Positions 1 to 48,763 of a stretch of DNA of 48,763 nucleotides are shown here, piece after piece. Within the stretch, counting starts at the first letter, position 1. Each line of letters starts with the position of its first letter. Location of the stretch: positions 1 through 48,763 of IMG/VR virus record IMGVR_UViG_3300043640_000055; one strand, given 5' to 3'. Made by a program: the position numbers and the translations under genes. The notes beneath the pieces are model-generated. The model ran no database searches, had not been told where the DNA came from, and was given only the letters and a program-made list of their open reading frames with translations. Origin of the DNA: a virus.

Positions 1-127
1 CGCAGCAAGGAAGATCGCCAAGGAAATAGCGGAAAGCCAAATCCTGGCGCTGCAAGTGTCGATCATGAAGCAGCAGATCAACGCGCTGGATTCGATGCCG
101 ACGCCGGAAATGGTGCAGGCCGCAAGA
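1..127. repeat. Terminal overlap copy 1, identical to 48637..48763 (circular closure of the contig)
   Basis: Read directly: cgcagcaaggaagatcgcc...gtgcaggccgcaaga is present at both window ends. An ORF reads through the join in frame. Confidence 0.95.
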
Positions 128-316
128 ACAAAGCGGATCGAATACCGCTCGAAATGGACGCTGGAGCGCGAAGTGCTTTTGGTCCGTCAGGCTCGCGAGG
201 GAGTGAGCTGGCCTGAAATCGGCAAGATGCTTGGCGTCAGCAGTTCAAAGGCATTCGGCAAATTCAAACGACTGACGGCGGCGGCTGATGTCATGCAAGC
301 GGCGGCGAACCCATGA
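1..316 (+). CDS. 3' part of the wrap-around gene: GcrA-like N-terminal-type HTH segment
   Basis: Codons start at base 2, stop at 314-316. KWTLEREVLLVRQAREGVSWPEIGKMLGVSSSKAFGKFKRL fits the GcrA DNA-binding pattern W-T-x-ER-x2-LL-x6-G-x-S-x3-I-x3-LG-VS-x3-A-x-GK-x2-RL. Confidence 0.7.
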   Translation, partial: AARKIAKEIAESQILALQVSIMKQQINALDSMPTPEMVQAARTKRIEYRSKWTLEREVLLVRQAREGVSWPEIGKMLGVSSSKAFGKFKRLTAAADVMQAAANP

Positions 317-456
317 AAACCATCGCCAAACAGTATTTTGAAACGCTGGAGCAATCCCGCAAGGCAAAGCCCAAGTCCGAGCGCAAGACGGTCTTGACCG
401 AGCGGCTAAAGGAGCTGCTCACCAAGCAGCTCCGCAAGGAGAGCAGGGCGGCATGA
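313..456 (+). CDS. Small basic protein (47 aa)
   Basis: ATGA start/stop overlaps at both ends (313-316 and 453-456). MKTIAKQYFETLEQSRKAKPKSERKTVLTERLKELLTKQLRKESRAA. Below the ORF-track size cutoff. Confidence 0.45.
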   Translation: MKTIAKQYFETLEQSRKAKPKSERKTVLTERLKELLTKQLRKESRAA

Positions 457-752
457 GCACACAACACACACCCTTGCCTTGGCAGATCAGCGATGCCCGC
501 ACCGTCGAAGGCACCTTTATGATCGTGGGCGGCGAGGGTTTCGGGTTTGGTTTGATCGCCGATGTCACAACGGCAGAGGATGCCGCCTTAATTTTCAAGG
601 TTGTGAACAGTCACGACGCGCTGGTTCGCGCATTGGAGGAAATTGATGCCGTGGCCGTGTCGAAGAAAGCCGGTTCTCTTGTGCGGATGCAGCGCATTGC
701 CCGGAAAGCTCTTGCGGGCGCCGCGGCTTGTAGCAAGTGGGAAGCGGTATGA
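453..752 (+). CDS. Hypothetical protein (99 aa)
   Basis: ORF track; translationally coupled on both sides. Confidence 0.55.
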   Translation: MSTQHTPLPWQISDARTVEGTFMIVGGEGFGFGLIADVTTAEDAALIFKVVNSHDALVRALEEIDAVAVSKKAGSLVRMQRIARKALAGAAACSKWEAV

Positions 753-1330
753 GCGGACTCGCCATATCAGACACCAAGGCGGCTTTGCAGGATCGGAAGA
801 ACGATCTTTATGAGAGCCCGCCTGAGGCTGTCCGCGCGCTTCTCACTGCGGAAGTATTGCCGCGCGGGATCTGGGAGCCTGCTTGCGGCCCTGGCTCGAT
901 CGTGCGCGTTCTTCGTTCTGCCGGCCATCACGTTCTAGCAACCGATCTTGTCGATTATGAGTCGCCCGATCAGGATCACCACGGCTGGGATTTCCTCTCC
1001 GAGCGACAATTGCCGATCGGAGTTGAAGCGATCGTAACCAATCCGCCGTTTAAGAACGCTTCAGAATTTGTAGCACACGCGCTGGCGCTTTGTCCCCGCG
1101 TGATAATGCTTCTCAGGCTTGCGTTTCTGGAAAGCACAAGGCGAACACCAATTCTCGATAGCGGCCATCTGGCCCGCGTCCATGTCTTCCGAAATCGCCT
1201 CCCGATGATGCACCGCGACGGCTGGGAAGGGCCGAAGGTCAGCAACCCGACCGCGTTTGCATGGTTCGTGTGGGACCGAAACTGGAAAGGGCCAACTGAG
1301 CTGCGGCGCCTGTCATGGGAAGCCGCATGA
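749..1330 (+). CDS. SAM-dependent DNA N6-adenine methyltransferase (NPPF type), orphan
   Basis: Motif I EPACGPGSI and motif IV TNPPF. ATG 749 overlaps the upstream stop (ATGA). No adjacent nuclease. Confidence 0.7.
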   Translation: MSGLAISDTKAALQDRKNDLYESPPEAVRALLTAEVLPRGIWEPACGPGSIVRVLRSAGHHVLATDLVDYESPDQDHHGWDFLSERQLPIGVEAIVTNPPFKNASEFVAHALALCPRVIMLLRLAFLESTRRTPILDSGHLARVHVFRNRLPMMHRDGWEGPKVSNPTAFAWFVWDRNWKGPTELRRLSWEAA

Positions 1331-1367
1331 TCCGCACCCTTCACCACGTCAAGAACGAGCGAACAGC

Positions 1368-1718
1368 ATGAAAATCTACGTCGCCGGTCCCATGCGCGGG
1401 ATTCCAGAGTTCAACTTTCCGGCCTTTCACAAGGCTGCGGCCCGGCTACGCTCCGAAGGTCATGAGGTATTCAACCCGGCGGAACGTGACATTGCGCACC
1501 ACGGCAAGGATATCTCGAAAGGGAACGCGGCGGGCTGCGAAAAGCTGGCGGCTGCTGAGCATGGGTTTAATCTGCGCGAGGCCCTGAAAGACGACCTTGT
1601 TTACATCTGCCTAGAAGCCGATGCCATCGCGCTCTTGCCGGGCTGGGAAGCCAGCAAAGGCGCGAACGCAGAGCTTGCCACGGCTAAGGCGTTGGGCTTG
1701 GGGGTCATCGAACTGTGA
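1368..1718 (+). CDS. DUF4406 / nucleoside 2-deoxyribosyltransferase-like protein
   Basis: MKIYVAGPMRGIPEFNFPAF...LLPGWEASKGANAELATAKALG matches the DUF4406 signature as I recall it. ATG at 1368 inside the longer track ORF. Confidence 0.6.
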   Translation: MKIYVAGPMRGIPEFNFPAFHKAAARLRSEGHEVFNPAERDIAHHGKDISKGNAAGCEKLAAAEHGFNLREALKDDLVYICLEADAIALLPGWEASKGANAELATAKALGLGVIEL

Positions 1719-2119
1719 CCGTCATCAACCTCCCATTCCCCGTAAGCGTCAACGCGATGTTCGCGGACGGCAAGACCCGCCGGCACAAGTCGCAGAAGTA
1801 TTGCGACTGGATCGTGGAAGCTGGCTACCGCCTAAACCGCCAGAAGCCAACACCGATCAAGGGTCAGGTCAGCATTCGATACGACCTCCAGGAAGCTGAA
1901 GACCAATGGTTGCGCGACTGCTTCAACTTCGAAAAGGGTGTGACGGATTTGCTGGTCACCCACGGGATTATCGAAGCCGACCATCGGAAGATCCTGCGCG
2001 GCGGCGAAGTCTGGTGGAATCCAGACGTTGAAGGCGTTCGAGTGACGATAACACCTATTTGTGTAAACCGCGTTCCCCCAACCCAAACAGAGAACGCAAA
2101 TGAGCGAGCCCGGACATAA
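1715..2119 (+). CDS. rusA: RusA-like Holliday-junction resolvase
   Basis: LPFPVSVNAMF...RDCFNFEKGVTDLLVTHGIIEAD parallels RusA PPSNN...RDLDNLQKAAFDAL...DD. GTG start overlaps the upstream stop (GTGA). Confidence 0.65.
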   Translation: MTVINLPFPVSVNAMFADGKTRRHKSQKYCDWIVEAGYRLNRQKPTPIKGQVSIRYDLQEAEDQWLRDCFNFEKGVTDLLVTHGIIEADHRKILRGGEVWWNPDVEGVRVTITPICVNRVPPTQTENANERART

Positions 2120-2339
2120 CCAACTAACGTCGATCACCGAGCGCATCAACCGCCTGGAGGACGACAAGAAGGCCATCGCCGACGATATCCGCGACGTTTA
2201 CGCGGAAGCCAAGGGCAATGGGTTCAATCCGAAAGCCTTGCGCGTGGTCGTCCGCAAACAGCGCGCCGACAAGAAGGCCGCCGCTGAGCTGGCGGTAGAC
2301 GTTGAAGCCTATATGGCTGCGTTGGGGATGGCCGATTGA
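2100..2339 (+). CDS. DUF2312 / GapR-like nucleoid-associated protein
   Basis: LTSITERINRLEDDKKAIADDIRDVYAEAKGNGFNPKALRVVVRKQR...AYMAALGM is the conserved DUF2312 core. Confidence 0.7.
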   Translation: MSEPGHNQLTSITERINRLEDDKKAIADDIRDVYAEAKGNGFNPKALRVVVRKQRADKKAAAELAVDVEAYMAALGMAD

Positions 2340-3181
2340 TGGATTGGTTCCGATCCTGGCACGGCGCGCCGACTGATCCGAAATGGCTGCTCATTGCGAA
2401 ACGCAGTGAAACGCAGGCTGGAATCGTTTCAGCAATTGTCTGGGCGCTGTTCGATTTTGCGAGCCAAAATTCGGCCGATCGTGGAAGCGTGGAAGCGTTC
2501 GACGCCGAAACCTATGCCGCGTTTTCGGGTTTCGATGAAAGCGCCATCCAGCGAGTGATCGAGTGCCTGAAAGAGAAAAAGCTTATCATCGACGGGCATT
2601 TAGCAGCTTGGGAAAAGCGCCAGACGAAACGCGAAGACAACTCAACGCCGCGCGTTCAAGCACATCGTAACGCAAAGAAACGCAATGTAACACCGGAAAC
2701 ACCTAGAGAAGAGAAGATTAGAGAAGAGAAGATTGATTCAGAAGCTAAAGCTTCTGGCGCCGACGCGCCGCCTGATCCGGCGATTCCTGAACGGGATTAT
2801 TTTATTCGAGGAAGGGAAGTTCTCGGCAAAGGCGCTGGCGCGATGATCGCCAACCTTTTGAAAGCCAAGGGCCGCAACGTCTCGTTGGCGAGGGCTGCGC
2901 TGGAGCAGGCGTCCCAGAAATCGGACCCGCTCGAATATGTCGCCGCGATTTGCCGCGGCCCACCGGTATCGAGCAAACCCCTGACGGAATTCCAAATCAA
3001 ACAGCGGAAGACGAACGATGTCACAGACAAGCTCAAATCCTCAGCTCTTGCCGCAAGAAGCGGCGGCACGGCTGATTGGCTTTTACCCAACGATCACGGC
3101 GAGCGATCCGGAGATTTACGCGGCGGGACTGGTCCACATGTTCTCGCGCTATCCGGCCCATCTGGTGGCAGAGGCAATTAA
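2339..3181 (+). CDS. Putative replication organiser/initiator
   Basis: Sits in the replication arm. N-terminal WHGAPTDPKW winged-helix-like region, then a charged linker containing a 2 x 15-bp tandem repeat. The 3' 164 nt overlap the next ORF out of frame, so the true end is uncertain. Confidence 0.45.
   Translation: MDWFRSWHGAPTDPKWLLIAKRSETQAGIVSAIVWALFDFASQNSADRGSVEAFDAETYAAFSGFDESAIQRVIECLKEKKLIIDGHLAAWEKRQTKREDNSTPRVQAHRNAKKRNVTPETPREEKIREEKIDSEAKASGADAPPDPAIPERDYFIRGREVLGKGAGAMIANLLKAKGRNVSLARAALEQASQKSDPLEYVAAICRGPPVSSKPLTEFQIKQRKTNDVTDKLKSSALAARSGGTADWLLPNDHGERSGDLRGGTGPHVLALSGPSGGRGN
2704..2733 (+). repeat. Perfect tandem repeat 2 x 15 bp (tagagaagagaagat), iteron-like
   Basis: Read directly. 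Purine-rich, lies inside the putative replication gene and encodes EKIREEKI. Confidence 0.9.
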
Positions 3182-3416
3182 CCCGGCGGTCGGATTGCCG
3201 TCGCTGTACGATTTTCCGCCGACCATGAAACAGGTCAAGGAATACCTGGAGCCGCGACATCAGAAGGAAATACGGGACGCTGATACGCAAGCTCGGTTCA
3301 ACCGGAAGCGTCTGCCGGCGCCGGAACCTGATCCCGTAGCCGACAAGCGAATTGAGGAGGGGTTACGCAAACTTGCAGCCCATCTCAAATCAGGCTTCAG
3401 CCCAAGTACACAGTGA
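3018..3416 (+). CDS. Hypothetical protein (132 aa)
   Basis: ORF track; protein-like composition across its length. Confidence 0.5.
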   Translation: MSQTSSNPQLLPQEAAARLIGFYPTITASDPEIYAAGLVHMFSRYPAHLVAEAINPAVGLPSLYDFPPTMKQVKEYLEPRHQKEIRDADTQARFNRKRLPAPEPDPVADKRIEEGLRKLAAHLKSGFSPSTQ

Positions 3417-3486
3417 GGAATGGTTCAATCGAGAGCGGAGCAAACTGCATCTGGTTTGCGATCACCTTACCACGGAGAAACCTGAA

Positions 3487-3852
3487 ATGAGTGACGCGAT
3501 TGTGAAATGGGTGGCGGGCAACGACAAGGGAGCCTCAAGTGAGGCGATAGCCGTTTCGGCTTTGGGGATGGTGCCGAAGAGCCCTAGTTATCCGCATGAC
3601 GGCAGTGACTTTGGCCGCTGCTATCGTCTCCTGAAGGTTGCGCCAGAAGCCAGCAAGGGACTTGAACGCCTCGCGGCAGACGGAGGCAAGGTTTGGGCGG
3701 CGTTGGTCCCGCGCTGGCATGAAATCGAGGCGGCCTATCTGAGCGACAAGGGCTGTTATGAACTGCTCTGCGAGATCATCCACCCGATTGAGGATGCATC
3801 CGGCAAGGTCGTCCGCTTGAAGGGTGGCGCGATTTCCTTCGGCAGAATCTGA
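3487..3852 (+). CDS. Hypothetical protein (121 aa)
   Basis: ATG 3487 preceded by GGAGAAACC. The longer track ORF (3352) overlaps the previous gene. Confidence 0.5.
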   Translation: MSDAIVKWVAGNDKGASSEAIAVSALGMVPKSPSYPHDGSDFGRCYRLLKVAPEASKGLERLAADGGKVWAALVPRWHEIEAAYLSDKGCYELLCEIIHPIEDASGKVVRLKGGAISFGRI

Positions 3853-3868
3853 AGCATCGGGACTGTCT

Positions 3869-3879
3869 CCTGACTTCTC
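3869..3879 (+). repeat. CCTGACTTCTC motif, copy A (extended identity actgtctcctgacttctc with copy B; gttgatgtg at 3901-3909)
   Basis: Read directly; intergenic. Confidence 0.9.
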
Positions 3880-3975
3880 AGAAGCCTAAGCGTTCTCAGT
3901 GTTGATGTGTTTCAATTGATCACCGAACAACCTGATACGGCATCGCGATCACCTAACTACGGAGAGGGCTGCACA

Positions 3976-4173
3976 ATGCACATCGAATTCGGACCCAGCG
4001 AGCGGATTTTGCCAGAGGTCGTCTGGAACCACATTGACGGCCCCCTCATGTATTTGAGCAACCATCAGCTTCATTGGCTGACATGGCGCGAGCGGCTGGC
4101 GCTATGGCTTGGCTTCTCGACCTTGGAAGCGGTTGATGACGATTACGTCTCGGGCCGCAAGCGGAATTGGTGA
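3976..4173 (+). CDS. Hypothetical protein (65 aa)
   Basis: ATG 3976 preceded by GGAGAGGG; sits inside the track ORF 3907..4173. Confidence 0.45.
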   Translation: MHIEFGPSERILPEVVWNHIDGPLMYLSNHQLHWLTWRERLALWLGFSTLEAVDDDYVSGRKRNW

Positions 4174-4189
4174 AGCGACCAAACTGTCT

Positions 4190-4200
4190 CCTGACTTCTC
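4190..4200 (+). repeat. CCTGACTTCTC motif, copy B (gttgatgtgaatc at 4223-4235)
   Basis: Read directly; intergenic. Confidence 0.9.
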
Positions 4201-4259
4201 CAGTGTCGAAGCAAGTTAAGACGTTGATGTGAATCCTAAAACCGGGGCAATGAAATAGA

Positions 4260-4838
4260 ATGGCACGAAGGAAACGACAGCCTTACAACCCGGCAAAGGT
4301 ACATGACCGGCGAGCTACTGATCTACTGCGGAATGCTCAAGTCTCTCCGATCGAAGTAGACGACCCAATGGAACTAGGCGCCAAGCTCATGGTCATGAGA
4401 TCCACCAGGAACGACCCACTGGCGAATCTTCACGCCCGTAAATCGATCGATGAAGCGCAGTACGCCGGGGGTAGGGCTTTCCAGCAGGATTTCGAAACCG
4501 CGGAACGGGGGCCGAAGGCAATTGATCCATCCCAGCCGTATGTCGATTGCTCCCGCGTCGAGCGTGGCATCTCAGCGGCCATTAGCAAGGCGCTGGATGG
4601 CCTGACGAAAGCCCGCGATGAGCTGGGCCAGAACGGCGGGGCGCTCATGCATGACTTCCTAATTGAAGGCCTGAACGTCGTGGAGATCGGCATCAAGCGC
4701 GGCATGGTTTCGGAATTGGAGCTTAAGTATCTCGGCAAGAGGGTTCGGGAGTGTCTCGAATCTCTGGCTATCGTTTACGGGTATGCAATGCAGTGCCGCC
4801 GATCAGAGAAACCCCTTATTTCATTGAACAACTTGTAG
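4260..4838 (+). CDS. Putative regulatory protein; possibly a late-gene activator of the GafA/DUF6456-like type (tentative)
   Basis: 192-aa ORF and the last gene of the early arm. NDPLANLHARKSIDEAQYAGGRAFQQDFETAE resembles a motif I associate with alphaproteobacterial GTA/phage activators; this is from memory and unverified. Confidence 0.4.
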   Translation: MARRKRQPYNPAKVHDRRATDLLRNAQVSPIEVDDPMELGAKLMVMRSTRNDPLANLHARKSIDEAQYAGGRAFQQDFETAERGPKAIDPSQPYVDCSRVERGISAAISKALDGLTKARDELGQNGGALMHDFLIEGLNVVEIGIKRGMVSELELKYLGKRVRECLESLAIVYGYAMQCRRSEKPLISLNNL

Positions 4839-4882
4839 CATGAGCGCGTGGTTTGTGCTAGGAAAATCAGGAGGGAATTGCG

Positions 4883-5125
4883 ATGATGAGAGACGAAGCA
4901 CTTAAAAAATTGAAGTCGTGTAATCGCGGGCTTTGCATTTCTGATAAGTCGATGGAGGCCAGTCTTGACGGCTACGTCGCCCTCGGGATGCTCAAGCTGG
5001 ATGAGCCGAAGAGCATTGAGATGAGATTTTTTGATGCCTTCAACAATTTAAAGCCCGGCTTTCGACTTGCTGCGAACCTTCTGGGAGCCATTGATGCAGC
5101 TGGCCTCAAGGTCGTCGAGAAGTAG
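4883..5125 (+). CDS. Hypothetical protein (80 aa), lower-GC cassette
   Basis: AGGAGGG RBS 7 nt upstream. Locally AT-richer than its flanks. Confidence 0.5.
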   Translation: MMRDEALKKLKSCNRGLCISDKSMEASLDGYVALGMLKLDEPKSIEMRFFDAFNNLKPGFRLAANLLGAIDAAGLKVVEK

Positions 5126-5126
5126 C

Positions 5127-5270
5127 ATGAAGCCTAAGCGTGGAATTTGGTGCCCTCGTCACCCCGAAGAGAGGCTAGTTAAAATACATATGCCCAGCGG
5201 GAAGATTGATTTGCGTTGTCCTGGTTGCACGGCGGACAGAGTTGCCTCGATCCGGGTTTTGGAGAAATAG
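5127..5270 (+). CDS. Small Zn-ribbon protein (47 aa)
   Basis: ATG 5127 lies 1 nt after the upstream stop. Cysteine pattern CPRH...CPGC. Confidence 0.45.
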   Translation: MKPKRGIWCPRHPEERLVKIHMPSGKIDLRCPGCTADRVASIRVLEK

Positions 5271-5271
5271 C

Positions 5272-5811
5272 ATGTTAGACGGTTCAAGCATCCGAGCTGC
5301 GCGCGAAGCCAAGGGCATGACGCAAGCCGAATTGGCTGAAAAGATCGGCACGTCGCAGCAGACGGTTGACAAGATCGAGCGCGGCATCATGAAGCGCACC
5401 ACCTATCTGCCGGAGATTTATCAGGTGCTCGACATTGCCGAAACCGCTAAACCGGTTTCGACCAATGGCGGGCTTACCCCGCTAATGGTCCTCCGAACCA
5501 TCCTATGCGCCAACCCGACCGCAGAGCAGATATTGGCGGCGCTGGCGGCGAATGGGTTTAAGATTGTGCCTGAAAATGAAATGAGCGAGTGGGTCGATGT
5601 TGAAACGGAAAAGGACTGGCTTGACCCGCTGGCATTCGTCAACGAGATCATGAAGCGCCGTAAGGTTTCATCAACCGAACTGGCACGCGCGGCTGGCCTA
5701 GCGGCGTCTACGCTTAACAGGTGGCTGCGAAATGACGGTTCGGAGTCCCTGACCGTTCGCACCCTCCAGAAAATCAGGGAATGGGATCGAAGCCAAGGAG
5801 AGCAATCTTGA
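5272..5811 (+). CDS. XRE-family regulator with two HTH regions
   Basis: N-terminal REAKGMTQAELAEKIGTSQQTVDKIERG (HTH_3 type). C-terminal second HTH-like segment VSSTELARAAGLAASTLNRWLRN. Confidence 0.75.
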   Translation: MLDGSSIRAAREAKGMTQAELAEKIGTSQQTVDKIERGIMKRTTYLPEIYQVLDIAETAKPVSTNGGLTPLMVLRTILCANPTAEQILAALAANGFKIVPENEMSEWVDVETEKDWLDPLAFVNEIMKRRKVSSTELARAAGLAASTLNRWLRNDGSESLTVRTLQKIREWDRSQGEQS

Positions 5812-6020
5812 CCCCTGAGCAGAAAGCCGTCGCGTTCATCGCGAGGTGGGAGGCGGTTGTAGCCATGGTAACGACCGGGACTCCGATCGGGTTAGCGTTG
5901 GTGGCTAGCCTCGAAGATGACGACTGGGGACTCGTGTACGCGGCGACGACAAGACTCGTTAATGAAGTGGCGACCAAGCGGGCGACGGTTGTGCCATTTC
6001 CCAAGAAGCCCAGTGCATAA
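5808..6020 (+). CDS. Hypothetical protein (70 aa)
   Basis: TTG 5808 preceded by AGGAGAG and overlapping the upstream stop. The track offers 5781 as an alternative start. Confidence 0.4.
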   Translation: MTPEQKAVAFIARWEAVVAMVTTGTPIGLALVASLEDDDWGLVYAATTRLVNEVATKRATVVPFPKKPSA

Positions 6021-6044
6021 CCATACACCCCTGTACGTTGCCAC

Positions 6045-6072
6045 TTGACCGGTCCGACAAATCAGGTACATT
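6045..6072 (+). promoter_or_regulatory. Sigma70-like promoter TTGACC-N16-TACATT
   Basis: Read directly. Hexamers closely resemble the PL (TTGACC/TACATC) and PR (TTGACG/TACAGA) hexamers of this genome. Confidence 0.4.
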
Positions 6073-6078
6073 CACTAC

Positions 6079-6240
6079 CATCAAGTGATTTGCGGCTTCG
6101 GTCGCTCAACAGCTTCCCCCATCCGAATATCAACCCTTAGGGTCGAGAGCCCGTGAAAGATCGGACCGCGAAAGCGGGGTAGGGTGGGGGAACATAAAAC
6201 AGAGCCGCCCCGAGGTCCATCCTCGCCGGGCGGCTTTTTG
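6079..6240 (+). ncRNA. Candidate ~160-nt structured sRNA (no family assigned)
   Basis: No credible ORF on the + strand. UUCG-capped hairpin GCGGC-UUCG-GUCGC at 6092-6105, GAAA-capped hairpin CCGC-GAAA-GCGG at 6166-6177, and a strong intrinsic terminator at the 3' end. Confidence 0.35.
6203..6240 (+). terminator. Rho-independent terminator
   Basis: Stem agccgccc/gggcggct with inner stem cgagg/cctcg, followed by TTTTT. Confidence 0.75.
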
Positions 6241-6276
6241 CGGGTCTTGGCCATCGGATTGGCTGGCGCTCTCGTT

Positions 6277-6286
6277 ATGTGCACAT
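6277..6286. repeat. Perfect 10-bp palindrome ATGTGCACAT (operator-half-site-like)
   Basis: Read directly. Same ATGTGCA heptamer as in the PL/PR operators. Confidence 0.85.
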
Positions 6287-6299
6287 GACGGTTTTGCCT

Positions 6300-6326
6300 A
6301 GGGTTCGAGTCCCTTCGCCCGCTCCA
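6300..6326 (+). other. Orphan tRNA-Gly-like 3' fragment (T-arm plus acceptor plus CCA), not a complete tRNA
   Basis: agggttcgagtcccttcgcccgctcca is near-identical to the 3' end of E. coli tRNA-Gly(CCC) as I recall it (AGGGTTCGATTCCCTTCGCCCGCTCCA). No D or anticodon arm can be folded upstream. Confidence 0.6.
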
Positions 6327-6358
6327 AGGCTTTTGCGTTCAACCCATGGGAGATTGAG

Positions 6359-6493
6359 ATGAACTCCAATAAACCGCTAAGCAGATATTATCTGGCCCGG
6401 ATGGCGTCTGATGATCGTAGGGCGGCTGAAGCCAAGCGCCGATACGCTGAAGAGCGCGGTCTCAACCCGATCACACTGAAGCCGCTCGGCTAA
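6359..6493 (+). CDS. Small protein (44 aa)
   Basis: GGGAGA RBS. MNSNKPLSRYYLARMASDDRRAAEAKRRYAEERGLNPITLKPLG. Confidence 0.4.
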   Translation: MNSNKPLSRYYLARMASDDRRAAEAKRRYAEERGLNPITLKPLG

Positions 6494-6555
6494 TTCAATC
6501 TCACACCGCATTGGCTGAAGCGGATTAACGGTCACCCAATCATTGGAGTCGTGGG

Positions 6556-6663
6556 ATGATGTTTTCGATTGGGCTAATCGCTGGCTTTGTGGCTGGTGTT
6601 ATCGGCTTCGCCGCGTTTGTGGCGTGGGTAAGGAAGAGTCCGCCGAATTTCCTGCCTTGGTGA
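6556..6663 (+). CDS. Micro membrane protein (35 aa, 1 TM)
   Basis: GGAG 7 nt upstream. MMFSIGLIAGFVAGVIGFAAFVAWVRKSPPNFLPW. Confidence 0.4.
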   Translation: MMFSIGLIAGFVAGVIGFAAFVAWVRKSPPNFLPW

Positions 6664-6726
6664 AGCCTCGGGACTGCAAGCTGAACGATGACAGCAGAGA
6701 CAAACTGGCTGGTGAGGTGAATCGGA

Positions 6727-6885
6727 ATGACAGACAACGTGATTTTTGGCGTCGACTTCAAAGCTAAAGCTGAGAAGGAGCGGGAAGAGCAAAAGCCGCT
6801 GACTGGCGATCCGTGCATCGACGTTCCGGAGAACTGCCCGTGCGAGACGGTCGTTTATTTCGCGCCGGAAACGGATCCAGCCTAA
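6727..6885 (+). CDS. Small acidic Cys-containing protein (52 aa)
   Basis: GGTGAGG upstream. MTDNVIFGVDFKAKAEKEREEQKPLTGDPCIDVPENCPCETVVYFAPETDPA. Confidence 0.4.
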   Translation: MTDNVIFGVDFKAKAEKEREEQKPLTGDPCIDVPENCPCETVVYFAPETDPA

Positions 6886-6924
6886 CCAATTTAGGGGCGT
6901 GCATCACACTTCCCGGAGTGAACA

Positions 6925-7110
6925 ATGAGCGCGCTTATCGCAATGATTATCCCGATCATCGTTATTGTGGTCGTGGCCCTGGTTATAATTTGGGTAACCG
7001 AACGGTTCTCGCCTGACCCGTTAATCACGAAGATCATCAAGGTTGTCGTATTCGCCGTGGTGCTAATCGCACTGCTGATGAAGTTGGTTCCGTTGCTGGG
7101 GCTGAAATAA
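6925..7110 (+). CDS. Two-TM small membrane protein (61 aa); holin-like topology
   Basis: GGAG RBS. Two hydrophobic spans, IAMIIPIIVIVVVALVIIWV and VVVFAVVLIALLMKLVPLL. Confidence 0.55.
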   Translation: MSALIAMIIPIIVIVVVALVIIWVTERFSPDPLITKIIKVVVFAVVLIALLMKLVPLLGLK

Positions 7111-7124
7111 TACAAACATCTGAT

Positions 7125-7454
7125 ATGAAACCGAAAAAGACAATACCTACCCAATCTGTGGGCCAGCCGCCGGTTAGGCAGATCGCCAAGCTGAACGTGG
7201 CCGCATTGGCTCGCCGGCATGGCGAGAAAGCCATTCAGACCTTGGCTGATAAGTTGGACCACGAAGACCCGCGTGTGGCGATAGACGCGGCCGGCAAACT
7301 ACTGGATCGTGGCTACGGAAAGCCGACACAGACGATTGAAAGAGGCGACAAATCGCCGGATTTGATGGACGATGTTGAACTTCTCGACGCCATCCGTGAA
7401 GCCGCTCTTGGAGACATGGGCGAAACGGGAACGGATTCGAAACTCACTCACTGA
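7125..7454 (+). CDS. terS: Terminase small subunit
   Basis: Lies immediately upstream of and overlapping TerL. Basic N-terminus and an AGKLLDRGYGKP motif common in small terminases. Confidence 0.6.
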   Translation: MKPKKTIPTQSVGQPPVRQIAKLNVAALARRHGEKAIQTLADKLDHEDPRVAIDAAGKLLDRGYGKPTQTIERGDKSPDLMDDVELLDAIREAALGDMGETGTDSKLTH

Positions 7455-8814
7455 ATGGTGCCGGCTGTGTGGCTTTGAACCGGCTGCACATCATGTCCTG
7501 CTGATTGATGCTTTGGAGGCTGTAGAACGGGGCGACGTTCGCCGGCTGGCAGTCTTCATGCCGCCAGGCTCAGCCAAATCGACCTATGCGAGCGTTTTGT
7601 TCCCGCCATGGCTCATGCAGCGCCAGCAACATTCAAATTTGTTGGCCGCGTCACACACAACTGAACTGGCGGAAAAGTGGGGCCGGCGCATCCGGAACCT
7701 GATATCGGAGCATTCGACAACGCTTGGTATCTCGCCAGCTTTGGACAACCAGGCGGCGGGCCGCTGGGCATTAACGACGGGTGCCGAATATTACGCGGCT
7801 GGTGTTCGAACGGGGATCGCGGGCTTTCGCGCCAAGATTGGCTTGATTGACGACCCCATTCGGTCGCTTCAGGACGCCGACTCTGAATTGATCCGCGACC
7901 GCACATGGGATTGGTACATCAACGATTTCAGGACGCGGCTTGTTCCTGACGCGGCGGAAATTCTGATCCAAACCCGCTGGCATGAGGACGACCTTGCCGG
8001 GCGCTGTCTGGCGCACAGCAAGTGGGATGTGATTTCGCTTCCAGCGATTTGCGAGAGCAAAGACGACCCGCTTAACCGCAAGGTTGGCGAGCCACTTTGG
8101 AACGATGACAAATACGGATATGGCGGGCAGCTTTTGGAGATAGCCAAGAACACGCCGGCCAGAACATGGTCTGCGCTTTATCAGCAACGGCCGGCGCCTG
8201 AGGACGGCGATTACTTCAAGGCTGAATGGCTGCGGCCCTACACTGAAAAGCCTGCAACCGAGACAATGCGGGTTTATGGCGCGTCGGATTATGCGGTCAC
8301 GGCGGATGGCGGGGACTACACGGTACACGGCGTTGTTGGGTTGGACCCGGAAGGCCGGCCATGGCTGCTTGATGTCTGGCGCGGGCAAACGGATTCGGCA
8401 GTCTGGATCGACGCCTGGTGTGACATGGTGCTTGATTGGAAGCCCATGGAGTGGGGCGAGGAAGGCGGGCAGATCAGGGCCGCCGTTGGTCCTTTCATCG
8501 ACAGGCGGGCGCGGGAACGCAACGTGTTTGTGTATCGTCGGCAGATACCGTCACGGCACGACAAGGCGATCAGGGCACAATCTATCCGGGGTTTGATGGC
8601 GACGCGAGGGCTGTACGTTCCCGTCAATGCGCCATGGTATCCGGCATTCAGGGCTGAGTTGCTGAGCTTCCCGGCCGGCAAGAATGACGATCAGGTGGAT
8701 TTTCTCAGTTTGGTTGGGCAATTGCTCGACACGGCTTTCAATGGGCAACTTGGCGAGGACGAAGACGATGACCGCAGCCAAGACCGTGGCCGTTCCAGCG
8801 TGACGGGCTACTGA
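7372..8814 (+). CDS. terL: Terminase large subunit
   Basis: Walker A-like MPPGSAKST, IQTRWHEDDLAGR, and a C-terminal nuclease region with NDDQVD. The start is uncertain (ATG 7372, GTG 7396 or TTG 7408), but must lie inside the terS 3' end. Confidence 0.9.
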   Translation: MLNFSTPSVKPLLETWAKRERIRNSLTEWCRLCGFEPAAHHVLLIDALEAVERGDVRRLAVFMPPGSAKSTYASVLFPPWLMQRQQHSNLLAASHTTELAEKWGRRIRNLISEHSTTLGISPALDNQAAGRWALTTGAEYYAAGVRTGIAGFRAKIGLIDDPIRSLQDADSELIRDRTWDWYINDFRTRLVPDAAEILIQTRWHEDDLAGRCLAHSKWDVISLPAICESKDDPLNRKVGEPLWNDDKYGYGGQLLEIAKNTPARTWSALYQQRPAPEDGDYFKAEWLRPYTEKPATETMRVYGASDYAVTADGGDYTVHGVVGLDPEGRPWLLDVWRGQTDSAVWIDAWCDMVLDWKPMEWGEEGGQIRAAVGPFIDRRARERNVFVYRRQIPSRHDKAIRAQSIRGLMATRGLYVPVNAPWYPAFRAELLSFPAGKNDDQVDFLSLVGQLLDTAFNGQLGEDEDDDRSQDRGRSSVTGY

Positions 8815-10931
8815 TGCTCTACAAACCAACCGAGCGGGAGAAGTCGCCGAACCTCACCAAAACGCTGGCGAAGCTGCTTGAGTACGAGGCGTCCCAGAAC
8901 ATCGCCGAAGACATCCTTGACCGGAAAGACGGCCAAGATCTGATTACCAAGATCGGCGGCGACGTAGAACGCAAATACAAGATTGACAAGGCCTCCCGCT
9001 CCGATTGGGAGGAATCGTCCAACCGGGCCATGGACATCGCGCTTCAGGTCAGGAAGCCAAAGAATTACCCGTTCGATGGCGCCGCAAATATCAAATACCC
9101 GCTCGTTACCGTTGCTGCATTGCAATTCGGAGCAAGGGCTTATCCAGCCATTGTGGATGGCGCCCGTATCGTCAAGGCCCAGGTCGTTGGCAATGACATG
9201 GGCGTTCCGATCAAGGACGAGAACGGCGATCCTCGTGTAGACCCGATGAGCGGGGAGCCGCTGTGGATCAAGAAGCCGGGCGAGAAGCGCGCCAAGGCCG
9301 ATCGCGTCTCGAAGCACATGTCCTACCAGCTCCTCAACGAAATGGAGGAATGGGAGGAAGACACCGACGTTCTGTTGCACCATCTGCCCATCGTCGGCTG
9401 TGCGTTCCGCAAGGTGTGGCGTTCGGAAACCTTGGGCCGGAACAAATCGGAGATGGTCCCCGCCATCAATCTGGTGGTGAACAACAAATGCCGGTCACTG
9501 GACGAGGCGCCGGCTGTTACCCACGAGGTCTATGTTTACCCGCAGGATATCGAGGAGCGGAAGCTTTCCGGCCTTTGGCTGGACATTGATTTGCCCGATC
9601 CCGTCGCGGATGGGGACAACGACGAAGACGCGCCGCATCTGTTCCTTGAGCAGCATTGCTTCCTCGACCTTGACGAGGATGGCTATCGTGAGCCCTACAT
9701 CGTCACGGTGCACAAGGAATCCTGTCAGGTCGTCCGCATCGTCGCCAACTTCCGGATGGAAGACGTAAAGGACAACGGCAAGAAGATCATTCGCATCCCG
9801 AAGGATCAGTATTTCGTCAAGTACAGCTTTATCCCCGATCCCAAAGGAGGCTTCTACGATATCGGGTTCGGTCGATTGCTCGAAAGCCTTGGCGAGACGA
9901 TCGATACCACGATCAACCAAATGCTGGACGCTGGTCATCTCCAGAATGCTGGCGGTGGATTTATCGGAACCGGCATCCGCTTAAAGAAAGGCGGGCAGAT
10001 CAAGGTTTCGCCGGGCAAGTTCGAACAGGTCGAGACTTCAGGCAAGCTTGGCGATCAGATCCACATGCACCAGTTCCAGGGGCCGTCCCCTGTGCTGTTT
10101 CAGTTGCTCGGAATGATGGTCGAAGCCGCAAAGGACATCACTGCGGTCAAGGATATCCTGACCGGCGATACCAACGGACAGGTGCAGACCGCCACGACTA
10201 CGCTGGCGATGATCGAGCAGGGATTGAAGGTCTTCACGGCGATTTACAAGCGCATCTATCGTGCCTTGAAGGACGAGTTCAAGCTTCTGTTCATCCTCAA
10301 TGCCCGGCATATCGATGAGAAAGCCTATTACATCTTCAACGACGAGCAGGAAGTAGTCGAGAAGGCCGATTACGACACTGGCTCGATGGATATCTGCCCC
10401 GTGGCCGACCCGAAGATGGTCACGGACATGCAGCGTGCAGGCCACGCGCAGCTCCTGATGCAGATTGCCGAGCATCCCGCGTTTGGACCGCTTCAGGACG
10501 CCGCGGAAGCCCTCAGGCGGGTTTACGATGCGATGGGCGTGCAGGAGCCGGACAAGCTGTTCAAGAAGCAGGGGCCGCCGAGCCCCGGCGAGCAGGCCCA
10601 GATGGAGGAATTGCAGTCCAAGACCGCCAAGAACGTGGCGAGCGCGCACAAGGACGCAGCGACGGCTGATAAGGTCACTGCGGAAACGCAACTGTTGCCG
10701 GCAAAGGCCCTTGTCGATGTATCTACGGCAAAGCACAAGGATGCGCTGACGGCTCAGACATTGACCGATGCGAATTTGGCCCCGGCCGGGGCCATTCTCG
10801 ACGCTCACGCGCAGGATATGGAAGACCAGCACAGGCACGCTGACCGTCAGGTTGCCATTGACGAGAAGAAAAAGGACCGTGAGCAGGCGGCGGTTGTCGC
10901 GGCGGATAAGAAGGCCACGGCTGAAGCATGA
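8814..10931 (+). CDS. Portal protein
   Basis: 705 aa directly after TerL (TGATG overlap). Long helical Ala/Gln/Lys-rich C-terminal barrel-like tail. Confidence 0.85.
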   Translation: MLYKPTEREKSPNLTKTLAKLLEYEASQNIAEDILDRKDGQDLITKIGGDVERKYKIDKASRSDWEESSNRAMDIALQVRKPKNYPFDGAANIKYPLVTVAALQFGARAYPAIVDGARIVKAQVVGNDMGVPIKDENGDPRVDPMSGEPLWIKKPGEKRAKADRVSKHMSYQLLNEMEEWEEDTDVLLHHLPIVGCAFRKVWRSETLGRNKSEMVPAINLVVNNKCRSLDEAPAVTHEVYVYPQDIEERKLSGLWLDIDLPDPVADGDNDEDAPHLFLEQHCFLDLDEDGYREPYIVTVHKESCQVVRIVANFRMEDVKDNGKKIIRIPKDQYFVKYSFIPDPKGGFYDIGFGRLLESLGETIDTTINQMLDAGHLQNAGGGFIGTGIRLKKGGQIKVSPGKFEQVETSGKLGDQIHMHQFQGPSPVLFQLLGMMVEAAKDITAVKDILTGDTNGQVQTATTTLAMIEQGLKVFTAIYKRIYRALKDEFKLLFILNARHIDEKAYYIFNDEQEVVEKADYDTGSMDICPVADPKMVTDMQRAGHAQLLMQIAEHPAFGPLQDAAEALRRVYDAMGVQEPDKLFKKQGPPSPGEQAQMEELQSKTAKNVASAHKDAATADKVTAETQLLPAKALVDVSTAKHKDALTAQTLTDANLAPAGAILDAHAQDMEDQHRHADRQVAIDEKKKDREQAAVVAADKKATAEA

Positions 10932-11164
10932 TCGACCGCGAATCCTTTGATGAATGGATGGCCCATCCCGTCACCGAACACGTTCTAAAGCGTGTCGGCG
11001 AACTGGCAGAACAGAACAAGCAGAAATGGATTGACCAATCCTGGGGGCAGGGCATCTGTGATCCCATGACATTGGTTGATTTGAAAGCGCGGGCAGAAGC
11101 CGCGAAAGACCTGAGTGAACTGAAATATGAGGATGTGAGCGACGATGAAACAGACAAATCTTAA
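10928..11164 (+). CDS. Hypothetical head-module protein (78 aa)
   Basis: ATGA overlap with the portal stop. Confidence 0.55.
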   Translation: MIDRESFDEWMAHPVTEHVLKRVGELAEQNKQKWIDQSWGQGICDPMTLVDLKARAEAAKDLSELKYEDVSDDETDKS

Positions 11165-11492
11165 GGTGTTGGATGGCGGCAATCCGAGCGGTATTCGGCC
11201 GACCGAGTTCAAGGTGTTGATCCTACCGACCGAAGTTTCCGGCATGATCGGCAACATTCACATTCCAGACGAGCACAAGGACCGCGTGCAGTTTGCTCAA
11301 CAGGAGGGCGTAATAGTGGCGCTGGCGCCGCTGGCTTTCACTTATGACGAGTGGAAGGGCGTCGAAGATCAGAAGCCCAAGCCGGGCGATAGGGTGCTGT
11401 TCGCGAAGTTCGCTGGCTTTGACCACAAAGGCAAGGACGGCAAGAAATACCGCGTCGTCAACGACAAAGACGTGTCTGCCGTCATCGACTGA
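11145..11492 (+). CDS. GroES/Cpn10-like co-chaperonin
   Basis: IRPTEFKVLILPTE...IHIPDE...GVIVALAP...KPGDRVLFAKFAG...DGKKYRVVNDKDVSAVI parallels the GroES pattern I.P..DRV+V.....GI.+P.....G.V+AVG....VK.GD.V+F..Y.G......+.+++.E.DILAV+. Confidence 0.6.
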   Translation: MKQTNLKVLDGGNPSGIRPTEFKVLILPTEVSGMIGNIHIPDEHKDRVQFAQQEGVIVALAPLAFTYDEWKGVEDQKPKPGDRVLFAKFAGFDHKGKDGKKYRVVNDKDVSAVID

Positions 11493-11515
11493 CCCGATCC
11501 GAACAATTCGATCTG

Positions 11516-11545
11516 ACCCGCCCGCCATTTCGGCGGGTTTTTCTT
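11516..11545 (+). terminator. Rho-independent terminator/attenuator inside the head operon
   Basis: cccgcc-atttc-ggcggg followed by tttttcttt. Homologous to the terminator at 26088. Confidence 0.7.
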
Positions 11546-11555
11546 TGGAGTTAAC

Positions 11556-12491
11556 ATGGATACCGAAACAGATACCGACAACGTCCTTGAAGACTTCGTG
11601 GACGACAGCCCAGCCGAAGACATCGACAAGGCCAAATCAATCGGATGGAAAGACCCGTCCGAATGGAAGGGCAATCCCCCGAAGAACGGGTTCGTCAAGG
11701 CCAGCGCCTATCTTGAGCGCGCCAAGACGGTGATCCCGATCATGCGGTCGCAAACCGTCAAGCTTGAGACGGAACTGGCGGAAGCGAAAGCCGAGCTGAA
11801 ATCCTTCAAGGAAGGCACGGCGAAGACCATCGAGAATATGTCGCGCATGACGAAAGTCGCGCTCGATCGCCAGCGCACCCAGCTTGAGGACAAATATTCA
11901 AACGCGATCGATGCCGCAACCGAGGTCGGTGACAAGACCGAGGTTCGCAGGCTACGAGACGCCGAACGCAAGGATCTGAAAGCCTTTGACGAGGCCGCCG
12001 AGGAGTCCAGACCGGACGAGAAGGAAACCGCAGCAGCCAAGGAGAAGGTCAACGCAGCGCTTCCCAAGGACGTACAGGACACCATCAGCGAGTGGATATC
12101 GGTCAACCCCTGGTATTCAACCGATGCCGGAATGCAGGCCCTGGCGAATTCATACCACGGCAAGCTTCTGAAGGATAAGCCGGGCATGTCCCTGGCTGAC
12201 AATCTTGAGGAAACCCGCAAGGAAGTCGCCAAGCGGTATCCGGAAAAATTCGGTGTTGAAGATGAACCGGACGACGATGAAAAGCCTGCGCGCGGCTCTC
12301 GCGTTGAAGGTGGTTCTCGGGTGGCTGGCGGAGGTGGCGGGTCAAAGTTCTCGAAACTCCCGGCCGACGCCAAAACCCAAGCCGACAAGTTCATCAAGGA
12401 TGACGGGCTTTTCCTTGAAAAGGGCGAGACTGCCGAAAAAGACCTAGCCAAGGCGCGTGAACGATACGCCGCCGCATATCTGGAGAATTGA
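11556..12491 (+). CDS. Scaffolding protein
   Basis: Acidic, Lys/Glu/Ala-rich and coiled-coil-like. Lies between the portal and capsid genes. GGAG RBS. Confidence 0.6.
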   Translation: MDTETDTDNVLEDFVDDSPAEDIDKAKSIGWKDPSEWKGNPPKNGFVKASAYLERAKTVIPIMRSQTVKLETELAEAKAELKSFKEGTAKTIENMSRMTKVALDRQRTQLEDKYSNAIDAATEVGDKTEVRRLRDAERKDLKAFDEAAEESRPDEKETAAAKEKVNAALPKDVQDTISEWISVNPWYSTDAGMQALANSYHGKLLKDKPGMSLADNLEETRKEVAKRYPEKFGVEDEPDDDEKPARGSRVEGGSRVAGGGGGSKFSKLPADAKTQADKFIKDDGLFLEKGETAEKDLAKARERYAAAYLEN

Positions 12492-12494
12492 GCC

Positions 12495-12986
12495 ATGACC
12501 GACGTTGAAATCAAGCGCGGTCCCGGCCGCCCGCCCCGCACCGAGGAAGTCAAGACCGAGCGCCGCCGCCGTCAGGGCATGGGCGCCGAACGTAACCTGA
12601 AGCTGTTCGTTCCCGAGCAGGCCAAGGACCCTAATTTCGTCTATCGGTTCGTCAATGACCGGCCCGGACGGGTCAAACAACTTACCCAGATGGACGATTA
12701 CGAGATCGTCTCATCGGAGGACGGCAACATTGATCCCGGCACAGCCGAGGGAACCGTCGTCAAGCGAACCGTGGACCGCAGCGAGGGCGAAGAAGCCGTC
12801 CTGCTGCGCAAGCCACGTCAGTACTACGAGGCAGATAAGGCCGAAGAGCAGAAATTGCTGGACGAACGCGACGAAGAGTTGCGCGCCGGCAAGGTTCAAA
12901 GCTCCGAAGGCCTGAGTGGATCAGAGGCATATGTTCCCGGTGGCCGCAGAGGTCAGGACGGACGAAACACCGTCGCGGGGAAGTAG
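12495..12986 (+). CDS. Head-morphogenesis protein of unknown role (163 aa)
   Basis: ORF track; basic N-terminus RGPGRPPRTEEVKTERRRRQG. Confidence 0.5.
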   Translation: MTDVEIKRGPGRPPRTEEVKTERRRRQGMGAERNLKLFVPEQAKDPNFVYRFVNDRPGRVKQLTQMDDYEIVSSEDGNIDPGTAEGTVVKRTVDRSEGEEAVLLRKPRQYYEADKAEEQKLLDERDEELRAGKVQSSEGLSGSEAYVPGGRRGQDGRNTVAGK

Positions 12987-13025
12987 GGCCAACACACCCT
13001 TCCTTTCAATTATCAGGAGGCCATC

Positions 13026-13604
13026 ATGGCTAATCCATCCACTCCGAACGGGGCTGTTCCCGTGCGGACGTTGACTGGTCCCTATACGGGAGCCACCAAC
13101 GCCTATTCGACTGCCGCTGGCGACAGCGTTCTGCTTGGTATCGGCGACTTCGTAAAGCTCGCCGGCACGTCTCAGCTTATCGGCGACGTGACCTATGCCG
13201 ACGTTGCCCGAGCTGCTACCGGCGATGTTATCGTCGGCGTGGTTACTTCTTGCGTGCCCGCAACCCGCGATTCCACCGTGTATCGCGCGGCCTCGACGGC
13301 CACGATTGTCAACGTCTGCGACGATCCGACTGTGCTTTTCGAAATTCAGGAAAGCGCCGCCGGCACTTCGTTGACCGCAAACGATATTGGCCTGAACGCC
13401 AACTTCGTTGTGGCGAACGCATCCACTGCCACGGGCCTCTCTGCGACGACCCTCAACAACGCCACGGAAGCGACCGCCAACACGTTGGATCTCAAGATCA
13501 TCGGCCTTGCCAACAAGCCGAACAACGCTGTGGGTGAATCCGCCAAGTGGATCGTTCGCATCAACCGACATCAGTACGTCGATCAAATCGCCGGACCGGC
13601 GTAA
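13026..13604 (+). CDS. Putative capsid decoration/cement protein (192 aa)
   Basis: AGGAGG RBS. Thr/Ala/Asn-rich and beta-rich. Lies immediately upstream of the major capsid gene. Confidence 0.45.
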   Translation: MANPSTPNGAVPVRTLTGPYTGATNAYSTAAGDSVLLGIGDFVKLAGTSQLIGDVTYADVARAATGDVIVGVVTSCVPATRDSTVYRAASTATIVNVCDDPTVLFEIQESAAGTSLTANDIGLNANFVVANASTATGLSATTLNNATEATANTLDLKIIGLANKPNNAVGESAKWIVRINRHQYVDQIAGPA

Positions 13605-13616
13605 GGAGATAGGCAC

Positions 13617-14519
13617 ATGCCCGCTGGAACAATCACTACTGGTAACCATCCCAAAGCCTTGTGGCCTGGGATGCATGCATTCTTCGGTACGACCTACGGG
13701 GAGTATCAGGAGGAATGGCGCGACCTCGTTGAGGTCCAGAAGTCCGCGAAGAACTACGAGGAAGACACCCTCGTTACTGGTTTCGGTCAGATGCCGATCA
13801 AGCCGGAAGGCTCCGGTATCAGCTACGATTCCGAAACCCAGGGCTTCACCAAGCGCTATACCCACACGGTATGGGGCTTGGGCTACATCGTCACGCAGGA
13901 AGAATTGGAGGACAACCTCTATGAGGTGGTTTCCAAGAAGCGCATCAAGCGCCTCGCCTTCTCTGCGCGGCAGACCAAGGAAAACGTGGTCGCGAACGTC
14001 TACAACCGCGCCACCACTTCCGGCTACAACGGCGGCGATGGTGTGGTTCTGCTCTCGACATCGCATCCGTCAACGGCCGGCAACTGGTCCAACAAGCTCT
14101 CGACCGCAGCCGATCTTTCGGAGGCTGCGCTTGAGGACATGATGATCCAGATCGCGCAGGCCAAGAACGATCGCGGTCACGTGATCAATCTGAAGCCGAA
14201 GAAGCTGCTCATCCCGTCGAACCTGATGTTCGACGCCAAGCGCATCCTCAAGTCGGATAGGCAGTCCGGTACGGCGAACAATGATCTCAATGCCCTGAAG
14301 GGGGAGATTGACTACTCGGTCAATCACTACTTCACGGATGCGGATCAGTGGTTCATCCGGACTGACGCGGCTCAGGGTATGCAGTTGTTCGATCGTCGTG
14401 CTCTTTCGTTCACGCAAGATAACGACTTCGACACTGAGAACGCCAAGGCCAAGTGCACCATGCGCTTCTCGGTCGGCTGGTCCGATCCGCGCGGCGTGTT
14501 CGGCAGCGAAGGCGCGTAA
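13617..14519 (+). CDS. Major capsid protein (HK97 fold, Mu gpT-like)
   Basis: 300 aa with a strong RBS, followed by a stable hairpin. Length and layout fit HK97-type major head subunits. Confidence 0.8.
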   Translation: MPAGTITTGNHPKALWPGMHAFFGTTYGEYQEEWRDLVEVQKSAKNYEEDTLVTGFGQMPIKPEGSGISYDSETQGFTKRYTHTVWGLGYIVTQEELEDNLYEVVSKKRIKRLAFSARQTKENVVANVYNRATTSGYNGGDGVVLLSTSHPSTAGNWSNKLSTAADLSEAALEDMMIQIAQAKNDRGHVINLKPKKLLIPSNLMFDAKRILKSDRQSGTANNDLNALKGEIDYSVNHYFTDADQWFIRTDAAQGMQLFDRRALSFTQDNDFDTENAKAKCTMRFSVGWSDPRGVFGSEGA

Positions 14520-14524
14520 CTAAC

Positions 14525-14548
14525 GAGGGCGGGGGAAACTCCGCCCTC
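14525..14548 (+). terminator. Post-capsid hairpin (partial terminator or stabiliser)
   Basis: gagggcgg-gggaaact-ccgccctc, an 8-bp GC stem followed by a weak T tract. Confidence 0.5.
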
Positions 14549-14611
14549 TTCCACCTCACCATCGGATTCCTTTAACCAAGGCGCAACCCGCGTCGATTGG
14601 GAGAATTTTCC

Positions 14612-15595
14612 ATGACTGTCTATTCCAACTATCCGAACGGTTTCGCCAATGGCGTGACCATGAAAAGCCTGCCTATCCTGCAGACCAATCCCGGCAAGGT
14701 GTTCTGGGTTTCGAACGTCACGACCGGCCTTTTGCAGGGCCAGCGCGGCGGCTCTGACGGTAACCGCGGCACTTTCGACAGCCCGTTCTCATCGCTGAAC
14801 TACGCAATCTCTCAGTGCGTCGCGAACCGTGGTGACATGATCTTCATCAAGCCGGGCCATGCGGAATCGATCATCTCCGCAACCGCGCTGAACTTCAATA
14901 TCGCTGGCGTGCAGATTCGCGGCCTCGGAACCGGATCAAACCGCCCAACGTTCACGTTCACGACGGCCAACACGGCGACCATCCCGGTATCGGCCAACAA
15001 TATGTCGATCTCGGGTTGCCTGTTCGTCGGCAATTTCCTGTCGATCGCATCGGCCTTCACGGTCGCGGCGGCTGCGGATTTCGAGGTTGACGGCAACGAG
15101 TTCCGCGATACCAGCGCAATCCTCGGCTTCCTGTCGATCGTCACCACGACGGTTTCGGTTAACTCGGATGGCCTGCGCTACACCAACAACATCCGCAAGT
15201 CCGACGCGACCACCACGCCGGGGCCTGATGTCGTTGTCGCCAACACCATGAGCCGGCTGAAGGTCAACGGCAACAAGACCGTTCATACCGTGGCATCAAA
15301 CAACATTGCGGCCCTGCTGGAGCATGGCGCGCTTGTGATGACGGATGCGGAAGTCGTCGGCAATTACGTCTATTCGGTCAACACCGATACGGCGACCGGC
15401 GCCATCCTGGTGAAGACCACGGCCACGACCGGATCGGGCATCATCGCTCACAACCGGATCAGAGCGCTGGACGTGGCGGCGGCGATCATCGTGCCGAGTG
15501 CTGCTGTGCAGTACGGCATGTTTGACAACCTCTACATCGGCGACGGCACGCAGAATTCGGGCTTCCTCCTGCCCGCAATCGGCACCGACTCCTAA
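14612..15595 (+). CDS. Right-handed beta-helix (pectate-lyase-fold) virion protein; tailspike/depolymerase-like
   Basis: ATG 14612 after GGGAGA. N-terminal GTFDSPFSSLNYAISQCVANRGDMIFIKPGHAE followed by repetitive beta-helix-type segments. Confidence 0.65.
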   Translation: MTVYSNYPNGFANGVTMKSLPILQTNPGKVFWVSNVTTGLLQGQRGGSDGNRGTFDSPFSSLNYAISQCVANRGDMIFIKPGHAESIISATALNFNIAGVQIRGLGTGSNRPTFTFTTANTATIPVSANNMSISGCLFVGNFLSIASAFTVAAAADFEVDGNEFRDTSAILGFLSIVTTTVSVNSDGLRYTNNIRKSDATTTPGPDVVVANTMSRLKVNGNKTVHTVASNNIAALLEHGALVMTDAEVVGNYVYSVNTDTATGAILVKTTATTGSGIIAHNRIRALDVAAAIIVPSAAVQYGMFDNLYIGDGTQNSGFLLPAIGTDS

Positions 15596-15603
15596 CGTCA
15601 ACC

Positions 15604-15635
15604 GGGCGGGGCTTCGCAGCCTCGCCCATTCTTTT
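15604..15635 (+). terminator. Rho-independent terminator
   Basis: gggcggggc-ttcgca-gcctcgccc (9-bp stem with one G-U pair) followed by attctttt. Confidence 0.65.
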
Positions 15636-15646
15636 GGGAGCGCCGC

Positions 15647-16036
15647 ATGGCTAATACCATCACCAAGACAACCATTCTCGACGGCCCGCGCAACTTCGTC
15701 CTGCTGCTCAACATCTCGGGCGACGGCTCGGGCGATGAAACCAACACCAATATCTTTACCCGCGCGTCGTTTGCCCCGACGACCGGGACGGAAATCGTCA
15801 TTGAAAAGGTCGCGGGCAATCTGAACGGCTTTACCGCAACGCTGATTTTCGACGCCACGACTGATCTGCCCGTCGTGTCATGCCCGGCCACTTGGTTCGA
15901 ATACGACTGGAAATGCTTTGGCGGGGTGTCTTCGAACAAGGCCGGTGCCGGGGCTGCTGGCGACATTCTCCTGTCCACGGTTGGGCTCGGCTCTGGCGAG
16001 AAGGGCACGATCATGATTGAGTTGAAGAAGATCTGA
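15647..16036 (+). CDS. Small virion-associated protein (129 aa)
   Basis: ORF track; GGGAG RBS. Confidence 0.55.
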   Translation: MANTITKTTILDGPRNFVLLLNISGDGSGDETNTNIFTRASFAPTTGTEIVIEKVAGNLNGFTATLIFDATTDLPVVSCPATWFEYDWKCFGGVSSNKAGAGAAGDILLSTVGLGSGEKGTIMIELKKI

Positions 16037-17991
16037 TGACCAAGATCAGCGAACTTCCGGCAGGGGCTACACCGGACGGAACGGAGAAAGTCCCCGTCCT
16101 TCAGGGCGGCGCGACTGTCGCGCTGACGGCGGCGCAAATTGGGACATCTCCAGTAGGGCGGCCGTTCGTCATGCTGGTTACGGGGCAATCAAACCCTGTT
16201 CATGAACCGACCTTTGCAAACTCGCCCAACGCCAACGCGACGCGCTGGAATAACGCTCTCGGCACCGAGGGCAGCGTAGGGACGGCATACGCCGCACTCC
16301 CAACGACCACCATCAATGTCGGCGACAAGATCGCATCGGACGTTGCGGACGCTTTTACCATCAGGCCGGTGAAGGTCATCAATATCAGTTCCTCTGGGCA
16401 ACCCATCGCGCAATGGTTGTCGGGGGCAAGTACAGCGGGTGCCCTAGTAGACGTTTACGCGGAAATTCAGGCCAACATCGCTGCGGCGCTTGCTGCGGCG
16501 GGCGTCACGAAAATTGACGCCTTCGTGTGGTGGCAGGGCGAGAGCGATACTTCAAACGCTTCCTACGTCGCCAACTTCGCCACGATGATGACGCGGTTCT
16601 GGACCAACTCATGGTTCCCGCAGGAAACGCCAGTTCTGATATTCGGCATCGCGCCGACCTCGATCAGTGGCGATGTTGGGTCCAACAAGGTCAACAATTA
16701 TCTGCAAGCTATTGTTGGCGCGGACTCCGACAAGCGCAAATTCGTTTATACTGGCGCGCTTTCCGCCGCTGGTTACTGGGTCGATACCCTGCACATGACA
16801 GGGCAAGGCTATTATTCAGCGGGCGCGATGGCATCAGGCGCTTTCCTCAATGGTGTTGGTCGCGCGTCGTTTCAAGGTGTTATCCTCGATCCCGTAACCG
16901 GTTTCATGACCATCGGCTATCCGGTGACGCCGGATGCCCGCGTGACGATCTCGGGTAATACAGGGCTAAAGACCGGAGCAGCCGGAGCGGCAGTCCACGC
17001 TGCTGGAGCAGACGGCACTACTCAATCTTTCTTCTTTGATGCCTTCGGCGGATCGAACGCTTTAGTCTCTCGTCGTTGGGATGGCACATTCGACAGCTCA
17101 TTAGCCGTTGGCGCGGCCTTGCAGATATGGAGTTCGCAAGGATACGCATGGGATGGCTCAACGATTGCCAGCGCCGTCGCGACATTCGACGCTCTGACGG
17201 TTAATGCACAATCCGGTTCCGATCACAGCACGCGATACCGGATGCGCCTGACGCCGACGGGCAGCACCGCGCTTGCGGAGTATTTCAGTTTCGATCCTGG
17301 ATTTTTGACCATCTATGGCAAAACTTCGGGAAGCGTGAAGTTCGCGGTTCCGGATGTCGCTGGATCGAACACGATCACATGGCCTGCGGGGACGACGAAT
17401 TTCTCGGCGACCGGCGGAACATCTCAGGTGGTCAAGCAAACCGCCGCTGGCGGTGCGCTCACTGTCGGGCAGCTCGCCTTCTCGGATATCTCCGGAGCGG
17501 CCAATCTTACGTCTCAGGCAACGGGAACGCTCCCTGTCGCAAATGGCGGCACGGGCGTCACAACGACTGCTGCCGAGCAGGCCCGCATGTCCATTGGCAT
17601 GATGAGGGTGTCTATCACTGGCGTGAATTTCAATTCGGCCAATACCGACAATGTCATTGTGCTCCAGATGCCGAGCGACAGCACGCGGTTTTCGATTTAT
17701 CGCGCGTTGATCTACCATGCCTCGGGAACGCTTACGACCTCCACTGTCGGACTTTATACAGCGTCCAGCGCTGGTGGGTTGGCGCTGATACCGGCGGCGA
17801 CAGCCGTCACGGTGTCAACCGCAGCTGACGCGACGGCGAACAATGGACAGAGCATAACAGGCGCAAACTTCGGAACGACCGTAGTAGCCGCGTCTATGGC
17901 GACCCCGAATACGATATATTTTCGCATTCAAACCCCGCAGGGGGCGGCCCAAACGGCAGACATATTGATCGATTATTTCACGATGCCGTAG
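16036..17991 (+). CDS. Tail fibre with SGNH/sialate-O-acetylesterase-like (DUF303-type) domain
   Basis: N-terminal ISELPAGATPDGTEKVPVLQ fibre motif. LVTGQSNPV and FVWWQGESDTSN match the GQSN / WxQGESD esterase signature. Confidence 0.75.
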   Translation: MTKISELPAGATPDGTEKVPVLQGGATVALTAAQIGTSPVGRPFVMLVTGQSNPVHEPTFANSPNANATRWNNALGTEGSVGTAYAALPTTTINVGDKIASDVADAFTIRPVKVINISSSGQPIAQWLSGASTAGALVDVYAEIQANIAAALAAAGVTKIDAFVWWQGESDTSNASYVANFATMMTRFWTNSWFPQETPVLIFGIAPTSISGDVGSNKVNNYLQAIVGADSDKRKFVYTGALSAAGYWVDTLHMTGQGYYSAGAMASGAFLNGVGRASFQGVILDPVTGFMTIGYPVTPDARVTISGNTGLKTGAAGAAVHAAGADGTTQSFFFDAFGGSNALVSRRWDGTFDSSLAVGAALQIWSSQGYAWDGSTIASAVATFDALTVNAQSGSDHSTRYRMRLTPTGSTALAEYFSFDPGFLTIYGKTSGSVKFAVPDVAGSNTITWPAGTTNFSATGGTSQVVKQTAAGGALTVGQLAFSDISGAANLTSQATGTLPVANGGTGVTTTAAEQARMSIGMMRVSITGVNFNSANTDNVIVLQMPSDSTRFSIYRALIYHASGTLTTSTVGLYTASSAGGLALIPAATAVTVSTAADATANNGQSITGANFGTTVVAASMATPNTIYFRIQTPQGAAQTADILIDYFTMP

Positions 17992-18018
17992 GCCTCACCA
18001 AACGCCCTTCATAATCTC
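17980..18018 (+). repeat. 39-bp perfect direct repeat, copy 1 (acgatgccgtaggcctcaccaaacgcccttcataatctc)
   Basis: Read directly. Spans the last codons and stop of the esterase fibre gene plus 27 nt identical to the reverse-complemented 3' end of gene 27610..27804. Confidence 0.95.
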
Positions 18019-18044
18019 CCCCCCGACCATCAAGAGGACAGACC

Positions 18045-18356
18045 GTGCCTCAATCGTCTTTTTCTAGCCCCAACTATATCCCCGGCGACTTCTGGCGCAT
18101 TTGCGACCGCTGCGGCTTCCGTTATCGCTCAAGCCAGACCTTCAAGACATGGGATGGCCTTTTCGTCTGCCGTGAAGACTTCGAAACCCGCCATCCGCAG
18201 GATTTCGTCCGGGGCCGCAAGGATCTTCAGAATGTCCCCAATCCAAGGCCGGATTCGGATGGACCGTTCATTGGTCCAACGGAAGCGATCCAGACCGAGC
18301 TTGGCGTCAATCTCCAGACCGAGGGCGGATTTTATTTAATGGTTGAGGCCCGATGA
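18045..18356 (+). CDS. Small Cys-containing virion-module protein (103 aa)
   Basis: GTG start. ICDRCGFRY...FVCREDFETRHPQDF. Confidence 0.55.
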   Translation: MPQSSFSSPNYIPGDFWRICDRCGFRYRSSQTFKTWDGLFVCREDFETRHPQDFVRGRKDLQNVPNPRPDSDGPFIGPTEAIQTELGVNLQTEGGFYLMVEAR

Positions 18357-19057
18357 GCACTTCCGGAACAGCGACCTTCAGTCGCAACCGCGATCAGCTG
18401 ATTAAATCAGCTCTGCGAAAATGCAGCGCGTTCGAATCCGGCGAAACCCCGGACAGTGACAGCATTCAGGACGCCTCCGACGCGCTCAACGCCATGATTA
18501 AGCACTGGCAGGCGTCGGGTATTCATATCTGGCGCATGGCAGAAGCCACGTTGACGCCCGTCATCGGTCAAGCCAGCTATTCACTCGGGACCGTTCCGTC
18601 TGAGAAGCCCCTGAAGATCACCTCCGCGCGGCGCTTCAACACGACAAGCTTGATTGATGTGCCATTGCAGGAGATGGACCGCATCGAATACCAGGAGATG
18701 CCAAACAAGACCACGACGGGCGCGGTTAATAGCTTTTTCTATGACCGCAGGGCGGCGACAAACGCAACAGGCTTAATCTACCTTTGGCCGGCGCCGGAAA
18801 CCACTGACGAGGTGATAAAATACACCTACGCGCGGCCCATTCAGGATTTCAATGCAGCGGGTGACGACGCAGACTTTCCGCCAGAGTGGACAAGGGCCGT
18901 CGAATGGGGCTTGGCCGATGAACTTGCCGACGAATACGACGTTCCGGAACCCAAGCGAACCCGGATCGAGCGCAGGGCCGCACAATATCTTGCCGAGGTC
19001 AATTGGTGGGAACGCGAACTGACCTCGATTGAATTTGTGCCAGACAACGGTCGATGA
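18353..19057 (+). CDS. Head-to-tail adaptor, P22 gp4-like
   Basis: RDQLIKSALRKCSAFESGETPDSDSIQDASDALNAMIKHWQASGI parallels P22 gp4 GDLVRAALRKLGV...SMQDAVDDLEAMMAEW. Confidence 0.65.
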   Translation: MSTSGTATFSRNRDQLIKSALRKCSAFESGETPDSDSIQDASDALNAMIKHWQASGIHIWRMAEATLTPVIGQASYSLGTVPSEKPLKITSARRFNTTSLIDVPLQEMDRIEYQEMPNKTTTGAVNSFFYDRRAATNATGLIYLWPAPETTDEVIKYTYARPIQDFNAAGDDADFPPEWTRAVEWGLADELADEYDVPEPKRTRIERRAAQYLAEVNWWERELTSIEFVPDNGR

Positions 19058-20460
19058 AGATCCCCTTCGCCGTTAATTCGTACAAAAGCCCGTCGCTTCC
19101 AGTCTCGGCTCAGCGTGTGGTCAATATGTACGCCGAAAAGCAGCCGCCGGATGCCAAGACGGACGTTGCTGTGTTCGGTCATCCCGGCATTATTGAGTTT
19201 GCGGTTTGCGGATCAGGTCCGGTGCGCGGCGCTCACAAGATGGGCGGCATTCCGTATTTTGTCTCGGGCTCACGGCTCTATTCGGTTTCGTCAACGGGTG
19301 TTGCAACCGATATCGGCGGGTCGATATCCGGCACTAGCCCGGTGACGATGGACGACAACGGAACGCAACTCGTCATCACGAACGGAACCAACGGCTATCT
19401 CTACAGCACCACGCTCGGCTTTGTCCTGATATCGGATGCGGATTTCAACGCCGCTGAGACCGTGCAGTTCTTCGATCAGAAGTTTTATTTCGACTGGAAA
19501 AACACCAACAAGTTCTTTGGCTCCGATACGCTGGACGGCACATCCTATAACGCCCTTGTGTTTGCGTCGGCGGAAACGCGCCCGGATAACGTCAAGGCGC
19601 TTGTCCTTAACAAGCAAATCCTTTTGGTGTTTGGCGAAACCACGATTGAGCCATGGCAGGACATCGGCGCAGCCAACTTTCCGTTGGAGCGCGTTCCAGG
19701 CGTTGTGATCGAGCGGGGGTTGGCTGCACCGAGAGCAACCGCGAAGGAGGACAATTCGGTTTTCTTCCTTGGTGAAGATCGGCGCTTTTATCGGCTGGAT
19801 GGGCTTACTCCGGTCGGGATCAGCACGCCAGCGATCGACGCGGAATGGCAGGGCTACAGCACGGTATCGGATGCCTACTGTCTTTCGTATCCGTGGAACG
19901 GTCACAAGTTTGTCGTGGTGCACTTTCCCACCGCGAACAAAACATGGGTCTGGGATATCTCGGTTGGCCTTTGGCATGAGCGTGAATCCTGGGACAGCAA
20001 CGGGCGGTTTCTTGGTCGATGGATGGGGAACTGCATCGTTCCCTGCTATGATAAAATCCTGGTCGGAGATGCCTATTCCGGCAAGATCGGATATCTGGAC
20101 GCATCGACCTACACGGAATTTGGCAACACCACGCAAGCGCTTGTTACTTCGCCTCCGATCCATGCAGACCGGAAGCGGCTGTTCATCTCCCGTCTTGAGG
20201 TGGACATTGAGGCTGGCGTAGGCATCGCGACAGGGCAGGGCTCCGATCCGCAATGGATGATGCGTAATTCCAAAGACGGCGGGCGAACCTATACCACGCG
20301 GCAAATCTGGCGATCGGCGGGCGCCATCGGGCAATACCGGACAAGGCTTCGTTGGTTGAAACTCGGGCAGGCCAGAGAGCGGGTTTTCGAGCTAACCACG
20401 ACTGATCCCGTCAAGCGAACTATCATCGCTGCGAACGGTGACGGGTATATCGGCCAATGA
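19054..20460 (+). CDS. Tail hub, P22 gp10-like
   Basis: 468 aa versus 472 aa for gp10. Colinear matches: VNMYAEKQ/VNMLATPK, TTIEPWQDIGA/STIEYFSLTGA, LEVDIEAGVG/LEVESSTGV, SKDGGRTY/TTDGINYG. Confidence 0.75.
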   Translation: MKIPFAVNSYKSPSLPVSAQRVVNMYAEKQPPDAKTDVAVFGHPGIIEFAVCGSGPVRGAHKMGGIPYFVSGSRLYSVSSTGVATDIGGSISGTSPVTMDDNGTQLVITNGTNGYLYSTTLGFVLISDADFNAAETVQFFDQKFYFDWKNTNKFFGSDTLDGTSYNALVFASAETRPDNVKALVLNKQILLVFGETTIEPWQDIGAANFPLERVPGVVIERGLAAPRATAKEDNSVFFLGEDRRFYRLDGLTPVGISTPAIDAEWQGYSTVSDAYCLSYPWNGHKFVVVHFPTANKTWVWDISVGLWHERESWDSNGRFLGRWMGNCIVPCYDKILVGDAYSGKIGYLDASTYTEFGNTTQALVTSPPIHADRKRLFISRLEVDIEAGVGIATGQGSDPQWMMRNSKDGGRTYTTRQIWRSAGAIGQYRTRLRWLKLGQARERVFELTTTDPVKRTIIAANGDGYIGQ

Positions 20461-20900
20461 GCATTTCAGCCGCGGCCACGGGAACGCCAATCCAAAAGCC
20501 GAACGGCGTGTTTCCGTTCGTTGATGTGACGACGGGTTGCCTTAGTGAGCACGGACTACAGATGCTCAGCCAATACTATAATTTTATCGTCGGGATGAAC
20601 CGGCTCACGCCATGCAATGCGAGTGGCACGAATGTTGTCACGCTAACGCCGCTGACCGCCTCGCCGCTGATCGAAAAGTACGTTGACTTTGAGGTGTTCA
20701 CGTTCGTTGCGGCGAACAGTTCAAGCGCGTCAGTGACCATGACGGTAGTTCCCAAGAGCGGCACACTGGCGACGTTGAAGGCATTCAAATCGAGCGGGGC
20801 AACGCAGGCCGGGTCAGGCGATCTTGTCGCGGGTTCGCTTTATCTCGCAATCTACAATGACGCACTGGACGCAGGGGCAGGAGGCTTTGTTATCAAGTGA
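20457..20900 (+). CDS. Tail-associated protein (147 aa)
   Basis: ATGA-coupled to the gp10-like gene. Confidence 0.5.
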   Translation: MSISAAATGTPIQKPNGVFPFVDVTTGCLSEHGLQMLSQYYNFIVGMNRLTPCNASGTNVVTLTPLTASPLIEKYVDFEVFTFVAANSSSASVTMTVVPKSGTLATLKAFKSSGATQAGSGDLVAGSLYLAIYNDALDAGAGGFVIK

Positions 20901-21337
20901 GTGGCGCGCTCGATGCATTCATGACGATGCTTAACCAGCCGTCGCCGTCACAGAATGATATCTACCAGCGTAACGCTCCATATGTCGCGCCCGGAGCGAG
21001 TGGCTTCAACACCCGGCTAGACCCTCTGCAAGAGATGATGTTTCAGAAGTGGGTCACACAGAACAACGTGCCGTTTAATCCGAACGGCGGGGCCGTGCAG
21101 GACTACGATATGCGCGGCTTCTACAGCGCATTGCAGAGCGGCCATCCGAAAGCAGTTTCAGCGGTCAACCAAAACGACGGCCAGATGCACTATCCGGACT
21201 ATTGGAAGACGCCCTATCACGAATCTTTCTCAGGTGAGAGCCAATGGGCAGGGCCGGTCGCGCCGCAGTGGAATGACAAGGACCAGCTTGTCGCGCCGGG
21301 TGGCCGCATTCTGTACGACGAACGAAAGCGCAAATGA
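20897..21337 (+). CDS. Virion-module protein (146 aa)
   Basis: GTGA-coupled. DYDMRGFY...HYPDYWKTPYHESFSGES motif. Confidence 0.5.
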   Translation: MSGALDAFMTMLNQPSPSQNDIYQRNAPYVAPGASGFNTRLDPLQEMMFQKWVTQNNVPFNPNGGAVQDYDMRGFYSALQSGHPKAVSAVNQNDGQMHYPDYWKTPYHESFSGESQWAGPVAPQWNDKDQLVAPGGRILYDERKRK

Positions 21338-21801
21338 TCGCCACCATCCGCCCGGCAGAACCGAAAGACCTGATCGAGATTATCGACATGGGCCGGGAGT
21401 TCTTTGAGCAATCCGGCAATGGCGCATTCACGACCTTTGACGAGCCGTCGTTTACTTCGACCGTGATTGGCCTGATGAGCGGTGTTGCCAATGGGACTTT
21501 GCTGGTCGCGGAATCGGCTGAAAGGTCGGTCGGGATGGCGGCGCATGTCGTGTTCCCATTCTATGCGAACATGAACACAAAAATCGCGCAGGAAATTTTC
21601 TGGTATTGCAAACCTGATTTTCGAAACGGCATCGGGAGCGCGCTCCTTGATGAATTAGAGGCTGATGCAAGGCGCAAGGGTGCGGACGTGTTCATGTCCG
21701 CTGCTATTGCGGGGCTAAGAGACGGGGCAATCCGCCGCGTCTATGAGCGGCGCGGATACAAACCCGCCGAACATACATTTTTGCGAAGGCTCTCTTCATG
21801 A
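21334..21801 (+). CDS. GNAT-family N-acetyltransferase
   Basis: Motif A RNGIGSALLDELEADARRKGA and C-terminal YERRGYKP. ATGA-coupled on both sides within the virion module. Confidence 0.7.
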   Translation: MIATIRPAEPKDLIEIIDMGREFFEQSGNGAFTTFDEPSFTSTVIGLMSGVANGTLLVAESAERSVGMAAHVVFPFYANMNTKIAQEIFWYCKPDFRNGIGSALLDELEADARRKGADVFMSAAIAGLRDGAIRRVYERRGYKPAEHTFLRRLSS

Positions 21802-22490
21802 TCGGTACCGGACTTGCAATTCTGGCTGCTGGCGCTCTCGGTGCCGGCGCGTCGATGTATGGGGCGAGCAAGTCGTCTGATGTTCAGCAACAGGCGGCGG
21901 CGCGTGCGGAACAGCTTCAGCGCGATCAGATGCGCCAGAACCAGGACAACGCCCAGCCGTTCATTACGGGCGGGCAGGGCGCCAGCAATCTGCTTCAGTC
22001 GTTCTATGGGTTGGGCGGCGATCCGGCGCTTGGTCAAAGCGCGCTGGCAAGGTTCCAGCAGTCCCCGGATTATACGTTTGCCCTCAAGGGCGGATCTGAT
22101 GCGCTGGACAATTCCGCTGCTGCAAAGGGCGGTGTGCTCAGCGGGAATGCGATCAGGGCTCAGACCGAATATGGGTCGGGGCTGGCGACGCAAAATCTTC
22201 AGGGCTATCTCGGTCGGCTTTCCACCATGGCGGGGCAGGGCATTACGGCAGCCGGCACGGTTTCCGGCGCAAACACGGTTGGCGCGAACAACGCAGGCAA
22301 TTCCGCGATGGCTGGCGGGACGGCACAAGCCGCCGGGATCAATGGCATGGTGGGCGGGCTCAATACCGGGCTTAACTCGCTCTCGCTCTATAACCAGATG
22401 AGCAAGAGTTCATACGGCGGTTCTAGCGGATATCTTCCCGCCACGGGCGGGACGGGTCTAAGTCTCTCAGGAACGGGAGGCCTGTACTGA
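21798..22490 (+). CDS. Internal virion/ejection protein (Gly-rich, N-terminal TM)
   Basis: N-terminal span MIGTGLAILAAGALGAGASMYG, Gly/Ala/Asn-rich body, and the position equivalent to the P22 E-proteins. Confidence 0.55.
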   Translation: MIGTGLAILAAGALGAGASMYGASKSSDVQQQAAARAEQLQRDQMRQNQDNAQPFITGGQGASNLLQSFYGLGGDPALGQSALARFQQSPDYTFALKGGSDALDNSAAAKGGVLSGNAIRAQTEYGSGLATQNLQGYLGRLSTMAGQGITAAGTVSGANTVGANNAGNSAMAGGTAQAAGINGMVGGLNTGLNSLSLYNQMSKSSYGGSSGYLPATGGTGLSLSGTGGLY

Positions 22491-23866
22491 TGGCAATCAT
22501 TGACAACACGCTTGCCGCGCAAGTCCCGCAGTTCAACCCGGCAACTCCTCTTGCACAGGCCGCGCAAATACAGAATGCGCAAGCGGAAGCGCAGGCCAAT
22601 CAGTTCAAGCAGAACCAGACCGAAATGGGCGCTGAAATGCGCAGCCTTCAGCCGTTCGTCAACACTCCTGAATTTCCAGCGAAATGGGCTCAGGCCGCCG
22701 ATCGGTTGCGCCAGCGTGGCGTTATCGACGATCAGATGCATGAGCAATGGGCGAATGCACCGTCTCCGTTGCTCATGAAGTCGATCATTGCGAAGACGGA
22801 AGACCCGGCGCTGAGCTTCCGGAAGGATGAGGCCAAGCGAGAGCAGGGCAATACCGATCGTTCATTTGGGTTGCAAAAGACCAATGCTGACCGGACTTAT
22901 GGGCTGGCTGTTCGCGCTGCCGATCGCCTTGATGACCCGACGCCGGACGGGTTTGAAGCGAACCCCCTCGCCAAGACCGACGCGACCCAGCCGAAATATA
23001 TGCCTCTCTCGGGCGGCCCGAATGACCCGAATTATCTTCAATCCGCTGCCGCAGCGAAGGCCAAAATCCCCCGCATTCTTGCACCCGGCGAGGCTGTGGT
23101 GGACATGGGCACGGGGACGGAGACTTATAAAAACGCGGGCAAGGGCGGCGAAGGTGGCCCGCTTCCGCCTGAGACGGCTGATTTTGCTGCTGAACAAATC
23201 CTGTTGGGGGCGAAGGGTGTCAAGACCGGCTACGGCCGCGGCGCTCAGGGGCCGGAAGCTATCGCTCAAATTGATGCTGCCGTGGCGCGCAAGGCCAAGG
23301 AGCGCGGGATTACCGCCGCCGATCTTGTCCAGCGTGGGATTGATCTCGTTGGTGATACCGGCCGCGAACGAACAGCCGCGACGCAGGAAGGCCGCATGGC
23401 GTCGGCTGGCATTGAAGCGCAAGGCGCGATCAAGCTGGGCAAGGAGGCGTCCGACCTGGTGCCGCGTACAAGCTGGGTGCCGGTCAACAAGGCCATTCAG
23501 GCTTATCAGTCCAATACCAGCGATCCGAATTTGAAGCGGTTCGGCGCCGCCAACTTGACGATCATCAATACCTATGCCCGCGCGATCAACCCGAATGGTG
23601 TCGGCACCGTCGCGGACAAGGAACACGCCTCCGAAATGCTGCGGACGGCGGATGGCCCGGAAGCCTATAATGCCGTGCTCGATCAGTTGAATAAAGAAAT
23701 CGAGATGGCCCACAAGTCGCCGGCACTGGCGCGCAAGAGTTTCAAGGAGGAACGTGCGTCACGCACGGGGACCAAACTTCCGGCCCCCGATCGGTTCAAG
23801 CAACTGACCGGAACGGGCCTCTCCAAGGACGAGGCCTATTCCAAGATGCATGAGGAAGGCTACTGA
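22490..23866 (+). CDS. Internal virion/ejection protein (458 aa)
   Basis: Coupled starts and stops; position after the gp10-like gene. Confidence 0.55.
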   Translation: MAIIDNTLAAQVPQFNPATPLAQAAQIQNAQAEAQANQFKQNQTEMGAEMRSLQPFVNTPEFPAKWAQAADRLRQRGVIDDQMHEQWANAPSPLLMKSIIAKTEDPALSFRKDEAKREQGNTDRSFGLQKTNADRTYGLAVRAADRLDDPTPDGFEANPLAKTDATQPKYMPLSGGPNDPNYLQSAAAAKAKIPRILAPGEAVVDMGTGTETYKNAGKGGEGGPLPPETADFAAEQILLGAKGVKTGYGRGAQGPEAIAQIDAAVARKAKERGITAADLVQRGIDLVGDTGRERTAATQEGRMASAGIEAQGAIKLGKEASDLVPRTSWVPVNKAIQAYQSNTSDPNLKRFGAANLTIINTYARAINPNGVGTVADKEHASEMLRTADGPEAYNAVLDQLNKEIEMAHKSPALARKSFKEERASRTGTKLPAPDRFKQLTGTGLSKDEAYSKMHEEGY

Positions 23867-26058
23867 TGGCTGAGTTCGATCCCAAAGAGTTCGAAGCCGT
23901 CAAGTCGAAGCAGGCTGAGTTCGATCCCAAGGAATTTGCTGACGTTGGCGCAAACGGACGCCCGCGCGTCGTCATCAGCACCAGGCCCGATATCGGACAA
24001 GGCCGGGCGGCTCTTGAAGGCGCGCTTCAGGGCGCCAGCGCCAATTTCTCGGATGAGATTTACGGAGCTTCCAAGGCCTCTGGACTGCCTGATTGGATGG
24101 GTGGCTTCCGTGCCCCGGTTGGGGCTGCAAAACTCGCCTATGAAGGCGTGACGGGCCAGAACGACCCGAAATATGCCGGGAGCCTTCCCGATGTTCTTGG
24201 CGTGCCGGCGCCGACCGAGCCGCCCAAACGAGGAGAGGCCACCAAGATTTATGAGGAGGAGGTAGCCAACAAGCGCCAAGTCCTGAAAGATGCCGCAGAG
24301 CAGTATCCAAAAACCTATCTTGCTAGTGAGCTTGCGGGTGGGCTTGCGCTGCCCGTGGGTGCGGGTGGACAAGCGGCGACCATTCCACTGCGCGCCGCTG
24401 AAATGGCAAAGACCGGGGCCATCTATGGCGCCGCAGCGGGTGCTGGATCAGGAGAGGGCCTAACCGATAGCGCCGTGAAGGCTGGCGTGGGTGGGATAGC
24501 TGGCGGCGTTGTCGGTGCTGTCGCCGCTCCTGTCATGGAAGGCGTTGGCGCTGGCCTAAAATACGGATGGGAAAAGGGTGTTGCTGGTCCCGTTCGTGCG
24601 GCGATCAACCCCGAGGAGGCCGCCCTTAAGAAATTCGGTACCGCCGTCAAGCAGGACGCCAATATTGATCCAACCGCTCAAGGCCGTCTTACTCCTGCCG
24701 AGATGGCCGGGAGCGATACCGCTATGTTGGGCGACATGGGCGGGCCGGTTACCCGTCGTCTGGCGGATACCGCGGCTATCGTTCACCCCGAAACGGGCGG
24801 GGCACTCAACAAGGCCCTGACCGATCGCGCGGAAGGCCAGTTTGATCGCATCTCGGATTGGCTGAAAGGGACATTCAATTATCCGAACATTGCGCTTCAG
24901 AAAGAGGCCATTCAGAAAGCCGGAACCGAGGTCAATAGCGAGCGCTACAAGCGGGCCATGACTGACGGAGCCGGTGGAGTATGGTCGCCGGAATTGCAGC
25001 GGCTGGCGGGTTCGCCAAGCATTCAGGATGCTGCATACGGGGCCATCAAGGGTCTTCAGGATCGGGGTATCTCAGAAGGATTCCGGTCGCCTCGCTCGAT
25101 GCCCTTGGAGTTCAATCCGGATACGGGGCGCGCGACACTCGCCAAGACGGCGAACGGCAATGAGATTGTCCCAGATTTGCGGTTCTGGGATCAGGTCAAG
25201 CGCAATTTAGATGCCGGAATCGACAAGGCCGATCGGGCTGGTGACCGTGAGGCCGTTTCTCGGCTTACCGGCCTGAAGAAAAGCCTTGTCTCCGAACTGG
25301 ACAATGCCGTTCCGAGCTACGCCAAGGCCCGCGCGGGTGCCGCGCATTTCTTCGGTGAGGAAAACGCACTTGATGCCGGTAAGAGCTTCGTCACGAACAA
25401 TAAGGTAACCAACGACGAGGCGCGGCGCGAACTGGCGGCCATGAAGCCGAACGAACGCCAACTGTTTCAAGATGGGTTTGTCTCTCAATATCTCGAAACT
25501 TTGAGCCGGGTGGGAGATCGTCGGAACATCCTCAACAAGATTGCCGACAATCCGAACGCAAGAGAACGGCTTGAGATTGTCATGGGCAAGGAAAAATATG
25601 CGGAGTTCGATACCAAGCTTCGCATTGAGGGCATTCAGCAGCTCGCCAAGGACGCCATTCAGGGCAACTCATGGACGGCACGGCGATTGACGGATCTAGG
25701 TTTGATCGGCGGCGGCGGCATTGCGTCGATGGGCACTTACAACATGGACCCGAAGGAAATGGTGACGGGCGCGGTAATCGCCGCTCTCGCTTCAGGTGGC
25801 AAACGGATTGACGCGCGTGTCTCGCAGAAAATCGGCGAGATGTTCATGTCCAAAGACCCGATGCTGATGGACCGGGCGCTAAAGCTGGTTTCGAATAATC
25901 CCATCATGCGAAAGTCGCTGATCGATATGGACAAGCGCATCGTCGCTTCTGGTGCTGAGCGACCTCCGGGGAATGTCCCTGCTATCTCTGGACCACAGCC
26001 GGTTAGTCCAGTAGCCGCCCAAGAAGATAGCCCAAGCGCTCCAGGGCCAGCCTACTAA
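23866..26058 (+). CDS. Large internal virion/ejection protein (730 aa)
   Basis: Position and size. Gly/Ala-rich hydrophobic stretch AAAGAGSGEGL...GGIAGGVVGAVAAPV. N-terminal duplicated AEFDPKEF. Confidence 0.55.
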   Translation: MAEFDPKEFEAVKSKQAEFDPKEFADVGANGRPRVVISTRPDIGQGRAALEGALQGASANFSDEIYGASKASGLPDWMGGFRAPVGAAKLAYEGVTGQNDPKYAGSLPDVLGVPAPTEPPKRGEATKIYEEEVANKRQVLKDAAEQYPKTYLASELAGGLALPVGAGGQAATIPLRAAEMAKTGAIYGAAAGAGSGEGLTDSAVKAGVGGIAGGVVGAVAAPVMEGVGAGLKYGWEKGVAGPVRAAINPEEAALKKFGTAVKQDANIDPTAQGRLTPAEMAGSDTAMLGDMGGPVTRRLADTAAIVHPETGGALNKALTDRAEGQFDRISDWLKGTFNYPNIALQKEAIQKAGTEVNSERYKRAMTDGAGGVWSPELQRLAGSPSIQDAAYGAIKGLQDRGISEGFRSPRSMPLEFNPDTGRATLAKTANGNEIVPDLRFWDQVKRNLDAGIDKADRAGDREAVSRLTGLKKSLVSELDNAVPSYAKARAGAAHFFGEENALDAGKSFVTNNKVTNDEARRELAAMKPNERQLFQDGFVSQYLETLSRVGDRRNILNKIADNPNARERLEIVMGKEKYAEFDTKLRIEGIQQLAKDAIQGNSWTARRLTDLGLIGGGGIASMGTYNMDPKEMVTGAVIAALASGGKRIDARVSQKIGEMFMSKDPMLMDRALKLVSNNPIMRKSLIDMDKRIVASGAERPPGNVPAISGPQPVSPVAAQEDSPSAPGPAY

Positions 26059-26087
26059 CGACATCACCACCACGAAATAAACGAGGG

Positions 26088-26114
26088 CCGTCCATTTTGG
26101 GCGGGTTTTTCTTT
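26088..26114 (+). terminator. Rho-independent terminator (homologous to 11516)
   Basis: ccgtcc-atttt-gggcgg followed by gtttttcttt. Shares ggcgggtttttctttg with the 11516 terminator. Confidence 0.65.
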
Positions 26115-26125
26115 GAGGACCATCA

Positions 26126-27535
26126 ATGGCCGGACGTTTCAATAACCCGTTTCCTCAGTTCTTCGATTCATCGCCCAACGTCTATTCGGGCGGGAAGCTG
26201 TATTTCTACGCTTCTGGCACGTCCACGCCGCTTTCCACCTATACCACGAAAGCACTGGCGGTCGCCAATACTAACCCGGTTGTGCTCAATTCTGCCGGGC
26301 GTCCATCGACCGATATCTTCCTTCAGGACCTCGAATACAAGGTCGTCCTGAAGGACGTTAACGACGTGGTGATCTGGACCGCTGATCCGGTATCCCATCG
26401 CGATTCCGCCTTGGTGGCAAAGACCCTGACCGGGAACGGCTCTCCCAACGGGGCTGTGGCTGGCACAGCGGGCTCGGCAAGCATTCTGCCGGACTTCTAT
26501 TGGGATTATACCAACTCGGTTCTGTACGTCTGTACGGCCACGGGAACGGCTTCAACAGCGGTCTGGACAGCGGTTAATGCGTCTTCGGCCACGGCTGCTG
26601 TTCCGCCTCCGCAGGGGAGATTGACGCCGGTATCTGGCGCCAGCGTTATTTCTTCGGACGCAACATCTGTCACGGCCATCTATTATACGCCCGTCGTCGG
26701 AAATCTGGTCCCGATCTATAACGGAGCTTCGATGATCCCGACCGAGTTCTCAGAACTCACGCTGACACTGGCAGCAAGCCATGCGCTCAATACGATCTAT
26801 GACGTGTTCGTGTTTTCCAATTCCGGAGTTCTCACGCTGGCAACTGGTCCGGCATGGAATACGTCAACGGCAGGATCAGGAGCGCGGGGGACGGGAGCCA
26901 GCACCACGCAGATTGCGCGGGTCAAAGGTCTTTATGTTAACGCCGTCTCCATGACGGGCCGGAATGGTGCGAACACATACACGATCGGGGCTAACCTCGC
27001 GACCTATCTTGGTTCGATCTTCATTGATGGCACGGCGGGACAGGTGACCTGTCATACGTCTTACGGGCAGTCGCGAAAGTGGGGAGTGTGGAACGCCTTC
27101 AACCAACGGCAAATCCTCCTTAAGGCAGGGGATGCTACGGCGTCATGGGCGACGGCCACCGCCACATGGCGGCAGTCGCGAGCCGACGCCACGAATTTTG
27201 CGATGGCGTTCACTGGTTTAGCGGACGGCACCGTCACTGCAATGTTCGAGCAATACGTAACTCTCGCCATGGGTAACAATACGCCAGAGGCCAATATCGG
27301 CATCGGGATAAACTCGACGACGGTCCTGTCCGGGCAACTTGGAGGCGCGATGCTGTCGGATAATATCTCCGGCGTCTTCTTTATGAATGCCAATTTGGTT
27401 GCCAAAACCGATCTGGTTCCATCCCTCGGCGCCAACCAGTTCAACATGATCGAGCAGGCGCCGACCGTTTCTGCGAGCAGCACATACAACGGCGGTTCAT
27501 CCAAAATGCGGATGGACCTGTCCTATCCGGGCTAA
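26126..27535 (+). CDS. Tail fibre / receptor-binding protein (second set)
   Basis: N-terminal FFDSSPNVYSGGKLYFYASGTSTPLSTYT...NPVVLNSAGRP...YKVVLKDVNDVVIWTADPV is a common phage fibre N-domain pattern. Confidence 0.7.
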   Translation: MAGRFNNPFPQFFDSSPNVYSGGKLYFYASGTSTPLSTYTTKALAVANTNPVVLNSAGRPSTDIFLQDLEYKVVLKDVNDVVIWTADPVSHRDSALVAKTLTGNGSPNGAVAGTAGSASILPDFYWDYTNSVLYVCTATGTASTAVWTAVNASSATAAVPPPQGRLTPVSGASVISSDATSVTAIYYTPVVGNLVPIYNGASMIPTEFSELTLTLAASHALNTIYDVFVFSNSGVLTLATGPAWNTSTAGSGARGTGASTTQIARVKGLYVNAVSMTGRNGANTYTIGANLATYLGSIFIDGTAGQVTCHTSYGQSRKWGVWNAFNQRQILLKAGDATASWATATATWRQSRADATNFAMAFTGLADGTVTAMFEQYVTLAMGNNTPEANIGIGINSTTVLSGQLGGAMLSDNISGVFFMNANLVAKTDLVPSLGANQFNMIEQAPTVSASSTYNGGSSKMRMDLSYPG

Positions 27536-27594
27536 CAAAATGCGCCAATCCACCTACCTTCACGTTCAAGCGCGGCTGCAATCTCGGTATCGAT

Positions 27595-27633
27595 ACGATG
27601 CCGTAGGCCTCACCAAACGCCCTTCATAATCTC
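27595..27633 (+). repeat. 39-bp perfect direct repeat, copy 2
   Basis: Identical to 17980..18018. Carries an orphan ...TMP-stop fibre end next to the real 3' end of the minus-strand gene 27610..27804. Confidence 0.95.
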
Positions 27634-27804
27634 GTCGTGGCTTTCTTCGGCAGTTGGCATCCGGTACTGCCATTTCCCGTCATTGCCCATGCGCCGCATG
27701 AGCTTTCTGAACGCGGTGTGGTGCCAGCGTCCATCGCGCATCTGGTGTTGATGCCAAACGAATACGGCGGCGATAACCGAGAAAATCACAAGACCTAGGA
27801 GCAT
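27610..27804 (-). CDS. Small N-terminally anchored membrane protein (64 aa), moron
   Basis: MLLGLVIFSVIAAVFVW TM span. Opposite strand to all flanking late genes. Confidence 0.55.
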   Translation of the reverse strand: MLLGLVIFSVIAAVFVWHQHQMRDGRWHHTAFRKLMRRMGNDGKWQYRMPTAEESHDEIMKGVW

Positions 27805-27813
27805 TTTCGATCT

Positions 27814-28035
27814 CTATTCGCGCTGACGCTGCCACCAATCGACTATGTTTGGCTCACCGGGCCGCACCGGGCCGGGAACGCAGATGAAGTCGCTCGCTTT
27901 GCCCGATTTCGCGATCATGCGGGCAGTATACGCCCGGCCCGCGTCATCGCAGGACATCTCGCTACCGTAGCCGGGCACGGAAGTCAGGCCGGGCGAACCA
28001 GCGCCTACGCTGGCGATTAGCACCAAAACCCACAT
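27814..28035 (-). CDS. Small secreted protein (73 aa, signal-peptide-like N-terminus), moron
   Basis: MWVLVLIASVGAGSPG..., ATG at 28035. The track offers a TTG start at 28053. Confidence 0.5.
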   Translation of the reverse strand: MWVLVLIASVGAGSPGLTSVPGYGSEMSCDDAGRAYTARMIAKSGKASDFICVPGPVRPGEPNIVDWWQRQRE

Positions 28036-28326
28036 GCCGGGAACCTTTACCAACCCACTCCCACAATCATCAAGAGAACACCAAGCCGAATCTCAAAGGC
28101 CGCCAAGGGCTACGGCAATGGCGGCGACCACGGCAATCGAAGCGCCACCGTAAAGAACCAATGAAATTATTTGATCTGTCATAGGCGGAACCTACCACCA
28201 CAACCCCTGATTTCACAAGAGAACAGACCATGCCTCTTATCGTCTTTTAGCGAGGGAAGGCTGTTTCAATTTACCACCGAAACCGCGGGAAACGTCTCGC
28301 GATCACCCTACTAGCGAGAAATCTGC

Positions 28327-29238
28327 ATGAATTGGCCCAAGGACACTCAAGCGGCCCGGAACGCCTTTTATGGCGACCCTGGCAAGGGGCAGATCGCGTC
28401 CCAGATGGTGCCGGTCGTCCCGCCCTTCGCGATGTATTACGACGGCAAGCGGGTGAAGGCGATCCAGTTCCACCAGAAGGCCGCGCCCGCGCTGCTCGCC
28501 GCCCTCAATGAGATCTGGGACTATTGCCAGCACGATCAGGCCAAAGTCGATGCCTCCGGGGCGTCCAATTACAACGGCGCCTATAACCATCGCATGGTCC
28601 GCGGCTCGTCCACCAAGTGGTCGAACCATGCCTATGCCACTGCGATCGACCTGAACGCTGGCGAGAATGCCCTTGGCGTCAAGAAGGGCACGATGCCGCA
28701 ATTCATCGTCGATGCCTTCTGCCGGCAGGGTGCGATGTGGGGCGGCTGGTATAACGACCGCCCCGATTGGATGCATTTCGAATTTGTGGACAACGGCGGG
28801 CGCAAGCCCAAGTCCGCGCCTCCAGTATTTGGCGCAAGCGTTCCGGTCGCGAGTGCGCCAGCTGACGAACTTGAAGAGGATACCGAGCACGAGGCCGAAA
28901 CCGCGCCTGCCCCGAAGGCAATGTCAACGTCCAAAATCGGCGTGACGCAGATCGCTACCGGCACCACGGCAGCGGTTGTCGGAACCGCTCAAGTCGCGTC
29001 ATCCGTGGTCGGCCAAGTCAATGACGTTGCCGATCAGGTTTCGACGGTAACCGACAAGGCCGGATCGATCATCGAAACCACTAAAACGGTCGTGGCTATC
29101 CCAAAGCCCGGCTTCTGGTTCCATGTCCTGCACGCCATTACGAGCCCGGTTTTCATCGCCTGCGTCTGCCTGATGATCGTGGTCGCGTGCGGGCTGACTT
29201 GGTACTGGCGCCGGCAGCACGCAAAGGCGGGTGTCTGA
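28327..29238 (+). CDS. Endolysin: M15-family zinc peptidase with acidic linker and C-terminal TM anchor
   Basis: SNHAYATAIDLN (H-x6-D type) and DWMHFEF motifs. C-terminal hydrophobic span ITSPVFIACVCLMIVVACGLTWYW followed by RRQHAK. Confidence 0.8.
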   Translation: MNWPKDTQAARNAFYGDPGKGQIASQMVPVVPPFAMYYDGKRVKAIQFHQKAAPALLAALNEIWDYCQHDQAKVDASGASNYNGAYNHRMVRGSSTKWSNHAYATAIDLNAGENALGVKKGTMPQFIVDAFCRQGAMWGGWYNDRPDWMHFEFVDNGGRKPKSAPPVFGASVPVASAPADELEEDTEHEAETAPAPKAMSTSKIGVTQIATGTTAAVVGTAQVASSVVGQVNDVADQVSTVTDKAGSIIETTKTVVAIPKPGFWFHVLHAITSPVFIACVCLMIVVACGLTWYWRRQHAKAGV

Positions 29239-29624
29239 TGTGGGCTCTCTCGTATCTGTGGGCGAATTTCGCCCTAATCCTTGTCGTGACCTTGGCTGTT
29301 GTTGGCCTCGGGTTTCTCGCGTTCTTCCTGAAGAACTGGAAGGCCGCGCTCGCCGCCGTTGTTGTTCTGGGTCTGGGCTTTGCCTACATGCAGATCGACA
29401 AGAACGCCTATCAGCGGCGAGTTAGTGAGGAAGCGGCCGAACGGGTCGATGCCCTCAAAAAGCAGATCAAAAACATGAACGAAGCGGCAGAAGCCGACGC
29501 GCTGCGAGCCATTGAAGATGCCAACAAGATTGCAGAACTGGAAACCAAAGCCAATGAAACTCCTGCGAATAGCGGCGCTTGTCTCGATATCGATGGCGCT
29601 CGCCGGGTGCGAAACATCAAGTGA
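29238..29624 (+). CDS. i-spanin-like membrane protein (two hydrophobic spans plus coiled coil)
   Basis: ATG overlaps the endolysin stop (TGATG). NFALILVVTLAVVGLGFLAFFL and AALAAVVVLGLGFAYM, then a charged helical tail. A lipoprotein gene is embedded at its 3' end. Confidence 0.55.
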   Translation: MWALSYLWANFALILVVTLAVVGLGFLAFFLKNWKAALAAVVVLGLGFAYMQIDKNAYQRRVSEEAAERVDALKKQIKNMNEAAEADALRAIEDANKIAELETKANETPANSGACLDIDGARRVRNIK

Positions 29625-29820
29625 CGTGAAGCCGGGAGATTTACCCCCGGTCCCGTCAGATATTCAGGTTTGCTTCCGCAAGAGCGCGTCCATTATCCCC
29701 GACCGTGCGTTGTCGGTCTATGACGTGGAATCGCTCTGGAAACAGGACCGGATCAAGGTTGTCGTCATGGCGAAGTGCGGCAATCGGCTGGTGGCTTGGT
29801 ACAACGGGCTGCGAAGATAA
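29554..29820 (+). CDS. o-spanin (outer-membrane lipoprotein), overlapping arrangement
   Basis: MKLLRIAALVSISMALAGC lipobox, Pro-rich mature N-terminus. Starts inside the previous gene in another frame. Confidence 0.7.
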   Translation: MKLLRIAALVSISMALAGCETSSDVKPGDLPPVPSDIQVCFRKSASIIPDRALSVYDVESLWKQDRIKVVVMAKCGNRLVAWYNGLRR

Positions 29821-29947
29821 CAAAGACGGCCCGGCTTTGTGGTGGAACACTCAGCCGAGCCTAACCGCCATAGGGCTGGAACCCTAACGACGGCTGGGAA
29901 AATTCCTAGCGGAGAAATCGTTAACAAGCTGGGAAGAAGAAGTAAGC

Positions 29948-30319
29948 ATGTGGGAGCCTGGGGTCATCATCGCCCTCGTCATGGGGGCTGTTGCCATCCT
30001 GAGTAACGTGATTTCGGTCACGGTTTTCGTGGTCAGGCTGGGTGGGAAAATAGACCTGAACAATTCGACGGTCATCGGCAAAATCGATGTCATCGATCTT
30101 CGGGTTAAAGGCGTGGAGGCGGGCATATCCGACCTTAAAAACACCGACCGCCGTCTTTCGCTCGTTGAAGACAGGCAACAAGCCCTTGCTACCCGTCAGG
30201 GCAATATGGAGAAGGATAACCTCCTGATCCGTGACGACTTAGGCAAGCTGCATCAGGGGCTGGACCGTCACGGCACGGTAATGCAGCGGTTTAACGAACA
30301 GCAATTTTCCAAAACCTAA
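29948..30319 (+). CDS. Single-TM coiled-coil protein (123 aa); role in lysis unclear
   Basis: GVIIALVMGAVAILSNVISVTVFVV followed by a heptad-like charged region. Confidence 0.5.
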   Translation: MWEPGVIIALVMGAVAILSNVISVTVFVVRLGGKIDLNNSTVIGKIDVIDLRVKGVEAGISDLKNTDRRLSLVEDRQQALATRQGNMEKDNLLIRDDLGKLHQGLDRHGTVMQRFNEQQFSKT

Positions 30320-30338
30320 CCCTCATTGAAAGCATCAC

Positions 30339-30686
30339 ATGATCTCTCGCCTCGTTCTGGCGGCGCTGGCGCTTGCCTGTGTCGTTACCCCTTCCTATGC
30401 AGCCCAACTTTGCGAGGCGAGTCATTACGGCCATGGCGATGGCTACAACGGGCGTAGGACGGCCAACGGTGAGATATTCGACACGTACCGGCATATGACG
30501 GCGGCGATGCGGATACCGCAGCCGTTCGGCTCCTATGTGACTGTGACGAACCTTGCAAACGGGAGAAGTGTGAGGGTCCGCATCAACGACCGCGGCCCGT
30601 TCATTCGGGGCCGGTGCGTGGATCTGTCCTACGTGGCGTCTCGGGCTATCGGGATGGGTGGTACGGCTCGGGTGAGCGTCCAATGA
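30339..30686 (+). CDS. Secreted RlpA-like double-psi beta-barrel (lytic transglycosylase-type) protein
   Basis: Signal peptide MISRLVLAALALACVVTPSYA. ASHYG...GRRTANGEIFD...AA....PFGSYVTVTNLANGRSVRVRINDRGPF is the RlpA/DPBB signature. Confidence 0.75.
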   Translation: MISRLVLAALALACVVTPSYAAQLCEASHYGHGDGYNGRRTANGEIFDTYRHMTAAMRIPQPFGSYVTVTNLANGRSVRVRINDRGPFIRGRCVDLSYVASRAIGMGGTARVSVQ

Positions 30687-30781
30687 TAAAGGCCCTGATC
30701 GCAATCGCCGTTGTCATCGTGATCCTGTTCATTGCCTACTTGTGGCAGGAAAGGCGGGAGGCGAAGCGGTGTTTGAAGTAA
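30683..30781 (+). CDS. Micro membrane peptide (32 aa)
   Basis: ATGA-coupled to the RlpA-like gene. MIKALIAIAVVIVILFIAYLWQERREAKRCLK. Overlaps the 3' end of the convergent gene 30729..30947. Confidence 0.35.
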   Translation: MIKALIAIAVVIVILFIAYLWQERREAKRCLK

Positions 30782-30947
30782 CCCGCGCGCAGTTCGGGCA
30801 AAACGTACCCTTCCGATAGGACCATGTGCATCCAAACGTCCTGCATTTCGTCCAGCAATCACAGCCGCCCTGATCGACGCCGCAAACCGCGCATTGCAAT
30901 TTGAGTTTGCCGGACCTGAGAGCGGCGAAATCCTCTGCAATGCTCAT
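30729..30947 (-). CDS. Cys-rich small protein (72 aa)
   Basis: ATG 30947 overlaps the stop of the upstream micro-ORF (ATGA). CAVCGVDQGGCDCWTKCRTFGCTW...FCPNC. Confidence 0.45.
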   Translation of the reverse strand: MSIAEDFAALRSGKLKLQCAVCGVDQGGCDCWTKCRTFGCTWSYRKGTFCPNCARVTSNTASPPAFPATSRQ

Positions 30948-31054
30948 AGTGAGCTGGCGACCGCAATGACCGCGAAGCCCACGACCATGGCTGATAGCGG
31001 CCACGTCCATGGAGGGCAGGAGTCGCCATACCACTTCTCTAGAAATTGGCTCAC
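30944..31054 (-). CDS. Micro membrane protein (36 aa), paralogue of 31871..31993
   Basis: GTG after GAGAGGG-N7. (M)SQFLEKWYGDSCPPWTWPLSAMVVGFAVIAVASSL. Confidence 0.5.
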   Translation of the reverse strand: MSQFLEKWYGDSCPPWTWPLSAMVVGFAVIAVASSL

Positions 31055-31071
31055 GTTGAAGCCCTCTCGGT

Positions 31072-31118
31072 AGCAGGGTGATCGCGATATCTCGCAGATC
31101 GTTCGGTGTTCGATTGAA
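31072..31118 (-). repeat. Intergenic repeat R2, copy 1 (core GGGTGATCGCGATATNTCNCAGATCNTTCGG plus TCGATTGAA)
   Basis: Read directly. Lies 18 nt upstream of the GTG of 30944..31054. Confidence 0.9.
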
Positions 31119-31300
31119 ACAAATAATCTATCACAAAACTCTAAATCCAGAAAGCTAGAATGACCCCAGCCCTCGCCATCCTCTACTTTTTCGGTCCTGT
31201 ATTACCGGCGATGGTCTTGCTTGATTACATGATCAAGAGAGAACCGAATACGCCGGGGTGTTGATGCTGTACGCAGCGGCTGTGTTTTGGGATTGGTGGT

Positions 31301-31639
31301 TTAGGCGGCGACCGGCGCCTTGACGTTCTCAGGGGCGGGCCAACGCTCAACGAACGAATCCATCATCGGCTTGCTGGCGAACCCGAACCATGTCCATCCG
31401 AAAACGGTCGCACTGCCACGAAGCCACTGGCCGGGCTTCTCATGGATCGGCGACGCCTGATCCCCGAAAGTGTCGTAACACCATTCCAGCATCTCGCGCT
31501 CACGCCCTTCGGGGCGGTCGCCGGTATAGGCATCCACCATCCACCTGAAGCCGTCCCACACCTTGCGCATGAGCGCGGCTCGCTCGTCGTCTTCGTAATT
31601 GAACGCAACCATTCGATCATAAAGTGCTGTAGCCATCAT
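31301..31639 (-). CDS. Hypothetical protein (112 aa)
   Basis: GGAGATGG RBS; Trp-rich. Confidence 0.55.
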   Translation of the reverse strand: MMATALYDRMVAFNYEDDERAALMRKVWDGFRWMVDAYTGDRPEGREREMLEWCYDTFGDQASPIHEKPGQWLRGSATVFGWTWFGFASKPMMDSFVERWPAPENVKAPVAA

Positions 31640-31691
31640 CCATCTCCACTATCCCGACGCTCCTCGCGTCGTCAGAACTACCGGGGCCGCG

Positions 31692-31859
31692 TCAGGCAAA
31701 CCACTTGTCCACCTTCTCGTATTCGTCAACCACGTCCTGATAGCCGAGCGCCTTAAGCAGATCGCACAGGACGCCATCTGCGTTGCTGTGCGCCGCTTCC
31801 GTGTCTCCTCTTTGCTGCTCCAGCTTGAGCAATTCAATCGCAGTATTTCGGTCCATCAT
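31692..31859 (-). CDS. Hypothetical protein (55 aa)
   Basis: ATG 31859 after GGAGAGAGA. The longer track ORF reads through the upstream micro-gene in another frame. Confidence 0.5.
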   Translation of the reverse strand: MMDRNTAIELLKLEQQRGDTEAAHSNADGVLCDLLKALGYQDVVDEYEKVDKWFA

Positions 31860-31870
31860 TCTCTCTCCAA

Positions 31871-31993
31871 TCATCCAGACAATTGTAGCACGGCGGCGAT
31901 GATAAAAATCACGGTACCGGCAGTCATCGTTGCCAGCGGCCAAGTCCATGGCGGGCATCGATCGCCAAACCACATCTCGAGAAATTCGCTCAT
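31871..31993 (-). CDS. Micro membrane protein (40 aa), paralogue of 30944..31054
   Basis: MSEFLEMWFGDRCPPWTWPLATMTAGTVIFIIAAVLQLSG. Shares MS-FLE-W-GD-CPPWTWPL with its paralogue. Confidence 0.5.
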   Translation of the reverse strand: MSEFLEMWFGDRCPPWTWPLATMTAGTVIFIIAAVLQLSG

Positions 31994-31997
31994 CGTT

Positions 31998-32363
31998 TCA
32001 CTCATCCGCCCTCGGCACATCGTATTTGTCGGCAGAACCGGCGGGACGGCGAGGTCCGAGTTCGGTTAGGGCTTGGTCGATCATGGCGTGCCATGCCTGG
32101 TTGGGGTAGTTGCCGAAGTTTTCGGATCGCCCCGCCTCAATCATGTCCTCGGTCGGTTCCCGCATTGCTTCGATGGCAGCACGAGCCAGTGACCGTGATG
32201 TTTCGCGGGCAGACTCTTCCGCGTCTTCCCAAGCGCAAGCATCCCCATCCCAGTAATCAAGCCATAGTGCCTTCGCGACTCGTTCAATCATCTCGTTCAT
32301 CTCAAAATCCTTCTGCGCTTCCGTCATTCCTTGCTGAGTGCCGGTAAAGCCGATGGTGGTCAT
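31998..32363 (-). CDS. Hypothetical protein (121 aa)
   Basis: ORF track. The start is uncertain; internal ATGs occur at MTEAQ and MNEMIERV. Confidence 0.5.
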   Translation of the reverse strand: MTTIGFTGTQQGMTEAQKDFEMNEMIERVAKALWLDYWDGDACAWEDAEESARETSRSLARAAIEAMREPTEDMIEAGRSENFGNYPNQAWHAMIDQALTELGPRRPAGSADKYDVPRADE

Positions 32364-32364
32364 G

Positions 32365-32592
32365 TCAGGGGCCTGTGTGTTTCAAGGATTCGCGCTCGGC
32401 ATATCCGCACTTTTCGCAGAACTGCGGATGTTCCGGATGAGGCACATACTGATGCCGCTCGCTGGCGCGTTCAACCCACGGCCATTTTATCCCCTTGTCG
32501 TCTCGGATTTGGTTGGCTGCTTGCTCTACGGCGCTCCAGCTACGGCGGCTGATTGCTGCATGAAGCGATTGAATCATCGGGTGGTCGTTCAT
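32365..32592 (-). CDS. Hypothetical protein (75 aa)
   Basis: GAGGAGA RBS; C-terminal CEKCGY. Confidence 0.55.
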   Translation of the reverse strand: MNDHPMIQSLHAAISRRSWSAVEQAANQIRDDKGIKWPWVERASERHQYVPHPEHPQFCEKCGYAERESLKHTGP

Positions 32593-32649
32593 TGGGGTCT
32601 CCTCGTTATGATATTGAATCGCTTCGCCGCCTTCCGTCGCGGCCCTGCA

Positions 32650-33144
32650 TCAGGTTTCGGCTTGCCGTGGTCGATCGGCTACCTTGCGCGCCCGCTTGGC
32701 TACCTCGATTTCGCGGGAACAGGTATTACAACCATTTGCAAAATCCTCTGGAAGGATTCCGCCCCGGCAATGCGGGCAGCTTACTGCCATTTGATGGCCG
32801 GACCACGCTCTGTCGAGATGTTTGGTGGCGCGAAGTCTCGCCACGGATTTCAGCGCTTCGTTCGCGGTCGCCATCTTATGGCTGGCGTCTCGCTCCATCG
32901 CCTCAAAACGGCGGGTGAAGATTAGAAAGGCATCGAAATTATCGATTGTCCTCTCGCAATTCTCACACCAAACGCGGCGTTCGGTTTGGTTGTAGATGAG
33001 CGCCTTGTGCTCACAAGTTTTGACCCGGTAAGGGGTTCTGCCGCTGCGAATCCGAACGCTGTCGAGATCGACCACGACGCCGACATAGCAGCCGCCATCT
33101 GGCAGAACTTCTAACGGCGGGTCTTTTGGCGTGTCAGTCATCAT
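32650..33144 (-). CDS. Zn-ribbon-containing protein (164 aa)
   Basis: Cys pairs WCENCERT and SCPHCRGG...CNTC. Confidence 0.55.
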   Translation of the reverse strand: MMTDTPKDPPLEVLPDGGCYVGVVVDLDSVRIRSGRTPYRVKTCEHKALIYNQTERRVWCENCERTIDNFDAFLIFTRRFEAMERDASHKMATANEALKSVARLRATKHLDRAWSGHQMAVSCPHCRGGILPEDFANGCNTCSREIEVAKRARKVADRPRQAET

Positions 33145-33224
33145 CGATCCTGTCTCTTTGCCTTACGATTCCCCCCCGCGTGATGTTGGGATGGGGGAGT
33201 GGAATTTGCGGGAGTAGGGCATAG

Positions 33225-33515
33225 TCAATGCGTTTTGCTTTTGGTGTGCCCGGGTTCGACGGTGAGATTTAGGCGATTGATCGAGGCTCGTATGTTGTCG
33301 GCCCATATCCATTCGGGAATGACGACGTTCCCCTTTTCGCGCGGAGCCATCGAATCGTGAACGGTTATAAAAGCGGCGAGTCTGTAAAGCTCCTTCACGA
33401 TGCCGCGCTCAAGTGCTTCGGTCGGCAGGCCATCGCAAGCCGCTAGGGCCGCAGCGCGGCGCCGATCATCGATTTCATAAGTTTTGCCCGGCTCGTTATC
33501 GCGGCTGTCGCTCAT
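33225..33515 (-). CDS. Hypothetical protein (96 aa)
   Basis: ATG 33515 after GGAGGG-N5. Confidence 0.55.
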   Translation of the reverse strand: MSDSRDNEPGKTYEIDDRRRAAALAACDGLPTEALERGIVKELYRLAAFITVHDSMAPREKGNVVIPEWIWADNIRASINRLNLTVEPGHTKSKTH

Positions 33516-33551
33516 CTTCACCCTCCAGTTTCACCCAATGGAATTGAACGG

Positions 33552-33875
33552 TTAGGAGCGGGCAACTTCTGCCGTAATGTCCTCGGGATATCCGATCGCG
33601 CGGTAGGTGATCTTGTGGCCCTTGCTGCAAAGCTCGTCGGCGATCTTCTCGGAGGTGTATGAACTGATCGACCTCACGATCACATCGCTGCAATAAGCTC
33701 GGACGGTCGCCCACTTGACCTGTTCGCGCGCCCGCCACTTTTGCCCCTCCCATAGCTGACAGCCTCCCGGCGCGCTGCGGTCGAAGTCCGCATGGGTGGC
33801 GATCACTTCGCCAGTCGGCGTCGTCATGATTGCGATTACGCCGCGAGGTTGCGGTTTCGGTTTTTCGTCGGCCAT
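33552..33875 (-). CDS. Hypothetical protein (107 aa)
   Basis: GGAGAG RBS. Confidence 0.55.
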   Translation of the reverse strand: MADEKPKPQPRGVIAIMTTPTGEVIATHADFDRSAPGGCQLWEGQKWRAREQVKWATVRAYCSDVIVRSISSYTSEKIADELCSKGHKITYRAIGYPEDITAEVARS

Positions 33876-33962
33876 TTTTCGCTCTCCAGGTTATCAAAGA
33901 TGCTATCACAAATCACGCATCCGTACTACAAACAAAGTGCAACTTCGCTATATAAACCGGGC

Positions 33963-34214
33963 CTAACCTATACTCGAACTCTTCGAATGCAGCGTCGTTC
34001 GATCCCCCGTCAGCTTCTCGACATAGTCGTCTATTGCCGAGATTAAATCCTGTGCAGGAACGCTCGATCGTAGATTGAACATCAGGTAATGCCGTAGCGC
34101 GCCTAGTTCGACGAGGTCGGCTTTGACAGCTTCCTGTCTTGCCTCCTCCTGGCGCTTGAGTTCCTGTTCCTCGCGGAATGCTTTTGCGGCGGCTCGGTTG
34201 TCTGATTTGGTCAT
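33963..34214 (-). CDS. Hypothetical coiled-coil protein (83 aa)
   Basis: ATG 34214 after GGAG-N6. Confidence 0.5.
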   Translation of the reverse strand: MTKSDNRAAAKAFREEQELKRQEEARQEAVKADLVELGALRHYLMFNLRSSVPAQDLISAIDDYVEKLTGDRTTLHSKSSSIG

Positions 34215-34345
34215 GATCGACTCCAACGTTGTTAGAGTTGGTTCTTAACAGCGTCCGGCTCGCTTGAGGAGGGAGACGGATCGGAGCGGTTAGGGGCGCT
34301 TGTGCAGCGTCCGGCCGAATTGCAGCACGTCCAACTGTTCAACAG

Positions 34346-34579
34346 TTATTGGCTTGGCGTTCGCCACATCAGTGCCTTTTCCAACCCGAGGGCCTTCGCG
34401 ATCTTGTCGCCCGGTAGCCGGCGGCTCCGCAGAACGTCGTTGACGTATGCTGCCGATATCTCGTGTTTCGCTGCCCATGCCGCCTGCCCTCCGGTTGCAT
34501 TCACTGATTTTTGCAGACGCGCGATAACGCCATTCCAATCAAGCCACCGGCCCGGCGGTTTAGTTTCTCGGCTTCGCAT
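34346..34579 (-). CDS. Cro/YdaS-like HTH DNA-binding protein
   Basis: GGQAAWAAKHEISAAYVNDVLRSRRLPGDKIAKALGLE has an HTH layout. Confidence 0.6.
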   Translation of the reverse strand: MRSRETKPPGRWLDWNGVIARLQKSVNATGGQAAWAAKHEISAAYVNDVLRSRRLPGDKIAKALGLEKALMWRTPSQ

Positions 34580-34680
34580 CTTCTACCTCAATCTCTGTCA
34601 GGACGGGGGTGGGGAGGCGAGCCGGTCGGCAATCCGCCTGATCGTGTCGCAAGCCTTCTCCACATCCGCTTAAATCTGTT

Positions 34681-34953
34681 TCACTCTGACACTGTTGGTT
34701 GCTGTTGGACCTTCAAGTCAGGAGAGGGCGTCATGTCGGTGCGGGTCGGGCAATAGCGATGGGTGCAAAACTTGTGCAGCAGTGTATCTGCCTTCAGGCC
34801 GCACTCTGGGCACGCCTCGACCGGGTTCGCTAGTTTCAGAATTTCGTCTGCAATCTTCCCCGCGCCGTCATCCCATCCGCGATGGCGGGGCCAGTCTTTC
34901 GGCTCGGGGTCATAGTGTTCGCGGATCAGAGCAATGATATCGTCTTTGGTCAT
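34681..34953 (-). CDS. Small Cys/His protein (90 aa)
   Basis: ATG 34953 after AAGGAG. ACPECGLKADTLLHKFCTHRYC. Confidence 0.5.
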   Translation of the reverse strand: MTKDDIIALIREHYDPEPKDWPRHRGWDDGAGKIADEILKLANPVEACPECGLKADTLLHKFCTHRYCPTRTDMTPSPDLKVQQQPTVSE

Positions 34954-35014
34954 GTGGCGCTCCTTGTTGCTTGTACTATTTAATCGCAGCGACATTCGAA
35001 AAACGGTAACTGCT

Positions 35015-35050
35015 GCTAGGGTGATCGCGATATTTCTCAGATCGTTCGGG
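35015..35050 (-). repeat. Intergenic repeat R2, copy 2
   Basis: gctagggtgatcgcgatatttctcagatcgttcggg, 61 nt upstream of ATG 34953. Confidence 0.9.
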
Positions 35051-35080
35051 CGTAACTTTCTACGATGCTCGTCGCCATGC

Positions 35081-35410
35081 TCAAGAGCGCGGGGCCCCAC
35101 AGGTGCATTCCTTTTCCCCGTCACGACAATCGGTGCAGTCATAACGGCTGCGGCGTTGGCGCGCGTTCTCTGGTAAGTAAGGGCAGTTATAGAGGGGGCC
35201 GTTCGGCATAGACGAGCAGTCCGCATTGCAGGGGCAATCGACCTTATCAGTATCCTCTTTGGCCGTAGCAAAGGCCGCGGCGATCTCGGCAATGCGCTGG
35301 CCCAAGGCTTGCGGCGAGGGGCGTTTCTCAGGCGAGCATTCGAGCCATACCCTAGTGACGATCGCGATTTCGTCCGCAGCATCTTTGCACTCGTCGCGAA
35401 TAGTCTTCAT
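35081..35410 (-). CDS. Cys-rich protein (109 aa)
   Basis: ATG 35410 after GAGAGGA. C-terminal DCPCNADC...YNCPY...YDCTDCRDGEKECTCG. Confidence 0.5.
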   Translation of the reverse strand: MKTIRDECKDAADEIAIVTRVWLECSPEKRPSPQALGQRIAEIAAAFATAKEDTDKVDCPCNADCSSMPNGPLYNCPYLPENARQRRSRYDCTDCRDGEKECTCGAPRS

Positions 35411-35468
35411 CCTCTCATTCCTCTCCATTGCTCGGTTGTCAGATTGAATCCTTAATCGCGGTGTCTTT

Positions 35469-35828
35469 TCAGATTGGTGGGTGGGGGATTGAATCTGGGT
35501 CCGTCAGGTCGGCGTAGGAAAATGTTTTATCCTCCGGCCACCACTTCATGCCCTGCGGATGCGTTCCTGGTGTCTCCGGCGAACGAACCCTTGCGGTCAC
35601 CAAGTCAGGGCGCGGTCGCGGGCCGGGCGGATACTTCGGGTCAACAAGCGCGAACCAGCCATCGCATTTCTCGCAATGGTTTGGATAATTTATGATGTCG
35701 TACAGGATTGCTGTCGGCGCGGTTTCGAGAGAATAAACCGTCATGTCGCAATTCCACTCTTTGCTTTGAAACTCGACCGTCTTGCTACAGTGCGGACAAG
35801 CAACGTAAACACTATCGAATAGTCCCAT
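35469..35828 (-). CDS. Zn-ribbon protein (119 aa)
   Basis: ACPHCSKT...HCEKCDGW. Confidence 0.55.
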   Translation of the reverse strand: MGLFDSVYVACPHCSKTVEFQSKEWNCDMTVYSLETAPTAILYDIINYPNHCEKCDGWFALVDPKYPPGPRPRPDLVTARVRSPETPGTHPQGMKWWPEDKTFSYADLTDPDSIPHPPI

Positions 35829-35846
35829 GGTGCATCTCTTTCAGTT

Positions 35847-35893
35847 GCTAGGGTGATCGCGATATTTCTCAGATCATTCGGCGGTCGATTGAA
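35847..35893 (-). repeat. Intergenic repeat R2, copy 3
   Basis: gctagggtgatcgcgatatttctcagatcattcggcggtcgattgaa, 19 nt upstream of ATG 35828. No start codon is available in any frame through it. Confidence 0.9.
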
Positions 35894-35948
35894 TTGGTGT
35901 TCGAACGCGAACTAAAGCGCCGGGAGAAGGCCAAGGACCGGTGAGGGG

Positions 35949-36494
35949 TCATCCGGCGGCCACCAATTCGAACGGCGGCAGCGTGAATTTCCCACGCCAT
36001 GTCCGCCACGCCTCAGTTACGGCTCCGGTGCCGGGGAATAGGTCCGTCAGGTCATCCTCGGGTCGCGCGCCTAGCAGCTCAAACGCCCAATGGCAGACGG
36101 CCTCGGGCTTCGCCCCGGTCAGACCGCGCCGCAGCGTGATGCTTTCCTGAATCCAGTCGCGCATGACGAGGCGCTTGCTCACCACGGGCTTGCGAGCGGC
36201 CCTGATGAAAACCGGCTCCCACGCATAGGCCACGGACACGTTCCGCTTGAAGGCCGCGAAACCCTTCACCCAGGAGCAGTGACGGGCGCCAGTCTTGAGC
36301 AACAGCGGGGCATACAGGGCTTGCGATTCCGGCGTGGCGCTCGCGTGCAGCACCCAGCCGTCAAACTCGTCCTGAAGACGCTGGACGAGCCTGACATGCG
36401 TTTGCGGATCATCCCAATCGAGTGCCTCGGGATGGTGCGCGGCGTAGAGCTTGCCGCAGCCGAAATAAACCGGATCAGCGTAACCGAGCCTCAT
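35949..36494 (-). CDS. Putative beta-class DNA methyltransferase (short form), orphan
   Basis: N-terminal YADPVYFG (DPPY-like) and C-terminal GAKPEAVCHWAFELLGARPEDDLTDLFPGTGAV (KP...DPF.GSG-like). ATGA-coupled to the upstream gene. Confidence 0.5.
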   Translation of the reverse strand: MRLGYADPVYFGCGKLYAAHHPEALDWDDPQTHVRLVQRLQDEFDGWVLHASATPESQALYAPLLLKTGARHCSWVKGFAAFKRNVSVAYAWEPVFIRAARKPVVSKRLVMRDWIQESITLRRGLTGAKPEAVCHWAFELLGARPEDDLTDLFPGTGAVTEAWRTWRGKFTLPPFELVAAG

Positions 36495-36901
36495 CCCACC
36501 ACCCCGCAAGAAGGGGGGAGGGGAGGGAGTCCATACTTTCCTTCAGCCGCGTAAAGTTCGGCTCGCTGGCGCCACCACTCCCTCAGACTAGCGGGCATGT
36601 CGTCAAAGGATTTGAACTCGCGCCTGTCCCTTTGGGCGATGGCCGAATTGTCTTTTTGGAACAGCTTGCGCGCTTGCTCGTCACGGCTCATGGCGACTCC
36701 CCGGAGGGAGAGGGAGGCCCTGATCGCTTGGGCGGCCTCGTAAGAATGGCGGTCGGCTATCTCTGCGAACGGCTCCCGCATCGCCTCCACAGCGACCCGC
36801 ATCAGATCCGGCCAAATCCGATCTAGCGGCTGATTGATAAGCTCCCGCCGCTTCGCGCGCATCGCTTCCGCGCCACGCTCGATGATGTCCGGCCCCCTCA
36901 T
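36491..36901 (-). CDS. Hypothetical protein (136 aa)
   Basis: ORF track. First gene downstream of attP on the leftward strand. Confidence 0.5.
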   Translation of the reverse strand: MRGPDIIERGAEAMRAKRRELINQPLDRIWPDLMRVAVEAMREPFAEIADRHSYEAAQAIRASLSLRGVAMSRDEQARKLFQKDNSAIAQRDRREFKSFDDMPASLREWWRQRAELYAAEGKYGLPPLPPSCGVVG

Positions 36902-37057
36902 GACTGCACCGGAAGCGCGGGGAGGGAACCGGAAACCGTCAATAGCCCGTCAATAGCAAAACCGGGTCTGTTCCGGCTGCGTTCGTGGGCCGTTCGCAGT
37001 CGGCGTGGCACCAATTCCCCTGATTTTGTTGACAAAAGGGGCCGGGTTCTATCGTTT

Positions 37058-37099
37058 ACACCGAGAGGGTCGGCGGTTCGAATCCGTCGCCGCCTACCA
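37058..37099 (+). other. attP core candidate: tRNA 3'-end-like segment (variable loop, T-arm GGCGG-TTCGAAT-CCGTC, acceptor GCCGCCT-A-CCA)
   Basis: Read directly. No matching 5' half upstream, so it is a fragment. Its last 6 nt overlap the integrase stop region. Isotype not assignable by eye. Confidence 0.6.
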
Positions 37100-38389
37100 G
37101 TTAACAAGTTGAAGATGCGAAGGTTTTTCATTTTTCCTTGCCCCAATTCTAGCCAGTTCATTACGATTCAATCGAACTTCAATAGCGAATAGCCGCCTTG
37201 AGCACTTGGTCTGCAACTGTTGCATGACGAAATCCGTCGCCAGTGCCACGTCCGCCAAGTACTCCGGATCGAACGCCTCGTAATTGTCCGTCGTCCGGGA
37301 GCCCTCCTTGACGGCATGGCCCATCCAGAGCGAGCGCTGCTCACGGGTGACGCCGCGGCACAGCCGCTTGACCATCGTCGGCATGAAATGTCGGAAGCAG
37401 CCCGGCGTCAGCCCGGCCTTGCCGATCGCCTTCTTGACGCTGGCGACCTGTTCGCCCTGATAGACCAGCAGCGGGCCATCGCCCCATTTGTCCAGCCAGC
37501 CGCCAAGGCACCGGGTTTCCGTGATCGTCGGCCGGCGCTTGTTGGTCTGCGCCCGGTCGGCCTGGTTGAGATAGATCAGGCCGTTCTCGCGCTGGGCCTT
37601 GGGGTCGAACTCCGCGACGGCCTCGGGCCTCGCCCATGTGTTCAAGGCGATGATCGCGAACCGGAATAGGTGTTCGTGCTTGAGGGCGTCCAGCGCCGCC
37701 GCCATGGCTTCTATCGATAGCTTGTTGTGGCGCGGCATGGATGCTGGGATTTTCAGATCCTTCGCAATCCGGCCGCGCTTGTAGACGAACTTCGGAGCGT
37801 GCGTCATCAGGGCGGTTTCAACGTCCTGTCCGAACGGATCCTTGCGTAGCTTGATCTCGGTCATCTCATTGAAGGCTGCGCAGATCACGTCCAGCCGCCG
37901 CTCGATCGATGCCGGCGTGTGGCCGAACTTGTCGGACAGCCATTTGGAAAACTCAAGCTGCCGGGCTGGCGTCCAGAACGATACTGGCGCCATCGGGTTT
38001 TTGACGTGCTCATTGAGGTATTGCTTGGCAAGGTCGCAGGCCCGGTCAGCATCCGACGAACTGCGTATCGTCGTGGCGTGGCCGTCCAGATAATTAGTGA
38101 GCGCGGCCACCGTCATGATTCGATCAGGACCGGGGATTGCCCCGTCTTTGGTGGCGGGGGCGGAAAGGACGAGGGCAGCGAGCGCGGTTTTGCCCGCCTC
38201 CCAATCCGTTGTGCCAAGAGTGCGACGGCGGACAACGCCAGCTCCGGAGTCATACCGGCAGGCATAGACGAATCCCCCTCGGGTGGGGTGGGGACGGTCG
38301 AGATAGAAGCCGCCGATTTCAAAGGGATCGTCGGCGCCTGGGGCGGAAACGGGTTTAACGGGCTCTCCTGCTGGCTTGGCGCGGCGCAT
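37094..38389 (-). CDS. int: Tyrosine integrase
   Basis: N-terminal arm-type segment FYLDRPHPTRGGFVYACRYDSGAGVVRRRTLGT. Catalytic-region elements ALNTWARPEAV, CFRHFMPT, LWMGHAV and RTTDNYEAF. ATG 38389 is preferred over 38449. Confidence 0.85.
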   Translation of the reverse strand: MRRAKPAGEPVKPVSAPGADDPFEIGGFYLDRPHPTRGGFVYACRYDSGAGVVRRRTLGTTDWEAGKTALAALVLSAPATKDGAIPGPDRIMTVAALTNYLDGHATTIRSSSDADRACDLAKQYLNEHVKNPMAPVSFWTPARQLEFSKWLSDKFGHTPASIERRLDVICAAFNEMTEIKLRKDPFGQDVETALMTHAPKFVYKRGRIAKDLKIPASMPRHNKLSIEAMAAALDALKHEHLFRFAIIALNTWARPEAVAEFDPKAQRENGLIYLNQADRAQTNKRRPTITETRCLGGWLDKWGDGPLLVYQGEQVASVKKAIGKAGLTPGCFRHFMPTMVKRLCRGVTREQRSLWMGHAVKEGSRTTDNYEAFDPEYLADVALATDFVMQQLQTKCSRRLFAIEVRLNRNELARIGARKNEKPSHLQLVNW

Positions 38390-38652
38390 GGTTTCCCCTT
38401 CAGGTACGTCCGATCGATGTAATCCTGCACCTGTTCGGCGGTGTAGCAAGGGCCATCACGGAAGCCGTAGAACTGAATTAGCTCTTTTCGGCGTGCTTTC
38501 CGCAGTTCTTTGGCCGTCAGCATGGGCCACCGGGCCGTCACTTCGGCCTCGGAAAGATAATCGGATGGAGGGATTGCCCGGGTCAACTTTCCCTCTCCCG
38601 TATATTTTCGGGGGTGGGAGGGTTCACCGCACCAGCCAGATTGCTTCGGCAA
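38113..38652 (-). CDS. Excisionase-like HTH ORF; its 3' ~277 nt overlap int out of frame
   Basis: LSEAEVTARWPMLTAKELRKARRKELIQFYGFRDGPCYTAEQVQDYIDR resembles Xis/AlpA-type HTH. A likely GTG start at 38541 follows GAGG-N5. No stop occurs until 38113, where TGA overlaps an in-frame int ATG (ATGA). Confidence 0.4.
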   Translation of the reverse strand: MPKQSGWCGEPSHPRKYTGEGKLTRAIPPSDYLSEAEVTARWPMLTAKELRKARRKELIQFYGFRDGPCYTAEQVQDYIDRTYLKGKPCAAPSQQESPLNPFPPQAPTIPLKSAASISTVPTPPEGDSSMPAGMTPELALSAVALLAQRIGRRAKPRSLPSSFPPPPPKTGQSPVLIES

Positions 38653-38662
38653 TCATCGGTCA

Positions 38663-38977
38663 TCATGGAGCGGAGCCTGCTTCACCGCTTGCGAACGGGT
38701 CGAGGCAGTGGCATTCCGCCGTGCCTTCCTCGCACTTTTGATACCGGGGGCAGTCGCTTTTTCGAGACGACTCCGCAGGCGGATTTGCGGCTAACGACAT
38801 TTGGTAAAACGGAAGCTTGCGCTCTTTGCGAAGCGTGTTGGCAACTTCGCCGCGTCCATAATTCATGAGCCAGCTATTGCGCCCGTCGTGTCCTGCCGGA
38901 AGTTGAAGGATGAGATTTTCGGCCCACTTCTGCCGGTCCATCCCGCTTTGAATTTCTGCTGCCGTTTCGTAGCTCAT
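38663..38977 (-). CDS. Hypothetical protein (104 aa)
   Basis: ATG 38977 after AGAGAGGG. C-terminal CPRYQKCEEGTAECHC. Confidence 0.5.
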   Translation of the reverse strand: MSYETAAEIQSGMDRQKWAENLILQLPAGHDGRNSWLMNYGRGEVANTLRKERKLPFYQMSLAANPPAESSRKSDCPRYQKCEEGTAECHCLDPFASGEAGSAP

Positions 38978-38999
38978 GGTGAAGCCCTCTCTAATGTTG

Positions 39000-39010
39000 C
39001 CTGACTTCTC
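39000..39010 (+). repeat. CCTGACTTCTC motif, copy E
   Basis: Read directly. Lies 23 nt upstream (leftward sense) of ATG 38977, on the opposite strand. Confidence 0.9.
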
Positions 39011-39026
39011 AGGCGTTGAAGCAATC

Positions 39027-39266
39027 TCAGGTGTCGCGCTGAATCGTCTCGTGTGTTGGAAGCGCAGCACGGCCGGCGGGGGTGATGCCGACGTAGCGGG
39101 CTGGGATGTCGTCGCCAATTACATAGCCGCCCGCGAATAAAGCCCTGACAACCCGTGGCTGAACACACAGGCTGTAAAAAATATGGCTAGTGGTCCTGCC
39201 ACTCGGAAGACCTGCCAAGTAGGTCAGAATCCGCACTTGGTTATCGCTCAGTTTCCCCTTGCTCAT
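39027..39266 (-). CDS. Hypothetical protein (79 aa), possibly winged-helix
   Basis: ATGA-coupled. LSDNQVRILTYLAGLPSGRTTSHI. Confidence 0.5.
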   Translation of the reverse strand: MSKGKLSDNQVRILTYLAGLPSGRTTSHIFYSLCVQPRVVRALFAGGYVIGDDIPARYVGITPAGRAALPTHETIQRDT

Positions 39267-40210
39267 GGGCGGGAGCCCGATTTCATGGCGCGGATATCGT
39301 CTGCGGCCATCTCGTGGTCTATGGCGTGAGTTTCGCAGTCCGCGCCTAGCTTGTTGTCTTGGTTTACGGCGGCAATTGCCTTGCAGTCGGCAGCTTCCTT
39401 GTCGTGATATTGCGCGGCTTCCTCCAATGCTGCATTCCGCACGTCAGCCAGCGCCACCCCCTCATCCTTGGGATTGACGAGGGTGAGTAGGGCGTCGGCG
39501 TCTTCCAGTTGTGTTTGGCGAGCCTCGGCAGAAACTTCACGCCACTCGGGCATGAAGGGCTTACCGTGAAGCTTCGTCATCCGATCGCGGACTCGATTGT
39601 AGTGCATCTCCGCAACCGCCTCCCGACCAACCAGTGAAGGCGGGCGGGCAGGAGGTTGGGAATCTCCTGATACCGGGGGAAGGGCGGTGAGGGGCCTGAT
39701 GTGCTCAATAGCTTCTTCGATCAACTCGTAAGCGTTCGATCCGGCGGCGTCGGAATGGCCGCCGTTGCCGACGTGGTCATCCAGATACGCTTGGCATCGG
39801 CGAGCGAAATCCGTCAATCCCTCAACAGTCGAAACCCCCTCAACGGCAGGAGGCTGGGCAGATCGGAGGGCGGCGATACGTAGAGCGGCGGCAACAATGC
39901 TGTATTCGTGCCTCATACCTTCGCCCATAGATGTGCTACGGGATAAGGCTTCGTATCCAGCAATCAAGCCGTTAAAATCTTCTGCGGCAAACTCAGCCTC
40001 CCTTACCCCATCTGGCCCGCAGTCGGATGGGGCGGAGCGGGTGTTCCACACGGCTATTGCTGCGCTGGGACTGGGCCGCTCTTTGCTGGTTCGGCAATTG
40101 GTGCATCGTGCGACGGCGCATTCGATAATGCCGGTGCCATCATCGTTCTCGTGATGAATATCCAACTGCGCGGCAGAACCGCAAAACGGGCATCCCAAAA
40201 GGTCTGTCAT
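39263..40210 (-). CDS. Lar-like Zn-ribbon (restriction-alleviation family) fused to a ~250-aa uncharacterised domain
   Basis: N-terminal CPFCGSAAQL...IECAVARCTNC...AAIAVWNTR fits the Lar pattern CPFCG...C..C....A...WN.R. I do not recognise the remainder. Confidence 0.6.
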   Translation of the reverse strand: MTDLLGCPFCGSAAQLDIHHENDDGTGIIECAVARCTNCRTSKERPSPSAAIAVWNTRSAPSDCGPDGVREAEFAAEDFNGLIAGYEALSRSTSMGEGMRHEYSIVAAALRIAALRSAQPPAVEGVSTVEGLTDFARRCQAYLDDHVGNGGHSDAAGSNAYELIEEAIEHIRPLTALPPVSGDSQPPARPPSLVGREAVAEMHYNRVRDRMTKLHGKPFMPEWREVSAEARQTQLEDADALLTLVNPKDEGVALADVRNAALEEAAQYHDKEAADCKAIAAVNQDNKLGADCETHAIDHEMAADDIRAMKSGSRP

Positions 40211-40698
40211 GACGCTTCACCGATAATTTCTCGGGCGGCCGCCAGGGCGTCCTTCCATGTACGGCCCTTCGCGATCTCGCGTGGGAGGCTTTCGCTGATG
40301 CCAAATTCGATCGCCAGCGTCTTCGCGCTTTCGCCACGCAAACGACGAACCGCGATCTCGACAGCGCTTTCAAAATTCAGACGGGCATTTCTGCGATTGC
40401 GCGCTTGATCGACGGGCGTTGCCCATCGGCAATTCATTGGCTCGTAATTACCATCGTTGTCGGGGTAGCGATCCAGCGTTGTGCCTGGCGGCCGGTCACC
40501 CATGTCCGTCAGAAAATTCTTAAAAGTCTTCCAGCGCTGGCAAACCGTTATCCCGCGGGCTGCATGTTTTTGGTCTACATCTCGCTCCACGTAACGAACG
40601 CGGGCCAGCATAGCTTGCCACGAATAGTAGGTTGGCGAGTATGTGTTACCGATGGTGTGGCCGTGCGTTACGCCATTGCGGTTGCCCTTAGGAGCCAT
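40207..40698 (-). CDS. DNA-binding protein of phage AP2/HNH-associated type plus C-terminal HTH
   Basis: ATG 40698 after GGAGG-N5. YYSWQAMLARVRY...RGITVCQRWKTFKNFLTDMGDRPPGTTLDRYPDNDGNYEPMNCRWAT. Confidence 0.5.
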   Translation of the reverse strand: MAPKGNRNGVTHGHTIGNTYSPTYYSWQAMLARVRYVERDVDQKHAARGITVCQRWKTFKNFLTDMGDRPPGTTLDRYPDNDGNYEPMNCRWATPVDQARNRRNARLNFESAVEIAVRRLRGESAKTLAIEFGISESLPREIAKGRTWKDALAAAREIIGEAS

Positions 40699-40752
40699 AT
40701 CGACCTCCACACGGGGCCAGCGCCACGTCCCTGGTGGGTTGAGATTTGGGGG

Positions 40753-41103
40753 TCATCGTTCACGTCCTGCTTCTCGGATGGTGCCGTCGAACCGGCGCCA
40801 GCGGGTAATTGTGCGGGGCTTCTGGATGCCCTTGTCGCGGTCGCTGATGCGCTTTGTCTTGGCGATCAGCGGTATGTCGTGTTTGTTGGTTTTCTCCAGG
40901 TGGCACGGATGGCAGAGAACCTTGCAATTCCACAATTCAGGCTCGCCGCCTAAGCCGTCCGCAATGTCGTGGTCGTAATGAAACTTGCCCTTGGTCAGCT
41001 TTGCAGCGCACGGCTCGCCATCGGGCTTAATGCCCTCGCACTTGCCGTCCGCGCGCATGAAGGCGTCACGCTTGACCAACTTTGAGAACTCGCGGCGGCT
41101 CAT
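40753..41103 (-). CDS. HNH endonuclease
   Basis: FHYDHDIADGLGGEPELWNCKVLCHPCHLEKT. ATGA-coupled to the upstream gene. Confidence 0.75.
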   Translation of the reverse strand: MSRREFSKLVKRDAFMRADGKCEGIKPDGEPCAAKLTKGKFHYDHDIADGLGGEPELWNCKVLCHPCHLEKTNKHDIPLIAKTKRISDRDKGIQKPRTITRWRRFDGTIREAGRER

Positions 41104-41423
41104 AGTCTCATCTCCGCTCGCTTGTTGGCATTCTCGGATGACCACTCCTGAAACTTCATCTTCAGGTATTCCAATTGAACCCGGAGCCTGTTCGCGGCGC
41201 GGCGGGCATTTACGATTGCCTCGATGTGCCGGCGCCACTCGGGAGACGCCTTTACAAGCGCCTCCGCTTTGTTGATGGACATTTCCCCAAGCGCCAGCAT
41301 CCGCTCAGACATGACCGCGCTCTTGGTGTCCTCAAGGATTGAGGCGGCGGCGTCAGCATCCACCCACTGCTTGGATACAATGCGGTACTGCTCGGACCAT
41401 GGGAGGTTGGGGACGGCGTTCAT
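41100..41423 (-). CDS. Hypothetical recombination-module protein (107 aa)
   Basis: ORF track; lies between the SSB and HNH genes. Confidence 0.55.
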   Translation of the reverse strand: MNAVPNLPWSEQYRIVSKQWVDADAAASILEDTKSAVMSERMLALGEMSINKAEALVKASPEWRRHIEAIVNARRAANRLRVQLEYLKMKFQEWSSENANKRAEMRL

Positions 41424-41424
41424 G

Positions 41425-41877
41425 TTAATACGGAATCTCGTCGTTGATATCGGCGCTGGCGTGAGACGCGCGCTTCTCGGCAGCGGGGCGCTGGTCGTGA
41501 TGCTCGGAATCCGGGTCAGCGGCGGCCTTGCCGTCCAGCATCGTCAGGACCGAGTTGAAGGCTTGTAGGACAACCTCGGTCGAATACTTTTCGACGCCCG
41601 CTTGATCGGTCCATTTGCGGGTTTGCAAAGCGCCCTCAAGATAGACCTTCGCGCCCTTCTTCAAATACTGCTCCGCAACCTTGCAGAGCGGTTCGGAGAA
41701 GATGACGACACGATGCCATTCCGTCTTCTCCTTGCGCTCGCCGCTGTTCTTGTCCCGCCAGCTTTCGGAGGTTGCGACCGTCAGGTTGACGATCGGTCGG
41801 CCATCCTGGGTCCGACGCATTTCAGGGTCTTTGCCCAAATTCCCGATGATGATGACTTTGTTCACGCTTCCGGCCAT
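41425..41877 (-). CDS. ssb: Single-stranded DNA-binding protein
   Basis: [43 protein letters not shown]...TEWHRVV OB fold. Acidic tail ending NDEIPY. Confidence 0.9.
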
Positions 41878-41878
41878 G

Positions 41879-42565
41879 TCAGGCTGCTTTCTTTCCTGCG
41901 TCGCGACGATTCGTGACGGCTTGTTTGAGGGCGTCGATTTGACTCTGGTCGAGCTGGTGCTTGCGGCGGGCGTCTTTCTGTTCGTCGGACATCCACCACG
42001 CGACAACCTCTTCTGGGTTCATCGCGGCGATAGCGTCCCGGCAGTCCACCATGAAATCGACGCGGGCCGTGAAATCGTCAGGCAGGATGGATTGCTTCTG
42101 CGCGCCGGGCTTTGCCGGCTTGCTATCGTCAATGACATTGACTTGCTGCTTGTCGTAAAGCGCCAGCCCAAAGGGATTGCCGAACGTCATCAGGGCGCGC
42201 TTCATGGCGTCCGTCTCAGCTTCCTTGAGCGCGCTTTCGTGTGCCTGACCTAGATCCCGGTCAATGCCATGCCCGGCGCCGCAGCCTTCGCGGCAGACGT
42301 TGCCGACCATGACGCGAACCTTGACGATGTACGTCACTCCGAATCCGGTAGCGCCTGACTGTCCGATAGAGCGCTCGCCTTCGGAAACGCACTTGATGTC
42401 GATCGTCTCGCGGGTCCAGCCATCAAAGCCAAAAATACGGTTGGCCTCTTCAACAGCTTTCCAGCCCTCGATATAGCTGACCTCACGTCCACCCTGCTTG
42501 CGGGTTTTGACGAGTGACGACGAAAGGGGAGCCGCCAGCGCGGCCTTTTGGGTTTCGTCAAGCAT
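41879..42565 (-). CDS. Rad52/Rad22-family single-strand annealing protein
   Basis: [26 protein letters not shown]...[27 protein letters not shown]. Confidence 0.8.
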
Positions 42566-43326
42566 CACAGCTTCCTTTCGCTGGTTGCGCGAACGCCGGG
42601 GGGCAGTTCGCCGTGAAGTTTGCGGTAATCGCGGGCGGCGCTCAGAATGGCGTCGCGGACTTTATCGTTAGGCCCGATCGCCTTGAGGGCGAGGCCGTAG
42701 CTGTCCAGGTGCAGCGTTTCGACGGTACGGAGCGAGGCGGAACGATCGAACCCGCCGCCAATCTTGACTTTGGTGTCCCGCTCGGCACGGGCGGCAAAGC
42801 GCGACTGGCGCTCAAACTCTTCGAAGGCGTCATCGGCTTGCTTGGTGACTTCCGCCACATCCACAACCTCGCCGGCCTTCGCGTTCGCCAATGCCTCAGC
42901 TTCCTTGGCCTCGGCTTCGCGGGCGGCCCGCTCGGCTTCCTCTTGGGCAAGGCGCGCAATCTCGGCTTCGCGCGCGCGGCGCTGTTCTTCCTTGATCATG
43001 AAGGCGGCAACGCGGGCTTTAAGCTCGATCACGATCTTGTCGAACAGGCCGGGCTTTTTCTTATCGACGTTATGCAGAGCCTTATATTTGGCGTTGATGG
43101 CGTCTACTGTGTCATTTAGCGGTCGCACCTTGCCGTCACGCTCGGCCTCAACCTCTTCAAGAGAGGCTTTGGCGCGATCCAGGAACGGCTTTGCCTCGCG
43201 GGCCTGATCTTCTGTCTCGACTGTCGGGTGATCCGAAAGCCAAGCGTTGATGTCGTCAATGACGCTCTGAGCGTGATCGATGGGGCCGGGTGGGTTGTTG
43301 GAGCCGATGCGAGCAAGGTTAGGCAT
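42565..43326 (-). CDS. Coiled-coil protein with N-terminal NNPP motif (253 aa)
   Basis: ORF track. Central Glu/Ala/Arg-rich helix. Confidence 0.6.
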   Translation of the reverse strand: MPNLARIGSNNPPGPIDHAQSVIDDINAWLSDHPTVETEDQAREAKPFLDRAKASLEEVEAERDGKVRPLNDTVDAINAKYKALHNVDKKKPGLFDKIVIELKARVAAFMIKEEQRRAREAEIARLAQEEAERAAREAEAKEAEALANAKAGEVVDVAEVTKQADDAFEEFERQSRFAARAERDTKVKIGGGFDRSASLRTVETLHLDSYGLALKAIGPNDKVRDAILSAARDYRKLHGELPPGVRATSERKL

Positions 43327-43630
43327 GTTGAACGACCCTCAATTTCGGAAGCGGGAACTCGCCACGCTCCATGCGGATTTCGGTAATGATGGCGTCCACT
43401 CGCGCTTTGATCGACCAAAGCTCGCCTTCCTCTTTTGCGACGAAGGGAGCGGAGATGGGATCAAGCCGGAGCTTGTAAAGCTCTGCACTGGCAAGCCAGC
43501 AATCGCGAACGGCGCGGGCAACCTTGTCTTGGGCGATTTCCCGAGGCGTCAAAGGTTCTTCGCCCATGTCGTCTTCCATGATGCGACGGATCGTTTCGAG
43601 ATCCTGATGTAGCTCTGACATTTTAGACAT
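43319..43630 (-). CDS. Hypothetical protein (103 aa)
   Basis: ATG 43630. The longer track ORF is an out-of-frame extension over the upstream gene. Confidence 0.5.
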   Translation of the reverse strand: MSKMSELHQDLETIRRIMEDDMGEEPLTPREIAQDKVARAVRDCWLASAELYKLRLDPISAPFVAKEEGELWSIKARVDAIITEIRMERGEFPLPKLRVVQHA

Positions 43631-43955
43631 TTGACGGCTCCTGCGGTAACGCGGTCCAAAACTTGGCGTCGTCCAACTCGGCGGTGAAATCCGCGTCCAT
43701 GCAAACCCATTGGAAGCCGTCGAAATCCGCGCCTTCCTGGGTCTCGATTTTCTTTCCGTCCTCCCACCACGCCTCACACCAGCCAGTGGCCAGCTTGACC
43801 AGCACAGGCTCGCCATTGAACGGCGCTCCGTCAGGCAGGACGATATTTCCCTTCTCGTCGAAGTCGTAGGTGACCGGCCTTACCGAGGGCTCCGCTGCCG
43901 CCTGACTTCTCGGTGCCGAAGCCTGTTTGCTGTCGATGTGAATCAGATCAGACAT
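43623..43955 (-). CDS. Hypothetical protein (110 aa), DUF551-like C-terminal region (tentative)
   Basis: ATG 43955. PVLVKLATGWCEAWWEDGKK. The N-terminus contains motif copy C, translated as SAPRSQ. Confidence 0.5.
   Translation of the reverse strand: MSDLIHIDSKQASAPRSQAAAEPSVRPVTYDFDEKGNIVLPDGAPFNGEPVLVKLATGWCEAWWEDGKKIETQEGADFDGFQWVCMDADFTAELDDAKFWTALPQEPSNV
43901..43911 (+). repeat. CCTGACTTCTC motif, copy C (tcgatgtgaatc at 43933-43944)
   Basis: Read directly. Lies inside a minus-strand coding region. Confidence 0.9.
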
Positions 43956-44061
43956 GCGCGCCACTCCAAATAGTCGCCGCTAAAACAATGATGTTGACGA
44001 GAAGGGTTACCGCTACGGTTTGAGCGATAATCTGGTTTGTTGATTGGGGAGGGGAGATCAT
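43948..44061 (-). CDS. Micro membrane protein (37 aa)
   Basis: ATGA-coupled upstream and overlapping the downstream start. MISPPQSTNQIIAQTVAVTLLVNIIVLAATIWSGAHV. Confidence 0.4.
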   Translation of the reverse strand: MISPPQSTNQIIAQTVAVTLLVNIIVLAATIWSGAHV

Positions 44062-44498
44062 GGCGCCGTTTCCCACTCGTAAGAATCGCGGGTTTCAACG
44101 CTCTCGCGCCCGTCGTATTCGTCGATCCGGTATTGCGTCCCGGACGGAATTTCCGTGATACGAATTTCCGCGCATTGACCGTTCGCCTTTTTGCCAAGCT
44201 CCTCGATCACTTGGATAAGGTGCGGGTCGGCGCGATCGTTCCGCACGTCATAGGAAGACCAATAGCTGTCGTTGGAAAACACTGGCGTGGTGCAGTAGTG
44301 CACCATGAACGCTTCTGCCGCCTCTTGATCGGTCGCGCGTCGATATCGCTCAGGCGAGCTAATAGGCTTCTTGCCAGCCAGCCGGTCGTCCACGAAGCAA
44401 TAAAGCTTCAGGTCCTTGAGTTCGGCGTAACGCATGATCCCGGCGTGGCTAAGACCGAAGCCACCAAAGCATGCGTTGTAAGCAATCTTCGACATCAC
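44058..44498 (-). CDS. Hypothetical protein (146 aa)
   Basis: ORF track. MSKIAYNACFGGFGLSHAG-type conserved phage N-terminus. Confidence 0.6.
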   Translation of the reverse strand: MMSKIAYNACFGGFGLSHAGIMRYAELKDLKLYCFVDDRLAGKKPISSPERYRRATDQEAAEAFMVHYCTTPVFSNDSYWSSYDVRNDRADPHLIQVIEELGKKANGQCAEIRITEIPSGTQYRIDEYDGRESVETRDSYEWETAP

Positions 44499-44827
44499 AC
44501 CGTCTCCCCGTGTTTGCGGAGGTCGCGGGCGTGGTCCCGGTTGAAGAAATGGCGCTGTTCGGCGGGAGACGTTTCGGCTAACGCGGATGCGATCGGCTCC
44601 ATGCAGTTTGCGAGGCTGGCGTCTGCGATAATTTCTTTGGAAATATCTTCGATGTAGTTCCCATCAACGAACTTGACGAAGGCGATGGTGTTGCGCCCCT
44701 CCTTCAAGATATTGCTGGCCTGTTCGACAATCGCCCGGCGCGTCAACTCGGGCTGGCACACCGCCTCGAAACCCATCGGGCCGTGCGGACCTTTGCCGTA
44801 GTCGATCATGAGAATGTAGAACTGCAT
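44495..44827 (-). CDS. Hypothetical protein (110 aa)
   Basis: ORF track; ATGA-coupled. Confidence 0.55.
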   Translation of the reverse strand: MQFYILMIDYGKGPHGPMGFEAVCQPELTRRAIVEQASNILKEGRNTIAFVKFVDGNYIEDISKEIIADASLANCMEPIASALAETSPAEQRHFFNRDHARDLRKHGETV

Positions 44828-44836
44828 TGCCCGCTC

Positions 44837-45136
44837 CTACAGGTTGGCTTCGAGGGCTTTTTCAGCGCGACTCTTTGGAGGTTGCTGCCCGTCGAAAGTT
44901 TTCATCCAAGCACTCAAAACCGGAACTGCTTTCTCGCGGCTGAGGCCGAATGTTTGGATGAGGTAGGGCACGGCGCCGAACATGTTGGTGACGCCGCTGT
45001 CGCGAAGCGCATCGAGAAATGCGAAGTAGGTGGTCAGCTTGCGGACGCTTACGCCCTTGATCAACGGCGGTGAGGCGGATGCCGTCGCATCCTGACTTCT
45101 CGGTGCTGAGCCTTGCTGGCTATTGCGCTGAAACAT
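44837..45136 (-). CDS. Hypothetical protein (99 aa)
   Basis: ORF track. The N-terminus contains motif copy D, translated as SAPRSQ. Confidence 0.5.
   Translation of the reverse strand: MFQRNSQQGSAPRSQDATASASPPLIKGVSVRKLTTYFAFLDALRDSGVTNMFGAVPYLIQTFGLSREKAVPVLSAWMKTFDGQQPPKSRAEKALEANL
45091..45101 (+). repeat. CCTGACTTCTC motif, copy D (16-nt identity cctgacttctcggtgc with copy C)
   Basis: Read directly. Confidence 0.9.
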
Positions 45137-45171
45137 TCTTCCCCCCGGTGTGTGAGATGGTGAATTTGAAA

Positions 45172-45363
45172 TTAGGCGGCGGACTGCACGATGCGGGTCG
45201 CGGCCTTGCGAACCAGCTCAGCGCGGGCGTTCTTCTTCGGCGCCCAAGTGCCCTTGCGACCGCTCACCAGTTTGACTTCGATGCCGTTCCAGACGTGGGC
45301 CAGATCGGCAGAGCCGGTTTCGGTGACCTGATAGAAGCGGTTGTCTGAGGTCTGGATGATCAT
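45172..45363 (-). CDS. First gene of the leftward early operon (63 aa, basic)
   Basis: ATG 45363 after GGAGCA-N7. MIIQTSDNRFYQVTETGSADLAHVWNGIEVKL... Confidence 0.5.
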   Translation of the reverse strand: MIIQTSDNRFYQVTETGSADLAHVWNGIEVKLVSGRKGTWAPKKNARAELVRKAATRIVQSAA

Positions 45364-45400
45364 CTGTCTGTGCTCCATCGGGGCGGCTTCGATGGATGTA

Positions 45401-45429
45401 GATGTACACGGGATGCACATTCAGGTCAA
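45401..45429 (-). promoter_or_regulatory. PL: TTGACC-N17-TACATC with embedded operator ATGTGCATCCCGTGTACAT
   Basis: Read on the minus strand. About 30 bp are homologous to PR (TTGAC-N4-ATGTGCNTCCCNTGTACA). Confidence 0.55.
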
Positions 45430-45463
45430 CAGGGAATGTGTATCAGGCGCACAAATAATTTCG

Positions 45464-45494
45464 GCAAAGAAAAACCCGCCGGAATCAGCGGGTT
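45464..45494 (-). terminator. Rho-independent terminator of the repressor-lipoprotein transcript
   Basis: Minus strand: aacccgc-tgattccg-gcgggtt followed by tttttcttt. Confidence 0.75.
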
Positions 45495-45519
45495 AGAGGA
45501 GCACTCAGATTTGAGCCGT

Positions 45520-45750
45520 CTATTTTTCCGTAGCTGCCTGTATCCGGCTGACAAGCCCGCCGCCGCTGGCGAAGCCTTCCGAGGCCCTCACGTTCGCCCG
45601 GTTGGTGTCGAGATTTGACCGGCACTGTACATAAGCCGGGGAACCGACTTCTACCCCGTAGGACCGGCACTGCCGATCATCCAGCGCGATCCGGTCGTCT
45701 GTCGTCTGGCAGCCGGCAAGCAGTAGAGCTGCAAAAACTGCCCGCTTCAT
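45520..45750 (-). CDS. Small lipoprotein (76 aa), lysogeny-expressed moron
   Basis: MKRAVFAALLLAGC lipobox. The start overlaps the repressor stop (ATGA). Own terminator lies 26 nt downstream. Confidence 0.7.
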   Translation of the reverse strand: MKRAVFAALLLAGCQTTDDRIALDDRQCRSYGVEVGSPAYVQCRSNLDTNRANVRASEGFASGGGLVSRIQAATEK

Positions 45751-46091
45751 GTCCCCGTCCTCGTTTTGACCCTAAATTCAAGGTATTTTGTGGTATCCAG
45801 CCTTTCGGCCTCCTGCGCCTGATCCCAAAGGGACCATATGGCGTCTTCCGCGTCCGGGTTCCGCATGATGAGGCTGGCGGGTTCCGTTTTATACAGGTCT
45901 GCAAGGGCTTCCAGAAGCTCCTGGTTATACGGTTGAAGGCCGCGCTCTATCCGCCCGAGCTGCGCGTGGGACATCCCCACGACCTCGCCAGCCTGTTCTA
46001 GGGTCTTTCCAGCCTTCAGGCGCCATTGGCGCATGAACGTCGGGCGGAAGCGCTGGACTTTCGGCCTTGGTCGGACGGGTTTTTTTGCCAT
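45747..46091 (-). CDS. CI-like XRE-family repressor (short form, no S24 peptidase domain)
   Basis: AGKTLEQAGEVVGMSHAQLGRIERGLQPY HTH. Divergent from the Cro-like gene. Start ambiguous (46091, 46097 or 46112) and no SD, so possibly leaderless. Confidence 0.7.
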   Translation of the reverse strand: MAKKPVRPRPKVQRFRPTFMRQWRLKAGKTLEQAGEVVGMSHAQLGRIERGLQPYNQELLEALADLYKTEPASLIMRNPDAEDAIWSLWDQAQEAERLDTTKYLEFRVKTRTGT

Positions 46092-46141
46092 GTACATATG
46101 ATGCACTGCCATATTTGCTTGTACAGAACACCGGATGCACA
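46090..46141. promoter_or_regulatory. Cluster of ATG(T/C)(A/G)CA heptamers (auxiliary operators / PRM region)
   Basis: ATGTACAtatgATGCAC at 46090-46106 and TGTACAgaacaccggATGCACA at 46120-46141. Confidence 0.4.
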
Positions 46142-46148
46142 AAAAGCC

Positions 46149-46177
46149 TTGACGGCAATGTGCGTCCCATGTACAGA
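46149..46177 (+). promoter_or_regulatory. PR: TTGACG-N17-TACAGA with embedded operator ATGTGCGTCCCATGTACA
   Basis: Read directly. The predicted start site (~46184) coincides with the Cro-like ATG. Confidence 0.55.
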
Positions 46178-46183
46178 CGGGGC

Positions 46184-46402
46184 ATGCATCTAGCTGATTA
46201 CATGAAAACCAACGGCCTCTCGGATGACGATGTTGCAGTCGGCATCTCCCGTTCACGTCCAACCGTGAGCAGAATCCGCCGCAGGCTAGTGCGCCCCGAC
46301 TGGGAAACAATCGAAGCTATCAAGACGTTCACGAATGGTGCGTCGAGCGCAGATGACTATCAGAACATCGAGGCCCCGACCGAAGCGGAGCCCGCTCAAT
46401 GA
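46184..46402 (+). CDS. Cro-like HTH regulator (72 aa)
   Basis: LADYMKTNGLSDDDVAVGISRSRPTVSRIRRRLVRPDWETIEAIKTFTNG. Start choice among 46169, 46184 and 46202 is uncertain. Confidence 0.6.
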   Translation: MHLADYMKTNGLSDDDVAVGISRSRPTVSRIRRRLVRPDWETIEAIKTFTNGASSADDYQNIEAPTEAEPAQ

Positions 46403-46650
46403 CTCGTTCGCCGGCCCATCGTTCGCAAAGCATGGATAGTGTCCGCAATGCTGGCGCACTCCTGCAAGCATTGCGACAATTCCTCGGGTTTCATGACCAC
46501 GGTGTAAAACCACTCGATGTGGCCAAAACGTTTCGCCCCGCAGACGAGACGAATGTCGTCCCCGTCTATTTCGATTTCCCATTTGGTCACGCGGTATTCC
46601 GGCAATCCAAACGTATCGGGCGCGCTGGGCGCCTCTTCGTGCATTCCCAT
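46396..46650 (-). CDS. Hypothetical protein (84 aa), convergent with the Cro-like gene
   Basis: GGGGAA RBS. 7-nt 3' overlap with the Cro-like gene. AT-rich region upstream. Confidence 0.5.
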   Translation of the reverse strand: MGMHEEAPSAPDTFGLPEYRVTKWEIEIDGDDIRLVCGAKRFGHIEWFYTVVMKPEELSQCLQECASIADTIHALRTMGRRTSH

Positions 46651-47147
46651 TTTGCTTTCCCCAAACGCCTTCCGCTAAAGGCGCGTGGGGAGAATTGCAC
46701 AACTCTAACATTTCTAAAAATTAATTTTCATTTCTGCGTGAAGATTCTTTTCCGGTGTCTCGATTTGAAGCAGCTATCACCGACCAACAGCAACAATCAT
46801 CACCACCCATACATTCGGAATGCTGATCGTCACGCTCGCGATTATCGATTGATAAATCATGGATGGATGGCATGAGTGCTCGTCATTTCGGAATCAACGC
46901 GACAAGCCGGGAGACGATGGGGGCGCATCCGTCTCCCGGCTCTCTGCTCAGCAGCAGTTACGCACTGCCTAGCAATTCAATTCTTTCCTCCGACCTTCCG
47001 TTCGAACGCAGTCAATTCGCGCAGGCGTTGATTGACATACTCGCGGTGGTCTTTGGCGTTTTCTTCATCTGCTCGGTCGCGTGCAGCGTCCCGGTTGCTC
47101 TGTTCATGCTGTTCTTTTGTAGTTTTTGACGCCCATCGGAGCATTTG

Positions 47148-47657
47148 ATGCCCAAGACAATGCCTGGCCCGCCTCTCACCGCTGACGAACTGCGAAGAAC
47201 GTTCAGCTATGACGAAGCCACCGGCCTCTTCACAAGAACGAGCCATTGGCAAACGAACCTTATCGGCAGGGTCGCAGGCACGATTGATAAGCGCGGTCGC
47301 AACTGCATTGTCATTCGAACACGAACCTATTACGCGCACCGGCTCGTCTGGCTTTACGTCCATGGTCGGTGGCCTGTCGCAGAGATTGACCACATCAATC
47401 GCGATTGCTCCGACAATCGACTTGTTAATCTGCGAGAGGCTACGCGCTTCGAGAACATGGCTAATCGCGTTCCCGCGACGCCGCCATTGAGTGGCGTAGT
47501 TGGTGTCAGGGAGCAACGCACGACATACGCCGCCCGTACTTCGGTTCGGGGCAAACGCCTCTACCTTGGCGCCTTTGCAACTCAAGAGGAAGCCGAGGCT
47601 GCTTATATTGCCGTTAAGGGCGCTGCCTACGGCGAATACGCTAGATTTAATGACTGA
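47148..47657 (+). CDS. HNH endonuclease with AP2 DNA-binding domain
   Basis: YAHRLVWLYVHGRWPVAEIDHINRDCSDNRLVNLREATRFEN (HNH_3 type) and GVVGVREQRTTYAARTSVRGKRLYLGAFATQEEAEAAY (AP2 type). Confidence 0.8.
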   Translation: MPKTMPGPPLTADELRRTFSYDEATGLFTRTSHWQTNLIGRVAGTIDKRGRNCIVIRTRTYYAHRLVWLYVHGRWPVAEIDHINRDCSDNRLVNLREATRFENMANRVPATPPLSGVVGVREQRTTYAARTSVRGKRLYLGAFATQEEAEAAYIAVKGAAYGEYARFND

Positions 47658-47733
47658 TTTTGTCCCGCGTTTGGTTGCAGCCAAACGAGGGTGTCGAAGA
47701 AGTAATGGGATGTTTTGATTAGCTGCCTTCCTC

Positions 47734-48153
47734 ATGTCCCGAAACATGCACGGAAGGATTGTCCAGGTGAGTACAAAGAATGTCCGGAAATCGAAAATGA
47801 TCAGTTCGGCAGCAATAACCACTCTGACCAGATCACGCGCCAGCATTCTTGTGGAACGCGCAGAGCGCAAGACCGGCTCACGGATGGAAGCCTACGATGT
47901 GGTGGCGCGGAGCGTCGGCACTTCGGCGGGATGGCTCCGCAAACTCGTCAGAGGCTACGAGGCAAAAGAACCTCGGGCGACAATCTACGAAAATATCAGG
48001 GCACAATACGAAGCATTGTGTCACCGCGTCGAAGAAGAAAATGAAATCGACGAGGCGCGCTTGCGTCTCCTAGCGGGGAATCCGTATGCGACTAGTCAAG
48101 GCATTGTGGAAGAAACTCACGGTCAAAATAAAATTGGCGTGGGCAAAGTTTAA
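47734..48153 (+). CDS. Hypothetical protein (up to 139 aa)
   Basis: ORF track. Start uncertain; an alternative ATG lies at 47797. Confidence 0.5.
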   Translation: MSRNMHGRIVQVSTKNVRKSKMISSAAITTLTRSRASILVERAERKTGSRMEAYDVVARSVGTSAGWLRKLVRGYEAKEPRATIYENIRAQYEALCHRVEEENEIDEARLRLLAGNPYATSQGIVEETHGQNKIGVGKV

Positions 48154-48172
48154 AAGAGAGGGGTAGGGGACC

Positions 48173-48763
48173 ATGCTGGATACATCATGTTACACGGGCG
48201 ACGATGCCGCGAAGGTCATCAACCACAAGAAGAACGCGCTATCTTCTCAGCTTCTCTTGCGGAGGCTCCAGAGGCATCACTACGAGCAGGCGCCGGAATC
48301 GTACAAGAGCAGATGCGTTCCCTCGACCATCATCGGCAATCCGCTGTTGAACCTCTGCAAGTTCATCAACCCGCCGCCCGCACTCAATGACGACGAGCTG
48401 CCCGATTGCGTCATGCTTGAGGAATACCGAACGGTACAGGCCGGGTCGATCAAAACCATTCTGACCGTGGTCAGCCACTACTACAAAATCTCGATCGAGC
48501 GGATCATTGGTCGAAGCAACACCGCGCCCACTGTTCGCGCGAGGCACGTCGCGATGTATCTGGCGAGCGAATGTACAACGCATTCCGCCGCCGGCATGGG
48601 CCGCGCCTTCGCGAAAGACCACACGGTTATTCTATACGCAGCAAGGAAGATCGCCAAGGAAATAGCGGAAAGCCAAATCCTGGCGCTGCAAGTGTCGATC
48701 ATGAAGCAGCAGATCAACGCGCTGGATTCGATGCCGACGCCGGAAATGGTGCAGGCCGCAAGA
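48173..48763 (+). CDS. 5' part of a wrap-around gene (continues at 128..316, 260 aa in total) carrying a DnaA domain IV-like HTH
   Basis: ATG at 48173; the frame stays open to the window end, so it is absent from the ORF track. IKTILTVVSHYYKISIERIIGRSNTAPTVRARHVAMYLASECTTHSAAGMGRAFAKDHTVILYAARKI aligns by eye to the E. coli DnaA C-terminal DNA-binding domain (YYKI..R.R..AM.LA.E.T.HS...G.AF..DHTTVLHA.RKI). Confidence 0.75.
   Translation, partial: MLDTSCYTGDDAAKVINHKKNALSSQLLLRRLQRHHYEQAPESYKSRCVPSTIIGNPLLNLCKFINPPPALNDDELPDCVMLEEYRTVQAGSIKTILTVVSHYYKISIERIIGRSNTAPTVRARHVAMYLASECTTHSAAGMGRAFAKDHTVILYAARKIAKEIAESQILALQVSIMKQQINALDSMPTPEMVQAAR
48637..48763. repeat. Terminal overlap copy 2, identical to 1..127
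   Basis: Exact 127-nt identity with the window start. Confidence 0.95.

Follow-up and report, generated by a model that had tools for sequence, protein, structure and literature searches.

The window analyzed here, the whole 48,763-nucleotide stretch of a virus record, carries identical ends (bases 1-127 equal 48637-48763), which indicates that the genome is a 48,636-bp circle. A plus-strand ORF with a Bac_DnaA_C domain (E=6.5e-20) and a weak GcrA-like HTH crosses the circular junction (48167-48763, continuing at 128-316), and a distant DUF6456 gene of the GafA C-terminal/GafZ type (4260-4838, plus strand) stands at the head of the late region. An exact scan of both strands located the 11-mer CCTGACTTCTC at 3869, 4190, 39000, 43901, and 45091, five times on the plus strand and never on the minus strand. 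By chance, about 0.02 occurrences would be expected; sequences shuffled with dinucleotides preserved contained 0.00 on average. The scan thus agrees with the initial annotation, which had described a non-random 11-mer repeated on the plus strand only. Allowing one mismatch revealed no extra site in the window, while two mismatches added 10 sites against 11.4 ± 3.6 expected, a chance level that is to be expected for a specific recognition site. All 9- and 10-mer sub-words of CCTGACTTCTC likewise favor the plus strand (5:0 or 5:1). The five copies fall within one 13.8-kb arc in the non-structural region, running from 39000 through the origin to 4190.

The repeated unit is larger than the 11-mer that had been proposed. 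CCTGACTTCTC is the unchanging core of a non-coding composite element of ~46-65 bp, referred to below as the cassette, with the layout [TGAAGC]-N13/14-CCTGACTTCTC-N6/7-GAAGC-N12-GCGCTGAATCA and a register constant to within 1 nt. More specifically, GAA(T/A)C follows the 11-mer at a distance of 29 ± 1 nt, with spacers and flanks differing between copies, and 14 of 15 copies keep the 10-mer CTGACTTCTC unchanged. Both sides of a CTTC-N9-GAAG dyad are conserved in sequence without covariation, a pattern more in keeping with a protein site than with RNA; the cassette copies hold no RNA structure, no sigma-70 consensus promoter, no terminator, and no tRNA. Some flanks are shared beyond the blocks: ACTGTCTCCTGACTTCTC and GTTGATGTG are common to 3869 and 4190, CCTGACTTCTCGGTGC to 43901 and 45091, and GATGTGAATC is present at 4190 and 43901. 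The flank similarities noted earlier are recovered once copies C, D, and E are taken as 43901, 45091, and 39000, and not as they had been lettered.

The cassettes at 3869 and 4190 are in sense orientation and, as had been noted, intergenic upstream of plus-strand genes. The first (3850-3914; nhmmer E=3e-12) comprises TGAAGC at 3850-3855, which contains the stop codon of gene 3487-3852, CCTGACTTCTC at 3869-3879, and degenerate 3' blocks, namely TAAGC at 3887-3891 and GTTTCA at 3909-3914. GTTTCA runs on into a member of a second repeat family (GTTTCAATTGA...GCGATCACC), and a small gene starts downstream near 3975. The second cassette (4171-4236) consists of TGAAGC at 4171-4176, where gene 3907/3975-4173 has its stop codon, CCTGACTTCTC at 4190-4200, GAAGC at 4208-4212, and GAATCC at 4231-4236, and is followed after 23 nt by the ATG of the DUF6456 (GafZ-like) gene at 4260.

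The remaining three cassettes also read on the plus strand and are antisense to leftward genes. At 38980-39046 (TGAAGC 38980-38985, CCTGACTTCTC 39000-39010, GAAGC 39018-39022, GAATCG 39041-39046), 22 nt lie between the end of the reverse-complemented 11-mer and the minus-strand ATG at 38976 (RBS GAGAGGG), confirming an antisense position just 5' of a gene. This gene heads a group of a 104-aa gene, an xis-like gene, and an integrase in the leftward operon, and block 3 overlaps the last codons of the minus-strand gene 39027-39266. The cassette at 43901-43945 (CCTGACTTCTC 43901-43911, GAAGC 43918-43922, GAATCA 43940-43945) lies within codons 4-18 of the minus-strand gene 43955-43623 (110 aa), where the minus strand encodes the N-terminal MSDLIHIDSKQASAPRSQ, a stretch that homologues lack. 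The last cassette (45071-45135; TGAGGC 45071-45076, CCTGACTTCTC 45091-45101, GAGCC 45108-45112, GAAACA 45130-45135) occupies the 5' end of the minus-strand ORF 45136-44837, ~300 nt downstream of a presumed leftward early promoter. This ORF measures 99 aa as called, compared with 57-82 aa for its homologues, which begin at the position of an in-frame TTG 26 nt past the reverse-complemented 11-mer.

Searches of related sequences brought the total to 15 copies in five metagenomic (uncultured) temperate phage genomes: the window (W), contig QGNH01000526 (Q), Ga0137419, L018, and L258. None was found in cultured phages, plasmids, GTDB genomes, Rfam, or the literature. Throughout these phages, whose proteins are only 45-85% identical, the copies sit at gene boundaries, and the motif is conserved independently of any fixed coding context, a check that had been proposed at the outset. 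The equivalent of the 4190 cassette precedes a DUF6456-like gene in L258; in L018, it lies upstream of a short MARTKR ORF with a NusG-like gene behind it. W and L018 cease to be similar at 3413 and become so again at the cassette. In cassette-free relatives, a compact ~30-nt junction occupies the same site, so that the cassette looks like an added unit.

Ten of the 15 copies are sense and intergenic, 20-130 nt upstream of a start codon, and the genes behind them include GafZ-like and NusG-like late regulators, methyltransferases, and GapR. The other five read antisense to a gene on the opposite strand, at whose 5' end they lie; the 10:5 ratio does not differ significantly from random. Relative to the terminase and late genes, 13 of 15 copies are co-oriented, a figure that overstates the evidence because copies within one genome are not independent; the uniform polarity of the window (5/5) has a two-sided probability of only 1/16 under random orientation. 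Constant orientation describes the window and not the family: within 2 kb, contig Q has two minus-strand copies (5662-5608 and 7436) and a plus-strand one (5821). Polarity had also been taken to argue against an ordinary promoter. This argument is weak, since 10 of 15 copies are sense and just upstream of a gene, including all four in Ga0137419.

The DnaA_C ORF had been put forward as a binder of the motif, together with a resemblance of neighboring words to DnaA boxes. The resemblance does not hold up: DnaA-box-like words occur 20 times in the window against 13.8 ± 3.8 expected, which is chance level, and at this position most copies read GCGCTGAATCA rather than TGTGAATCA. The DnaA_C-like and DUF6456 proteins were also rejected as a specific reading pair, because the pair is common in relatives without the motif; it occurs at no fewer than 24 related loci, only one of which has the cassette. 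Furthermore, 73 of 74 DUF6456 phage loci are cassette-free, three contigs with the cassette yielded no DUF6456 homologue, and the sequence examined contains no regulator that accompanies the cassette. The DUF6456 gene itself (4260-4838) is a candidate target of regulation by the cassette.

Judged from sequence, the binding site of a phage regulator, one of the roles initially suggested, is still the leading class of explanation. Within it, we tentatively favor a cassette that is protein-bound cis-regulatory DNA, probably an activator-dependent promoter that would fire from CCTGACTTCTC toward GAATCA. A putative sequence-specific protein would read the cassette as double-stranded DNA, and the promoter would dispense with a sigma-70 consensus. 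The GAAGC and GCGCTGAATC blocks, 17-18 bp apart, may take approximately the -35 and -10 positions, and the 11-mer with its dyad, centered near -40 to -50, may form the activator/operator protein site. This reading is suggested by the invariance of CTGACTTCTC and the constant register amid differing spacers and flanks, as well as by the ten sense intergenic copies, whose block 3 ends 20-130 nt before a start codon. At W-4190, L018, and L258, only 20-29 nt separate the cassette from the next ATG (of the GafZ-like gene in W-4190 and L258, and of the MARTKR ORF in L018), which leaves no room for another promoter. The conserved dyad, the chance level of two-mismatch variants, and the compact junction of cassette-free relatives point in the same direction. 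In addition, GCTGAATC fits seven of eight positions of the Caulobacter sigma-73 -10 consensus, GCtANAWC. The PL-like promoter of this phage has the canonical form (TTGACC-N17-TACATC), and the cassette would accordingly belong to a different promoter class.

Several observations count against this promoter reading. With five of 15 copies antisense, three of them inside N-terminal codons, a plain promoter for the neighboring gene is insufficient. The putative -10 has G at the critical -11 A position, the -35 is poor, and in L018 a start 7 nt past block 3 would cut a conserved GGGGCA Shine-Dalgarno-like motif. The missing co-occurring regulator and the frequency of cassette-free DnaA_C and DUF6456 pairs weigh in the same direction. 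Gene-boundary placement alone is no proof of a promoter, because a compact genome forces any 50-bp non-coding element there.

Activator-dependent promoters offer partial precedents. The CII-dependent promoters PRE, PI, and PaQ of lambda combine one activator motif (TTGC-N6-TTGC) with poor core promoters and share a single direction irrespective of how the local genes run. The cassette likewise occurs over both arms of a temperate phage, with some copies inside coding sequence and some antisense. However, its motif is unrelated to TTGC-N6-TTGC, no CII-like activator was identified here, its rightward direction toward the late genes cannot serve repressor or integrase expression, and one relative has inverted copies. 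The late or middle promoters dependent on Ogr/Delta of P2/P4 (TGT-N12-ACA), C/Mor of Mu, and the MotA box of T4 share an upstream element replacing a missing -35, a partial dyad, and a handful of copies per genome; their known copies are all sense to the operon that they drive, whereas one third of the cassettes are antisense.

Somewhat unlikely, in our estimate, is an orientation-independent protein site lacking its own promoter (an operator, roadblock, or architectural site) or an intergenic cassette that spreads passively, carried by recombination from one gene boundary to another together with accessory genes, the polarity of the window being a small-sample effect or a legacy of duplication. 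The alternating orientations in contig Q are consistent with this, as are the copies at mosaic junctions such as the W-L018 breakpoint and the appearance of W-4190 as a 65-nt insertion in an otherwise compact junction. The next genes are of accessory "moron" type (MT-A70 methyltransferases, GapR, HNH, secreted, and membrane proteins), the approximate dyad could bind a dimer either way, and the phage encodes a Rad52-type annealase and an SSB able to recombine short homologies. The PeSL cassettes of T4-type phages, attributed to Arbiol et al. in 2010, are similarly short repeats at gene boundaries in plastic regions with modular shuffling of accessory genes; they reportedly contain a recognizable early promoter and a stem-loop and follow gene orientation, while our cassette lacks both a consensus promoter and a conserved hairpin. 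Against this reading, terminal inverted repeats are absent, only one of 15 copies (G5133, GATCACC) shows a target-site duplication, and 13 of 15 copies in the late direction exceed the prediction for random insertion. Passive spread also leaves the invariant 10-mer and constant register unexplained across such divergent phages.

A less probable alternative is a transcribed loading or pause site for a processive antiterminator, comparable to ops/JUMPStart-RfaH, lambda nut/qut, or HK022 put, which would be read on the non-template strand or RNA during rightward transcription, so that its polarity would follow a long rightward/late transcript around the circular genome. In L018, the cassette immediately precedes a NusG (NGN) paralogue (Pfam E=1.1e-10), and in W and L258 it immediately precedes GafZ-type DUF6456 genes, both positions heading the late region just before terminase; 13 of 15 copies run with late transcription. 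The ops/JUMPStart and NusG-paralogue leader sites also have a short invariant strand-specific core in a ~40-bp conserved element upstream of long operons, but the cassette sequence is unrelated to GGCGGTAGCGTG, antisense copies occur, most copies precede single accessory genes, and the window has no NusG paralogue. GafZ is reported as an antiterminator, and the Caulobacter GTA elements of GafY and GafZ are YBE (ACTATG region) and ZBE (GCGCCCG-CTGGCGC) (PMC11150451), with GafA of R. capsulatus as a further comparison (PMC9638019). Similar to these systems, the window encodes a DnaA-domain-IV-like HTH protein and a DUF6456 protein. One cassette is directly upstream of the DUF6456 gene, and the promoters of those systems have degenerate -35 elements as well; YBE and ZBE have nothing in common with the cassette, and nearly all related loci with both genes lack it. 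Against an antiterminator site, two contig Q copies are inverted in a rightward operon, three leftward-operon copies could be reached only by antisense read-through, RNA structure is not conserved, antiterminators of differing types follow the same core, and 73 of 74 DUF6456 loci manage without a cassette.

We regard as doubtful the earlier idea of a genome-polar DNA-level signal; examples would be strand-specific nick sites as in the virion DNA of T5 and phiKMV-like phages, or a polarity signal for replication, packaging, or Chi-like recombination. Genome-level orientation (13/15, 5/5 in the window) fits better than gene-level orientation (10/15), the exact 10-11-mer core with fixed accessory blocks resembles the phiKMV-like bipartite nick consensus, and the phage encodes two HNH endonucleases, an HNH-like gene also following copy G6972. 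T5 and phiKMV-like phages carry strand-specific nicks spread along the genome, at a few dispersed, exact, sometimes bipartite words on one strand. Those phages are virulent, whereas this phage is temperate, its copies are limited to the early, non-structural region, and contig Q has both orientations close together. The cassettes show no iteron- or pac-type clustering, GC skew reveals no replication polarity beyond gene orientation, a three-block element of at least 46 bp is unlike Chi, and the 13/15 count is inflated by non-independent copies.

A by-product of coding sequence, or a functionless chance or duplication remnant, is very improbable and already effectively refuted by conservation in non-coding contexts: the reverse strand of three of the five antisense copies (43901, 45091, and Q 5608) is translated as an N-terminal extension in one common frame (..QASAP(R/S)SQ.., giving the SAPRSQ reported for both window copies), and 43901 and 45091 may be a locally duplicated pair, but ten copies are non-coding, copy 39000 uses another frame, the proteins bearing the peptide are unrelated outside it, homologues of both window genes lack it, the counts exceed chance, and the cassette is conserved across five genomes at non-orthologous positions.

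Under the activator-dependent promoter that we favor, expression of rightward genes, among them the GafZ-like late regulator, would start from the cassettes at 3869 and 4190, and the cassettes at 39000, 43901, and 45091 would give rise to rightward transcripts opposing the leftward early operon.

An exact scan placed the 11-mer CCTGACTTCTC in the window exactly five times, at 3869, 4190, 39000, 43901 and 45091, with all five copies on the plus strand and none on the minus strand, and dinucleotide shuffles yielded 0.00 matches. No one-mismatch variants of the 11-mer were present in the window, and two-mismatch variants (10 extra versus 11.4 ± 3.6 expected) occurred at chance level, so the site is either exact or absent. 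The repeated same-strand word reported in the initial annotation was thereby confirmed, and the similarities it claimed between the flanks of individual copies also hold, provided that its letters C, D and E are assigned to the copies at 43901, 45091 and 39000, respectively.

Bases 1-127 are an exact repeat of 48637-48763, and this 127-nt terminal duplication indicates a genome of 48,636 bp that is circular or circularly permuted. On the circle, all five copies therefore lie within one 13.8-kb arc of non-structural genes. The gene map is based on AT skew, Pfam matches and an independent gene call on the identical Logan contig; GC3 frame analysis discriminated genes poorly at 57% GC. Rightward genes run from ~47 kb through the origin to ~30 kb, and a leftward operon with Rad52, SSB and Lar genes extends from ~45.4 kb down to the integrase (37094-38449). 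An XRE repressor-like gene (45747-46310) comes before this operon, and downstream of that gene a strong intrinsic terminator (45494-45473, minus strand) lies ahead of a canonical PL-like promoter (TTGACC-N17-TACATC, minus strand, within 45400-45500) overlapped by a perfect inverted repeat, CACATTC-N11-GAATGTG. The layout resembles that of cI, terminator and PL-OL in lambda. A junction-spanning ORF (48167..316) carries a Bac_DnaA_C domain and a weak GcrA-like HTH, and is adjoined by a small NPPF-motif adenine methyltransferase-like gene (737-1330).

The 11-mer belongs to a multi-block cassette of which 15 copies occur in five phage genomes. In alignment the layout reads [T(G/A)(A/G)AGC]-N13/14-CCTGACTTCTC-N6/7-GAAGC-N12-G(C/A)(G/T)(C/G)TGAA(T/A)C(A), with 29 ± 1 nt from the 11-mer to GAA(T/A)C. 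The core 10-mer CTGACTTCTC is invariant in 14 of the 15 copies, and spacers and flanks vary. Across the public collections scanned, only four metagenomic phage contigs besides the window carried the cassette: G (Ga0137419_10000004 / IMGVR_3300015241_000004; four copies), Q (QGNH01000526 / IMGVR_3300050131_000113; three good copies and one degenerate), K (IMGVR_3300033075_000290; one copy) and V (locus L258, IMGVR_3300044691_000044; one copy). These five genomes are mosaic relatives, with common proteins 45-85% identical.

With a loose pattern, most IMG/VR matches were isolated chance occurrences and three contigs were the only true relatives; with a strict pattern, the only matches in GTDB genomes were two chance ones in unrelated MAGs. 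The metagenome scan recovered the same contigs and no others. Searching for the GAAGC and GAATCA-type blocks without the 11-mer produced ~120 chance matches in coding sequence and one new copy, with the core ACTGACTTCTC. Window positions 3300-5300 had no blastn match among cultured phages, the 60-nt cassette consensus had only chance partial matches among cultured phages and plasmids, and a literature search for the 10-mer retrieved primers only. For a small clade of uncultured temperate phages of alphaproteobacteria, the cassette is a genuine and conserved cis-element with no previous description. Since the closest cultured terminase is that of Brucella phages (48% identity) and the DUF6456 protein has a prophage homologue in Bradyrhizobium, the host probably lies within the Hyphomicrobiales.

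Other repeats accompany the cassette in the window. A partial cassette with the last two blocks only (GAAGCAATCTGGCTGGTGCGGTGAA; 38619-38651, minus strand; nhmmer E=0.015) lies just upstream of an xis-like ORF and forms one arm of a 48-nt inverted repeat, 77% complementary, whose other arm is at 6674-6721 on the plus strand. A second family of ~60 nt, GTTTCAAT(C/T)GA..CCGAAC..GCGATCACC-N8-12-RBS-ATG, has six copies in both arms, with GCGATCACC at 3458(+), 3945(+), 28299(+), 31085(-), 35028(-) and 35860(-) and the element starting ~45 nt upstream of that word. All six are sense to the following gene, and the family looks like a set of gene-oriented promoters or 5' leaders. The cassette copy at 3869 is fused to one of its members, and the family recurs in V at ~4880-4940. 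Furthermore, an exact 39-nt direct repeat, ACGATGCCGTAGGCCTCACCAAACGCCCTTCATAATCTC, occupies 17980-18018 and 27595-27633, right behind the long late genes 16036-17991 and 26126-27535, respectively.

Ten of the 15 cassette copies are intergenic and sense, 20-130 nt before a start codon. They comprise the window copies at 3869 and 4190; all four copies in G, before a membrane protein, an HNH-like gene, a small gene followed by an MT-A70 methyltransferase, and GapR; two in Q, before an MT-A70 methyltransferase (position 5821) and a secreted protein (locus L141); the K copy, before a NusG-NGN paralogue; and the V copy, before a DUF6456 gene. The copy at 4190 precedes gene 4260-4838, whose product belongs to DUF6456 as a distant member, with a Pfam E-value of 0.03 for the protein itself and a 65%-identical homologue that reaches the Pfam cut-off. 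DUF6456 corresponds to the GafA C-terminal / GafZ family (PMC9638019). The JGI call gives this gene 156 aa, and homologues support a 192-aa start at 4260. In cassette-free relatives the junction before the DUF6456 gene takes up ~30 nt, consisting of a stop codon, AGCATCAC, GGGGCA(A/T) and then ATGGCACG; this compact motif stands 30-60 nt before the DUF6456 start codon in L247, L250, L256, L263, L265, L268, L292 and L298 (compare window 4171-4262). The copy at 4190 therefore looks like an added unit of ~65 nt. Gene starts in this phage group repeatedly have the words GATCACC and ATCAC nearby; the former is identical to the 16S rRNA 3' end, not complementary to it.

The cassette was compared with known element types. 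A sigma-70 promoter was defined as TTGACA-N16-18-TATAAT or the alphaproteobacterial CTTGAC-N17-CTATAT, with correct spacing, A at -11 and T at -7, and the scan found no such site at any cassette copy. By eye, CCTGAC matches CTTGAC at five of six positions, with no conserved element 17 nt on, and TGAATC in the cassette has G at the -11 position; the phage's PL-like promoter, unlike the cassette copies, conforms to the consensus. A DnaA-box cluster or origin was rejected: boxes like TTATCCACA or TGATCCACA, with at most one mismatch, number 20 in the window versus 13.8 ± 3.8 expected, and the copy at 43901 is the sole contributor among the cassette copies. With this count at chance and 11 of the 15 copies reading GCGCTGAA(T/A)C, which departs from the box consensus at three of nine positions, the proposed link between the repeat and DnaA boxes was not borne out.

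GcrA/CcrM promoters carry GANTC in the context YGAKTCK, near -20 or +2 to +30 of a sigma-70 promoter (PMC4647560). In 12 of the 15 copies the GAATCA-type block contains GANTC, as GAATC; its consensus reads TGATTCA on the reverse strand, matching YGAKTCK at six of seven positions with the last base wrong. The window holds 91 GANTC (CcrM) sites versus ~181 expected from base composition, and the GcrA-like HTH of the phage protein is weak (E=0.007). A structured RNA (riboswitch, sRNA, nut/put-like) is excluded by Rfam, which gave no matches at gathering thresholds and noise only at E up to 10, and by RNAalifold, which gave -1.4 kcal/mol with compensatory change in none of six pairs; the sole conserved pairing is the sequence-invariant dyad CTTC-N9-GAAG. 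No window copy has an intrinsic terminator (GC-rich hairpin plus T run), and the G and K copies have a lineage-specific 8-bp stem with no T run. A tRNA-derived attachment site was rejected on zero ARAGORN tRNAs in the window and a spacing unlike anticodon arm to T-arm geometry, a MITE-like element on alignments with no terminal inverted repeats (a possible 7-bp target-site duplication, GATCACC, flanks one copy in 15), and a three-frame stop-codon signal on only two constant TGAs.

What is left is a set of three or four short blocks that do not vary and keep a fixed helical register, separated by free spacers, together with an approximate dyad; near-miss copies are absent. Such an architecture looks like the site of a sequence-specific double-stranded-DNA-binding protein, and the cassette is, judged from its sequence, most likely a regulatory promoter or operator. 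We favor an activator-dependent promoter that would fire towards GAATCA, because most copies are sense and because three orthologous copies leave only 20-29 nt to the next ATG, too little for a separate promoter. The same reading is favored by the 17-18 bp spacing from GAAGC to GCTGAATC, by the resemblance of GCTGAATC to the Caulobacter -10 consensus, and by the precedent that the co-oriented CII-dependent promoters of lambda provide for the antisense copies. Promoters of the CII type combine a poor core promoter, an identical activator motif at fixed distance, several copies of which some are within genes or antisense, and a cognate activator with mapped start sites; the first three of these are seen in the cassette. 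Against a promoter stand the antisense third of the copies, the G at -11, a start site in K that would clip the conserved GGGGCA motif, and the finding of no co-occurring activator or other regulator gene in the partial contig sequences.

An orientation-independent operator, or a boundary cassette that spread passively, is one rival explanation. A loading site for an ops/nut-like antiterminator is a further rival. In ops/JUMPStart-type systems, an invariant core lies on the non-template strand of a leader that is transcribed, and the same element encodes the cognate NusG paralogue. A NusG paralogue does follow the copy in K (locus L018); the window has a GafZ-like protein instead, and for five of the 15 copies the local gene has the cassette on its template strand.

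The rival idea of a polar signal at the DNA level, for instance a strand-specific nick site, draws on the fact that 13 of the 15 copies run in the terminase/late-gene direction, compared with ten sense to the adjacent gene. As the three copies in the window's leftward operon are all kept rightward, orientation at the level of the genome fits somewhat better than orientation at the level of the gene. However, contig Q carries the cassette in minus, plus and minus orientation within 2 kb of one rightward operon, and five of five on one strand has a chance probability of only 1/16, and copies within one genome do not count as independent. The family as a whole thus lacks strict polarity: the constant orientation described in the initial annotation holds in the window and fails as a general rule, and on present evidence the cassette is not a new kind of polarity signal.

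Each of the five antisense copies is found at the 5' end of a gene on the opposite strand. In the copies at window position 39000 and Q position 7436, the distance from the end of the reverse-complemented 11-mer to the ATG is 22 and 21 nt, respectively. At window positions 43901 and 45091 and at the degenerate Q copy (5608), the reverse strand is translated in one common frame as an N-terminal stretch (MSDLIHIDSKQASAPRSQ, ..GSAPRSQ and MNMIHIGTAQASAPSSQ, respectively) of otherwise unrelated proteins. The 99-aa protein has homologues of 57-82 aa that begin at the position of the window's in-frame TTG, and alignments with homologues of the 110-aa protein start only at residues 21-28. With homologues that lack the stretch and carriers that are unrelated, the peptide is a by-product of the DNA element and not the cause of cassette conservation. 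The rival reading, that the cassette is a by-product of coding or chance, runs against this and against the empty shuffles.

In Q (locus L121, 5605-5830 and 5821-5866), a 74-aa gene starts inside the degenerate inverted cassette and stops at a TGA within the 11-mer of the next. The MT-A70 methyltransferase gene that comes after it lies between convergent copies at 5821(+) and 7436(-). The 99-aa protein also has homologues on contigs L241-L245, which belong to different phages and lack the cassette; one of these, the temperate phage L241, repeats a 12-mer of its own, GCTCAAGTAGAG, of which three copies lie on the same strand within 800 nt (15119, 15495 and 15920).

The phage encodes a split pair consisting of a GafY-like protein with DnaA domain IV (48167..316) and a GafZ-like DUF6456 protein (4260-4838), as described for gene transfer agent activators. 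DUF6456 homologues were found at 74 viral loci (L246-L319), none of them on the G, Q or K contigs and only V with the cassette. At least 24 of the 74 have a DnaA_C-like gene 2-3 kb upstream of the DUF6456 gene, and V is the only one of these with a cassette, which makes the pair unlikely as specific readers of the invariant core. Further candidate readers among the phage proteins are the double-XRE protein 5206-5811, the XRE protein 45747-46310 and the 63-aa protein 45363-45172. The search for loci related by the DnaA_C fusion protein found no relatives, and its sole database homologue is P0168. When the ORFs of the five genomes, some of them covered as partial contigs, were compared all against all, no protein was common to the five; within this coverage GapR is common to the window, G and K, and the MT-A70 methyltransferase to G, Q and K. 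A host factor as reader would explain the invariance across divergent phages.

In a more elaborate reading, which we regard as quite improbable, the cassette would be the recognition site of a GafY-type (DnaA-domain-IV / GcrA-like HTH) or other late-commitment factor, methylation-sensitive through the GANTC of its last block. It would define co-oriented promoters that switch on the GafZ-like late antiterminator and at the same time transcribe antisense to the leftward operon of early, recombination and integrase genes. If true, this would represent a phage-borne prototype of the gene transfer agent control circuit and a genome-wide promoter polarity serving early shut-off.

In the cassette, one short regulatory module is seen to recur at numerous gene boundaries in either orientation, and even to have been absorbed into protein N-termini. 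Gene transfer agents are controlled by regulators of the GafY/GafZ type, whose DNA targets are poorly defined; no GafY motif was derivable in the Caulobacter study (PMC11150451). Should the cassette prove to be a regulated promoter or operator, it would provide a defined, testable cis-element for uncultured alphaproteobacterial temperate phages with regulators of this type.

What the first reader, a model, noticed from the sequence alone, without database searches (positions are those of the whole stretch)
6045..6240. Candidate promoter-to-terminator sRNA (~160 nt) with UUCG and GAAA tetraloop hairpins
Between the accessory cassette and the late genes lies a 340-nt stretch with no credible ORF. 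It opens with TTGACC-N16-TACATT, the same hexamer style as PL and PR but without an operator. It contains GCGGC-UUCG-GUCGC (6092-6105) and CCGC-GAAA-GCGG (6166-6177). It ends in a long GC hairpin plus U5 (6203-6240). Stable tetraloops together with a dedicated promoter and terminator are typical of a structured regulatory RNA. Its position beside a second XRE regulator is loosely reminiscent of the P22 immI region, which uses the sar antisense RNA. I could not assign it to a known RNA family.
Basis: inference. Interest (0 to 1): 0.65.

Follow-up and report, generated by a model that had tools for sequence, protein, structure and literature searches.

The report
Phage late-operon promoter, leader and terminator
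The proposed small RNA gene is most likely the start of this soil phage's late operon, a strong promoter followed by a stop signal that a phage protein related to the GafZ anti-terminator probably overrides, so the ~160-nt RNA is the stalled leader transcript and not a dedicated regulator.

Summary
That includes TTGACC-N16-TACATT (6045-6072), the UUCG and GAAA hairpins, and a strong GC hairpin plus U5 (6203-6239).

Comparison with about 100 related phage loci changes the meaning. The promoter and the first ~20 transcribed bases form a conserved module. It lies just downstream of a DUF6456 (GafA/GafZ-like) gene and upstream of the terminase and head genes in 51 of 93 related phage loci. In 42 of the 52 loci scored, an intrinsic terminator follows within 260 nt, usually within about 40 nt.

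This layout matches the late-gene anti-termination switch of phage lambda (PR'-qut-tR', whose terminated product is 6S RNA or StxS). Here it is paired with a GafZ-type regulator instead of Q.

The window carries an unusually long leader. A roughly 100-nt structured insert (6094-6200) is seen only in its closest soil relatives.

It is flanked by a short direct repeat and is absent from a co-occurring variant.

A discrete ~160-nt RNA is therefore plausible. A trans-acting role for it is unproven, and no RNA-seq data exist. The P22 immI/sar analogy is not supported.

The parts
4260..4838 (+). 192-aa DUF6456-related protein (GafA C-terminal/GafZ family). It is the candidate anti-terminator acting on the promoter at 6045.
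   Evidence: There are 1465 homologs. 38 of 40 aligned homologs match PF20057, best E 1.1e-7; the window protein itself scores E 0.03, below Pfam's cut-off. The AlphaFold model's best PDB matches are sigma-factor region-4-like domains, but weakly (prob 0.7-0.84, E > 0.4). In relatives this gene directly precedes the promoter module.
4883..6020 (+). Lineage-specific cassette inserted between the regulator gene and its promoter. It holds an 80-aa ORF, a two-HTH XRE protein (5272-5811) and a 70-79-aa ORF (5781/5808-6020).
   Evidence: Pfam and PHROG results. The cassette is absent from L084, L092, L201, L254, L256 and others, where the promoter starts within about 0-20 nt of the DUF6456 stop codon.
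6021..6044 (+). Conserved block upstream of the -35 hexamer (CCATACACCCCTGTACGTTGCCAC). It contains the small inverted repeat TACA-N4-TGTA and may be an auxiliary protein-binding or UP-like site.
   Evidence: It has the highest depth among variant soil contigs in this stretch. It is also present in the Bradyrhizobium lablabi prophage L096 as CCATACACCTCTGTATGTTTCGC.
6045..6072 (+). Late promoter: -35 TTGACC, a 16-nt spacer GGTCCGACAAATCAGG and -10 TACATT. The palindrome CGGTCCG (6049-6055) spans the last base of the -35 and the start of the spacer; CAAATCA (6058-6064) lies in the spacer.
   Evidence: Consensus scan. It is the only + strand sigma-70-like site in 20 kb of late genes. The family profile hits it at E 3.1e-10. 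The spacer motif GGTCCrGCAAATCA is conserved in relatives, and the palindrome changes symmetrically (CTGGTCCAG or CCGGTCCGG).
6073..6098 (+). Conserved initial transcribed region (...CCATCAAGTGATTTGCGGCTT). TGATTTG (6086-6092) is the inverted repeat of the spacer's CAAATCA. The transcription start is inferred at about 6079-6080.
   Evidence: It is invariant among soil variants that diverge elsewhere. It is conserved as CGCAAGTGATTTGC in 28 unique loci. Inverted repeat I2 spans 6047-6064 and 6086-6103.
6092..6105 (+). UUCG-loop hairpin (GCGGC-UUCG-GUCGC). It overlaps the outer arm of the DNA inverted repeat.
   Evidence: Fold results. The variants carry a loop change, C6099A, and U6102C, which turns a G-U pair into G-C.
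6114..6192 (+). Lineage-specific structured insert. An 11-bp C-rich/G-rich closing helix (6114-6124 with 6182-6192) encloses three hairpins, including the GAAA hairpin at 6166-6177.
   Evidence: MFE and centroid structures agree and inverted repeat I3 matches the closing helix. Only close soil variants carry it. It has no homolog in IMG/VR, JGI metagenomes or any fetched locus. No Rfam family matches.
6203..6239 (+). Intrinsic terminator, the analogue of lambda tR': hairpin AGCCGCCCCGAGG-UCCAU-CCUCGCCGGGCGGCU followed by U5.
   Evidence: Hairpin energy -22.4 kcal/mol and inverted repeat I5. A terminator sits in the equivalent place in 42 of 52 loci, against 26 of 250 control windows.
6240..6326 (+). 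87-nt degenerate tRNA-like element of tRNA-Gly lineage with an encoded CCA end. It has G1-C72, C2-G71, G3-C70 and U73, and a canonical T-arm. Its anticodon/variable region is aberrant and enlarged.
   Evidence: ARAGORN at default settings calls nothing. At a 90% threshold it calls an 87-nt tRNA with two mismatches in the anticodon stem and C33. The 3' 26 nt are identical to genuine phage tRNA-Gly and tRNA-Arg genes. Alignment to leader-borne tRNA-Gly(UCC) genes of L184, L234 and L236 supports the lineage. The element is flanked by the direct repeat GGCTTTT(T)GCG (6232-6242 and 6328-6337). A contig in the same sample joins 6231 to 6328 and lacks it.
6328..6361 (+). Conserved junction block carrying the ribosome-binding site and start codon of the first late ORF (6359-6493).
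   Evidence: High depth in variant soil contigs, with joints that swap the downstream ORF.

Best explanation
Region 6021-6239 is the control region of the phage's late operon, built like lambda PR'-qut-tR'.

**Proposed mechanism**
1. A near-consensus sigma-70 promoter (6045-6072) starts transcription at about 6080.
2. Without the regulator, RNA polymerase stops at the intrinsic terminator (6203-6239). This releases a leader RNA of about 160 nt and keeps the downstream genes silent.
3. The phage's DUF6456 protein (4260-4838) is a relative of the GTA regulators GafA and GafZ. It is proposed to bind the conserved element in and around the promoter: the CGGTCCG palindrome and CAAATCA in the spacer, and the inverted TGATTTG in the early transcribed region.
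4. The protein then loads onto RNA polymerase and makes it resistant to termination.
5. The modified polymerase reads through this terminator and later ones to transcribe about 20 kb of genes: small membrane-protein ORFs, the small and large terminase subunits, and the portal, head and tail genes.

**Lineage-specific additions**
- The ~100-nt structured insert (6094-6200) is lineage-specific, so it is probably not needed for the switch.
- The tRNA-Gly-like element (6240-6326) is likewise a lineage-specific addition, so it too is probably dispensable.

**Shown**
- The conserved sequence architecture.
- Its position between the DUF6456 gene and the packaging genes.
- The enrichment of terminators after the promoter block.
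- The family-level similarity of the protein to DUF6456.

**Inferred**
- Promoter activity.
- Termination at 6239.
- Binding of the protein to the promoter elements.
- Anti-termination itself.
For: **1. The promoter block is conserved next to the DUF6456 gene in phages.**
- An nhmmer profile of the promoter block finds it downstream of the DUF6456 gene in 51 of 93 phage loci.
- It finds it in only 1 of 79 host-type loci, and that one (L096) is a Bradyrhizobium prophage.
- A profile built without the window hits only 6041-6094 in the window (E 3.1e-10).

**2. A terminator follows the block.**
- 42 of 52 loci have an intrinsic terminator within 260 nt of the block, and 33 of them within 57 nt. 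Control windows give 26 of 250.
- The closest relatives L253, L254/L255 and L256 show TTGACCGGTCCACCAAATCAGGGTACATT..., then about 20 nt, then the terminator.

**3. The gene order fits a late operon.**
- The order is regulator gene, promoter, terminator, small ORFs, terS, terL, portal.
- 6045 is the only + strand sigma-70-like site in 6000-25999.
- Further + strand terminator-like hairpins lie inside the operon at 11520, 15604 and 26088. Reading through them would need processive anti-termination.

**4. The protein resembles GafA/GafZ.**
- 38 of 40 homologs match PF20057/DUF6456.
- GafA homologs are annotated as DUF6456 (PMC9638019).
- GafZ is an anti-terminator whose binding palindrome lies between -35 and -10 and which lets polymerase bypass a terminator (PMC11150451).
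- The model's best structural matches are sigma region-4-like folds, as reported for GafZ and GafA.

**5. The spacer palindrome changes symmetrically among relatives.** It appears as CTGGTCCAG, CCGGTCCGG or CGGTCCG, as expected for a dimer-binding site.

**6. Soil variants keep 6014-6098 and replace what follows.**
- One variant runs from 6092 straight into a terminator.
Against: - No transcript data exist, so promoter use, the start site, termination and read-through are all unverified.
- The window's own protein scores below Pfam's DUF6456 threshold (E 0.03).
- I could not compare it directly with GafZ or GafA sequences.
- The structural matches are weak (E > 0.4).
- A 1.2-kb cassette separates the regulator gene from the promoter here.
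- 10 of 52 relatives show no terminator by my criteria, and in some a tRNA or tRNA-like element takes its place.
- No clear sigma-dependent pause element (a -10-like hexamer in the early transcribed region) was identified.
- The conserved promoter elements could equally serve a classical activator or repressor.
- The insert at 6094-6200 remains unexplained.
Confidence: 0.72

Rival explanations
1. A regulatory small RNA acting in trans. This could be a dedicated sRNA gene, or a dual-use leader like StxS or Gifsy-1 IsrK. In that case the terminated ~160-nt RNA accumulates in lysogens and base-pairs with host or phage mRNAs.
For: - The region has its own near-consensus promoter, a Rho-independent terminator with a U-tail and a stable fold (z -3.84).
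- The lambda-type late promoter is constitutive, and its terminated product is a functional sRNA in Stx phages (PMC7547250).
- The insert's variant changes fall in loops and linkers, or strengthen pairs (C6099A in a loop; U6102C turns G-U into G-C).
Against: - Only the first ~20 nt are conserved among relatives; the structured part is confined to one narrow lineage.
- The count of complementary 10-mers to the phage's own + strand is within the range of shuffled controls (19 against a mean of 8.6 and a maximum of 21).
- No Rfam family matches.
- No RNA data exist.
- As an exclusive explanation it ignores the position directly upstream of the late operon.
Confidence: 0.2
2. A cis-acting sensor (riboswitch or attenuator). 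The four-way junction binds a ligand or factor and decides whether the terminator at 6203-6239 forms.
For: The layout resembles an aptamer closed by a long helix and followed by an intrinsic terminator.
Against: - I found no alternative anti-terminator pairing between the junction strands and the terminator arms when inspecting the sequence by eye.
- No Rfam riboswitch matches even at E <= 10.
- Most relatives lack any such domain and still have the terminator.
Confidence: 0.04
3. A processed cloverleaf RNA of the P4 CI / P1-P7 C4 type. In those systems, as I recall, RNase P cuts an antisense RNA of about 77-79 nt out of a leader transcript. Here the 79-nt four-way junction and/or the adjacent tRNA-like element would be released by RNase P and act on the same transcript.
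For: - A cloverleaf-like topology spans 79 nt at 6114-6192.
- A tRNA-like RNase P substrate starts exactly after the U-tract.
- tRNAs, or tRNA-like elements ending in CCA, recur in the leaders of related phages.
- Two 10-nt complementarities link 6141-6164 to + strand 14096-14119.
Against: - No Rfam match to any family.
- The two complementary blocks are in the wrong order for a single duplex, and I estimate they would arise by chance with p about 0.06.
- There is no CCA or RNase P-type 3' end after 6192.
- The insert is not conserved beyond close variants.
Confidence: 0.06

Closest known systems
Phage lambda and Stx-phage late control region: PR'-qut-tR', with the terminated transcript known as 6S RNA or StxS
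   Same: - A strong sigma-70 promoter sits between the anti-terminator gene and the late (lysis/packaging/head) genes.
- A conserved element lies in the -35/-10 spacer and in the early transcribed region.
- An intrinsic terminator follows a short distance downstream.
- The predicted product is a short terminated leader RNA.
- tRNA genes can sit in the same leader. I recall this for Stx phages; it is seen here.
   Different: - The regulator is not a Q-family protein; it is DUF6456/GafZ-like.
- No sigma-dependent pause element was identified.
- The host is probably Bradyrhizobium or another alphaproteobacterium.
- This window has an extra ~100-nt structured insert and a degenerate tRNA-like element.
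GafZ/GafYZ anti-termination at the Caulobacter GTA cluster promoter (Tran & Le 2024, PMC11150451), and GafA of Rhodobacter capsulatus (PMC9638019)
   Same: - The regulator belongs to the DUF6456 family at the family level and has a sigma-region-4-like HTH.
- A palindromic element lies between -35 and -10 of the single target promoter.
- A terminator downstream must be bypassed to express a head/tail gene cluster.
   Different: - This is a genuine temperate phage (integrase, attP and terminase present), not a GTA.
- The terminator is a compact intrinsic hairpin about 40-160 nt from the start. In Caulobacter it is three 150-bp repeats after the first gene.
- No GafY-like partner was identified.
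- The -35 hexamer is near consensus, so an activator may not be needed.
- The element's sequence is unrelated: GGTCCrGCAAATCA here, GCGCCCG-CTGGCGC in Caulobacter.
BrrG/Q21-like anti-termination of the Bartonella GTA bgtA-K locus (bioRxiv 10.1101/2024.11.20.624540)
   Same: A constitutive promoter, a long non-coding leader containing a terminator, and a processive anti-terminator encoded elsewhere in the element.
   Different: - BrrG is Q21-like in structure.
- Its leader is 864 bp with a weak predicted terminator.
- There is no sequence relation to the module found here.
P22 immI sar antisense RNA
   Same: Only that it is a small phage RNA near a regulator gene.
   Different: - No overlapping antisense target exists here.
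- The XRE neighbour is a lineage-specific cassette, absent from relatives that keep the promoter module.

Membership tests
Lambda-type late control region (PR'-qut-tR') | Lies between the anti-terminator gene and the late (packaging/head/lysis) genes, on the same strand | tested here: met
   The order is the DUF6456 gene (4260-4838), a 1.2-kb cassette, the promoter (6045), the terminator (6239), small ORFs, then terS (7125) and terL (7372). In relatives the promoter directly follows the regulator gene.
Lambda-type late control region (PR'-qut-tR') | Intrinsic terminator a short distance downstream of the promoter | tested here: met
   Hairpin at 6203-6234 plus U5, -22.4 kcal/mol. 42 of 52 related loci have one, against 26 of 250 controls.
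Lambda-type late control region (PR'-qut-tR') | Conserved regulator-binding element in the -35/-10 spacer | tested here: met
   GGTCCrGCAAATCA, with a palindromic core that changes symmetrically, is conserved across 28 unique loci. Actual binding cannot be tested with these tools.
Lambda-type late control region (PR'-qut-tR') | Sigma-70-dependent promoter-proximal pause element (a -10-like hexamer in the early transcribed region) | tested here: inconclusive
   TACCAT (6076-6081), or CATCGT in relatives, lies around the inferred start site but not at the lambda spacing. No transcription data.
Lambda-type late control region (PR'-qut-tR') | Regulator belongs to a Q protein family | tested here: not met
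   The Pfam and PHROG scans of the neighbouring ORFs returned no anti-terminator family. No PDB sequence match reached E below 0.7, and no anti-terminator appears among the 50 best Foldseek matches.
GafA/GafZ (DUF6456) anti-termination system | Regulator carries the DUF6456 domain (PF20057) | tested here: inconclusive
   The window protein scores E 0.03 and 14.8 bits against a cut-off of 26.3. 38 of 40 homologs at 51-69% identity match PF20057, best E 1.1e-7. Many homologs carry the precomputed PF20057 flag. No direct comparison with GafZ or GafA sequences was possible.
GafA/GafZ (DUF6456) anti-termination system | Sigma-factor region-4-like helix-turn-helix fold | tested here: inconclusive
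   The model has pLDDT 75 overall and above 90 for residues 110-170. The top Foldseek hits are sigma-28 and ECF sigma region 4, with prob 0.7-0.84 but E 0.4-1.4.
GafA/GafZ (DUF6456) anti-termination system | A single target promoter with a palindromic binding element between -35 and -10 | tested here: met
   The family profile gives one hit in the whole window. The palindrome CGGTCCG lies at 6049-6055. Binding itself was not tested.
GafA/GafZ (DUF6456) anti-termination system | The protein lets RNA polymerase bypass a downstream terminator | not testable with these tools
   This needs reporter assays or ChIP. Only the presence of the terminator is shown.
Trans-acting base-pairing sRNA | A conserved seed or structure among homologs, and identifiable targets | tested here: not met
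   Only the first ~20 nt are conserved; the structured body is lineage-specific. Complementarity to the phage + strand is not above shuffled controls. Host targets could not be tested.
Any curated RNA family (Rfam 15) | Covariance-model match | tested here: not met
   There were no hits at gathering score in the window. Only three chance-level hits (E 8-10) appeared in 5700-6700.
Canonical tRNA (for 6240-6326) | A cloverleaf with a 5-bp anticodon stem, a 7-nt loop and U33, detectable by ARAGORN or the Rfam tRNA model | tested here: not met
   ARAGORN at default settings finds nothing and there is no Rfam tRNA hit at E <= 10. Only at a 90% threshold does ARAGORN call an 87-nt tRNA, with two anticodon-stem mismatches and C33. 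The acceptor stem, T-arm, U73 and CCA are canonical and of tRNA-Gly type.
attP core (for 6240-6326) | Lies next to the integrase gene | tested here: not met
   The integrase is at 37094-38449 (-). A different tRNA 3' fragment (37067-37099) abuts its stop codon.

The most novel reading that the evidence does not exclude
The leaders of late operons in these alphaproteobacterial phages may repeatedly recruit tRNAs or CCA-ended tRNA mimics as a working part of the switch. Three forms appear:
- genuine tRNA-Gly or tRNA-Thr genes;
- the degenerate tRNA-Gly-like element at 6240-6326;
- a separate 65-92-nt 'GGUCCC...GGGGAUCGCCA' element seen in at least 13 loci.

One possible mechanism is RNase P/Z cleavage points that free the leader as a stable RNA and reset the 5' end of the late mRNA. 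The window's 79-nt four-way junction could be another such module. Together they would form an undescribed class of phage leader RNA elements coupled to GafZ-type anti-termination.
Probability: 0.15. Interest if true: 0.7.

Novelty: new variant of a known kind. Interest (0 to 1): 0.45.

Why it matters
GafZ-type anti-termination has so far been shown only for a domesticated gene transfer agent in Caulobacter. This analysis points to its likely phage ancestor in working form. Dozens of temperate phages of Bradyrhizobium-like soil bacteria carry a DUF6456 gene next to a conserved promoter and a compact intrinsic terminator in front of their packaging and head genes.

That gives a simple natural system for testing how GafZ-like proteins load onto RNA polymerase: one protein, a promoter element of about 55 bp and one hairpin terminator. 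It also allows better annotation of late promoters in alphaproteobacterial prophages.

There is a caution for genome scans as well. A promoter-plus-terminator pair with stable hairpins just upstream of terminase genes is more likely an anti-termination leader than a free-standing sRNA gene, although such leaders can also act as sRNAs, as StxS does.

Tried and rejected
**Known RNA families**
- Rfam at gathering score and at E <= 10 gave nothing credible. It also found nothing in ten long-leader relatives.

**tmRNA or attP reading of the tRNA-like end**
- ARAGORN finds no tmRNA.
- The real attP candidate sits next to the integrase at 37067-37099.

**Search for homologs of the structured insert, to test covariation**
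- No match in INPHARED phages by blastn.
- No match in IMG/VR with three patterns.
- The JGI metagenome scan for ATCAAGTGATTTGCGGCTT gave 10 loci. Only L084 is a true relative and it has a short leader. The AT-rich hits (the L083/L085-L090 family, L082, L091) look like chance.
- No match in any of about 250 fetched loci.
- Covariation analysis of 6094-6200 was therefore impossible. Only a handful of substitutions could be read from soil-run contigs.
- One of these, C6118A in the closing helix, is not compensated at 6188. By my own inspection of the sequence it is compatible with a one-base register shift.

**Transcript evidence**
- No RNA runs hold the sequence.

**Targets within the phage**
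- Complementary 10-mers are not above shuffled controls.
- One paired hit at 14096-14119 is marginal and in the wrong order for a single duplex.

**Direct test of GafZ homology**
- The NCBIfam scan gave no hit.
- The PDB sequence search gave only chance-level matches, E 0.7 or worse.
- The 1.84-billion-protein representative search listed only close relatives.

**Host-type DUF6456 loci**
- In Bradyrhizobium chromosomes these do not show the published gafA synteny. They sit next to a protein I judged GcrA-like from its sequence and an S24 repressor-like gene. I did not use them as evidence.

**Riboswitch-type alternative pairing with the terminator**
- I found none by inspecting the sequence.
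Full report
**What is in the sequence**

- TTGACC (6045-6050), a 16-nt spacer and TACATT (6067-6072).
- GCGGC-UUCG-GUCGC (6092-6105).
- CCGC-GAAA-GCGG (6166-6177).
- A bulged GC hairpin (6203-6234) followed by five T (6235-6239).

No + strand ORF longer than 34 aa lies between 6021 and 6358.

The minimum-energy fold of 6073-6240 is unusually stable (z = -3.84). It consists of the UUCG hairpin, a four-way junction closed by an 11-bp C-rich/G-rich helix (6114-6124 with 6182-6192), and the terminator. Without the terminator the score is weaker (z = -2.16).

Rfam gives no hit at gathering score in the whole window. Only three chance-level hits appear at E <= 10.

Directly after the U-tract, 6240-6326 is an 87-nt tRNA-like element.
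- It has a 7-position acceptor stem (GCGGGUC/CGCCCGC, six of the seven positions paired), a D-arm, a canonical T-arm (GGGUUCGAGUCCC), discriminator U and an encoded CCA.
- Its last 26 nt are identical to genuine phage tRNA-Gly(GCC) and tRNA-Arg genes.
- ARAGORN at default settings does not call it. At a 90% threshold it calls an 87-nt tRNA with two mismatches in the anticodon stem, C at position 33 and a long variable region.
- Aligned with leader-borne tRNA-Gly(UCC) genes of related phages, it carries about 10 extra bases and an altered anticodon arm.

It is not the attachment site. The integrase is at 37094-38449 on the minus strand, and a different tRNA 3' fragment (37067-37099) abuts its stop codon.

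The element is flanked by the direct repeat GGCTTTT(T)GCG (6232-6242 and 6328-6337). A contig from the same soil sample joins 6231 to 6328 and lacks it. It is therefore a discrete insertion.

**Source and relatives**

The window is held almost completely by one soil metagenome run. Other soil runs hold parts of it. No RNA run holds it.

Contigs from those runs keep 6014-6098 nearly unchanged but diverge after it.
- One goes from 6092 straight into another terminator.
- Others join 6094 or 6164 to 6328.

The conserved unit is therefore the promoter plus the first ~20 transcribed bases, not the structured RNA.

**The neighbouring regulator**

The 192-aa protein at 4260-4838 has 1465 homologs, among them one named from Bradyrhizobium ottawaense.
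- 38 of 40 aligned homologs match Pfam DUF6456 (PF20057). The window protein itself falls below the cut-off (E 0.03).
- Its AlphaFold model (pLDDT 75) best resembles sigma-factor region 4 domains, though weakly.

The literature gives the context.
- GafA homologs are annotated as DUF6456 proteins (PMC9638019).
- Caulobacter GafZ, the equivalent of the GafA C-terminus, is a transcription anti-terminator. It binds a palindrome between the -35 and -10 of the GTA cluster promoter and lets polymerase bypass a downstream terminator (PMC11150451).
- A preprint argues that GafZ and GafA resemble Q21 in structure.

**The conserved module**

I fetched phage loci through the terminase and through the DUF6456 alignment, and genome loci through the same alignment.

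In phage loci, the sequence just after the DUF6456 stop codon is a promoter of the same design: TTGACn, GGTCCrGCAAATCAcc, a -10 hexamer, then CATCGTCGCAAGTGATTTGC or close variants.
- A profile of this block hits 51 of 93 phage loci.
- It hits only 1 of 79 host-type loci, and that one is a prophage of Bradyrhizobium lablabi.
- Built without the window, the profile finds 6041-6094 as the only hit in the window (E 3.1e-10).

Terminators follow the block.
- 42 of 52 loci have an intrinsic terminator within 260 nt after the block, and 33 of them within 57 nt.
- The control figure is 26 of 250 windows.
- The terminators are often nearly the same sequence: CCCGCCCGGAGAAATCCGCGGCGGG followed by a T-run.
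- The contigs of the closest protein homologs show the same short form.

Downstream come small ORFs, terS, terL and the portal gene.

In the window, 6045-6072 is the only + strand sigma-70-like site in 20 kb of late genes. Further + strand terminator-like hairpins lie inside the operon.

**Interpretation**

This is the logic of lambda PR'-qut-tR'.
- A constitutive late promoter has a regulator-binding element in its spacer and early transcribed region.
- An immediate terminator makes a short leader RNA.
- A processive anti-terminator is encoded just upstream.

Here that regulator is GafZ-like rather than Q-like.

Elements in and next to the window's spacer fit this reading.
- The palindrome CGGTCCG (6049-6055) starts at the last base of the -35 and runs into the spacer. 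It appears as CTGGTCCAG or CCGGTCCGG in relatives, a symmetric change expected of a dimer site.
- CAAATCA (6058-6064) is the inverted repeat of TGATTTG (6086-6092).

The window's leader is one of the longest in the family. The U-run ends 145 nt after the conserved block, against about 40 nt in most relatives. The extra length comes from the insert at 6094-6200, which I could find nowhere outside close soil variants.

The few substitutions visible in those variants fall in loops and linkers or improve pairs: C6099A, U6102C, and changes at 6107, 6109 and 6132. C6118A in the closing helix is uncompensated, although by my own inspection a one-base register shift would keep a helix. This is weak support for the structure and says nothing about function.

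**Rivals**

- *Trans-acting role for the terminated leader.* This remains possible, as for StxS (PMC7547250) and Gifsy-1 IsrK. However, the body of the RNA is not conserved, and complementarity to the phage's own transcripts is not above shuffled controls.
- *Riboswitch.* This reading lacks any alternative pairing with the terminator and any Rfam support.
- *Processed cloverleaf RNA of the P4 CI / P1 C4 kind* (from my own knowledge of those systems). The four-way junction and the adjacent RNase P-type substrate suggest it, but there is no direct support.
- *P22 immI analogy.* This fails because the XRE gene belongs to a 1.2-kb cassette that relatives lack.

**Side observation**

tRNAs or tRNA mimics recur in these leaders.
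- 7 of 92 loci have genuine tRNAs within 1.5 kb downstream of the DUF6456 gene, most of them in or just after the leader. Gly(UCC) occurs three times and Thr three times.
- At least 13 loci carry a different 65-92-nt element. A GGUCCC/GGGAUC stem stacks on a T-arm-like hairpin that varies in sequence, and the element ends in GCCA.

The window's degenerate tRNA-Gly-like element fits this theme, which deserves its own study.

**Verdict**

What it is, though, is the leader and terminator of a GafZ-type late-gene anti-termination switch, in a long-leader variant. Confidence is 0.72, because nothing here was tested at the RNA or protein level.

Noticed in passing
window 6240-6326: An 87-nt degenerate tRNA-Gly-like element with an encoded CCA starts right after the terminator's U-tract. 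It is flanked by the direct repeat GGCTTTT(T)GCG and is absent from a variant contig in the same soil sample. Changes seen in other soil runs cluster in its long central arm, and some keep pairing (6279 G>T with 6284 C>A; 6267/6268 against 6296/6295).
   Followed up: partly
L197, L198, L200, L203, L205, L206, L212, L213, L214, L220, L232 (also L179/L180 and L226), just after the late promoter: A recurrent 65-92-nt leader element. A GGUCCC/GGGAUC closing stem encloses 2-3 hairpins, and the last hairpin (7-nt or 6-nt loop) varies in sequence while keeping its pairing. The element ends in GCCA. It is tRNA-like, but ARAGORN does not call it and Rfam has no match. It may be an undescribed phage RNA family.
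   Followed up: partly
window 37067-37099 (+), overlapping the stop of the integrase gene at 37094-38449 (-): A tRNA 3'-end fragment (GGGTCGGCGGTTCGAATCCGTCGCCGCCTACCA) lies next to the integrase. It is the likely attP core, which would mean the phage integrates into a host tRNA gene.
   Followed up: partly
window 6494-6548: A non-coding block between small late ORFs has by far the highest depth in several soil metagenomes, up to about 775x against about 10x for the phage. Contig joints around it swap the neighbouring small ORFs. It appears to be a widely shared junction or regulatory sequence, possibly related to packaging.
   Followed up: no
window 6021-6044; L096 (Bradyrhizobium lablabi prophage): The conserved block CCATACACCyCTGTAyGTT lies just upstream of the -35 and contains a TACA-N4-TGTA inverted repeat. 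Other relatives carry related GGGGTA-type repeats at the same place. It may bind a second factor, such as an activator or IHF-like protein.
   Followed up: no
window 11520-11538, 15604-15627, 26088-26104 (+): Terminator-like hairpins with T-runs lie inside the late operon on the coding strand. No other + strand sigma-70-like promoter occurs in 6000-25999. This fits a single long transcript that needs processive anti-termination.
   Followed up: no
window 6141-6164 versus 14096-14119 (+): Two adjacent 10-nt stretches of the leader insert are perfectly complementary to two adjacent stretches inside a late gene (ORF 13617-14519). They are in the same order rather than inverted. My rough estimate is p about 0.06 for this arising by chance.
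   Followed up: partly
L093-L171, e.g. L148 3404-4570: Many Bradyrhizobium chromosomes carry a DUF6456 gene about 50% identical to the phage one. In L148, the one locus I examined, it sits in a non-phage context, preceded by a protein I judged GcrA-like from its sequence and an S24/LexA-like repressor gene. The late-promoter module is absent there. This synteny differs from the one published for gafA homologs in Hyphomicrobiales.
   Followed up: partly
window 6130-6141 and 6339-6350: A 12-nt direct repeat, TCAACCCTTAGG and TCAACCCATGGG, links a hairpin of the leader insert to the sequence just upstream of the first late ORF's ribosome-binding site. The insert may have arisen in part by local duplication.
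   Followed up: no

Follow-up and report, generated by a model that had tools for sequence, protein, structure and literature searches.

The open reading frame at positions 28327..29238 (+ strand) of a 48,763-nucleotide viral sequence, hereafter the window, starts with ATG and encodes a 303-residue protein that is very probably a phage endolysin equipped with a genuine membrane anchor. The assignment of residues 1–165 to a zinc LAS peptidase and of the last 105 residues to a separate, exchangeable membrane-anchor module is well supported. The window derives from a complete temperate soil phage, the host of which is very likely one of the Nitrobacteraceae, related to Bradyrhizobium and Nitrobacter. 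How an endolysin with a C-terminal helix reaches the cell wall is described as an open question in the studies of Enc34 (PMC8943055) and LysAP (PMC8879335). For the present enzyme we favour, at slightly short of an even chance, a model in which the catalytic domain is tethered facing the cytoplasm, and the best overall explanation, combining the endolysin identity, the anchor and this mechanism, is about evenly poised between right and wrong.

Architecture of the endolysin

The gene and the element preceding it are organized as follows.

28297..28327, + strand: repeated element of 31 nt (TCGCGATCACC...), with its last base at the A of the endolysin start codon
28327..28821, + strand: endolysin catalytic domain, residues 1–165, a VanY-like zinc LAS peptidase of the Peptidase_M15_4 type
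28822..28920, + strand: Pro/Ala-rich acidic linker, residues 166–198, with 8 D/E versus 1 K/R
28921..29106, + strand: first part of the anchor module, residues 199–260, rich in Thr, Val, Ala, Gly and Ser and weakly hydrophobic
29107..29208, + strand: uncharged hydrophobic segment of 34 residues (261–294), comprising a short helix, a break and a transmembrane helix
29209..29238, + strand: basic tail RRQHAKAGV (3 K/R, 0 D/E) and stop codon

An earlier note on this DNA had described an M15 endolysin with zinc-peptidase motifs in its first ~165 residues, an acidic linker, a Thr/Val/Ala-rich region and a C-terminal membrane helix with a basic tail, and all of these elements were recovered. Residues 93–152 match Pfam PF13539 (Peptidase_M15_4) with 45 bits (cut-off 25), the protein matches PHROG 17001 'endolysin' (E 3.7e-14) and the two motifs span residues 99–110 (SNHAYATAIDLN) and 147–153 (DWMHFEF). 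His101, Asp108 and His150 are invariant across 40 homologues and conform to the metal-ligand pattern of His-x6-Asp with a distal His, which aligns to the motif of Ply500. The AlphaFold2 prediction, which the note had proposed, yielded a well folded catalytic domain with the LAS fold (pLDDT ~90 for residues 1–165). The top Foldseek matches of this domain were 2vo9, 6akv, 5opz and 4jid (probability 0.82–0.99, with weak E-values of at least 6e-3), the best solved relatives being Ply500 (2vo9), LysB4 (6akv) and ChiX; its closest solved relatives are L-alanyl-D-glutamate endopeptidases. Ply500, LysB4, LysECD7 (8q2g) and ChiX (5opz) have the same catalytic fold and the same His/Asp/His zinc site as the phage enzyme, but at an identity of only ~20%, and they are soluble or carry cell-wall-binding domains, none being membrane-anchored. 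An obligatory disulfide between Cys67 and Cys132 was considered and dropped, as both cysteines are missing from some homologues with the same (short-type) anchor.

The linker has a pLDDT below 50 and includes an acidic stretch (residues 176–192) with eight D/E and no K/R. It is probably where recombination has joined the catalytic domain to the anchor module; homology among proteins with different catalytic domains starts at its end, at the motif PAPK-x-M. The module begins at the conserved Met199 with a region in which T, V, A, G, S and Q account for 74% of the residues (199–260) and for which no confident fold was obtained (pLDDT 27–41); altogether, residues 169–262 are without a confident model. 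The hydrophobic segment that follows comprises the short helix GFWFHVLHAI and, beyond a conserved Ser/Thr-Pro break, a transmembrane helix of 20–21 residues, modelled by AlphaFold2 as helices 263–272 and 274–300 (pLDDT 83–91), with Gly262, Pro274 and Phe276 invariant in 14 short-type homologues. Its 19-residue Kyte–Doolittle maximum of 2.56 was reached by only 27 of 20 000 shuffles (mean 1.42, sd 0.29), and the Eisenberg <H> of 0.74 and hydrophobic moment of 0.06 of helix 274–294 are transmembrane-like and non-amphipathic; given so small a moment, an amphipathic helix active on the outer membrane was discarded as a candidate. No hydrophobic window that could act as an N-terminal signal or SAR domain was found by hydropathy in residues 1–260, and the relatives also lack a hydrophobic N-terminus, except for two with N-terminal extensions. 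A single transmembrane helix ending nine residues from the C-terminus and no signal peptide are the features of a tail-anchored protein; by its C-terminal position, its hydropathy and a Gly/Ala/Ser/Thr content of 24% in its most hydrophobic 17 residues, the helix falls outside the SAR type. An ESM Atlas search with the anchor module (residues 199–303) was uninformative (scores of at most 0.85).

The earlier note had allowed for the reading frame being two genes, through a frameshift or sequencing error within the linker, and a faulty assembly there was considered as well. Third-position GC does fall in the linker (0.54) and in the Thr/Val/Ala-rich region (0.65), for which there is no confident fold, relative to the catalytic part (0.82), but past the linker the coding-frame signature resumes in the same frame (0.86 for the transmembrane helix and tail). 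In addition, the full architecture is kept in 13 independent homologues of 273–314 residues, which, like more than 90 longer ones, are continuous in frame through differing linkers, and the module is joined in frame to five other catalytic domains. The continuous homologues and the same-frame codon-position GC exclude a frameshift, and an artefact is hardly credible.

Spread and exchange of the anchor module

The anchor is present in 110 of 120 close clusters and, among relatives of at least 240 residues, a C-terminal anchor occurs in 52 of the 91 representative clusters; it is a family trait, a swappable module common among the relatives. The short-type module is found behind six catalytic domains, namely M15_4, GH19 (L014), Amidase_2 (P0233), TIGR02594 (P0243) and two without family assignment (P0121 and P0270), while a long-type module with a two-helix anchor follows GH19-like and pesticin-like domains as well as catalytic domains up to 89% identical to that of the window. 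Relatives of 158–170 residues consisting of the catalytic domain only also exist, for example in Aminobacter phage Erebus, so that, by itself, the domain is able to act as an ordinary endolysin in the cytoplasm. The family thus provides natural material in which a near-identical catalytic domain carries no anchor, a one-helix or a two-helix anchor, in a cassette without a recognisable holin, and this variety of anchors and domains makes clean swap experiments possible.

[quoted passage not shown] Lysis is TMD-dependent in M4Lys (PMC7143992) and LysAP (PMC8879335). What unites these endolysins is architecture rather than homology, and the window's protein shares the architecture, with no sequence homology found to the described examples. 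A tblastn search of 50,697 phage records with the whole protein and the anchor modules gave no full-length or anchor match, the catalytic domain alone matching other M15 proteins. Across 401 family genomes the module search returned one real match (L014), besides weak ones in L016 and L017 (E >0.004) and one in L015 that proved spurious on inspection. No relative was found in the viral contigs scanned with the window's module, nor any match in the metagenome scan with P0248, and the eight matches to a degenerate DNA pattern for TWYWRRQH were all due to chance. An M15 catalytic domain joined to a non-homologous anchor module looks new, as a variant of the published arrangement and without claim to a new kind.

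The self-contained character of the module raises the idea, which we consider improbable, that it is itself hole-forming: from Met199 onwards it would be a mobile 'membrane-access' cassette of 105 residues that fits any wall-degrading domain and supplies the holin function when fused in frame, no separate holin being needed, and it might also be translated alone from Met199. It begins at a conserved Met in eight of nine subtype-a sequences, behind four different catalytic domains, and two proteins, P0248 (105 residues) and P0231 (99 residues), start exactly at the equivalent of Met199; yet these stand-alone forms may be frameshift or gene-calling artefacts, and P0231 appears to be frameshifted internally. 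The module is small and has holin-like features in its transmembrane helix and basic C-terminal tail, the dip in third-position GC within the linker is the mark of a fusion joint and no holin family was detected in the cassette, but neither the module nor P0248 matches a PHROG or Pfam holin family at E-values up to 1, and most of the related loci have a conserved small membrane protein, a possible holin, after the spanins. The sequence GAAGG lies merely 2 nt before the Met199 ATG and is explained by conserved Pro-Lys codons, so an internal ribosome-binding site was dropped as evidence for a nested gene. The TMD of M4Lys is required for holin-free lysis and is bacteriostatic alone (PMC7143992), although its co-expression with the separate catalytic domain was constructed without demonstration of autonomous hole formation. 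Were the module a built-in holin, the phage and its relatives would lyse without a separate one, and P0248 may be the module as a gene of its own.

The lysis cassette

The endolysin is the first gene of a cassette that continues with an i-spanin, an overlapped o-spanin, a small N-out/C-in membrane protein and an RlpA-like protein. These genes, and one distant gene considered with them, are listed below.

29238..29624, + strand: i-spanin that begins with two hydrophobic spans and contains a coiled coil; matches the Rz-like spanins of PHROG 739 (E 8.4e-5)
29554..29820, + strand: o-spanin lipoprotein with lipobox LAGC, its start overlapping the i-spanin end in another frame
29948..30319, + strand: membrane protein of 123 residues, with four residues outside, one transmembrane helix and a helical cytoplasmic part of 94 residues (from hydropathy and charges)
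30339..30686, + strand: secreted RlpA-like double-psi beta-barrel protein with an N-terminal signal-like helix; Pfam PF03330 DPBB_1, 57 bits
6925..7110, + strand: protein of 61 residues with two very hydrophobic helices (Kyte–Doolittle 3.6 and 2.9), upstream of the terminase gene

As is typical of a phage endolysin, this is a wall hydrolase gene in a late lysis cassette with adjoining spanin genes. In the sequence TGATG the endolysin stop codon shares bases with the start codon of the i-spanin, which is translationally coupled to the endolysin. The lysin-then-spanins order and the i-spanin/o-spanin overlap are kept in most of the related loci examined (soil viral contigs and Nitrobacter and Bradyrhizobium genomes), the two-span form of the i-spanin also follows the short-type anchor in L014 and the RlpA-like gene is kept after the cassette in L001, L002, L003, L007 and L011. 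The 31-nt element abutting the endolysin belongs to a family (D5) with members at 3456, 3943 and 28297 (77% identical to the reference copy) and may serve the lysis genes as a phage-specific promoter or leader.

Two tail-fibre genes, 23866..26058 and 26126..27535, closely precede the endolysin gene, and ejection proteins of podovirus-like phages can join wall hydrolase domains to membrane segments. There is accordingly a slim chance that the product is a virion-borne tail or ejection protein, opening the wall at infection and then inserting in the host membrane. This position is offset by the two minus-strand genes and the upstream repeat element that lie between the endolysin and the structural genes, and the coupling to the spanin pair, the match to PHROG 'endolysin' families and the recurrent gene order all speak against an entry enzyme, as does the fact that this is the sole wall-peptidase gene found in the cassette.

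No canonical holin adjoins the endolysin, as the earlier note had stated: searches of PHROGs, Pfam and NCBIfam gave no holin family for 29238..29624, 29948..30319, 6925..7110, 30683..30781, the anchor module or P0248. The three holin candidates it had named fared differently. The first, 29238..29624, is the i-spanin. The protein at 6925..7110, with its two hydrophobic helices, has no charged C-terminal tail and matches no PHROG or NCBIfam family, and it is retained as a remote holin candidate. The third, 29948..30319, encodes a type I membrane protein with the layout of the Mu releasin or of the putative Siskin holin; it may be a holin or a releasin-like protein that works with the anchored endolysin. 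Its single N-out/C-in transmembrane helix, its helical cytoplasmic domain and its position no more than five genes downstream of the endolysin correspond to the releasin layout, and in most related loci the spanins are followed by proteins of this layout that have no sequence relationship to it. Searches below E 0.01 assigned it to no Pfam or PHROG family, and Pfam gave none even at E 1, PF10805 (DUF2730) included, and BLASTP against Mu gp25 gave no match; in the ESM Atlas it has a feature score of 0.92 (rank 23) to the DUF2730 (Mu releasin) cluster, which serves as a lead only. Its cytoplasmic part, with 16 K/R versus 14 D/E, is not acidic.

Orientation of the anchor and access to the cell wall

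In the cytoplasm-facing model that we favour, the endolysin would be made without a signal sequence and fold in the cytoplasm. Since the transmembrane helix lies nine residues from the end, it leaves the ribosome only after termination, and it would enter the inner membrane once the protein has folded, in a tail-anchored fashion, the catalytic domain being held at the cytoplasmic face on a flexible tether of ~95 residues. A late membrane lesion or depolarisation, probably caused by 29948..30319, perhaps together with the anchor helices, would then open access to the wall, after which the coupled i-spanin/o-spanin pair would disrupt the outer membrane.

The missing signal peptide and the two-helix anchors of the relatives favour such a cytoplasmic tail-anchored enzyme, whereas charge bias and the published analogues speak for export. 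Among 121 long-type relatives the net charge averages +1.45 before helix 1, -2.7 in the loop and +2.35 in the tail, a pattern that is the signature of an N-in/C-in hairpin and lends support to the cytoplasm-facing orientation; the Siskin endolysin is likewise predicted to be N-in/C-in (PMC6498227). The opposite is suggested by the charges of single-helix anchors. These average net +1.83 in the 12 residues following the helix versus -0.23 before it, in 41 of 52 anchor clusters it is the tail that is more positively charged, and in the window's protein itself the flanks carry +3 after the helix versus two K/R and one D/E in the 15 preceding residues. By the positive-inside rule this indicates C-in, against the favoured model, in which the basic tail would have to be pushed across the membrane. 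Further points against it are that M4Lys (PMC7143992) and Enc34 (PMC8943055) lyse Escherichia coli without a holin if the TMD is present, that lysis by LysAP is delayed by azide, which its authors interpret as export (PMC8879335), and that the lesion-maker is assumed, as no holin family is detectable in the cassette.

These observations are in line with the mirror image of a SAR endolysin, an arrangement that we hold to be rather unlikely: the basic tail would remain in the cytoplasm, with the exported, inactive catalytic domain on the periplasmic face until depolarisation or a releasin-like helper (29948..30319) releases it, as in the Mu gp22/gp25 pair, a true holin being unnecessary. Besides the tail charges and the absence of a holin family from the cassette, it is favoured by LysAP, in which a single C-terminal TMD is followed by Arg218, Lys220, Arg222 and Arg223 and which its authors call a 'C-terminal SAR' (PMC8879335), by the predicted N-out/C-in topology and holin-free lysis of M4Lys (PMC7143992) and by 29948..30319, which shares its layout and distance from the endolysin with the Mu gp25 releasin (PMC9239132) and gave the DUF2730 lead. 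On the other hand, no known route exports a folded N-terminal domain of 260 residues by means of the last-emerging signal, a point on which the Enc34 authors are explicit (PMC8943055). The helix is also strongly hydrophobic and not SAR-like, which makes spontaneous release unlikely, an N-in topology is predicted from the two-helix anchors of close relatives and the helper candidate lacks both a Pfam DUF2730 match and an acidic cytoplasmic part.

Comparison with known systems shows which parts of the arrangement recur. LysAP of Acidovorax oryzae phage AP1 has the same N-terminal catalytic domain without a signal peptide, single C-terminal transmembrane helix (194–216 of 227 residues) and short basic tail, and deletion of its TMD abolished both lysis and membrane localisation (PMC8879335). 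It differs in being a GH24 muramidase rather than an M15 peptidase, in having an adjacent holin (HolAP) and no spanin found, and in its betaproteobacterial host, and the tblastn search of the phage records found no sequence relation between the two. [quoted passage not shown] In those phages, which infect enterobacteria, the small membrane protein comes first instead of last, the catalytic domain is PHA02564 (lysozyme-like fold) and the anchor consists of two helices, much as in the long-type relatives, whereas the window's anchor has one full and one short helix. The SAR endolysins P1 Lyz, phage 21 R and Mu gp22, which act with pinholins or Mu gp25, are likewise membrane-tethered and regulated in their release, and Mu also has a small type I membrane protein downstream, in a cassette without any holin (PMC9239132). 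Their SAR domain, however, is N-terminal, Sec-targeted and weakly hydrophobic, and gp25 is a DUF2730 releasin.

PHROG 181 'endolysin' combines GH19-like and PG_binding_1 domains with a C-terminal membrane module; the long-type anchor matches its positions 657–769 (E 5e-19), and Bradyrhizobium 'putative chitinase' proteins match positions 331–769, so that this class of anchor already resides, uncommented, within phage protein families. The catalytic domain is different from that of the window's enzyme, and the short-type module does not match PHROG 181 (best E 0.14). The evidence suggests that C-terminal anchoring is a general, under-described form of lysis control in alphaproteobacterial phages and not a chi-like oddity; at present, such proteins are labelled only as 'M15 family metallopeptidase', 'putative chitinase' or 'N-acetylmuramidase'.

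The endolysin and its C-terminal anchor

The endolysin of this phage is an M15 zinc peptidase that ends in a conserved membrane anchor, both encoded by a single gene:

28327..29238, + strand: endolysin ORF, 303 aa

Every element described in the earlier note, namely the two zinc-peptidase motifs, the acidic linker, the Thr/Val/Ala-rich region, the helix and the basic tail, is present in its place. Residues 93–152 match Pfam PF13539 (Peptidase_M15_4) with 45 bits (cut-off 25), the protein also matches PHROG 17001 'endolysin', and among solved structures it comes nearest to Ply500, LysB4 and ChiX, which are L-alanyl-D-glutamate peptidases, and to the VanY-like LdcB. The catalytic part (residues 1–165) is followed by an acidic stretch (176–192) with eight Asp/Glu and no Lys/Arg, by a region (199–260) in which Thr, Val, Ala, Gly, Ser and Gln make up 74% of the residues, and by an uncharged segment of 34 residues (261–294) preceding the tail RRQHAKAGV. 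When the protein was shuffled 20,000 times, its hydropathy maximum of 2.56 was reached only 27 times, and the negligible hydrophobic moment of helix 274–294 (0.06) identifies it as membrane-spanning rather than as a surface helix. The AlphaFold2 model, a check proposed in the earlier note and run with 14 homologues, is confident for the catalytic domain (pLDDT about 90) and for two C-terminal helices (263–272 and 274–300), and has no confident structure for residues 169–262.

The possibility raised previously that a frameshift had fused two genes is excluded. The catalytic part has a third-position GC of 0.82, which falls to 0.54–0.65 over 28822–29106 (the linker and the Thr/Val/Ala-rich stretch) and returns in the same frame to 0.86 across the helix and tail; furthermore, the full-length architecture is kept in thirteen independent clusters (273–314 aa). 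A recombination joint explains this dip better, and the pattern fits a domain junction of recent origin.

While the observation itself was thus confirmed, its interpretation is supported in part: a C-terminal anchor, regarded as unusual, is common among the relatives of the endolysin and has already been published. Endolysins with C-terminal transmembrane domains (TMDs) are a recurrent architecture, known but poorly understood. Siskin has two such TMDs with a predicted N-in/C-in topology; for its putative holin the prediction is N-out/C-in (PMC6498227). M4Lys lyses without holin or Sec, its TMD being indispensable and by itself bacteriostatic (PMC7143992). LysAP has one TMD and a basic tail; TMD deletion abolishes lysis and membrane localisation, and azide delays lysis (PMC8879335). 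For Enc34 ORF39, the authors noted that there is no known mechanism by which a C-terminal signal could direct the export of an N-terminal domain (PMC8943055). Unlike the present endolysin, none of these carries an M15 domain, and tblastn of the protein and its anchor module against phage records revealed no sequence relation to them.

Anchors as exchangeable modules

An uncharged hydrophobic C-terminal run is found in 110 of the 120 closest clusters. Of the 91 relatives with at least 240 aa retrieved by searching 1.84 billion representatives, 52 have a TM-like C-terminal helix, which comes in many unrelated sequences; relatives of 158–170 aa, such as that of phage Erebus, are the catalytic domain alone. 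This domain is highly conserved (identity up to 89%), and everything after residue 165 is modular. Most relatives carry a two-helix, long-type anchor consisting of PG_binding_1, a weakly hydrophobic helix, an acidic loop, a Gly/Ala-rich helix and a conserved basic tail. This module matches PHROG 181 'endolysin' at the C-terminal end of that family, and in Bradyrhizobium proteins it also follows GH19-like and pesticin-like domains. The uncultured Myoviridae record MW202613, annotated as 'N-acetylmuramidase', combines M15_4, PG_binding_1 and a C-terminal helix. The short-type anchor of the window (residues 199–303) is rare, with seven clusters at 90% identity.

Proteins sharing the short-type anchor
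L014 (family genome): GH19 domain
P0233: Amidase_2
P0243: TIGR02594 domain
P0121, P0270: unassigned domains
P0248 (105 aa), P0231 (99 aa): module alone, both starting exactly at the conserved Met199

The stand-alone forms P0248 and P0231 (52% and 62% identity to residues 199–303; contigs of 3851 and 1144 bp, respectively) may be gene-calling artefacts, and P0231 looks internally frameshifted. In P0121 (267 aa) the module, with 78% identity to that of the window, follows an N-terminal domain (residues 1–160) without a match in Pfam, PHROG or NCBIfam; in phage records, this domain has a single relative, a hypothetical protein from an uncultured phage (MW202785). Since the domain occupies the wall-hydrolase position, it may represent a catalytic domain not yet described.

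The lysis cassette and its relatives

The 48,763 bp record has direct terminal repeats of 127 nt and a completeness rating of 100%, and encodes a large terminase, portal, head and tail proteins and an integrase, which makes it a temperate tailed phage. Lysis-gene order was compared with loci from seven soil viral contigs, Nitrobacter sp. TKz-YC01 (two copies), N. winogradskyi and two Bradyrhizobium-type MAGs; given these bacterial genomes, the host very probably belongs to the Nitrobacteraceae. The endolysin stop codon overlaps the next ATG (TGATG).

Features around the endolysin gene
28297-28327, 3456-3486, 3943-3973: 31-nt repeat element (TCGCGATCACC...), before the endolysin and at two early-region sites
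29238..29624: i-spanin, two hydrophobic spans and a coiled coil; weak match to an Rz-like spanin PHROG
29554..29820: o-spanin, starting inside the i-spanin gene in another frame; lipobox LAGC
29948..30319: small membrane protein, 123 aa; 4 residues outside, one TM helix, 94-residue helical cytoplasmic part
30339..30686: RlpA-like protein, secreted, DPBB domain
30683..30781: small peptide, 32 aa, single helix; overlaps the RlpA-like gene's stop codon (ATGA)

The two spanin genes form an overlapped pair. In agreement with the earlier remark that no canonical holin adjoins the endolysin, no cassette gene or remote candidate matched a holin family in Pfam, PHROG or NCBIfam. The 32-aa peptide has weak PHROG matches, only to unnamed small membrane proteins. 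The 28297 copy of the 31-nt element ends exactly at the endolysin ATG, and a 44-nt repeat at 31075, 35018 and 35850 contains the reverse complement of the element's core.

Most related loci share the order lysin, i-spanin, o-spanin and small N-terminal-TM helical protein, often followed by an RlpA-like gene. The i-spanins after long-type anchors have one span, and those after the short-type anchor, in the window (29238-29624) and behind the GH19 lysin of L014 (1263-1937), have two N-terminal spans. From these two cases, anchor and spanins may move or recombine as one block; alternatively, helix number may be balanced between the two genes. In some loci, though not in the window phage, the o-spanin gene is separated from that of the small type I protein by a gene for an additional protein of 140–157 aa, a possible holin that matches no family.

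Membrane proteins of related cassettes
L002 7842-8264, L009 9617-10090, L010 1776-2249, L012 9873-10295: 140–157-aa protein, several hydrophobic spans
Window 29948-30319, L001 8051-8404, L003 7891-8259, L009 10074-10382, L014 2061-2393: small type I membrane protein

The small type I proteins (about 100–123 aa), found at the end of most related cassettes and mostly without sequence relation to one another, begin with very few residues outside, followed by a single TM helix, a basic junction and, in the cytoplasm, a helical domain, a layout shared with the Siskin putative 'class IV' holin and with the releasin gp25 of Mu, which frees membrane-held endolysin in a holin-less phage (PMC9239132).

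An exception is L004, with a 504-aa lysin lacking the C-terminal helix and different genes downstream. This lysin (5992-7506, 'lysozyme family protein' in the source) has the same M15 domain and then a long Lys/Arg/Pro/Ala-rich tail, an alternative C-terminal solution within the family. One TGA and one TAG break the lysin homologue of L011 (7992-9167, in a Bradyrhizobium ivorense MAG) into two ORFs, probably because the prophage copy is decaying or because of an assembly error.

Orientation of the enzyme

Whereas the identity of the enzyme, its real and conserved anchor, the modularity and the cassette are established, we infer the orientation of the endolysin, the lysis trigger and the role of 29948..30319, and on orientation two lines of evidence conflict. 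Tentatively, the tail-anchored enzyme would be tethered with its catalytic domain facing the cytoplasm and gated by a membrane lesion. In favour of this, a signal peptide is absent across the endolysin family, the helix ends 9 residues before the C-terminus, so that targeting must be post-translational, after the zinc enzyme has had time to fold, and the catalytic domain can, judging from its relatives, serve other phages as an ordinary soluble endolysin. Furthermore, the two helices of 121 long-type relatives have basic (+1.45), acidic (-2.7) and basic (+2.35) surroundings, in that order, which predicts an N-in/C-in hairpin. As for the 34-residue uncharged run of the window protein, it contains an invariant proline (P274, in a conserved Ser/Thr-Pro break) and is flanked by basic residues on either side; speculatively, it could be a re-entrant hairpin with both ends in the cytoplasm.

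On the other hand, single-helix anchors are more basic after the helix (+1.83 vs -0.23; 41 of 52 clusters), which favours an exported enzyme facing the periplasm with its basic tail in the cytoplasm, as do the published analogues that lyse cells without a holin and the layout of 29948..30319, which resembles that of Mu gp25 (PMC9239132). The latter protein has no DUF2730 match, however. We consider this mirror-SAR model less likely than the cytoplasm-facing tether. The main value of the family is a natural set of anchor/catalytic-domain combinations that makes the open export question directly testable.

Less probable still is that, instead of a cytoplasm-facing tether awaiting a lesion, the anchor module itself forms the hole.

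Follow-up and report, generated by a model that had tools for sequence, protein, structure and literature searches.

A dispersed, gene-oriented repeat of uncultured phages and its possible role as a phage-specific promoter

The window, i.e., the whole stretch of 48,763 nucleotides analysed here (IMG/VR virus record IMGVR_UViG_3300043640_000055), harbours six strong and two weak copies of a repeat termed R2, each of which is intergenic and aimed at a downstream gene. The R2 family is undescribed, as it is absent from Rfam and cultured phages, and its conservation extends over several uncultured soil phages with Hyphomicrobiales-like hosts. It is well known that phages time their gene expression with repeated promoter motifs of their own. 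With some reservation, we favour the reading that R2 is such a phage-specific, factor-dependent promoter with a minimal leader, which is used in the lytic cycle.

R2 copies in the window and their downstream genes

A first-pass annotation had described three copies of the repeat, each just upstream of a Cys-rich gene group. These copies are real: GGGTGATCGCGATATYTCKCAGATCRTTCGG is present without a mismatch at 31076-31106, 35019-35049 and 35851-35881, while 100 dinucleotide-preserving shuffles yielded none. These copies contain the palindrome ATCGCGAT and the GATC sites as described, and the reported extension TCGATTGAA follows GGGTGATCGCGATATYTCKCAGATCRTTCGG in copies 1 and 3 only (31110-31118 and 35885-35893). 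The coordinates given in that annotation start 4 nt earlier and include (A)GCA/GCTA, which is common to two copies. Yet, the set was incomplete, since three copies on the plus strand (beginning at 3421, 3908 and 28262) represent the same element and two degenerate ones can be added. The 9-mer GCGATCACC alone occurs six times in the window, compared to 0.5 expected occurrences, and all six are intergenic.

On the plus strand, c1 (3421..3469; type I, TGGTTCAATCGAGAGCGGAGCAAACTGCATCTGGTTTGCGATCACC; 41.4 bits, E 6e-12) is aimed at the ATG of gene 3487..3852 and c2 (3908..3956; type II; 43.6 bits) at gene 3976..4173. The products of both small genes are devoid of CxxC motifs, and the genes sit upstream of a gene on the same strand (4260..4838, just downstream of c1 and c2) that codes for a DUF6456-related, GafZ/GafA C-terminal-like protein. 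The third plus strand copy, c3 (28262..28310; type II; 41.8 bits), precedes the endolysin gene 28327..29238, the first gene of the lysis cassette (28327..30686, plus strand). This cassette comprises the M15 endolysin, which matches Peptidase_M15_4 and phrog_17001, the membrane proteins 29238..29624 and 29948..30319, and a DPBB/RlpA-like protein (30339..30686). A cluster of short minus-strand ORFs divides it from the structural operon, and c3 is the only upstream signal found for it.

The three copies on the minus strand are those described initially. Copy c4 (31075..31121; copy 1 of the first-pass annotation; 47.2 bits) faces the GTG of 30944..31054, which overlaps the Cys-rich gene 30729..30947 (8 Cys, two CxxC), c5 (35016..35062; copy 2; 38.1 bits) faces 34681..34953 (4 Cys, one CxxC), and c6 (35848..35896; copy 3; 46.3 bits) the Zn-ribbon gene 35469..35828 (5 Cys, two CxxC). 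The downstream units thus do encode CxxC-type proteins, as had been noted, but the proposed tie of the repeat to Cys-rich gene groups is not supported, nor is one to the part past the integrase, since copies of identical architecture head the lysis cassette and two genes without CxxC. For the annotation of this phage, this means that the Cys-rich cluster does not stand apart and that the lysis cassette comes with a start signal of its own. Both degenerate copies are weak. One (35455..35495, minus strand; 12.6 bits, E 0.007) precedes the Cys-rich gene 35081..35410. The other (6493..6538, plus strand; TTCAATCTCACACCG...GGTCACCCA; 10.7 bits, E 0.026), assigned from its architecture and position, is followed by GGAG and the ATG at 6556 and heads the operon of small, terminase and structural genes.

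R2 is approximately 48 bp long, and its conservation is confined to separate blocks, namely TG(A/T)TTCAAtCGa, C(C/G)GA(A/G)C, CTG and T(C/T)GCGATCACC(C); some 8 nt further on come a Shine-Dalgarno (SD) sequence and the start codon. The GCGATCACC box is 20, 22, 19, 22, 66 and 23 nt away from the start codon in c1 to c6, respectively, i.e., 19-23 nt in five of the six strong copies. The exception is c5, which has a 66-nt leader and lacks the upstream TTCAAT block. For the initially described copies the spacing had been put at 18-61 nt; measured from the box it amounts to 22, 66 and 23 nt, and the regulatory-type placement that had been recognized (intergenic, directional, just upstream of start codons) is borne out.

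The copies fall into two subtypes, I and II, whose spacers differ by 1 nt in length and also in sequence. Type II copies carry the short palindromes TCAAT(T/C)GA and ATCGCGAT, and the type I equivalent of the latter, TTGCGATCA, is not palindromic. In type I copies nearly all 46 nt, including the spacer, are conserved between phages. Variation in spacing and sequence between conserved blocks is typical of DNA recognized by a protein or by RNA polymerase. The view that conservation acts on nucleic acid rather than on protein is supported at the DNA level, where no reading frame is kept. A short peptide ORF was rejected: the 1-nt spacer difference shifts the frame of the invariant GCGATCACC, and several copies lack a start codon.

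A second repeat class, R1 (TGTCTCCTGACTTCTC...GTTGATGTG), adjoins R2. Copy c2 directly abuts R1 at 3864..3907 (plus strand), and further R1 copies are located at 4185-4235, 38995-39045, 43892-43945 and 45082-45135. The two repeats occur in either order.

R2 in other uncultured phages

A profile search detected the R2 family, in several copies per genome, in at least six further metagenomic phage contigs; cultured phages, Rfam and the bacterial-genome matches tested yielded none. The phage itself is contained in one run only, a DNA metagenome, and no RNA run turned up. Copy c1 is 93% identical to positions 1244-1289 of contig L193 and 89% identical to positions 9871-9932 of L200. This c1-type copy precedes three different genes: gp3487 in the window, a DUF6456 gene in L193 and a gp6359 homologue in L200.

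In a wider set of 22 strong copies from eight phage contigs, an ORF of at least 30 codons begins 14-24 nt past the box in 13 cases, compared to 23% of random positions; requiring an SD-like motif as well lowers the latter rate to 3.7% (P about 3e-4). Three more copies reach a gene via an interposed R1 module. In other contigs, 17/22 are intergenic and in a single orientation relative to transcription. Four strong copies (L182, L201-6175, L207-1724, L208-9699) are aimed at the 3' end of a gene that converges on them, and past L201-7227 there is just a 5-codon ORF and a terminator. Moreover, inward-facing pairs bracket genes in L201 (5959+/6175-), L207 (773+/1724-) and L208 (7943+/8432-).

R2 is by far better conserved than its flanking genes. 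In other phages it heads unrelated genes with no tie to Cys-rich ones, and the homologues of the window's R2-downstream genes lack R2, their homology starting at the start codon. The first-pass annotation had regarded absence of the repeat upstream of orthologous genes as evidence against a function. Such absence is literally what was found, yet it does not refute a function, since R2 is conserved elsewhere before unrelated genes.

The promoter reading and its alternatives

The sigma-70 consensus (TTGACA-N16-18-TATAAT) fits no site at any R2 copy, while the same scan identifies a conserved promoter at 6045-6072, and the phage proteins scanned include neither an RNA polymerase nor a recognizable sigma factor, ECF sigma factors included. 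Host RNA polymerase would therefore need a dedicated factor to read R2, either a phage activator or sigma-4-like protein or else a host sigma factor of an alternative type. The DUF6456 protein and a host sigma factor are the candidates. GCGATCACC, which is invariant, would occupy the -10 region and C(C/G)GA(A/G)C a position at about -35, and transcription would start a few nt past the box, leaving a leader of 12-17 nt. We infer that transcription initiates at R2, and likewise its -35/-10 assignment, its timing and the identity of its factor. An ECF-type promoter is defined here by a -35 element GGAAC/GAAC and a -10 element CGT(T/C) at a distance of 16-17 nt. Type II copies read GAAC/GAAT/GAAA-N16-17-CGAT and type I copies GGAGC-N17-18-CGAT, such that AAC is not conserved. 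An ECF-type reading of the R2 sequence is not secure, because the putative -35 box varies (GAAC, GAAT, GAAA, GGAGC, GCAC).

R2 would thereby place a co-regulated start signal at each of several separate transcription units, namely the lysis cassette, the small genes before the DUF6456 late regulator and several accessory Cys-rich genes, joined through a weak copy by the head of the packaging operon. These units would probably be expressed during lytic growth. The activity in the lysogen that had been considered initially is unlikely, since one copy would drive the lysis genes. Counting against a promoter, the copies that face gene 3' ends or a 5-codon ORF would be antisense or orphan promoters, and the conservation of type I exceeds what a promoter needs.

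R2 might instead be only a protein-binding site, either an operator or an orientation-dependent “stoperator” roadblock, with transcription starting elsewhere. We consider this rather unlikely, even if the long, asymmetric and invariant core, the short palindromes of type II and the strong orientation bias of the intergenic copies, as in L5 stoperators (PMC9283540; PMC3203893), are in its favour. Furthermore, copies facing gene 3' ends are easier to understand as barriers or insulators than as promoters, and read-through transcripts would cross c1 and c5, which come directly after an upstream gene. However, a roadblock needs no fixed gap of 19-23 nt to the start codon, and without R2 no promoter is detectable for the lysis cassette (c3) or the terminal unit 30729..31054 (c4). 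In L5, the same type of site doubles as a true operator; here, the early promoters have no R2-like site and the immunity region holds a different repeated operator. The cI-like HTH protein 45747..46091 has an operator family of its own, TGTACA-N5-6-GATGCAC, with four copies at 45402-46186, and no R2-like site is found at 44-47 kb, even at E <= 10. The operators of the prophage repressor are a motif unrelated to R2, and the suggestion that this protein regulates R2 is not upheld. The same evidence weighs on the original interpretation of R2 as a promoter/operator that frees the Cys-rich units beyond attP from PL, possibly in the lysogen and under control of 34346..34579 or 45747..46091. In its favour, the integrase gene was confirmed (phrog_1), three Cys-rich units downstream of it indeed have an R2 copy at their head, and the small HTH gene 34346..34579 lies inside the Cys-rich cluster. 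Copies of the same standing, however, are found on the other arm in front of the lysis cassette and of non-Cys genes, and this sits poorly with expression in the lysogen. As the family elsewhere is not tied to Cys-rich genes either, we judge this version very unlikely.

Distinctly unlikely, in our view, is that R2 and R1 mainly constitute a dispersed recombination or module-boundary repeat, or the end of a small mobile cassette, with only secondary effects on expression. Such a repeat would account for conservation far above that of flanking genes, for homologues of the downstream genes without R2, for the c1-type copy before three different genes in three phages, for genes bracketed by inward-facing copies and for the variable R1/R2 order. 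On the other hand, aligning the flanks of 22 copies revealed no terminal inverted repeat within a copy and no direct duplications, and no transposase is among the proteins scanned. A MITE or transposon end is rejected on these grounds, and orientation, start-codon distance and the linked SD sequence point to selection for a function in expression. A recombination repeat and a promoter are, however, compatible. Least probable of all is an RNA-level 5'-leader element, for instance a site for a translational regulator or for processing on mRNAs initiated upstream or by read-through. R2 does lie close to the SD sequence and start codon, a spacer-block C hairpin is possible in c1, c4 and L193, and repeats near start codons are already known from the start-associated sequences of cluster K phages (PMC3203893). 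Yet RNAalifold found 0 consensus pairs and no covariation, single-copy folding was no better than shuffled (z-scores -2.1 to +0.85), and Rfam gave no match at the gathering threshold; a structured RNA family is rejected accordingly. Also, reversed copies would put a different RNA on the mRNA, and the start-associated sequences differ from R2 in their position, as outlined below.

The DUF6456 protein and comparison with known systems

As to the factor that would act on a promoter of this kind, the 4260..4838 product is a candidate regulator. It matches Pfam DUF6456 at E 0.03, and its homologue P0018 (65% identical) passes Pfam's cut-off. The best local structural matches of the gp4260 model are sigma region-4 domains, at a level that is not significant. 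Four independent contigs (the window, L182, L193/194 and L200) have R2 copies at a distance of up to 1 kb from a DUF6456-family gene, in L193/194 directly upstream of it. The link is circumstantial: 20-kb segments of phages with 50-65% identical DUF6456 proteins contain no R2, and R2 c1 is ~89% identical between the window and L200, whereas the DUF6456-family proteins are only ~25% identical. The proposal that R2 and R1 are the recognition DNA of a regulon under a phage DUF6456 (GafZ/GafA-type) sigma-4-like regulator, and form a portable cross-phage promoter cassette, is tentative and rather doubtful. If true, this regulon would wire together the regulator gene, lysis genes and accessory genes, and the phage relatives of the master regulators of gene transfer agents (GTAs) would have their first target motif defined by sequence. 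If the link holds, R2 copies would lend themselves as natural targets to binding and transcription assays, and late or accessory regulons would become predictable in metagenomic phages.

The window phage also resembles the lambda late switch (Q/PR'/qut/tR'). A gene at the Q position (4260..4838) and a strong sigma-70-type promoter (6045-6072) are followed by an untranslated leader, terminators at 6204-6240 and 6272-6295 and the late genes. This switch is separate from R2 and shares no sequence with it, R2 is present in several copies compared to one PR' in lambda, and no obvious intrinsic terminator follows the R2 copies in the 27.5-37.5 kb scanned.

We know of no published consensus GafA or GafZ site, and the DNA targets of these proteins are poorly defined. 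The GafA and GafY-GafZ promoters of the alphaproteobacterial gene transfer agents RcGTA and CcGTA resemble R2 in having a DUF6456-type gene nearby and dispersed targets with poor -35 elements. The published targets of GafA are its own promoter and those of the lysis cassette and the structural cluster (PMC6363796), and R2 copies occupy three analogous kinds of place. GafZ occupies a site between -35 and -10 (PMC11150451). Its palindrome in CcGTA (ZBE; GCGCCCG-CTGGCGC) is unrelated to R2 in sequence and its target in Caulobacter is single. Moreover, DUF6456 genes in phages track a sigma-70-like promoter and terminator directly downstream more consistently, and far more widely, than R2.

The stoperators of L5 are likewise asymmetric repeats, dispersed over the genome in short intergenic gaps and mostly in one orientation (PMC9283540; PMC3203893), an arrangement seen in 6/6 strong and 2/2 weak copies of the window. 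They differ in that they are 13 bp long and correspond to the operator that the repressor uses at the early promoter, while R2 is organized in blocks over ~48 bp. An identity with L5-type stoperators is rejected, R2 being missing from the immunity region with its own operator motif. The SAS/ESAS of cluster K phages share with R2 the conservation across related phages, the gene orientation, the location before start codons of unrelated families and an optional upstream extension; SAS are 13 bp long, lie 3-7 nt from the start codon and contain the SD sequence (PMC3203893). R2 is not a SAS, as its core stops short of the start codon by 19-23 nt (66 nt in c5), with a separate and variable SD sequence outside it.

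Finally, the middle promoters of T4 with their MotA box, and the late promoters of SPO1 and T4, are families read by a modified host RNA polymerase. The conserved span of R2 is longer (46-50 nt), and a minority of its copies face gene 3' ends. R2 resembles these promoters in its many nearly identical copies per genome, which depart from the sigma-70 consensus of the host and carry conserved boxes at a fixed spacing directly upstream of genes.

The R2 repeats and the genes behind them

The intergenic repeat R2 (about 48 bp, directional) was first recognized as three minus-strand copies, here termed c4 (31075-31121), c5 (35016-35062) and c6 (35848-35896), and the first-pass annotation proposed that it serves as a repeated promoter/operator of Cys-rich units. 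These copies are real: a degenerate 31-mer matches exactly at 31076-31106, 35019-35049 and 35851-35881 and in none of 100 shuffles, and a repeat finder run on the window recovers a 44-nt family at 31075, 35018 and 35850 (75-89% identity). The reported extension TCGATTGAA, the palindrome ATCGCGAT and the GATC sites are all present, and the proteins encoded downstream are Cys-rich and contain CxxC motifs. The reverse complement of the repeat occurs in three plus-strand copies, c1 (3421-3469), c2 (3908-3956) and c3 (28262-28310), which align to the minus-strand copies over about 50 nt with only one 1-nt indel. The exact 9-mer GCGATCACC is found six times in the window versus 0.5 times expected; all six sites are intergenic, three per strand, and each is directed toward the adjoining gene.

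Read gene-ward, R2 consists of TG(T/G)TTCAAT(C/T)GA, CACCGAAC (GAGCGGAGC in c1), nnCTG, 9-10 nt and T(C/T)GCGATCACC(C/T), and after about 8 nt there follow an SD and a start codon. From c1 to c6, the GCGATCACC box precedes the start codon by 20, 22, 19, 22, 66 and 23 nt, respectively. A profile built from sequence only, using these six copies, scores them at 38-47 bits (E <= 6e-11). It also picks up two copies that are weak but favourably positioned: 6493-6538 (+) heads the small-gene/terminase operon and is followed by GGAG and ATG, and 35455-35495 (-) lies upstream of the Cys-rich gene 35081..35410. The genes behind the R2 copies are mutually unrelated and code for gp3487 (the product of the ORF starting at 3487; phrog_1229), gp3976, the endolysin, a 36-aa membrane peptide plus a Cys-rich protein, and two more Cys-rich proteins. 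The proposed tie to Cys-rich genes is therefore incidental.

The window also encodes two paralogous small membrane peptides, 30944..31054(-) and 31871..32005(-), which share the motif FLExW(Y/F)GDxCPPWTWPL. A 34-codon membrane-peptide ORF, 31161..31265(+), sits within the leftward gene cluster, back to back with c4, and has its own terminator-like hairpin (31265-31280).

R2 and R1 in other phages

A loose pattern, CCGAA-N14-15-TCGCGATCACC, matches 45 loci in IMG/VR and at least 120 in bacterial genomes, but profile re-scoring left chance matches only, which reach at most 19 bits and mostly lie within genes; 80 bacterial-genome matches, all at or below 19 bits, serve as the negative control for the profile. 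True members, defined by specific patterns together with the profile (23-42 bits), occur at loci from other phage contigs, designated by L-numbers: the 1.2-kb soil contig L182, L193/L194, and the IMG/VR contigs L200, L204, L205, L206, L207 (four copies) and L201+L208 (one contig with at least six strong copies). R2-bearing contigs are IMGVR_UViG_3300012011_000004, 3300015241_000004, 3300044691_000157, 3300031825_000028, 3300050131_000113 and 3300031949_001077. L202 and L203 are chance pattern matches, and in cultured phages no R2 was found, blastn giving chance matches only. The family comprises two subtypes: type I (TGATTCAATCGgACACGGAGCaanCTGCTTcTGGTTT/GCGATCACC) includes c1 and most IMG/VR copies, and type II, the repeat as first reported, includes c2-c6, L182, L201-5959 and L208-7943 (the last number being the position of the copy).

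For R2, position, direction and block structure are established, as is conservation across phages. An ORF of at least 30 codons starts 14-24 nt after the box in 13 of 22 strong copies, compared with a random-position rate of 23%, which falls to 3.7% with the added requirement of an SD-like motif (P ~3e-4). Three further copies reach their gene via an interposed copy of a second repeat, R1 (R2, about 22 nt, R1, about 50 nt, SD, ATG), and behind another lie no more than a 5-codon ORF and a terminator. Four copies are reversed and located at a gene 3' end, so that some single genes are bracketed by inward-facing copies (L201 5959-6222, L207 773-1771, L208 7943-8478); the reversed copy overlaps the 3' end of the bracketed gene and supplies its last codons. 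Bracketing copies could represent antisense promoters, insulators or traces of cassette exchange.

The expectation that R2 precedes orthologous genes in related phages did not hold: R2 is absent at the orthologues, although the element itself is conserved in other phages, ahead of unrelated genes. No copy precedes the endolysin and Zn-ribbon homologues at L166-L181, all from other phages, and for orthologues of the endolysin and the 119-aa Zn-ribbon protein, nucleotide homology starts at the start codon.

R1 is composed of TGTCTCCTGACTTCTC, about 20 nt and GTYGMKSTGAATC. Its window copies (3864-3907, 4185-4235, 38995-39045, 43892-43945 and 45082-45135) are all intergenic and all on the plus strand, and therefore the three left-arm copies are antisense to local genes; a GANTC site lies within three of the five. 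Further copies are found at L197:1-45, L204:~1647, and L207:~5824 and ~7663. R1 and R2 form tandem composites in either order, and an R1 copy is located upstream of the DUF6456 gene in the window and in L197.

Proposed transcriptional role of R2

The window is a complete temperate phage genome, circularly closed or terminally redundant, with an exact terminal direct repeat of 127 nt (1-127 and 48637-48763). It carries an integrase (phrog_1), a cI/cro-like immunity region, Rad52, SSB and exonuclease in the left arm, portal, head-closure and tail genes forming a structural module, and, in the lysis cassette, an M15 endolysin and a DPBB protein; tRNA genes were not found in the window. The endolysin (28327..29238) has a hydrophobic C-terminal segment, and the last lysis-cassette gene (30339..30686) codes for a DPBB/RlpA-like lytic transglycosylase-fold protein, of which L201 has a homologue (5341..5745). 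A perfect 39-nt direct repeat (ACGATGCCGTAGGCCTCACCAAACGCCCTTCATAATCTC) spans the end of the tail gene 16036..17991 (17980-18018) and recurs about 60 nt past the tail-fibre-like gene 26126..27535 (27595-27633). Because a Bradyrhizobium prophage and Brucella phages are its closest relatives in culture, and the CcrM site GANTC is two-fold under-represented in the whole window (92 observed versus 182 expected), the host is likely an alphaproteobacterium (Hyphomicrobiales-like). GATC is over-represented (324 versus 182, whole window). Among the proteins of the phage are a DNA methyltransferase (749..1330, phrog_799) and the small product of 95..316, which gives a weak match to GcrA N-terminal/HTH. 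The phage encodes neither an RNA polymerase nor a recognisable sigma factor, and therefore host RNAP must transcribe these genes; a search for RNA-seq runs containing the phage found none.

We lean toward the view that R2 serves as a phage-specific promoter cassette that depends on a factor and has its short leader built in. Initiation, timing and the factor are inferred. In this scheme the GCGATCACC box would sit near -10 and a C(C/G)GA(A/G)C box near -35, with a spacer of 16-18 nt (counting to CGAT) and the TTCAAT block as a putative upstream site. R2 does not match the sigma-70 consensus, and by eye no conserved match to sigma-54, sigma-28, sigma-32, CtrA, the DnaA box, IHF, parS or the alphaproteobacterial LexA box (GAAC-N7-GAAC) is apparent across the copies. 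That R2 is instead purely a protein-binding operator or roadblock seems rather unlikely. R2 is not the operator of the prophage repressor: in the immunity region a distinct motif, TGTACA-N5-6-GATGCAC, occurs four times, and R2-like sites are absent. The copies of this motif (45402-45419, 46090-46107, 46120-46141 and 46169-46186) lie around two divergent genes, one cI-like (45747..46091, minus) and one cro-like (from about 46186, plus), with one more about 700 nt leftward, and are probably immunity operators.

Regarding timing, the lysis cassette is parted from the structural operon by a cluster of short minus-strand ORFs, and since one R2 copy is the only start signal detected for the cassette, the R2 class is probably on in lytic growth and off in the lysogen. 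The lysogen-specific activity originally envisaged appears very improbable. A recombination or cassette-boundary repeat, a reading compatible with the promoter view and into which bracketed genes might fit, is improbable as well; neither TIRs nor TSDs mark R2 as a transposon end. Least probable is an RNA leader element: Rfam returned no match for R2, RNAalifold predicts 0 pairs, and single-copy folds are no stabler than shuffles. A peptide-coding R2 was rejected, as a 1-nt spacer difference shifts the invariant box between frames. Repeated phage promoter motifs are a known kind of element; the R2 sequence family, its two subtypes, the pairing with R1 and the DUF6456 neighbourhood appear undescribed.

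The DUF6456 protein and the late switch

A candidate factor is gp4260 (ORF 4260..4838, plus), whose family numbers more than 1,400 proteins, a large share of them annotated PF20057/DUF6456; gp4260 itself matches DUF6456 below threshold (E 0.03), and a homologue at 65% identity passes. DUF6456 is of the GafZ/GafA C-terminal type (PMC9638019). GafA is reported to bind the promoters of the RcGTA cluster, its own gene and the lysis cassette (PMC6363796), and GafZ binds a palindrome between -35 and -10 and then becomes a processive antiterminator (PMC11150451). Four independent contigs place R2 next to a gene of the DUF6456 family. In the window, c1 and c2 share a gene string with that gene and lie ahead of it; a second case is L182; in L193/194, a copy 93% identical to c1 directly precedes the gene; and in L200, R2 has a divergent family member (hhalign 99.1%) on one side and a homologue of window gp6359 on the other. 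Foldseek with an AlphaFold model of gp4260 (pLDDT 73) gave no significant match, the best local, non-significant matches being sigma region-4 domains.

A simple one-to-one link is disfavoured on several counts. No R2 accompanies the DUF6456 homologues at 50-65% identity (L185-L192, L195-L198). Between the window and L200, c1 shares about 89% identity, whereas the DUF6456-family proteins share only about 25%. What follows DUF6456 genes, much more consistently than R2 accompanies them, is a sigma-70-type promoter (CTTGACCGGnCC...GGTACATT) with its short leader and intrinsic terminator, an arrangement present in the window, in L189-L195 and in L197. The factor could therefore just as well be a conserved one of the host, for example an alternative sigma, or a different phage protein. 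Sequence subtypes of DUF6456 show no clean pattern with R2 presence. That a GafZ/GafA-type phage regulator has R2 as its target motif seems rather unlikely.

The promoter downstream of the DUF6456 gene, TTGACC-16-TACATT, is conserved. In the window the DUF6456 gene is followed by this promoter (6045-6072), an untranslated leader with terminators (6204-6240 and 6272-6295) and the small-gene/terminase/structural operon. Promoter, short leader and terminator also follow DUF6456 genes in at least seven other loci (L189:10572, L190:11757, L191:10463, L192:3969, L194:1044, L195:2210 and L197:967), and in Bradyrhizobium phage ppBeUSDA76-2 a terminator lies right after the DUF6456 homologue. With its promoter, leader and terminator, the window late switch resembles lambda Q/PR'/tR', a layout that agrees with the antiterminator role published for GafZ.
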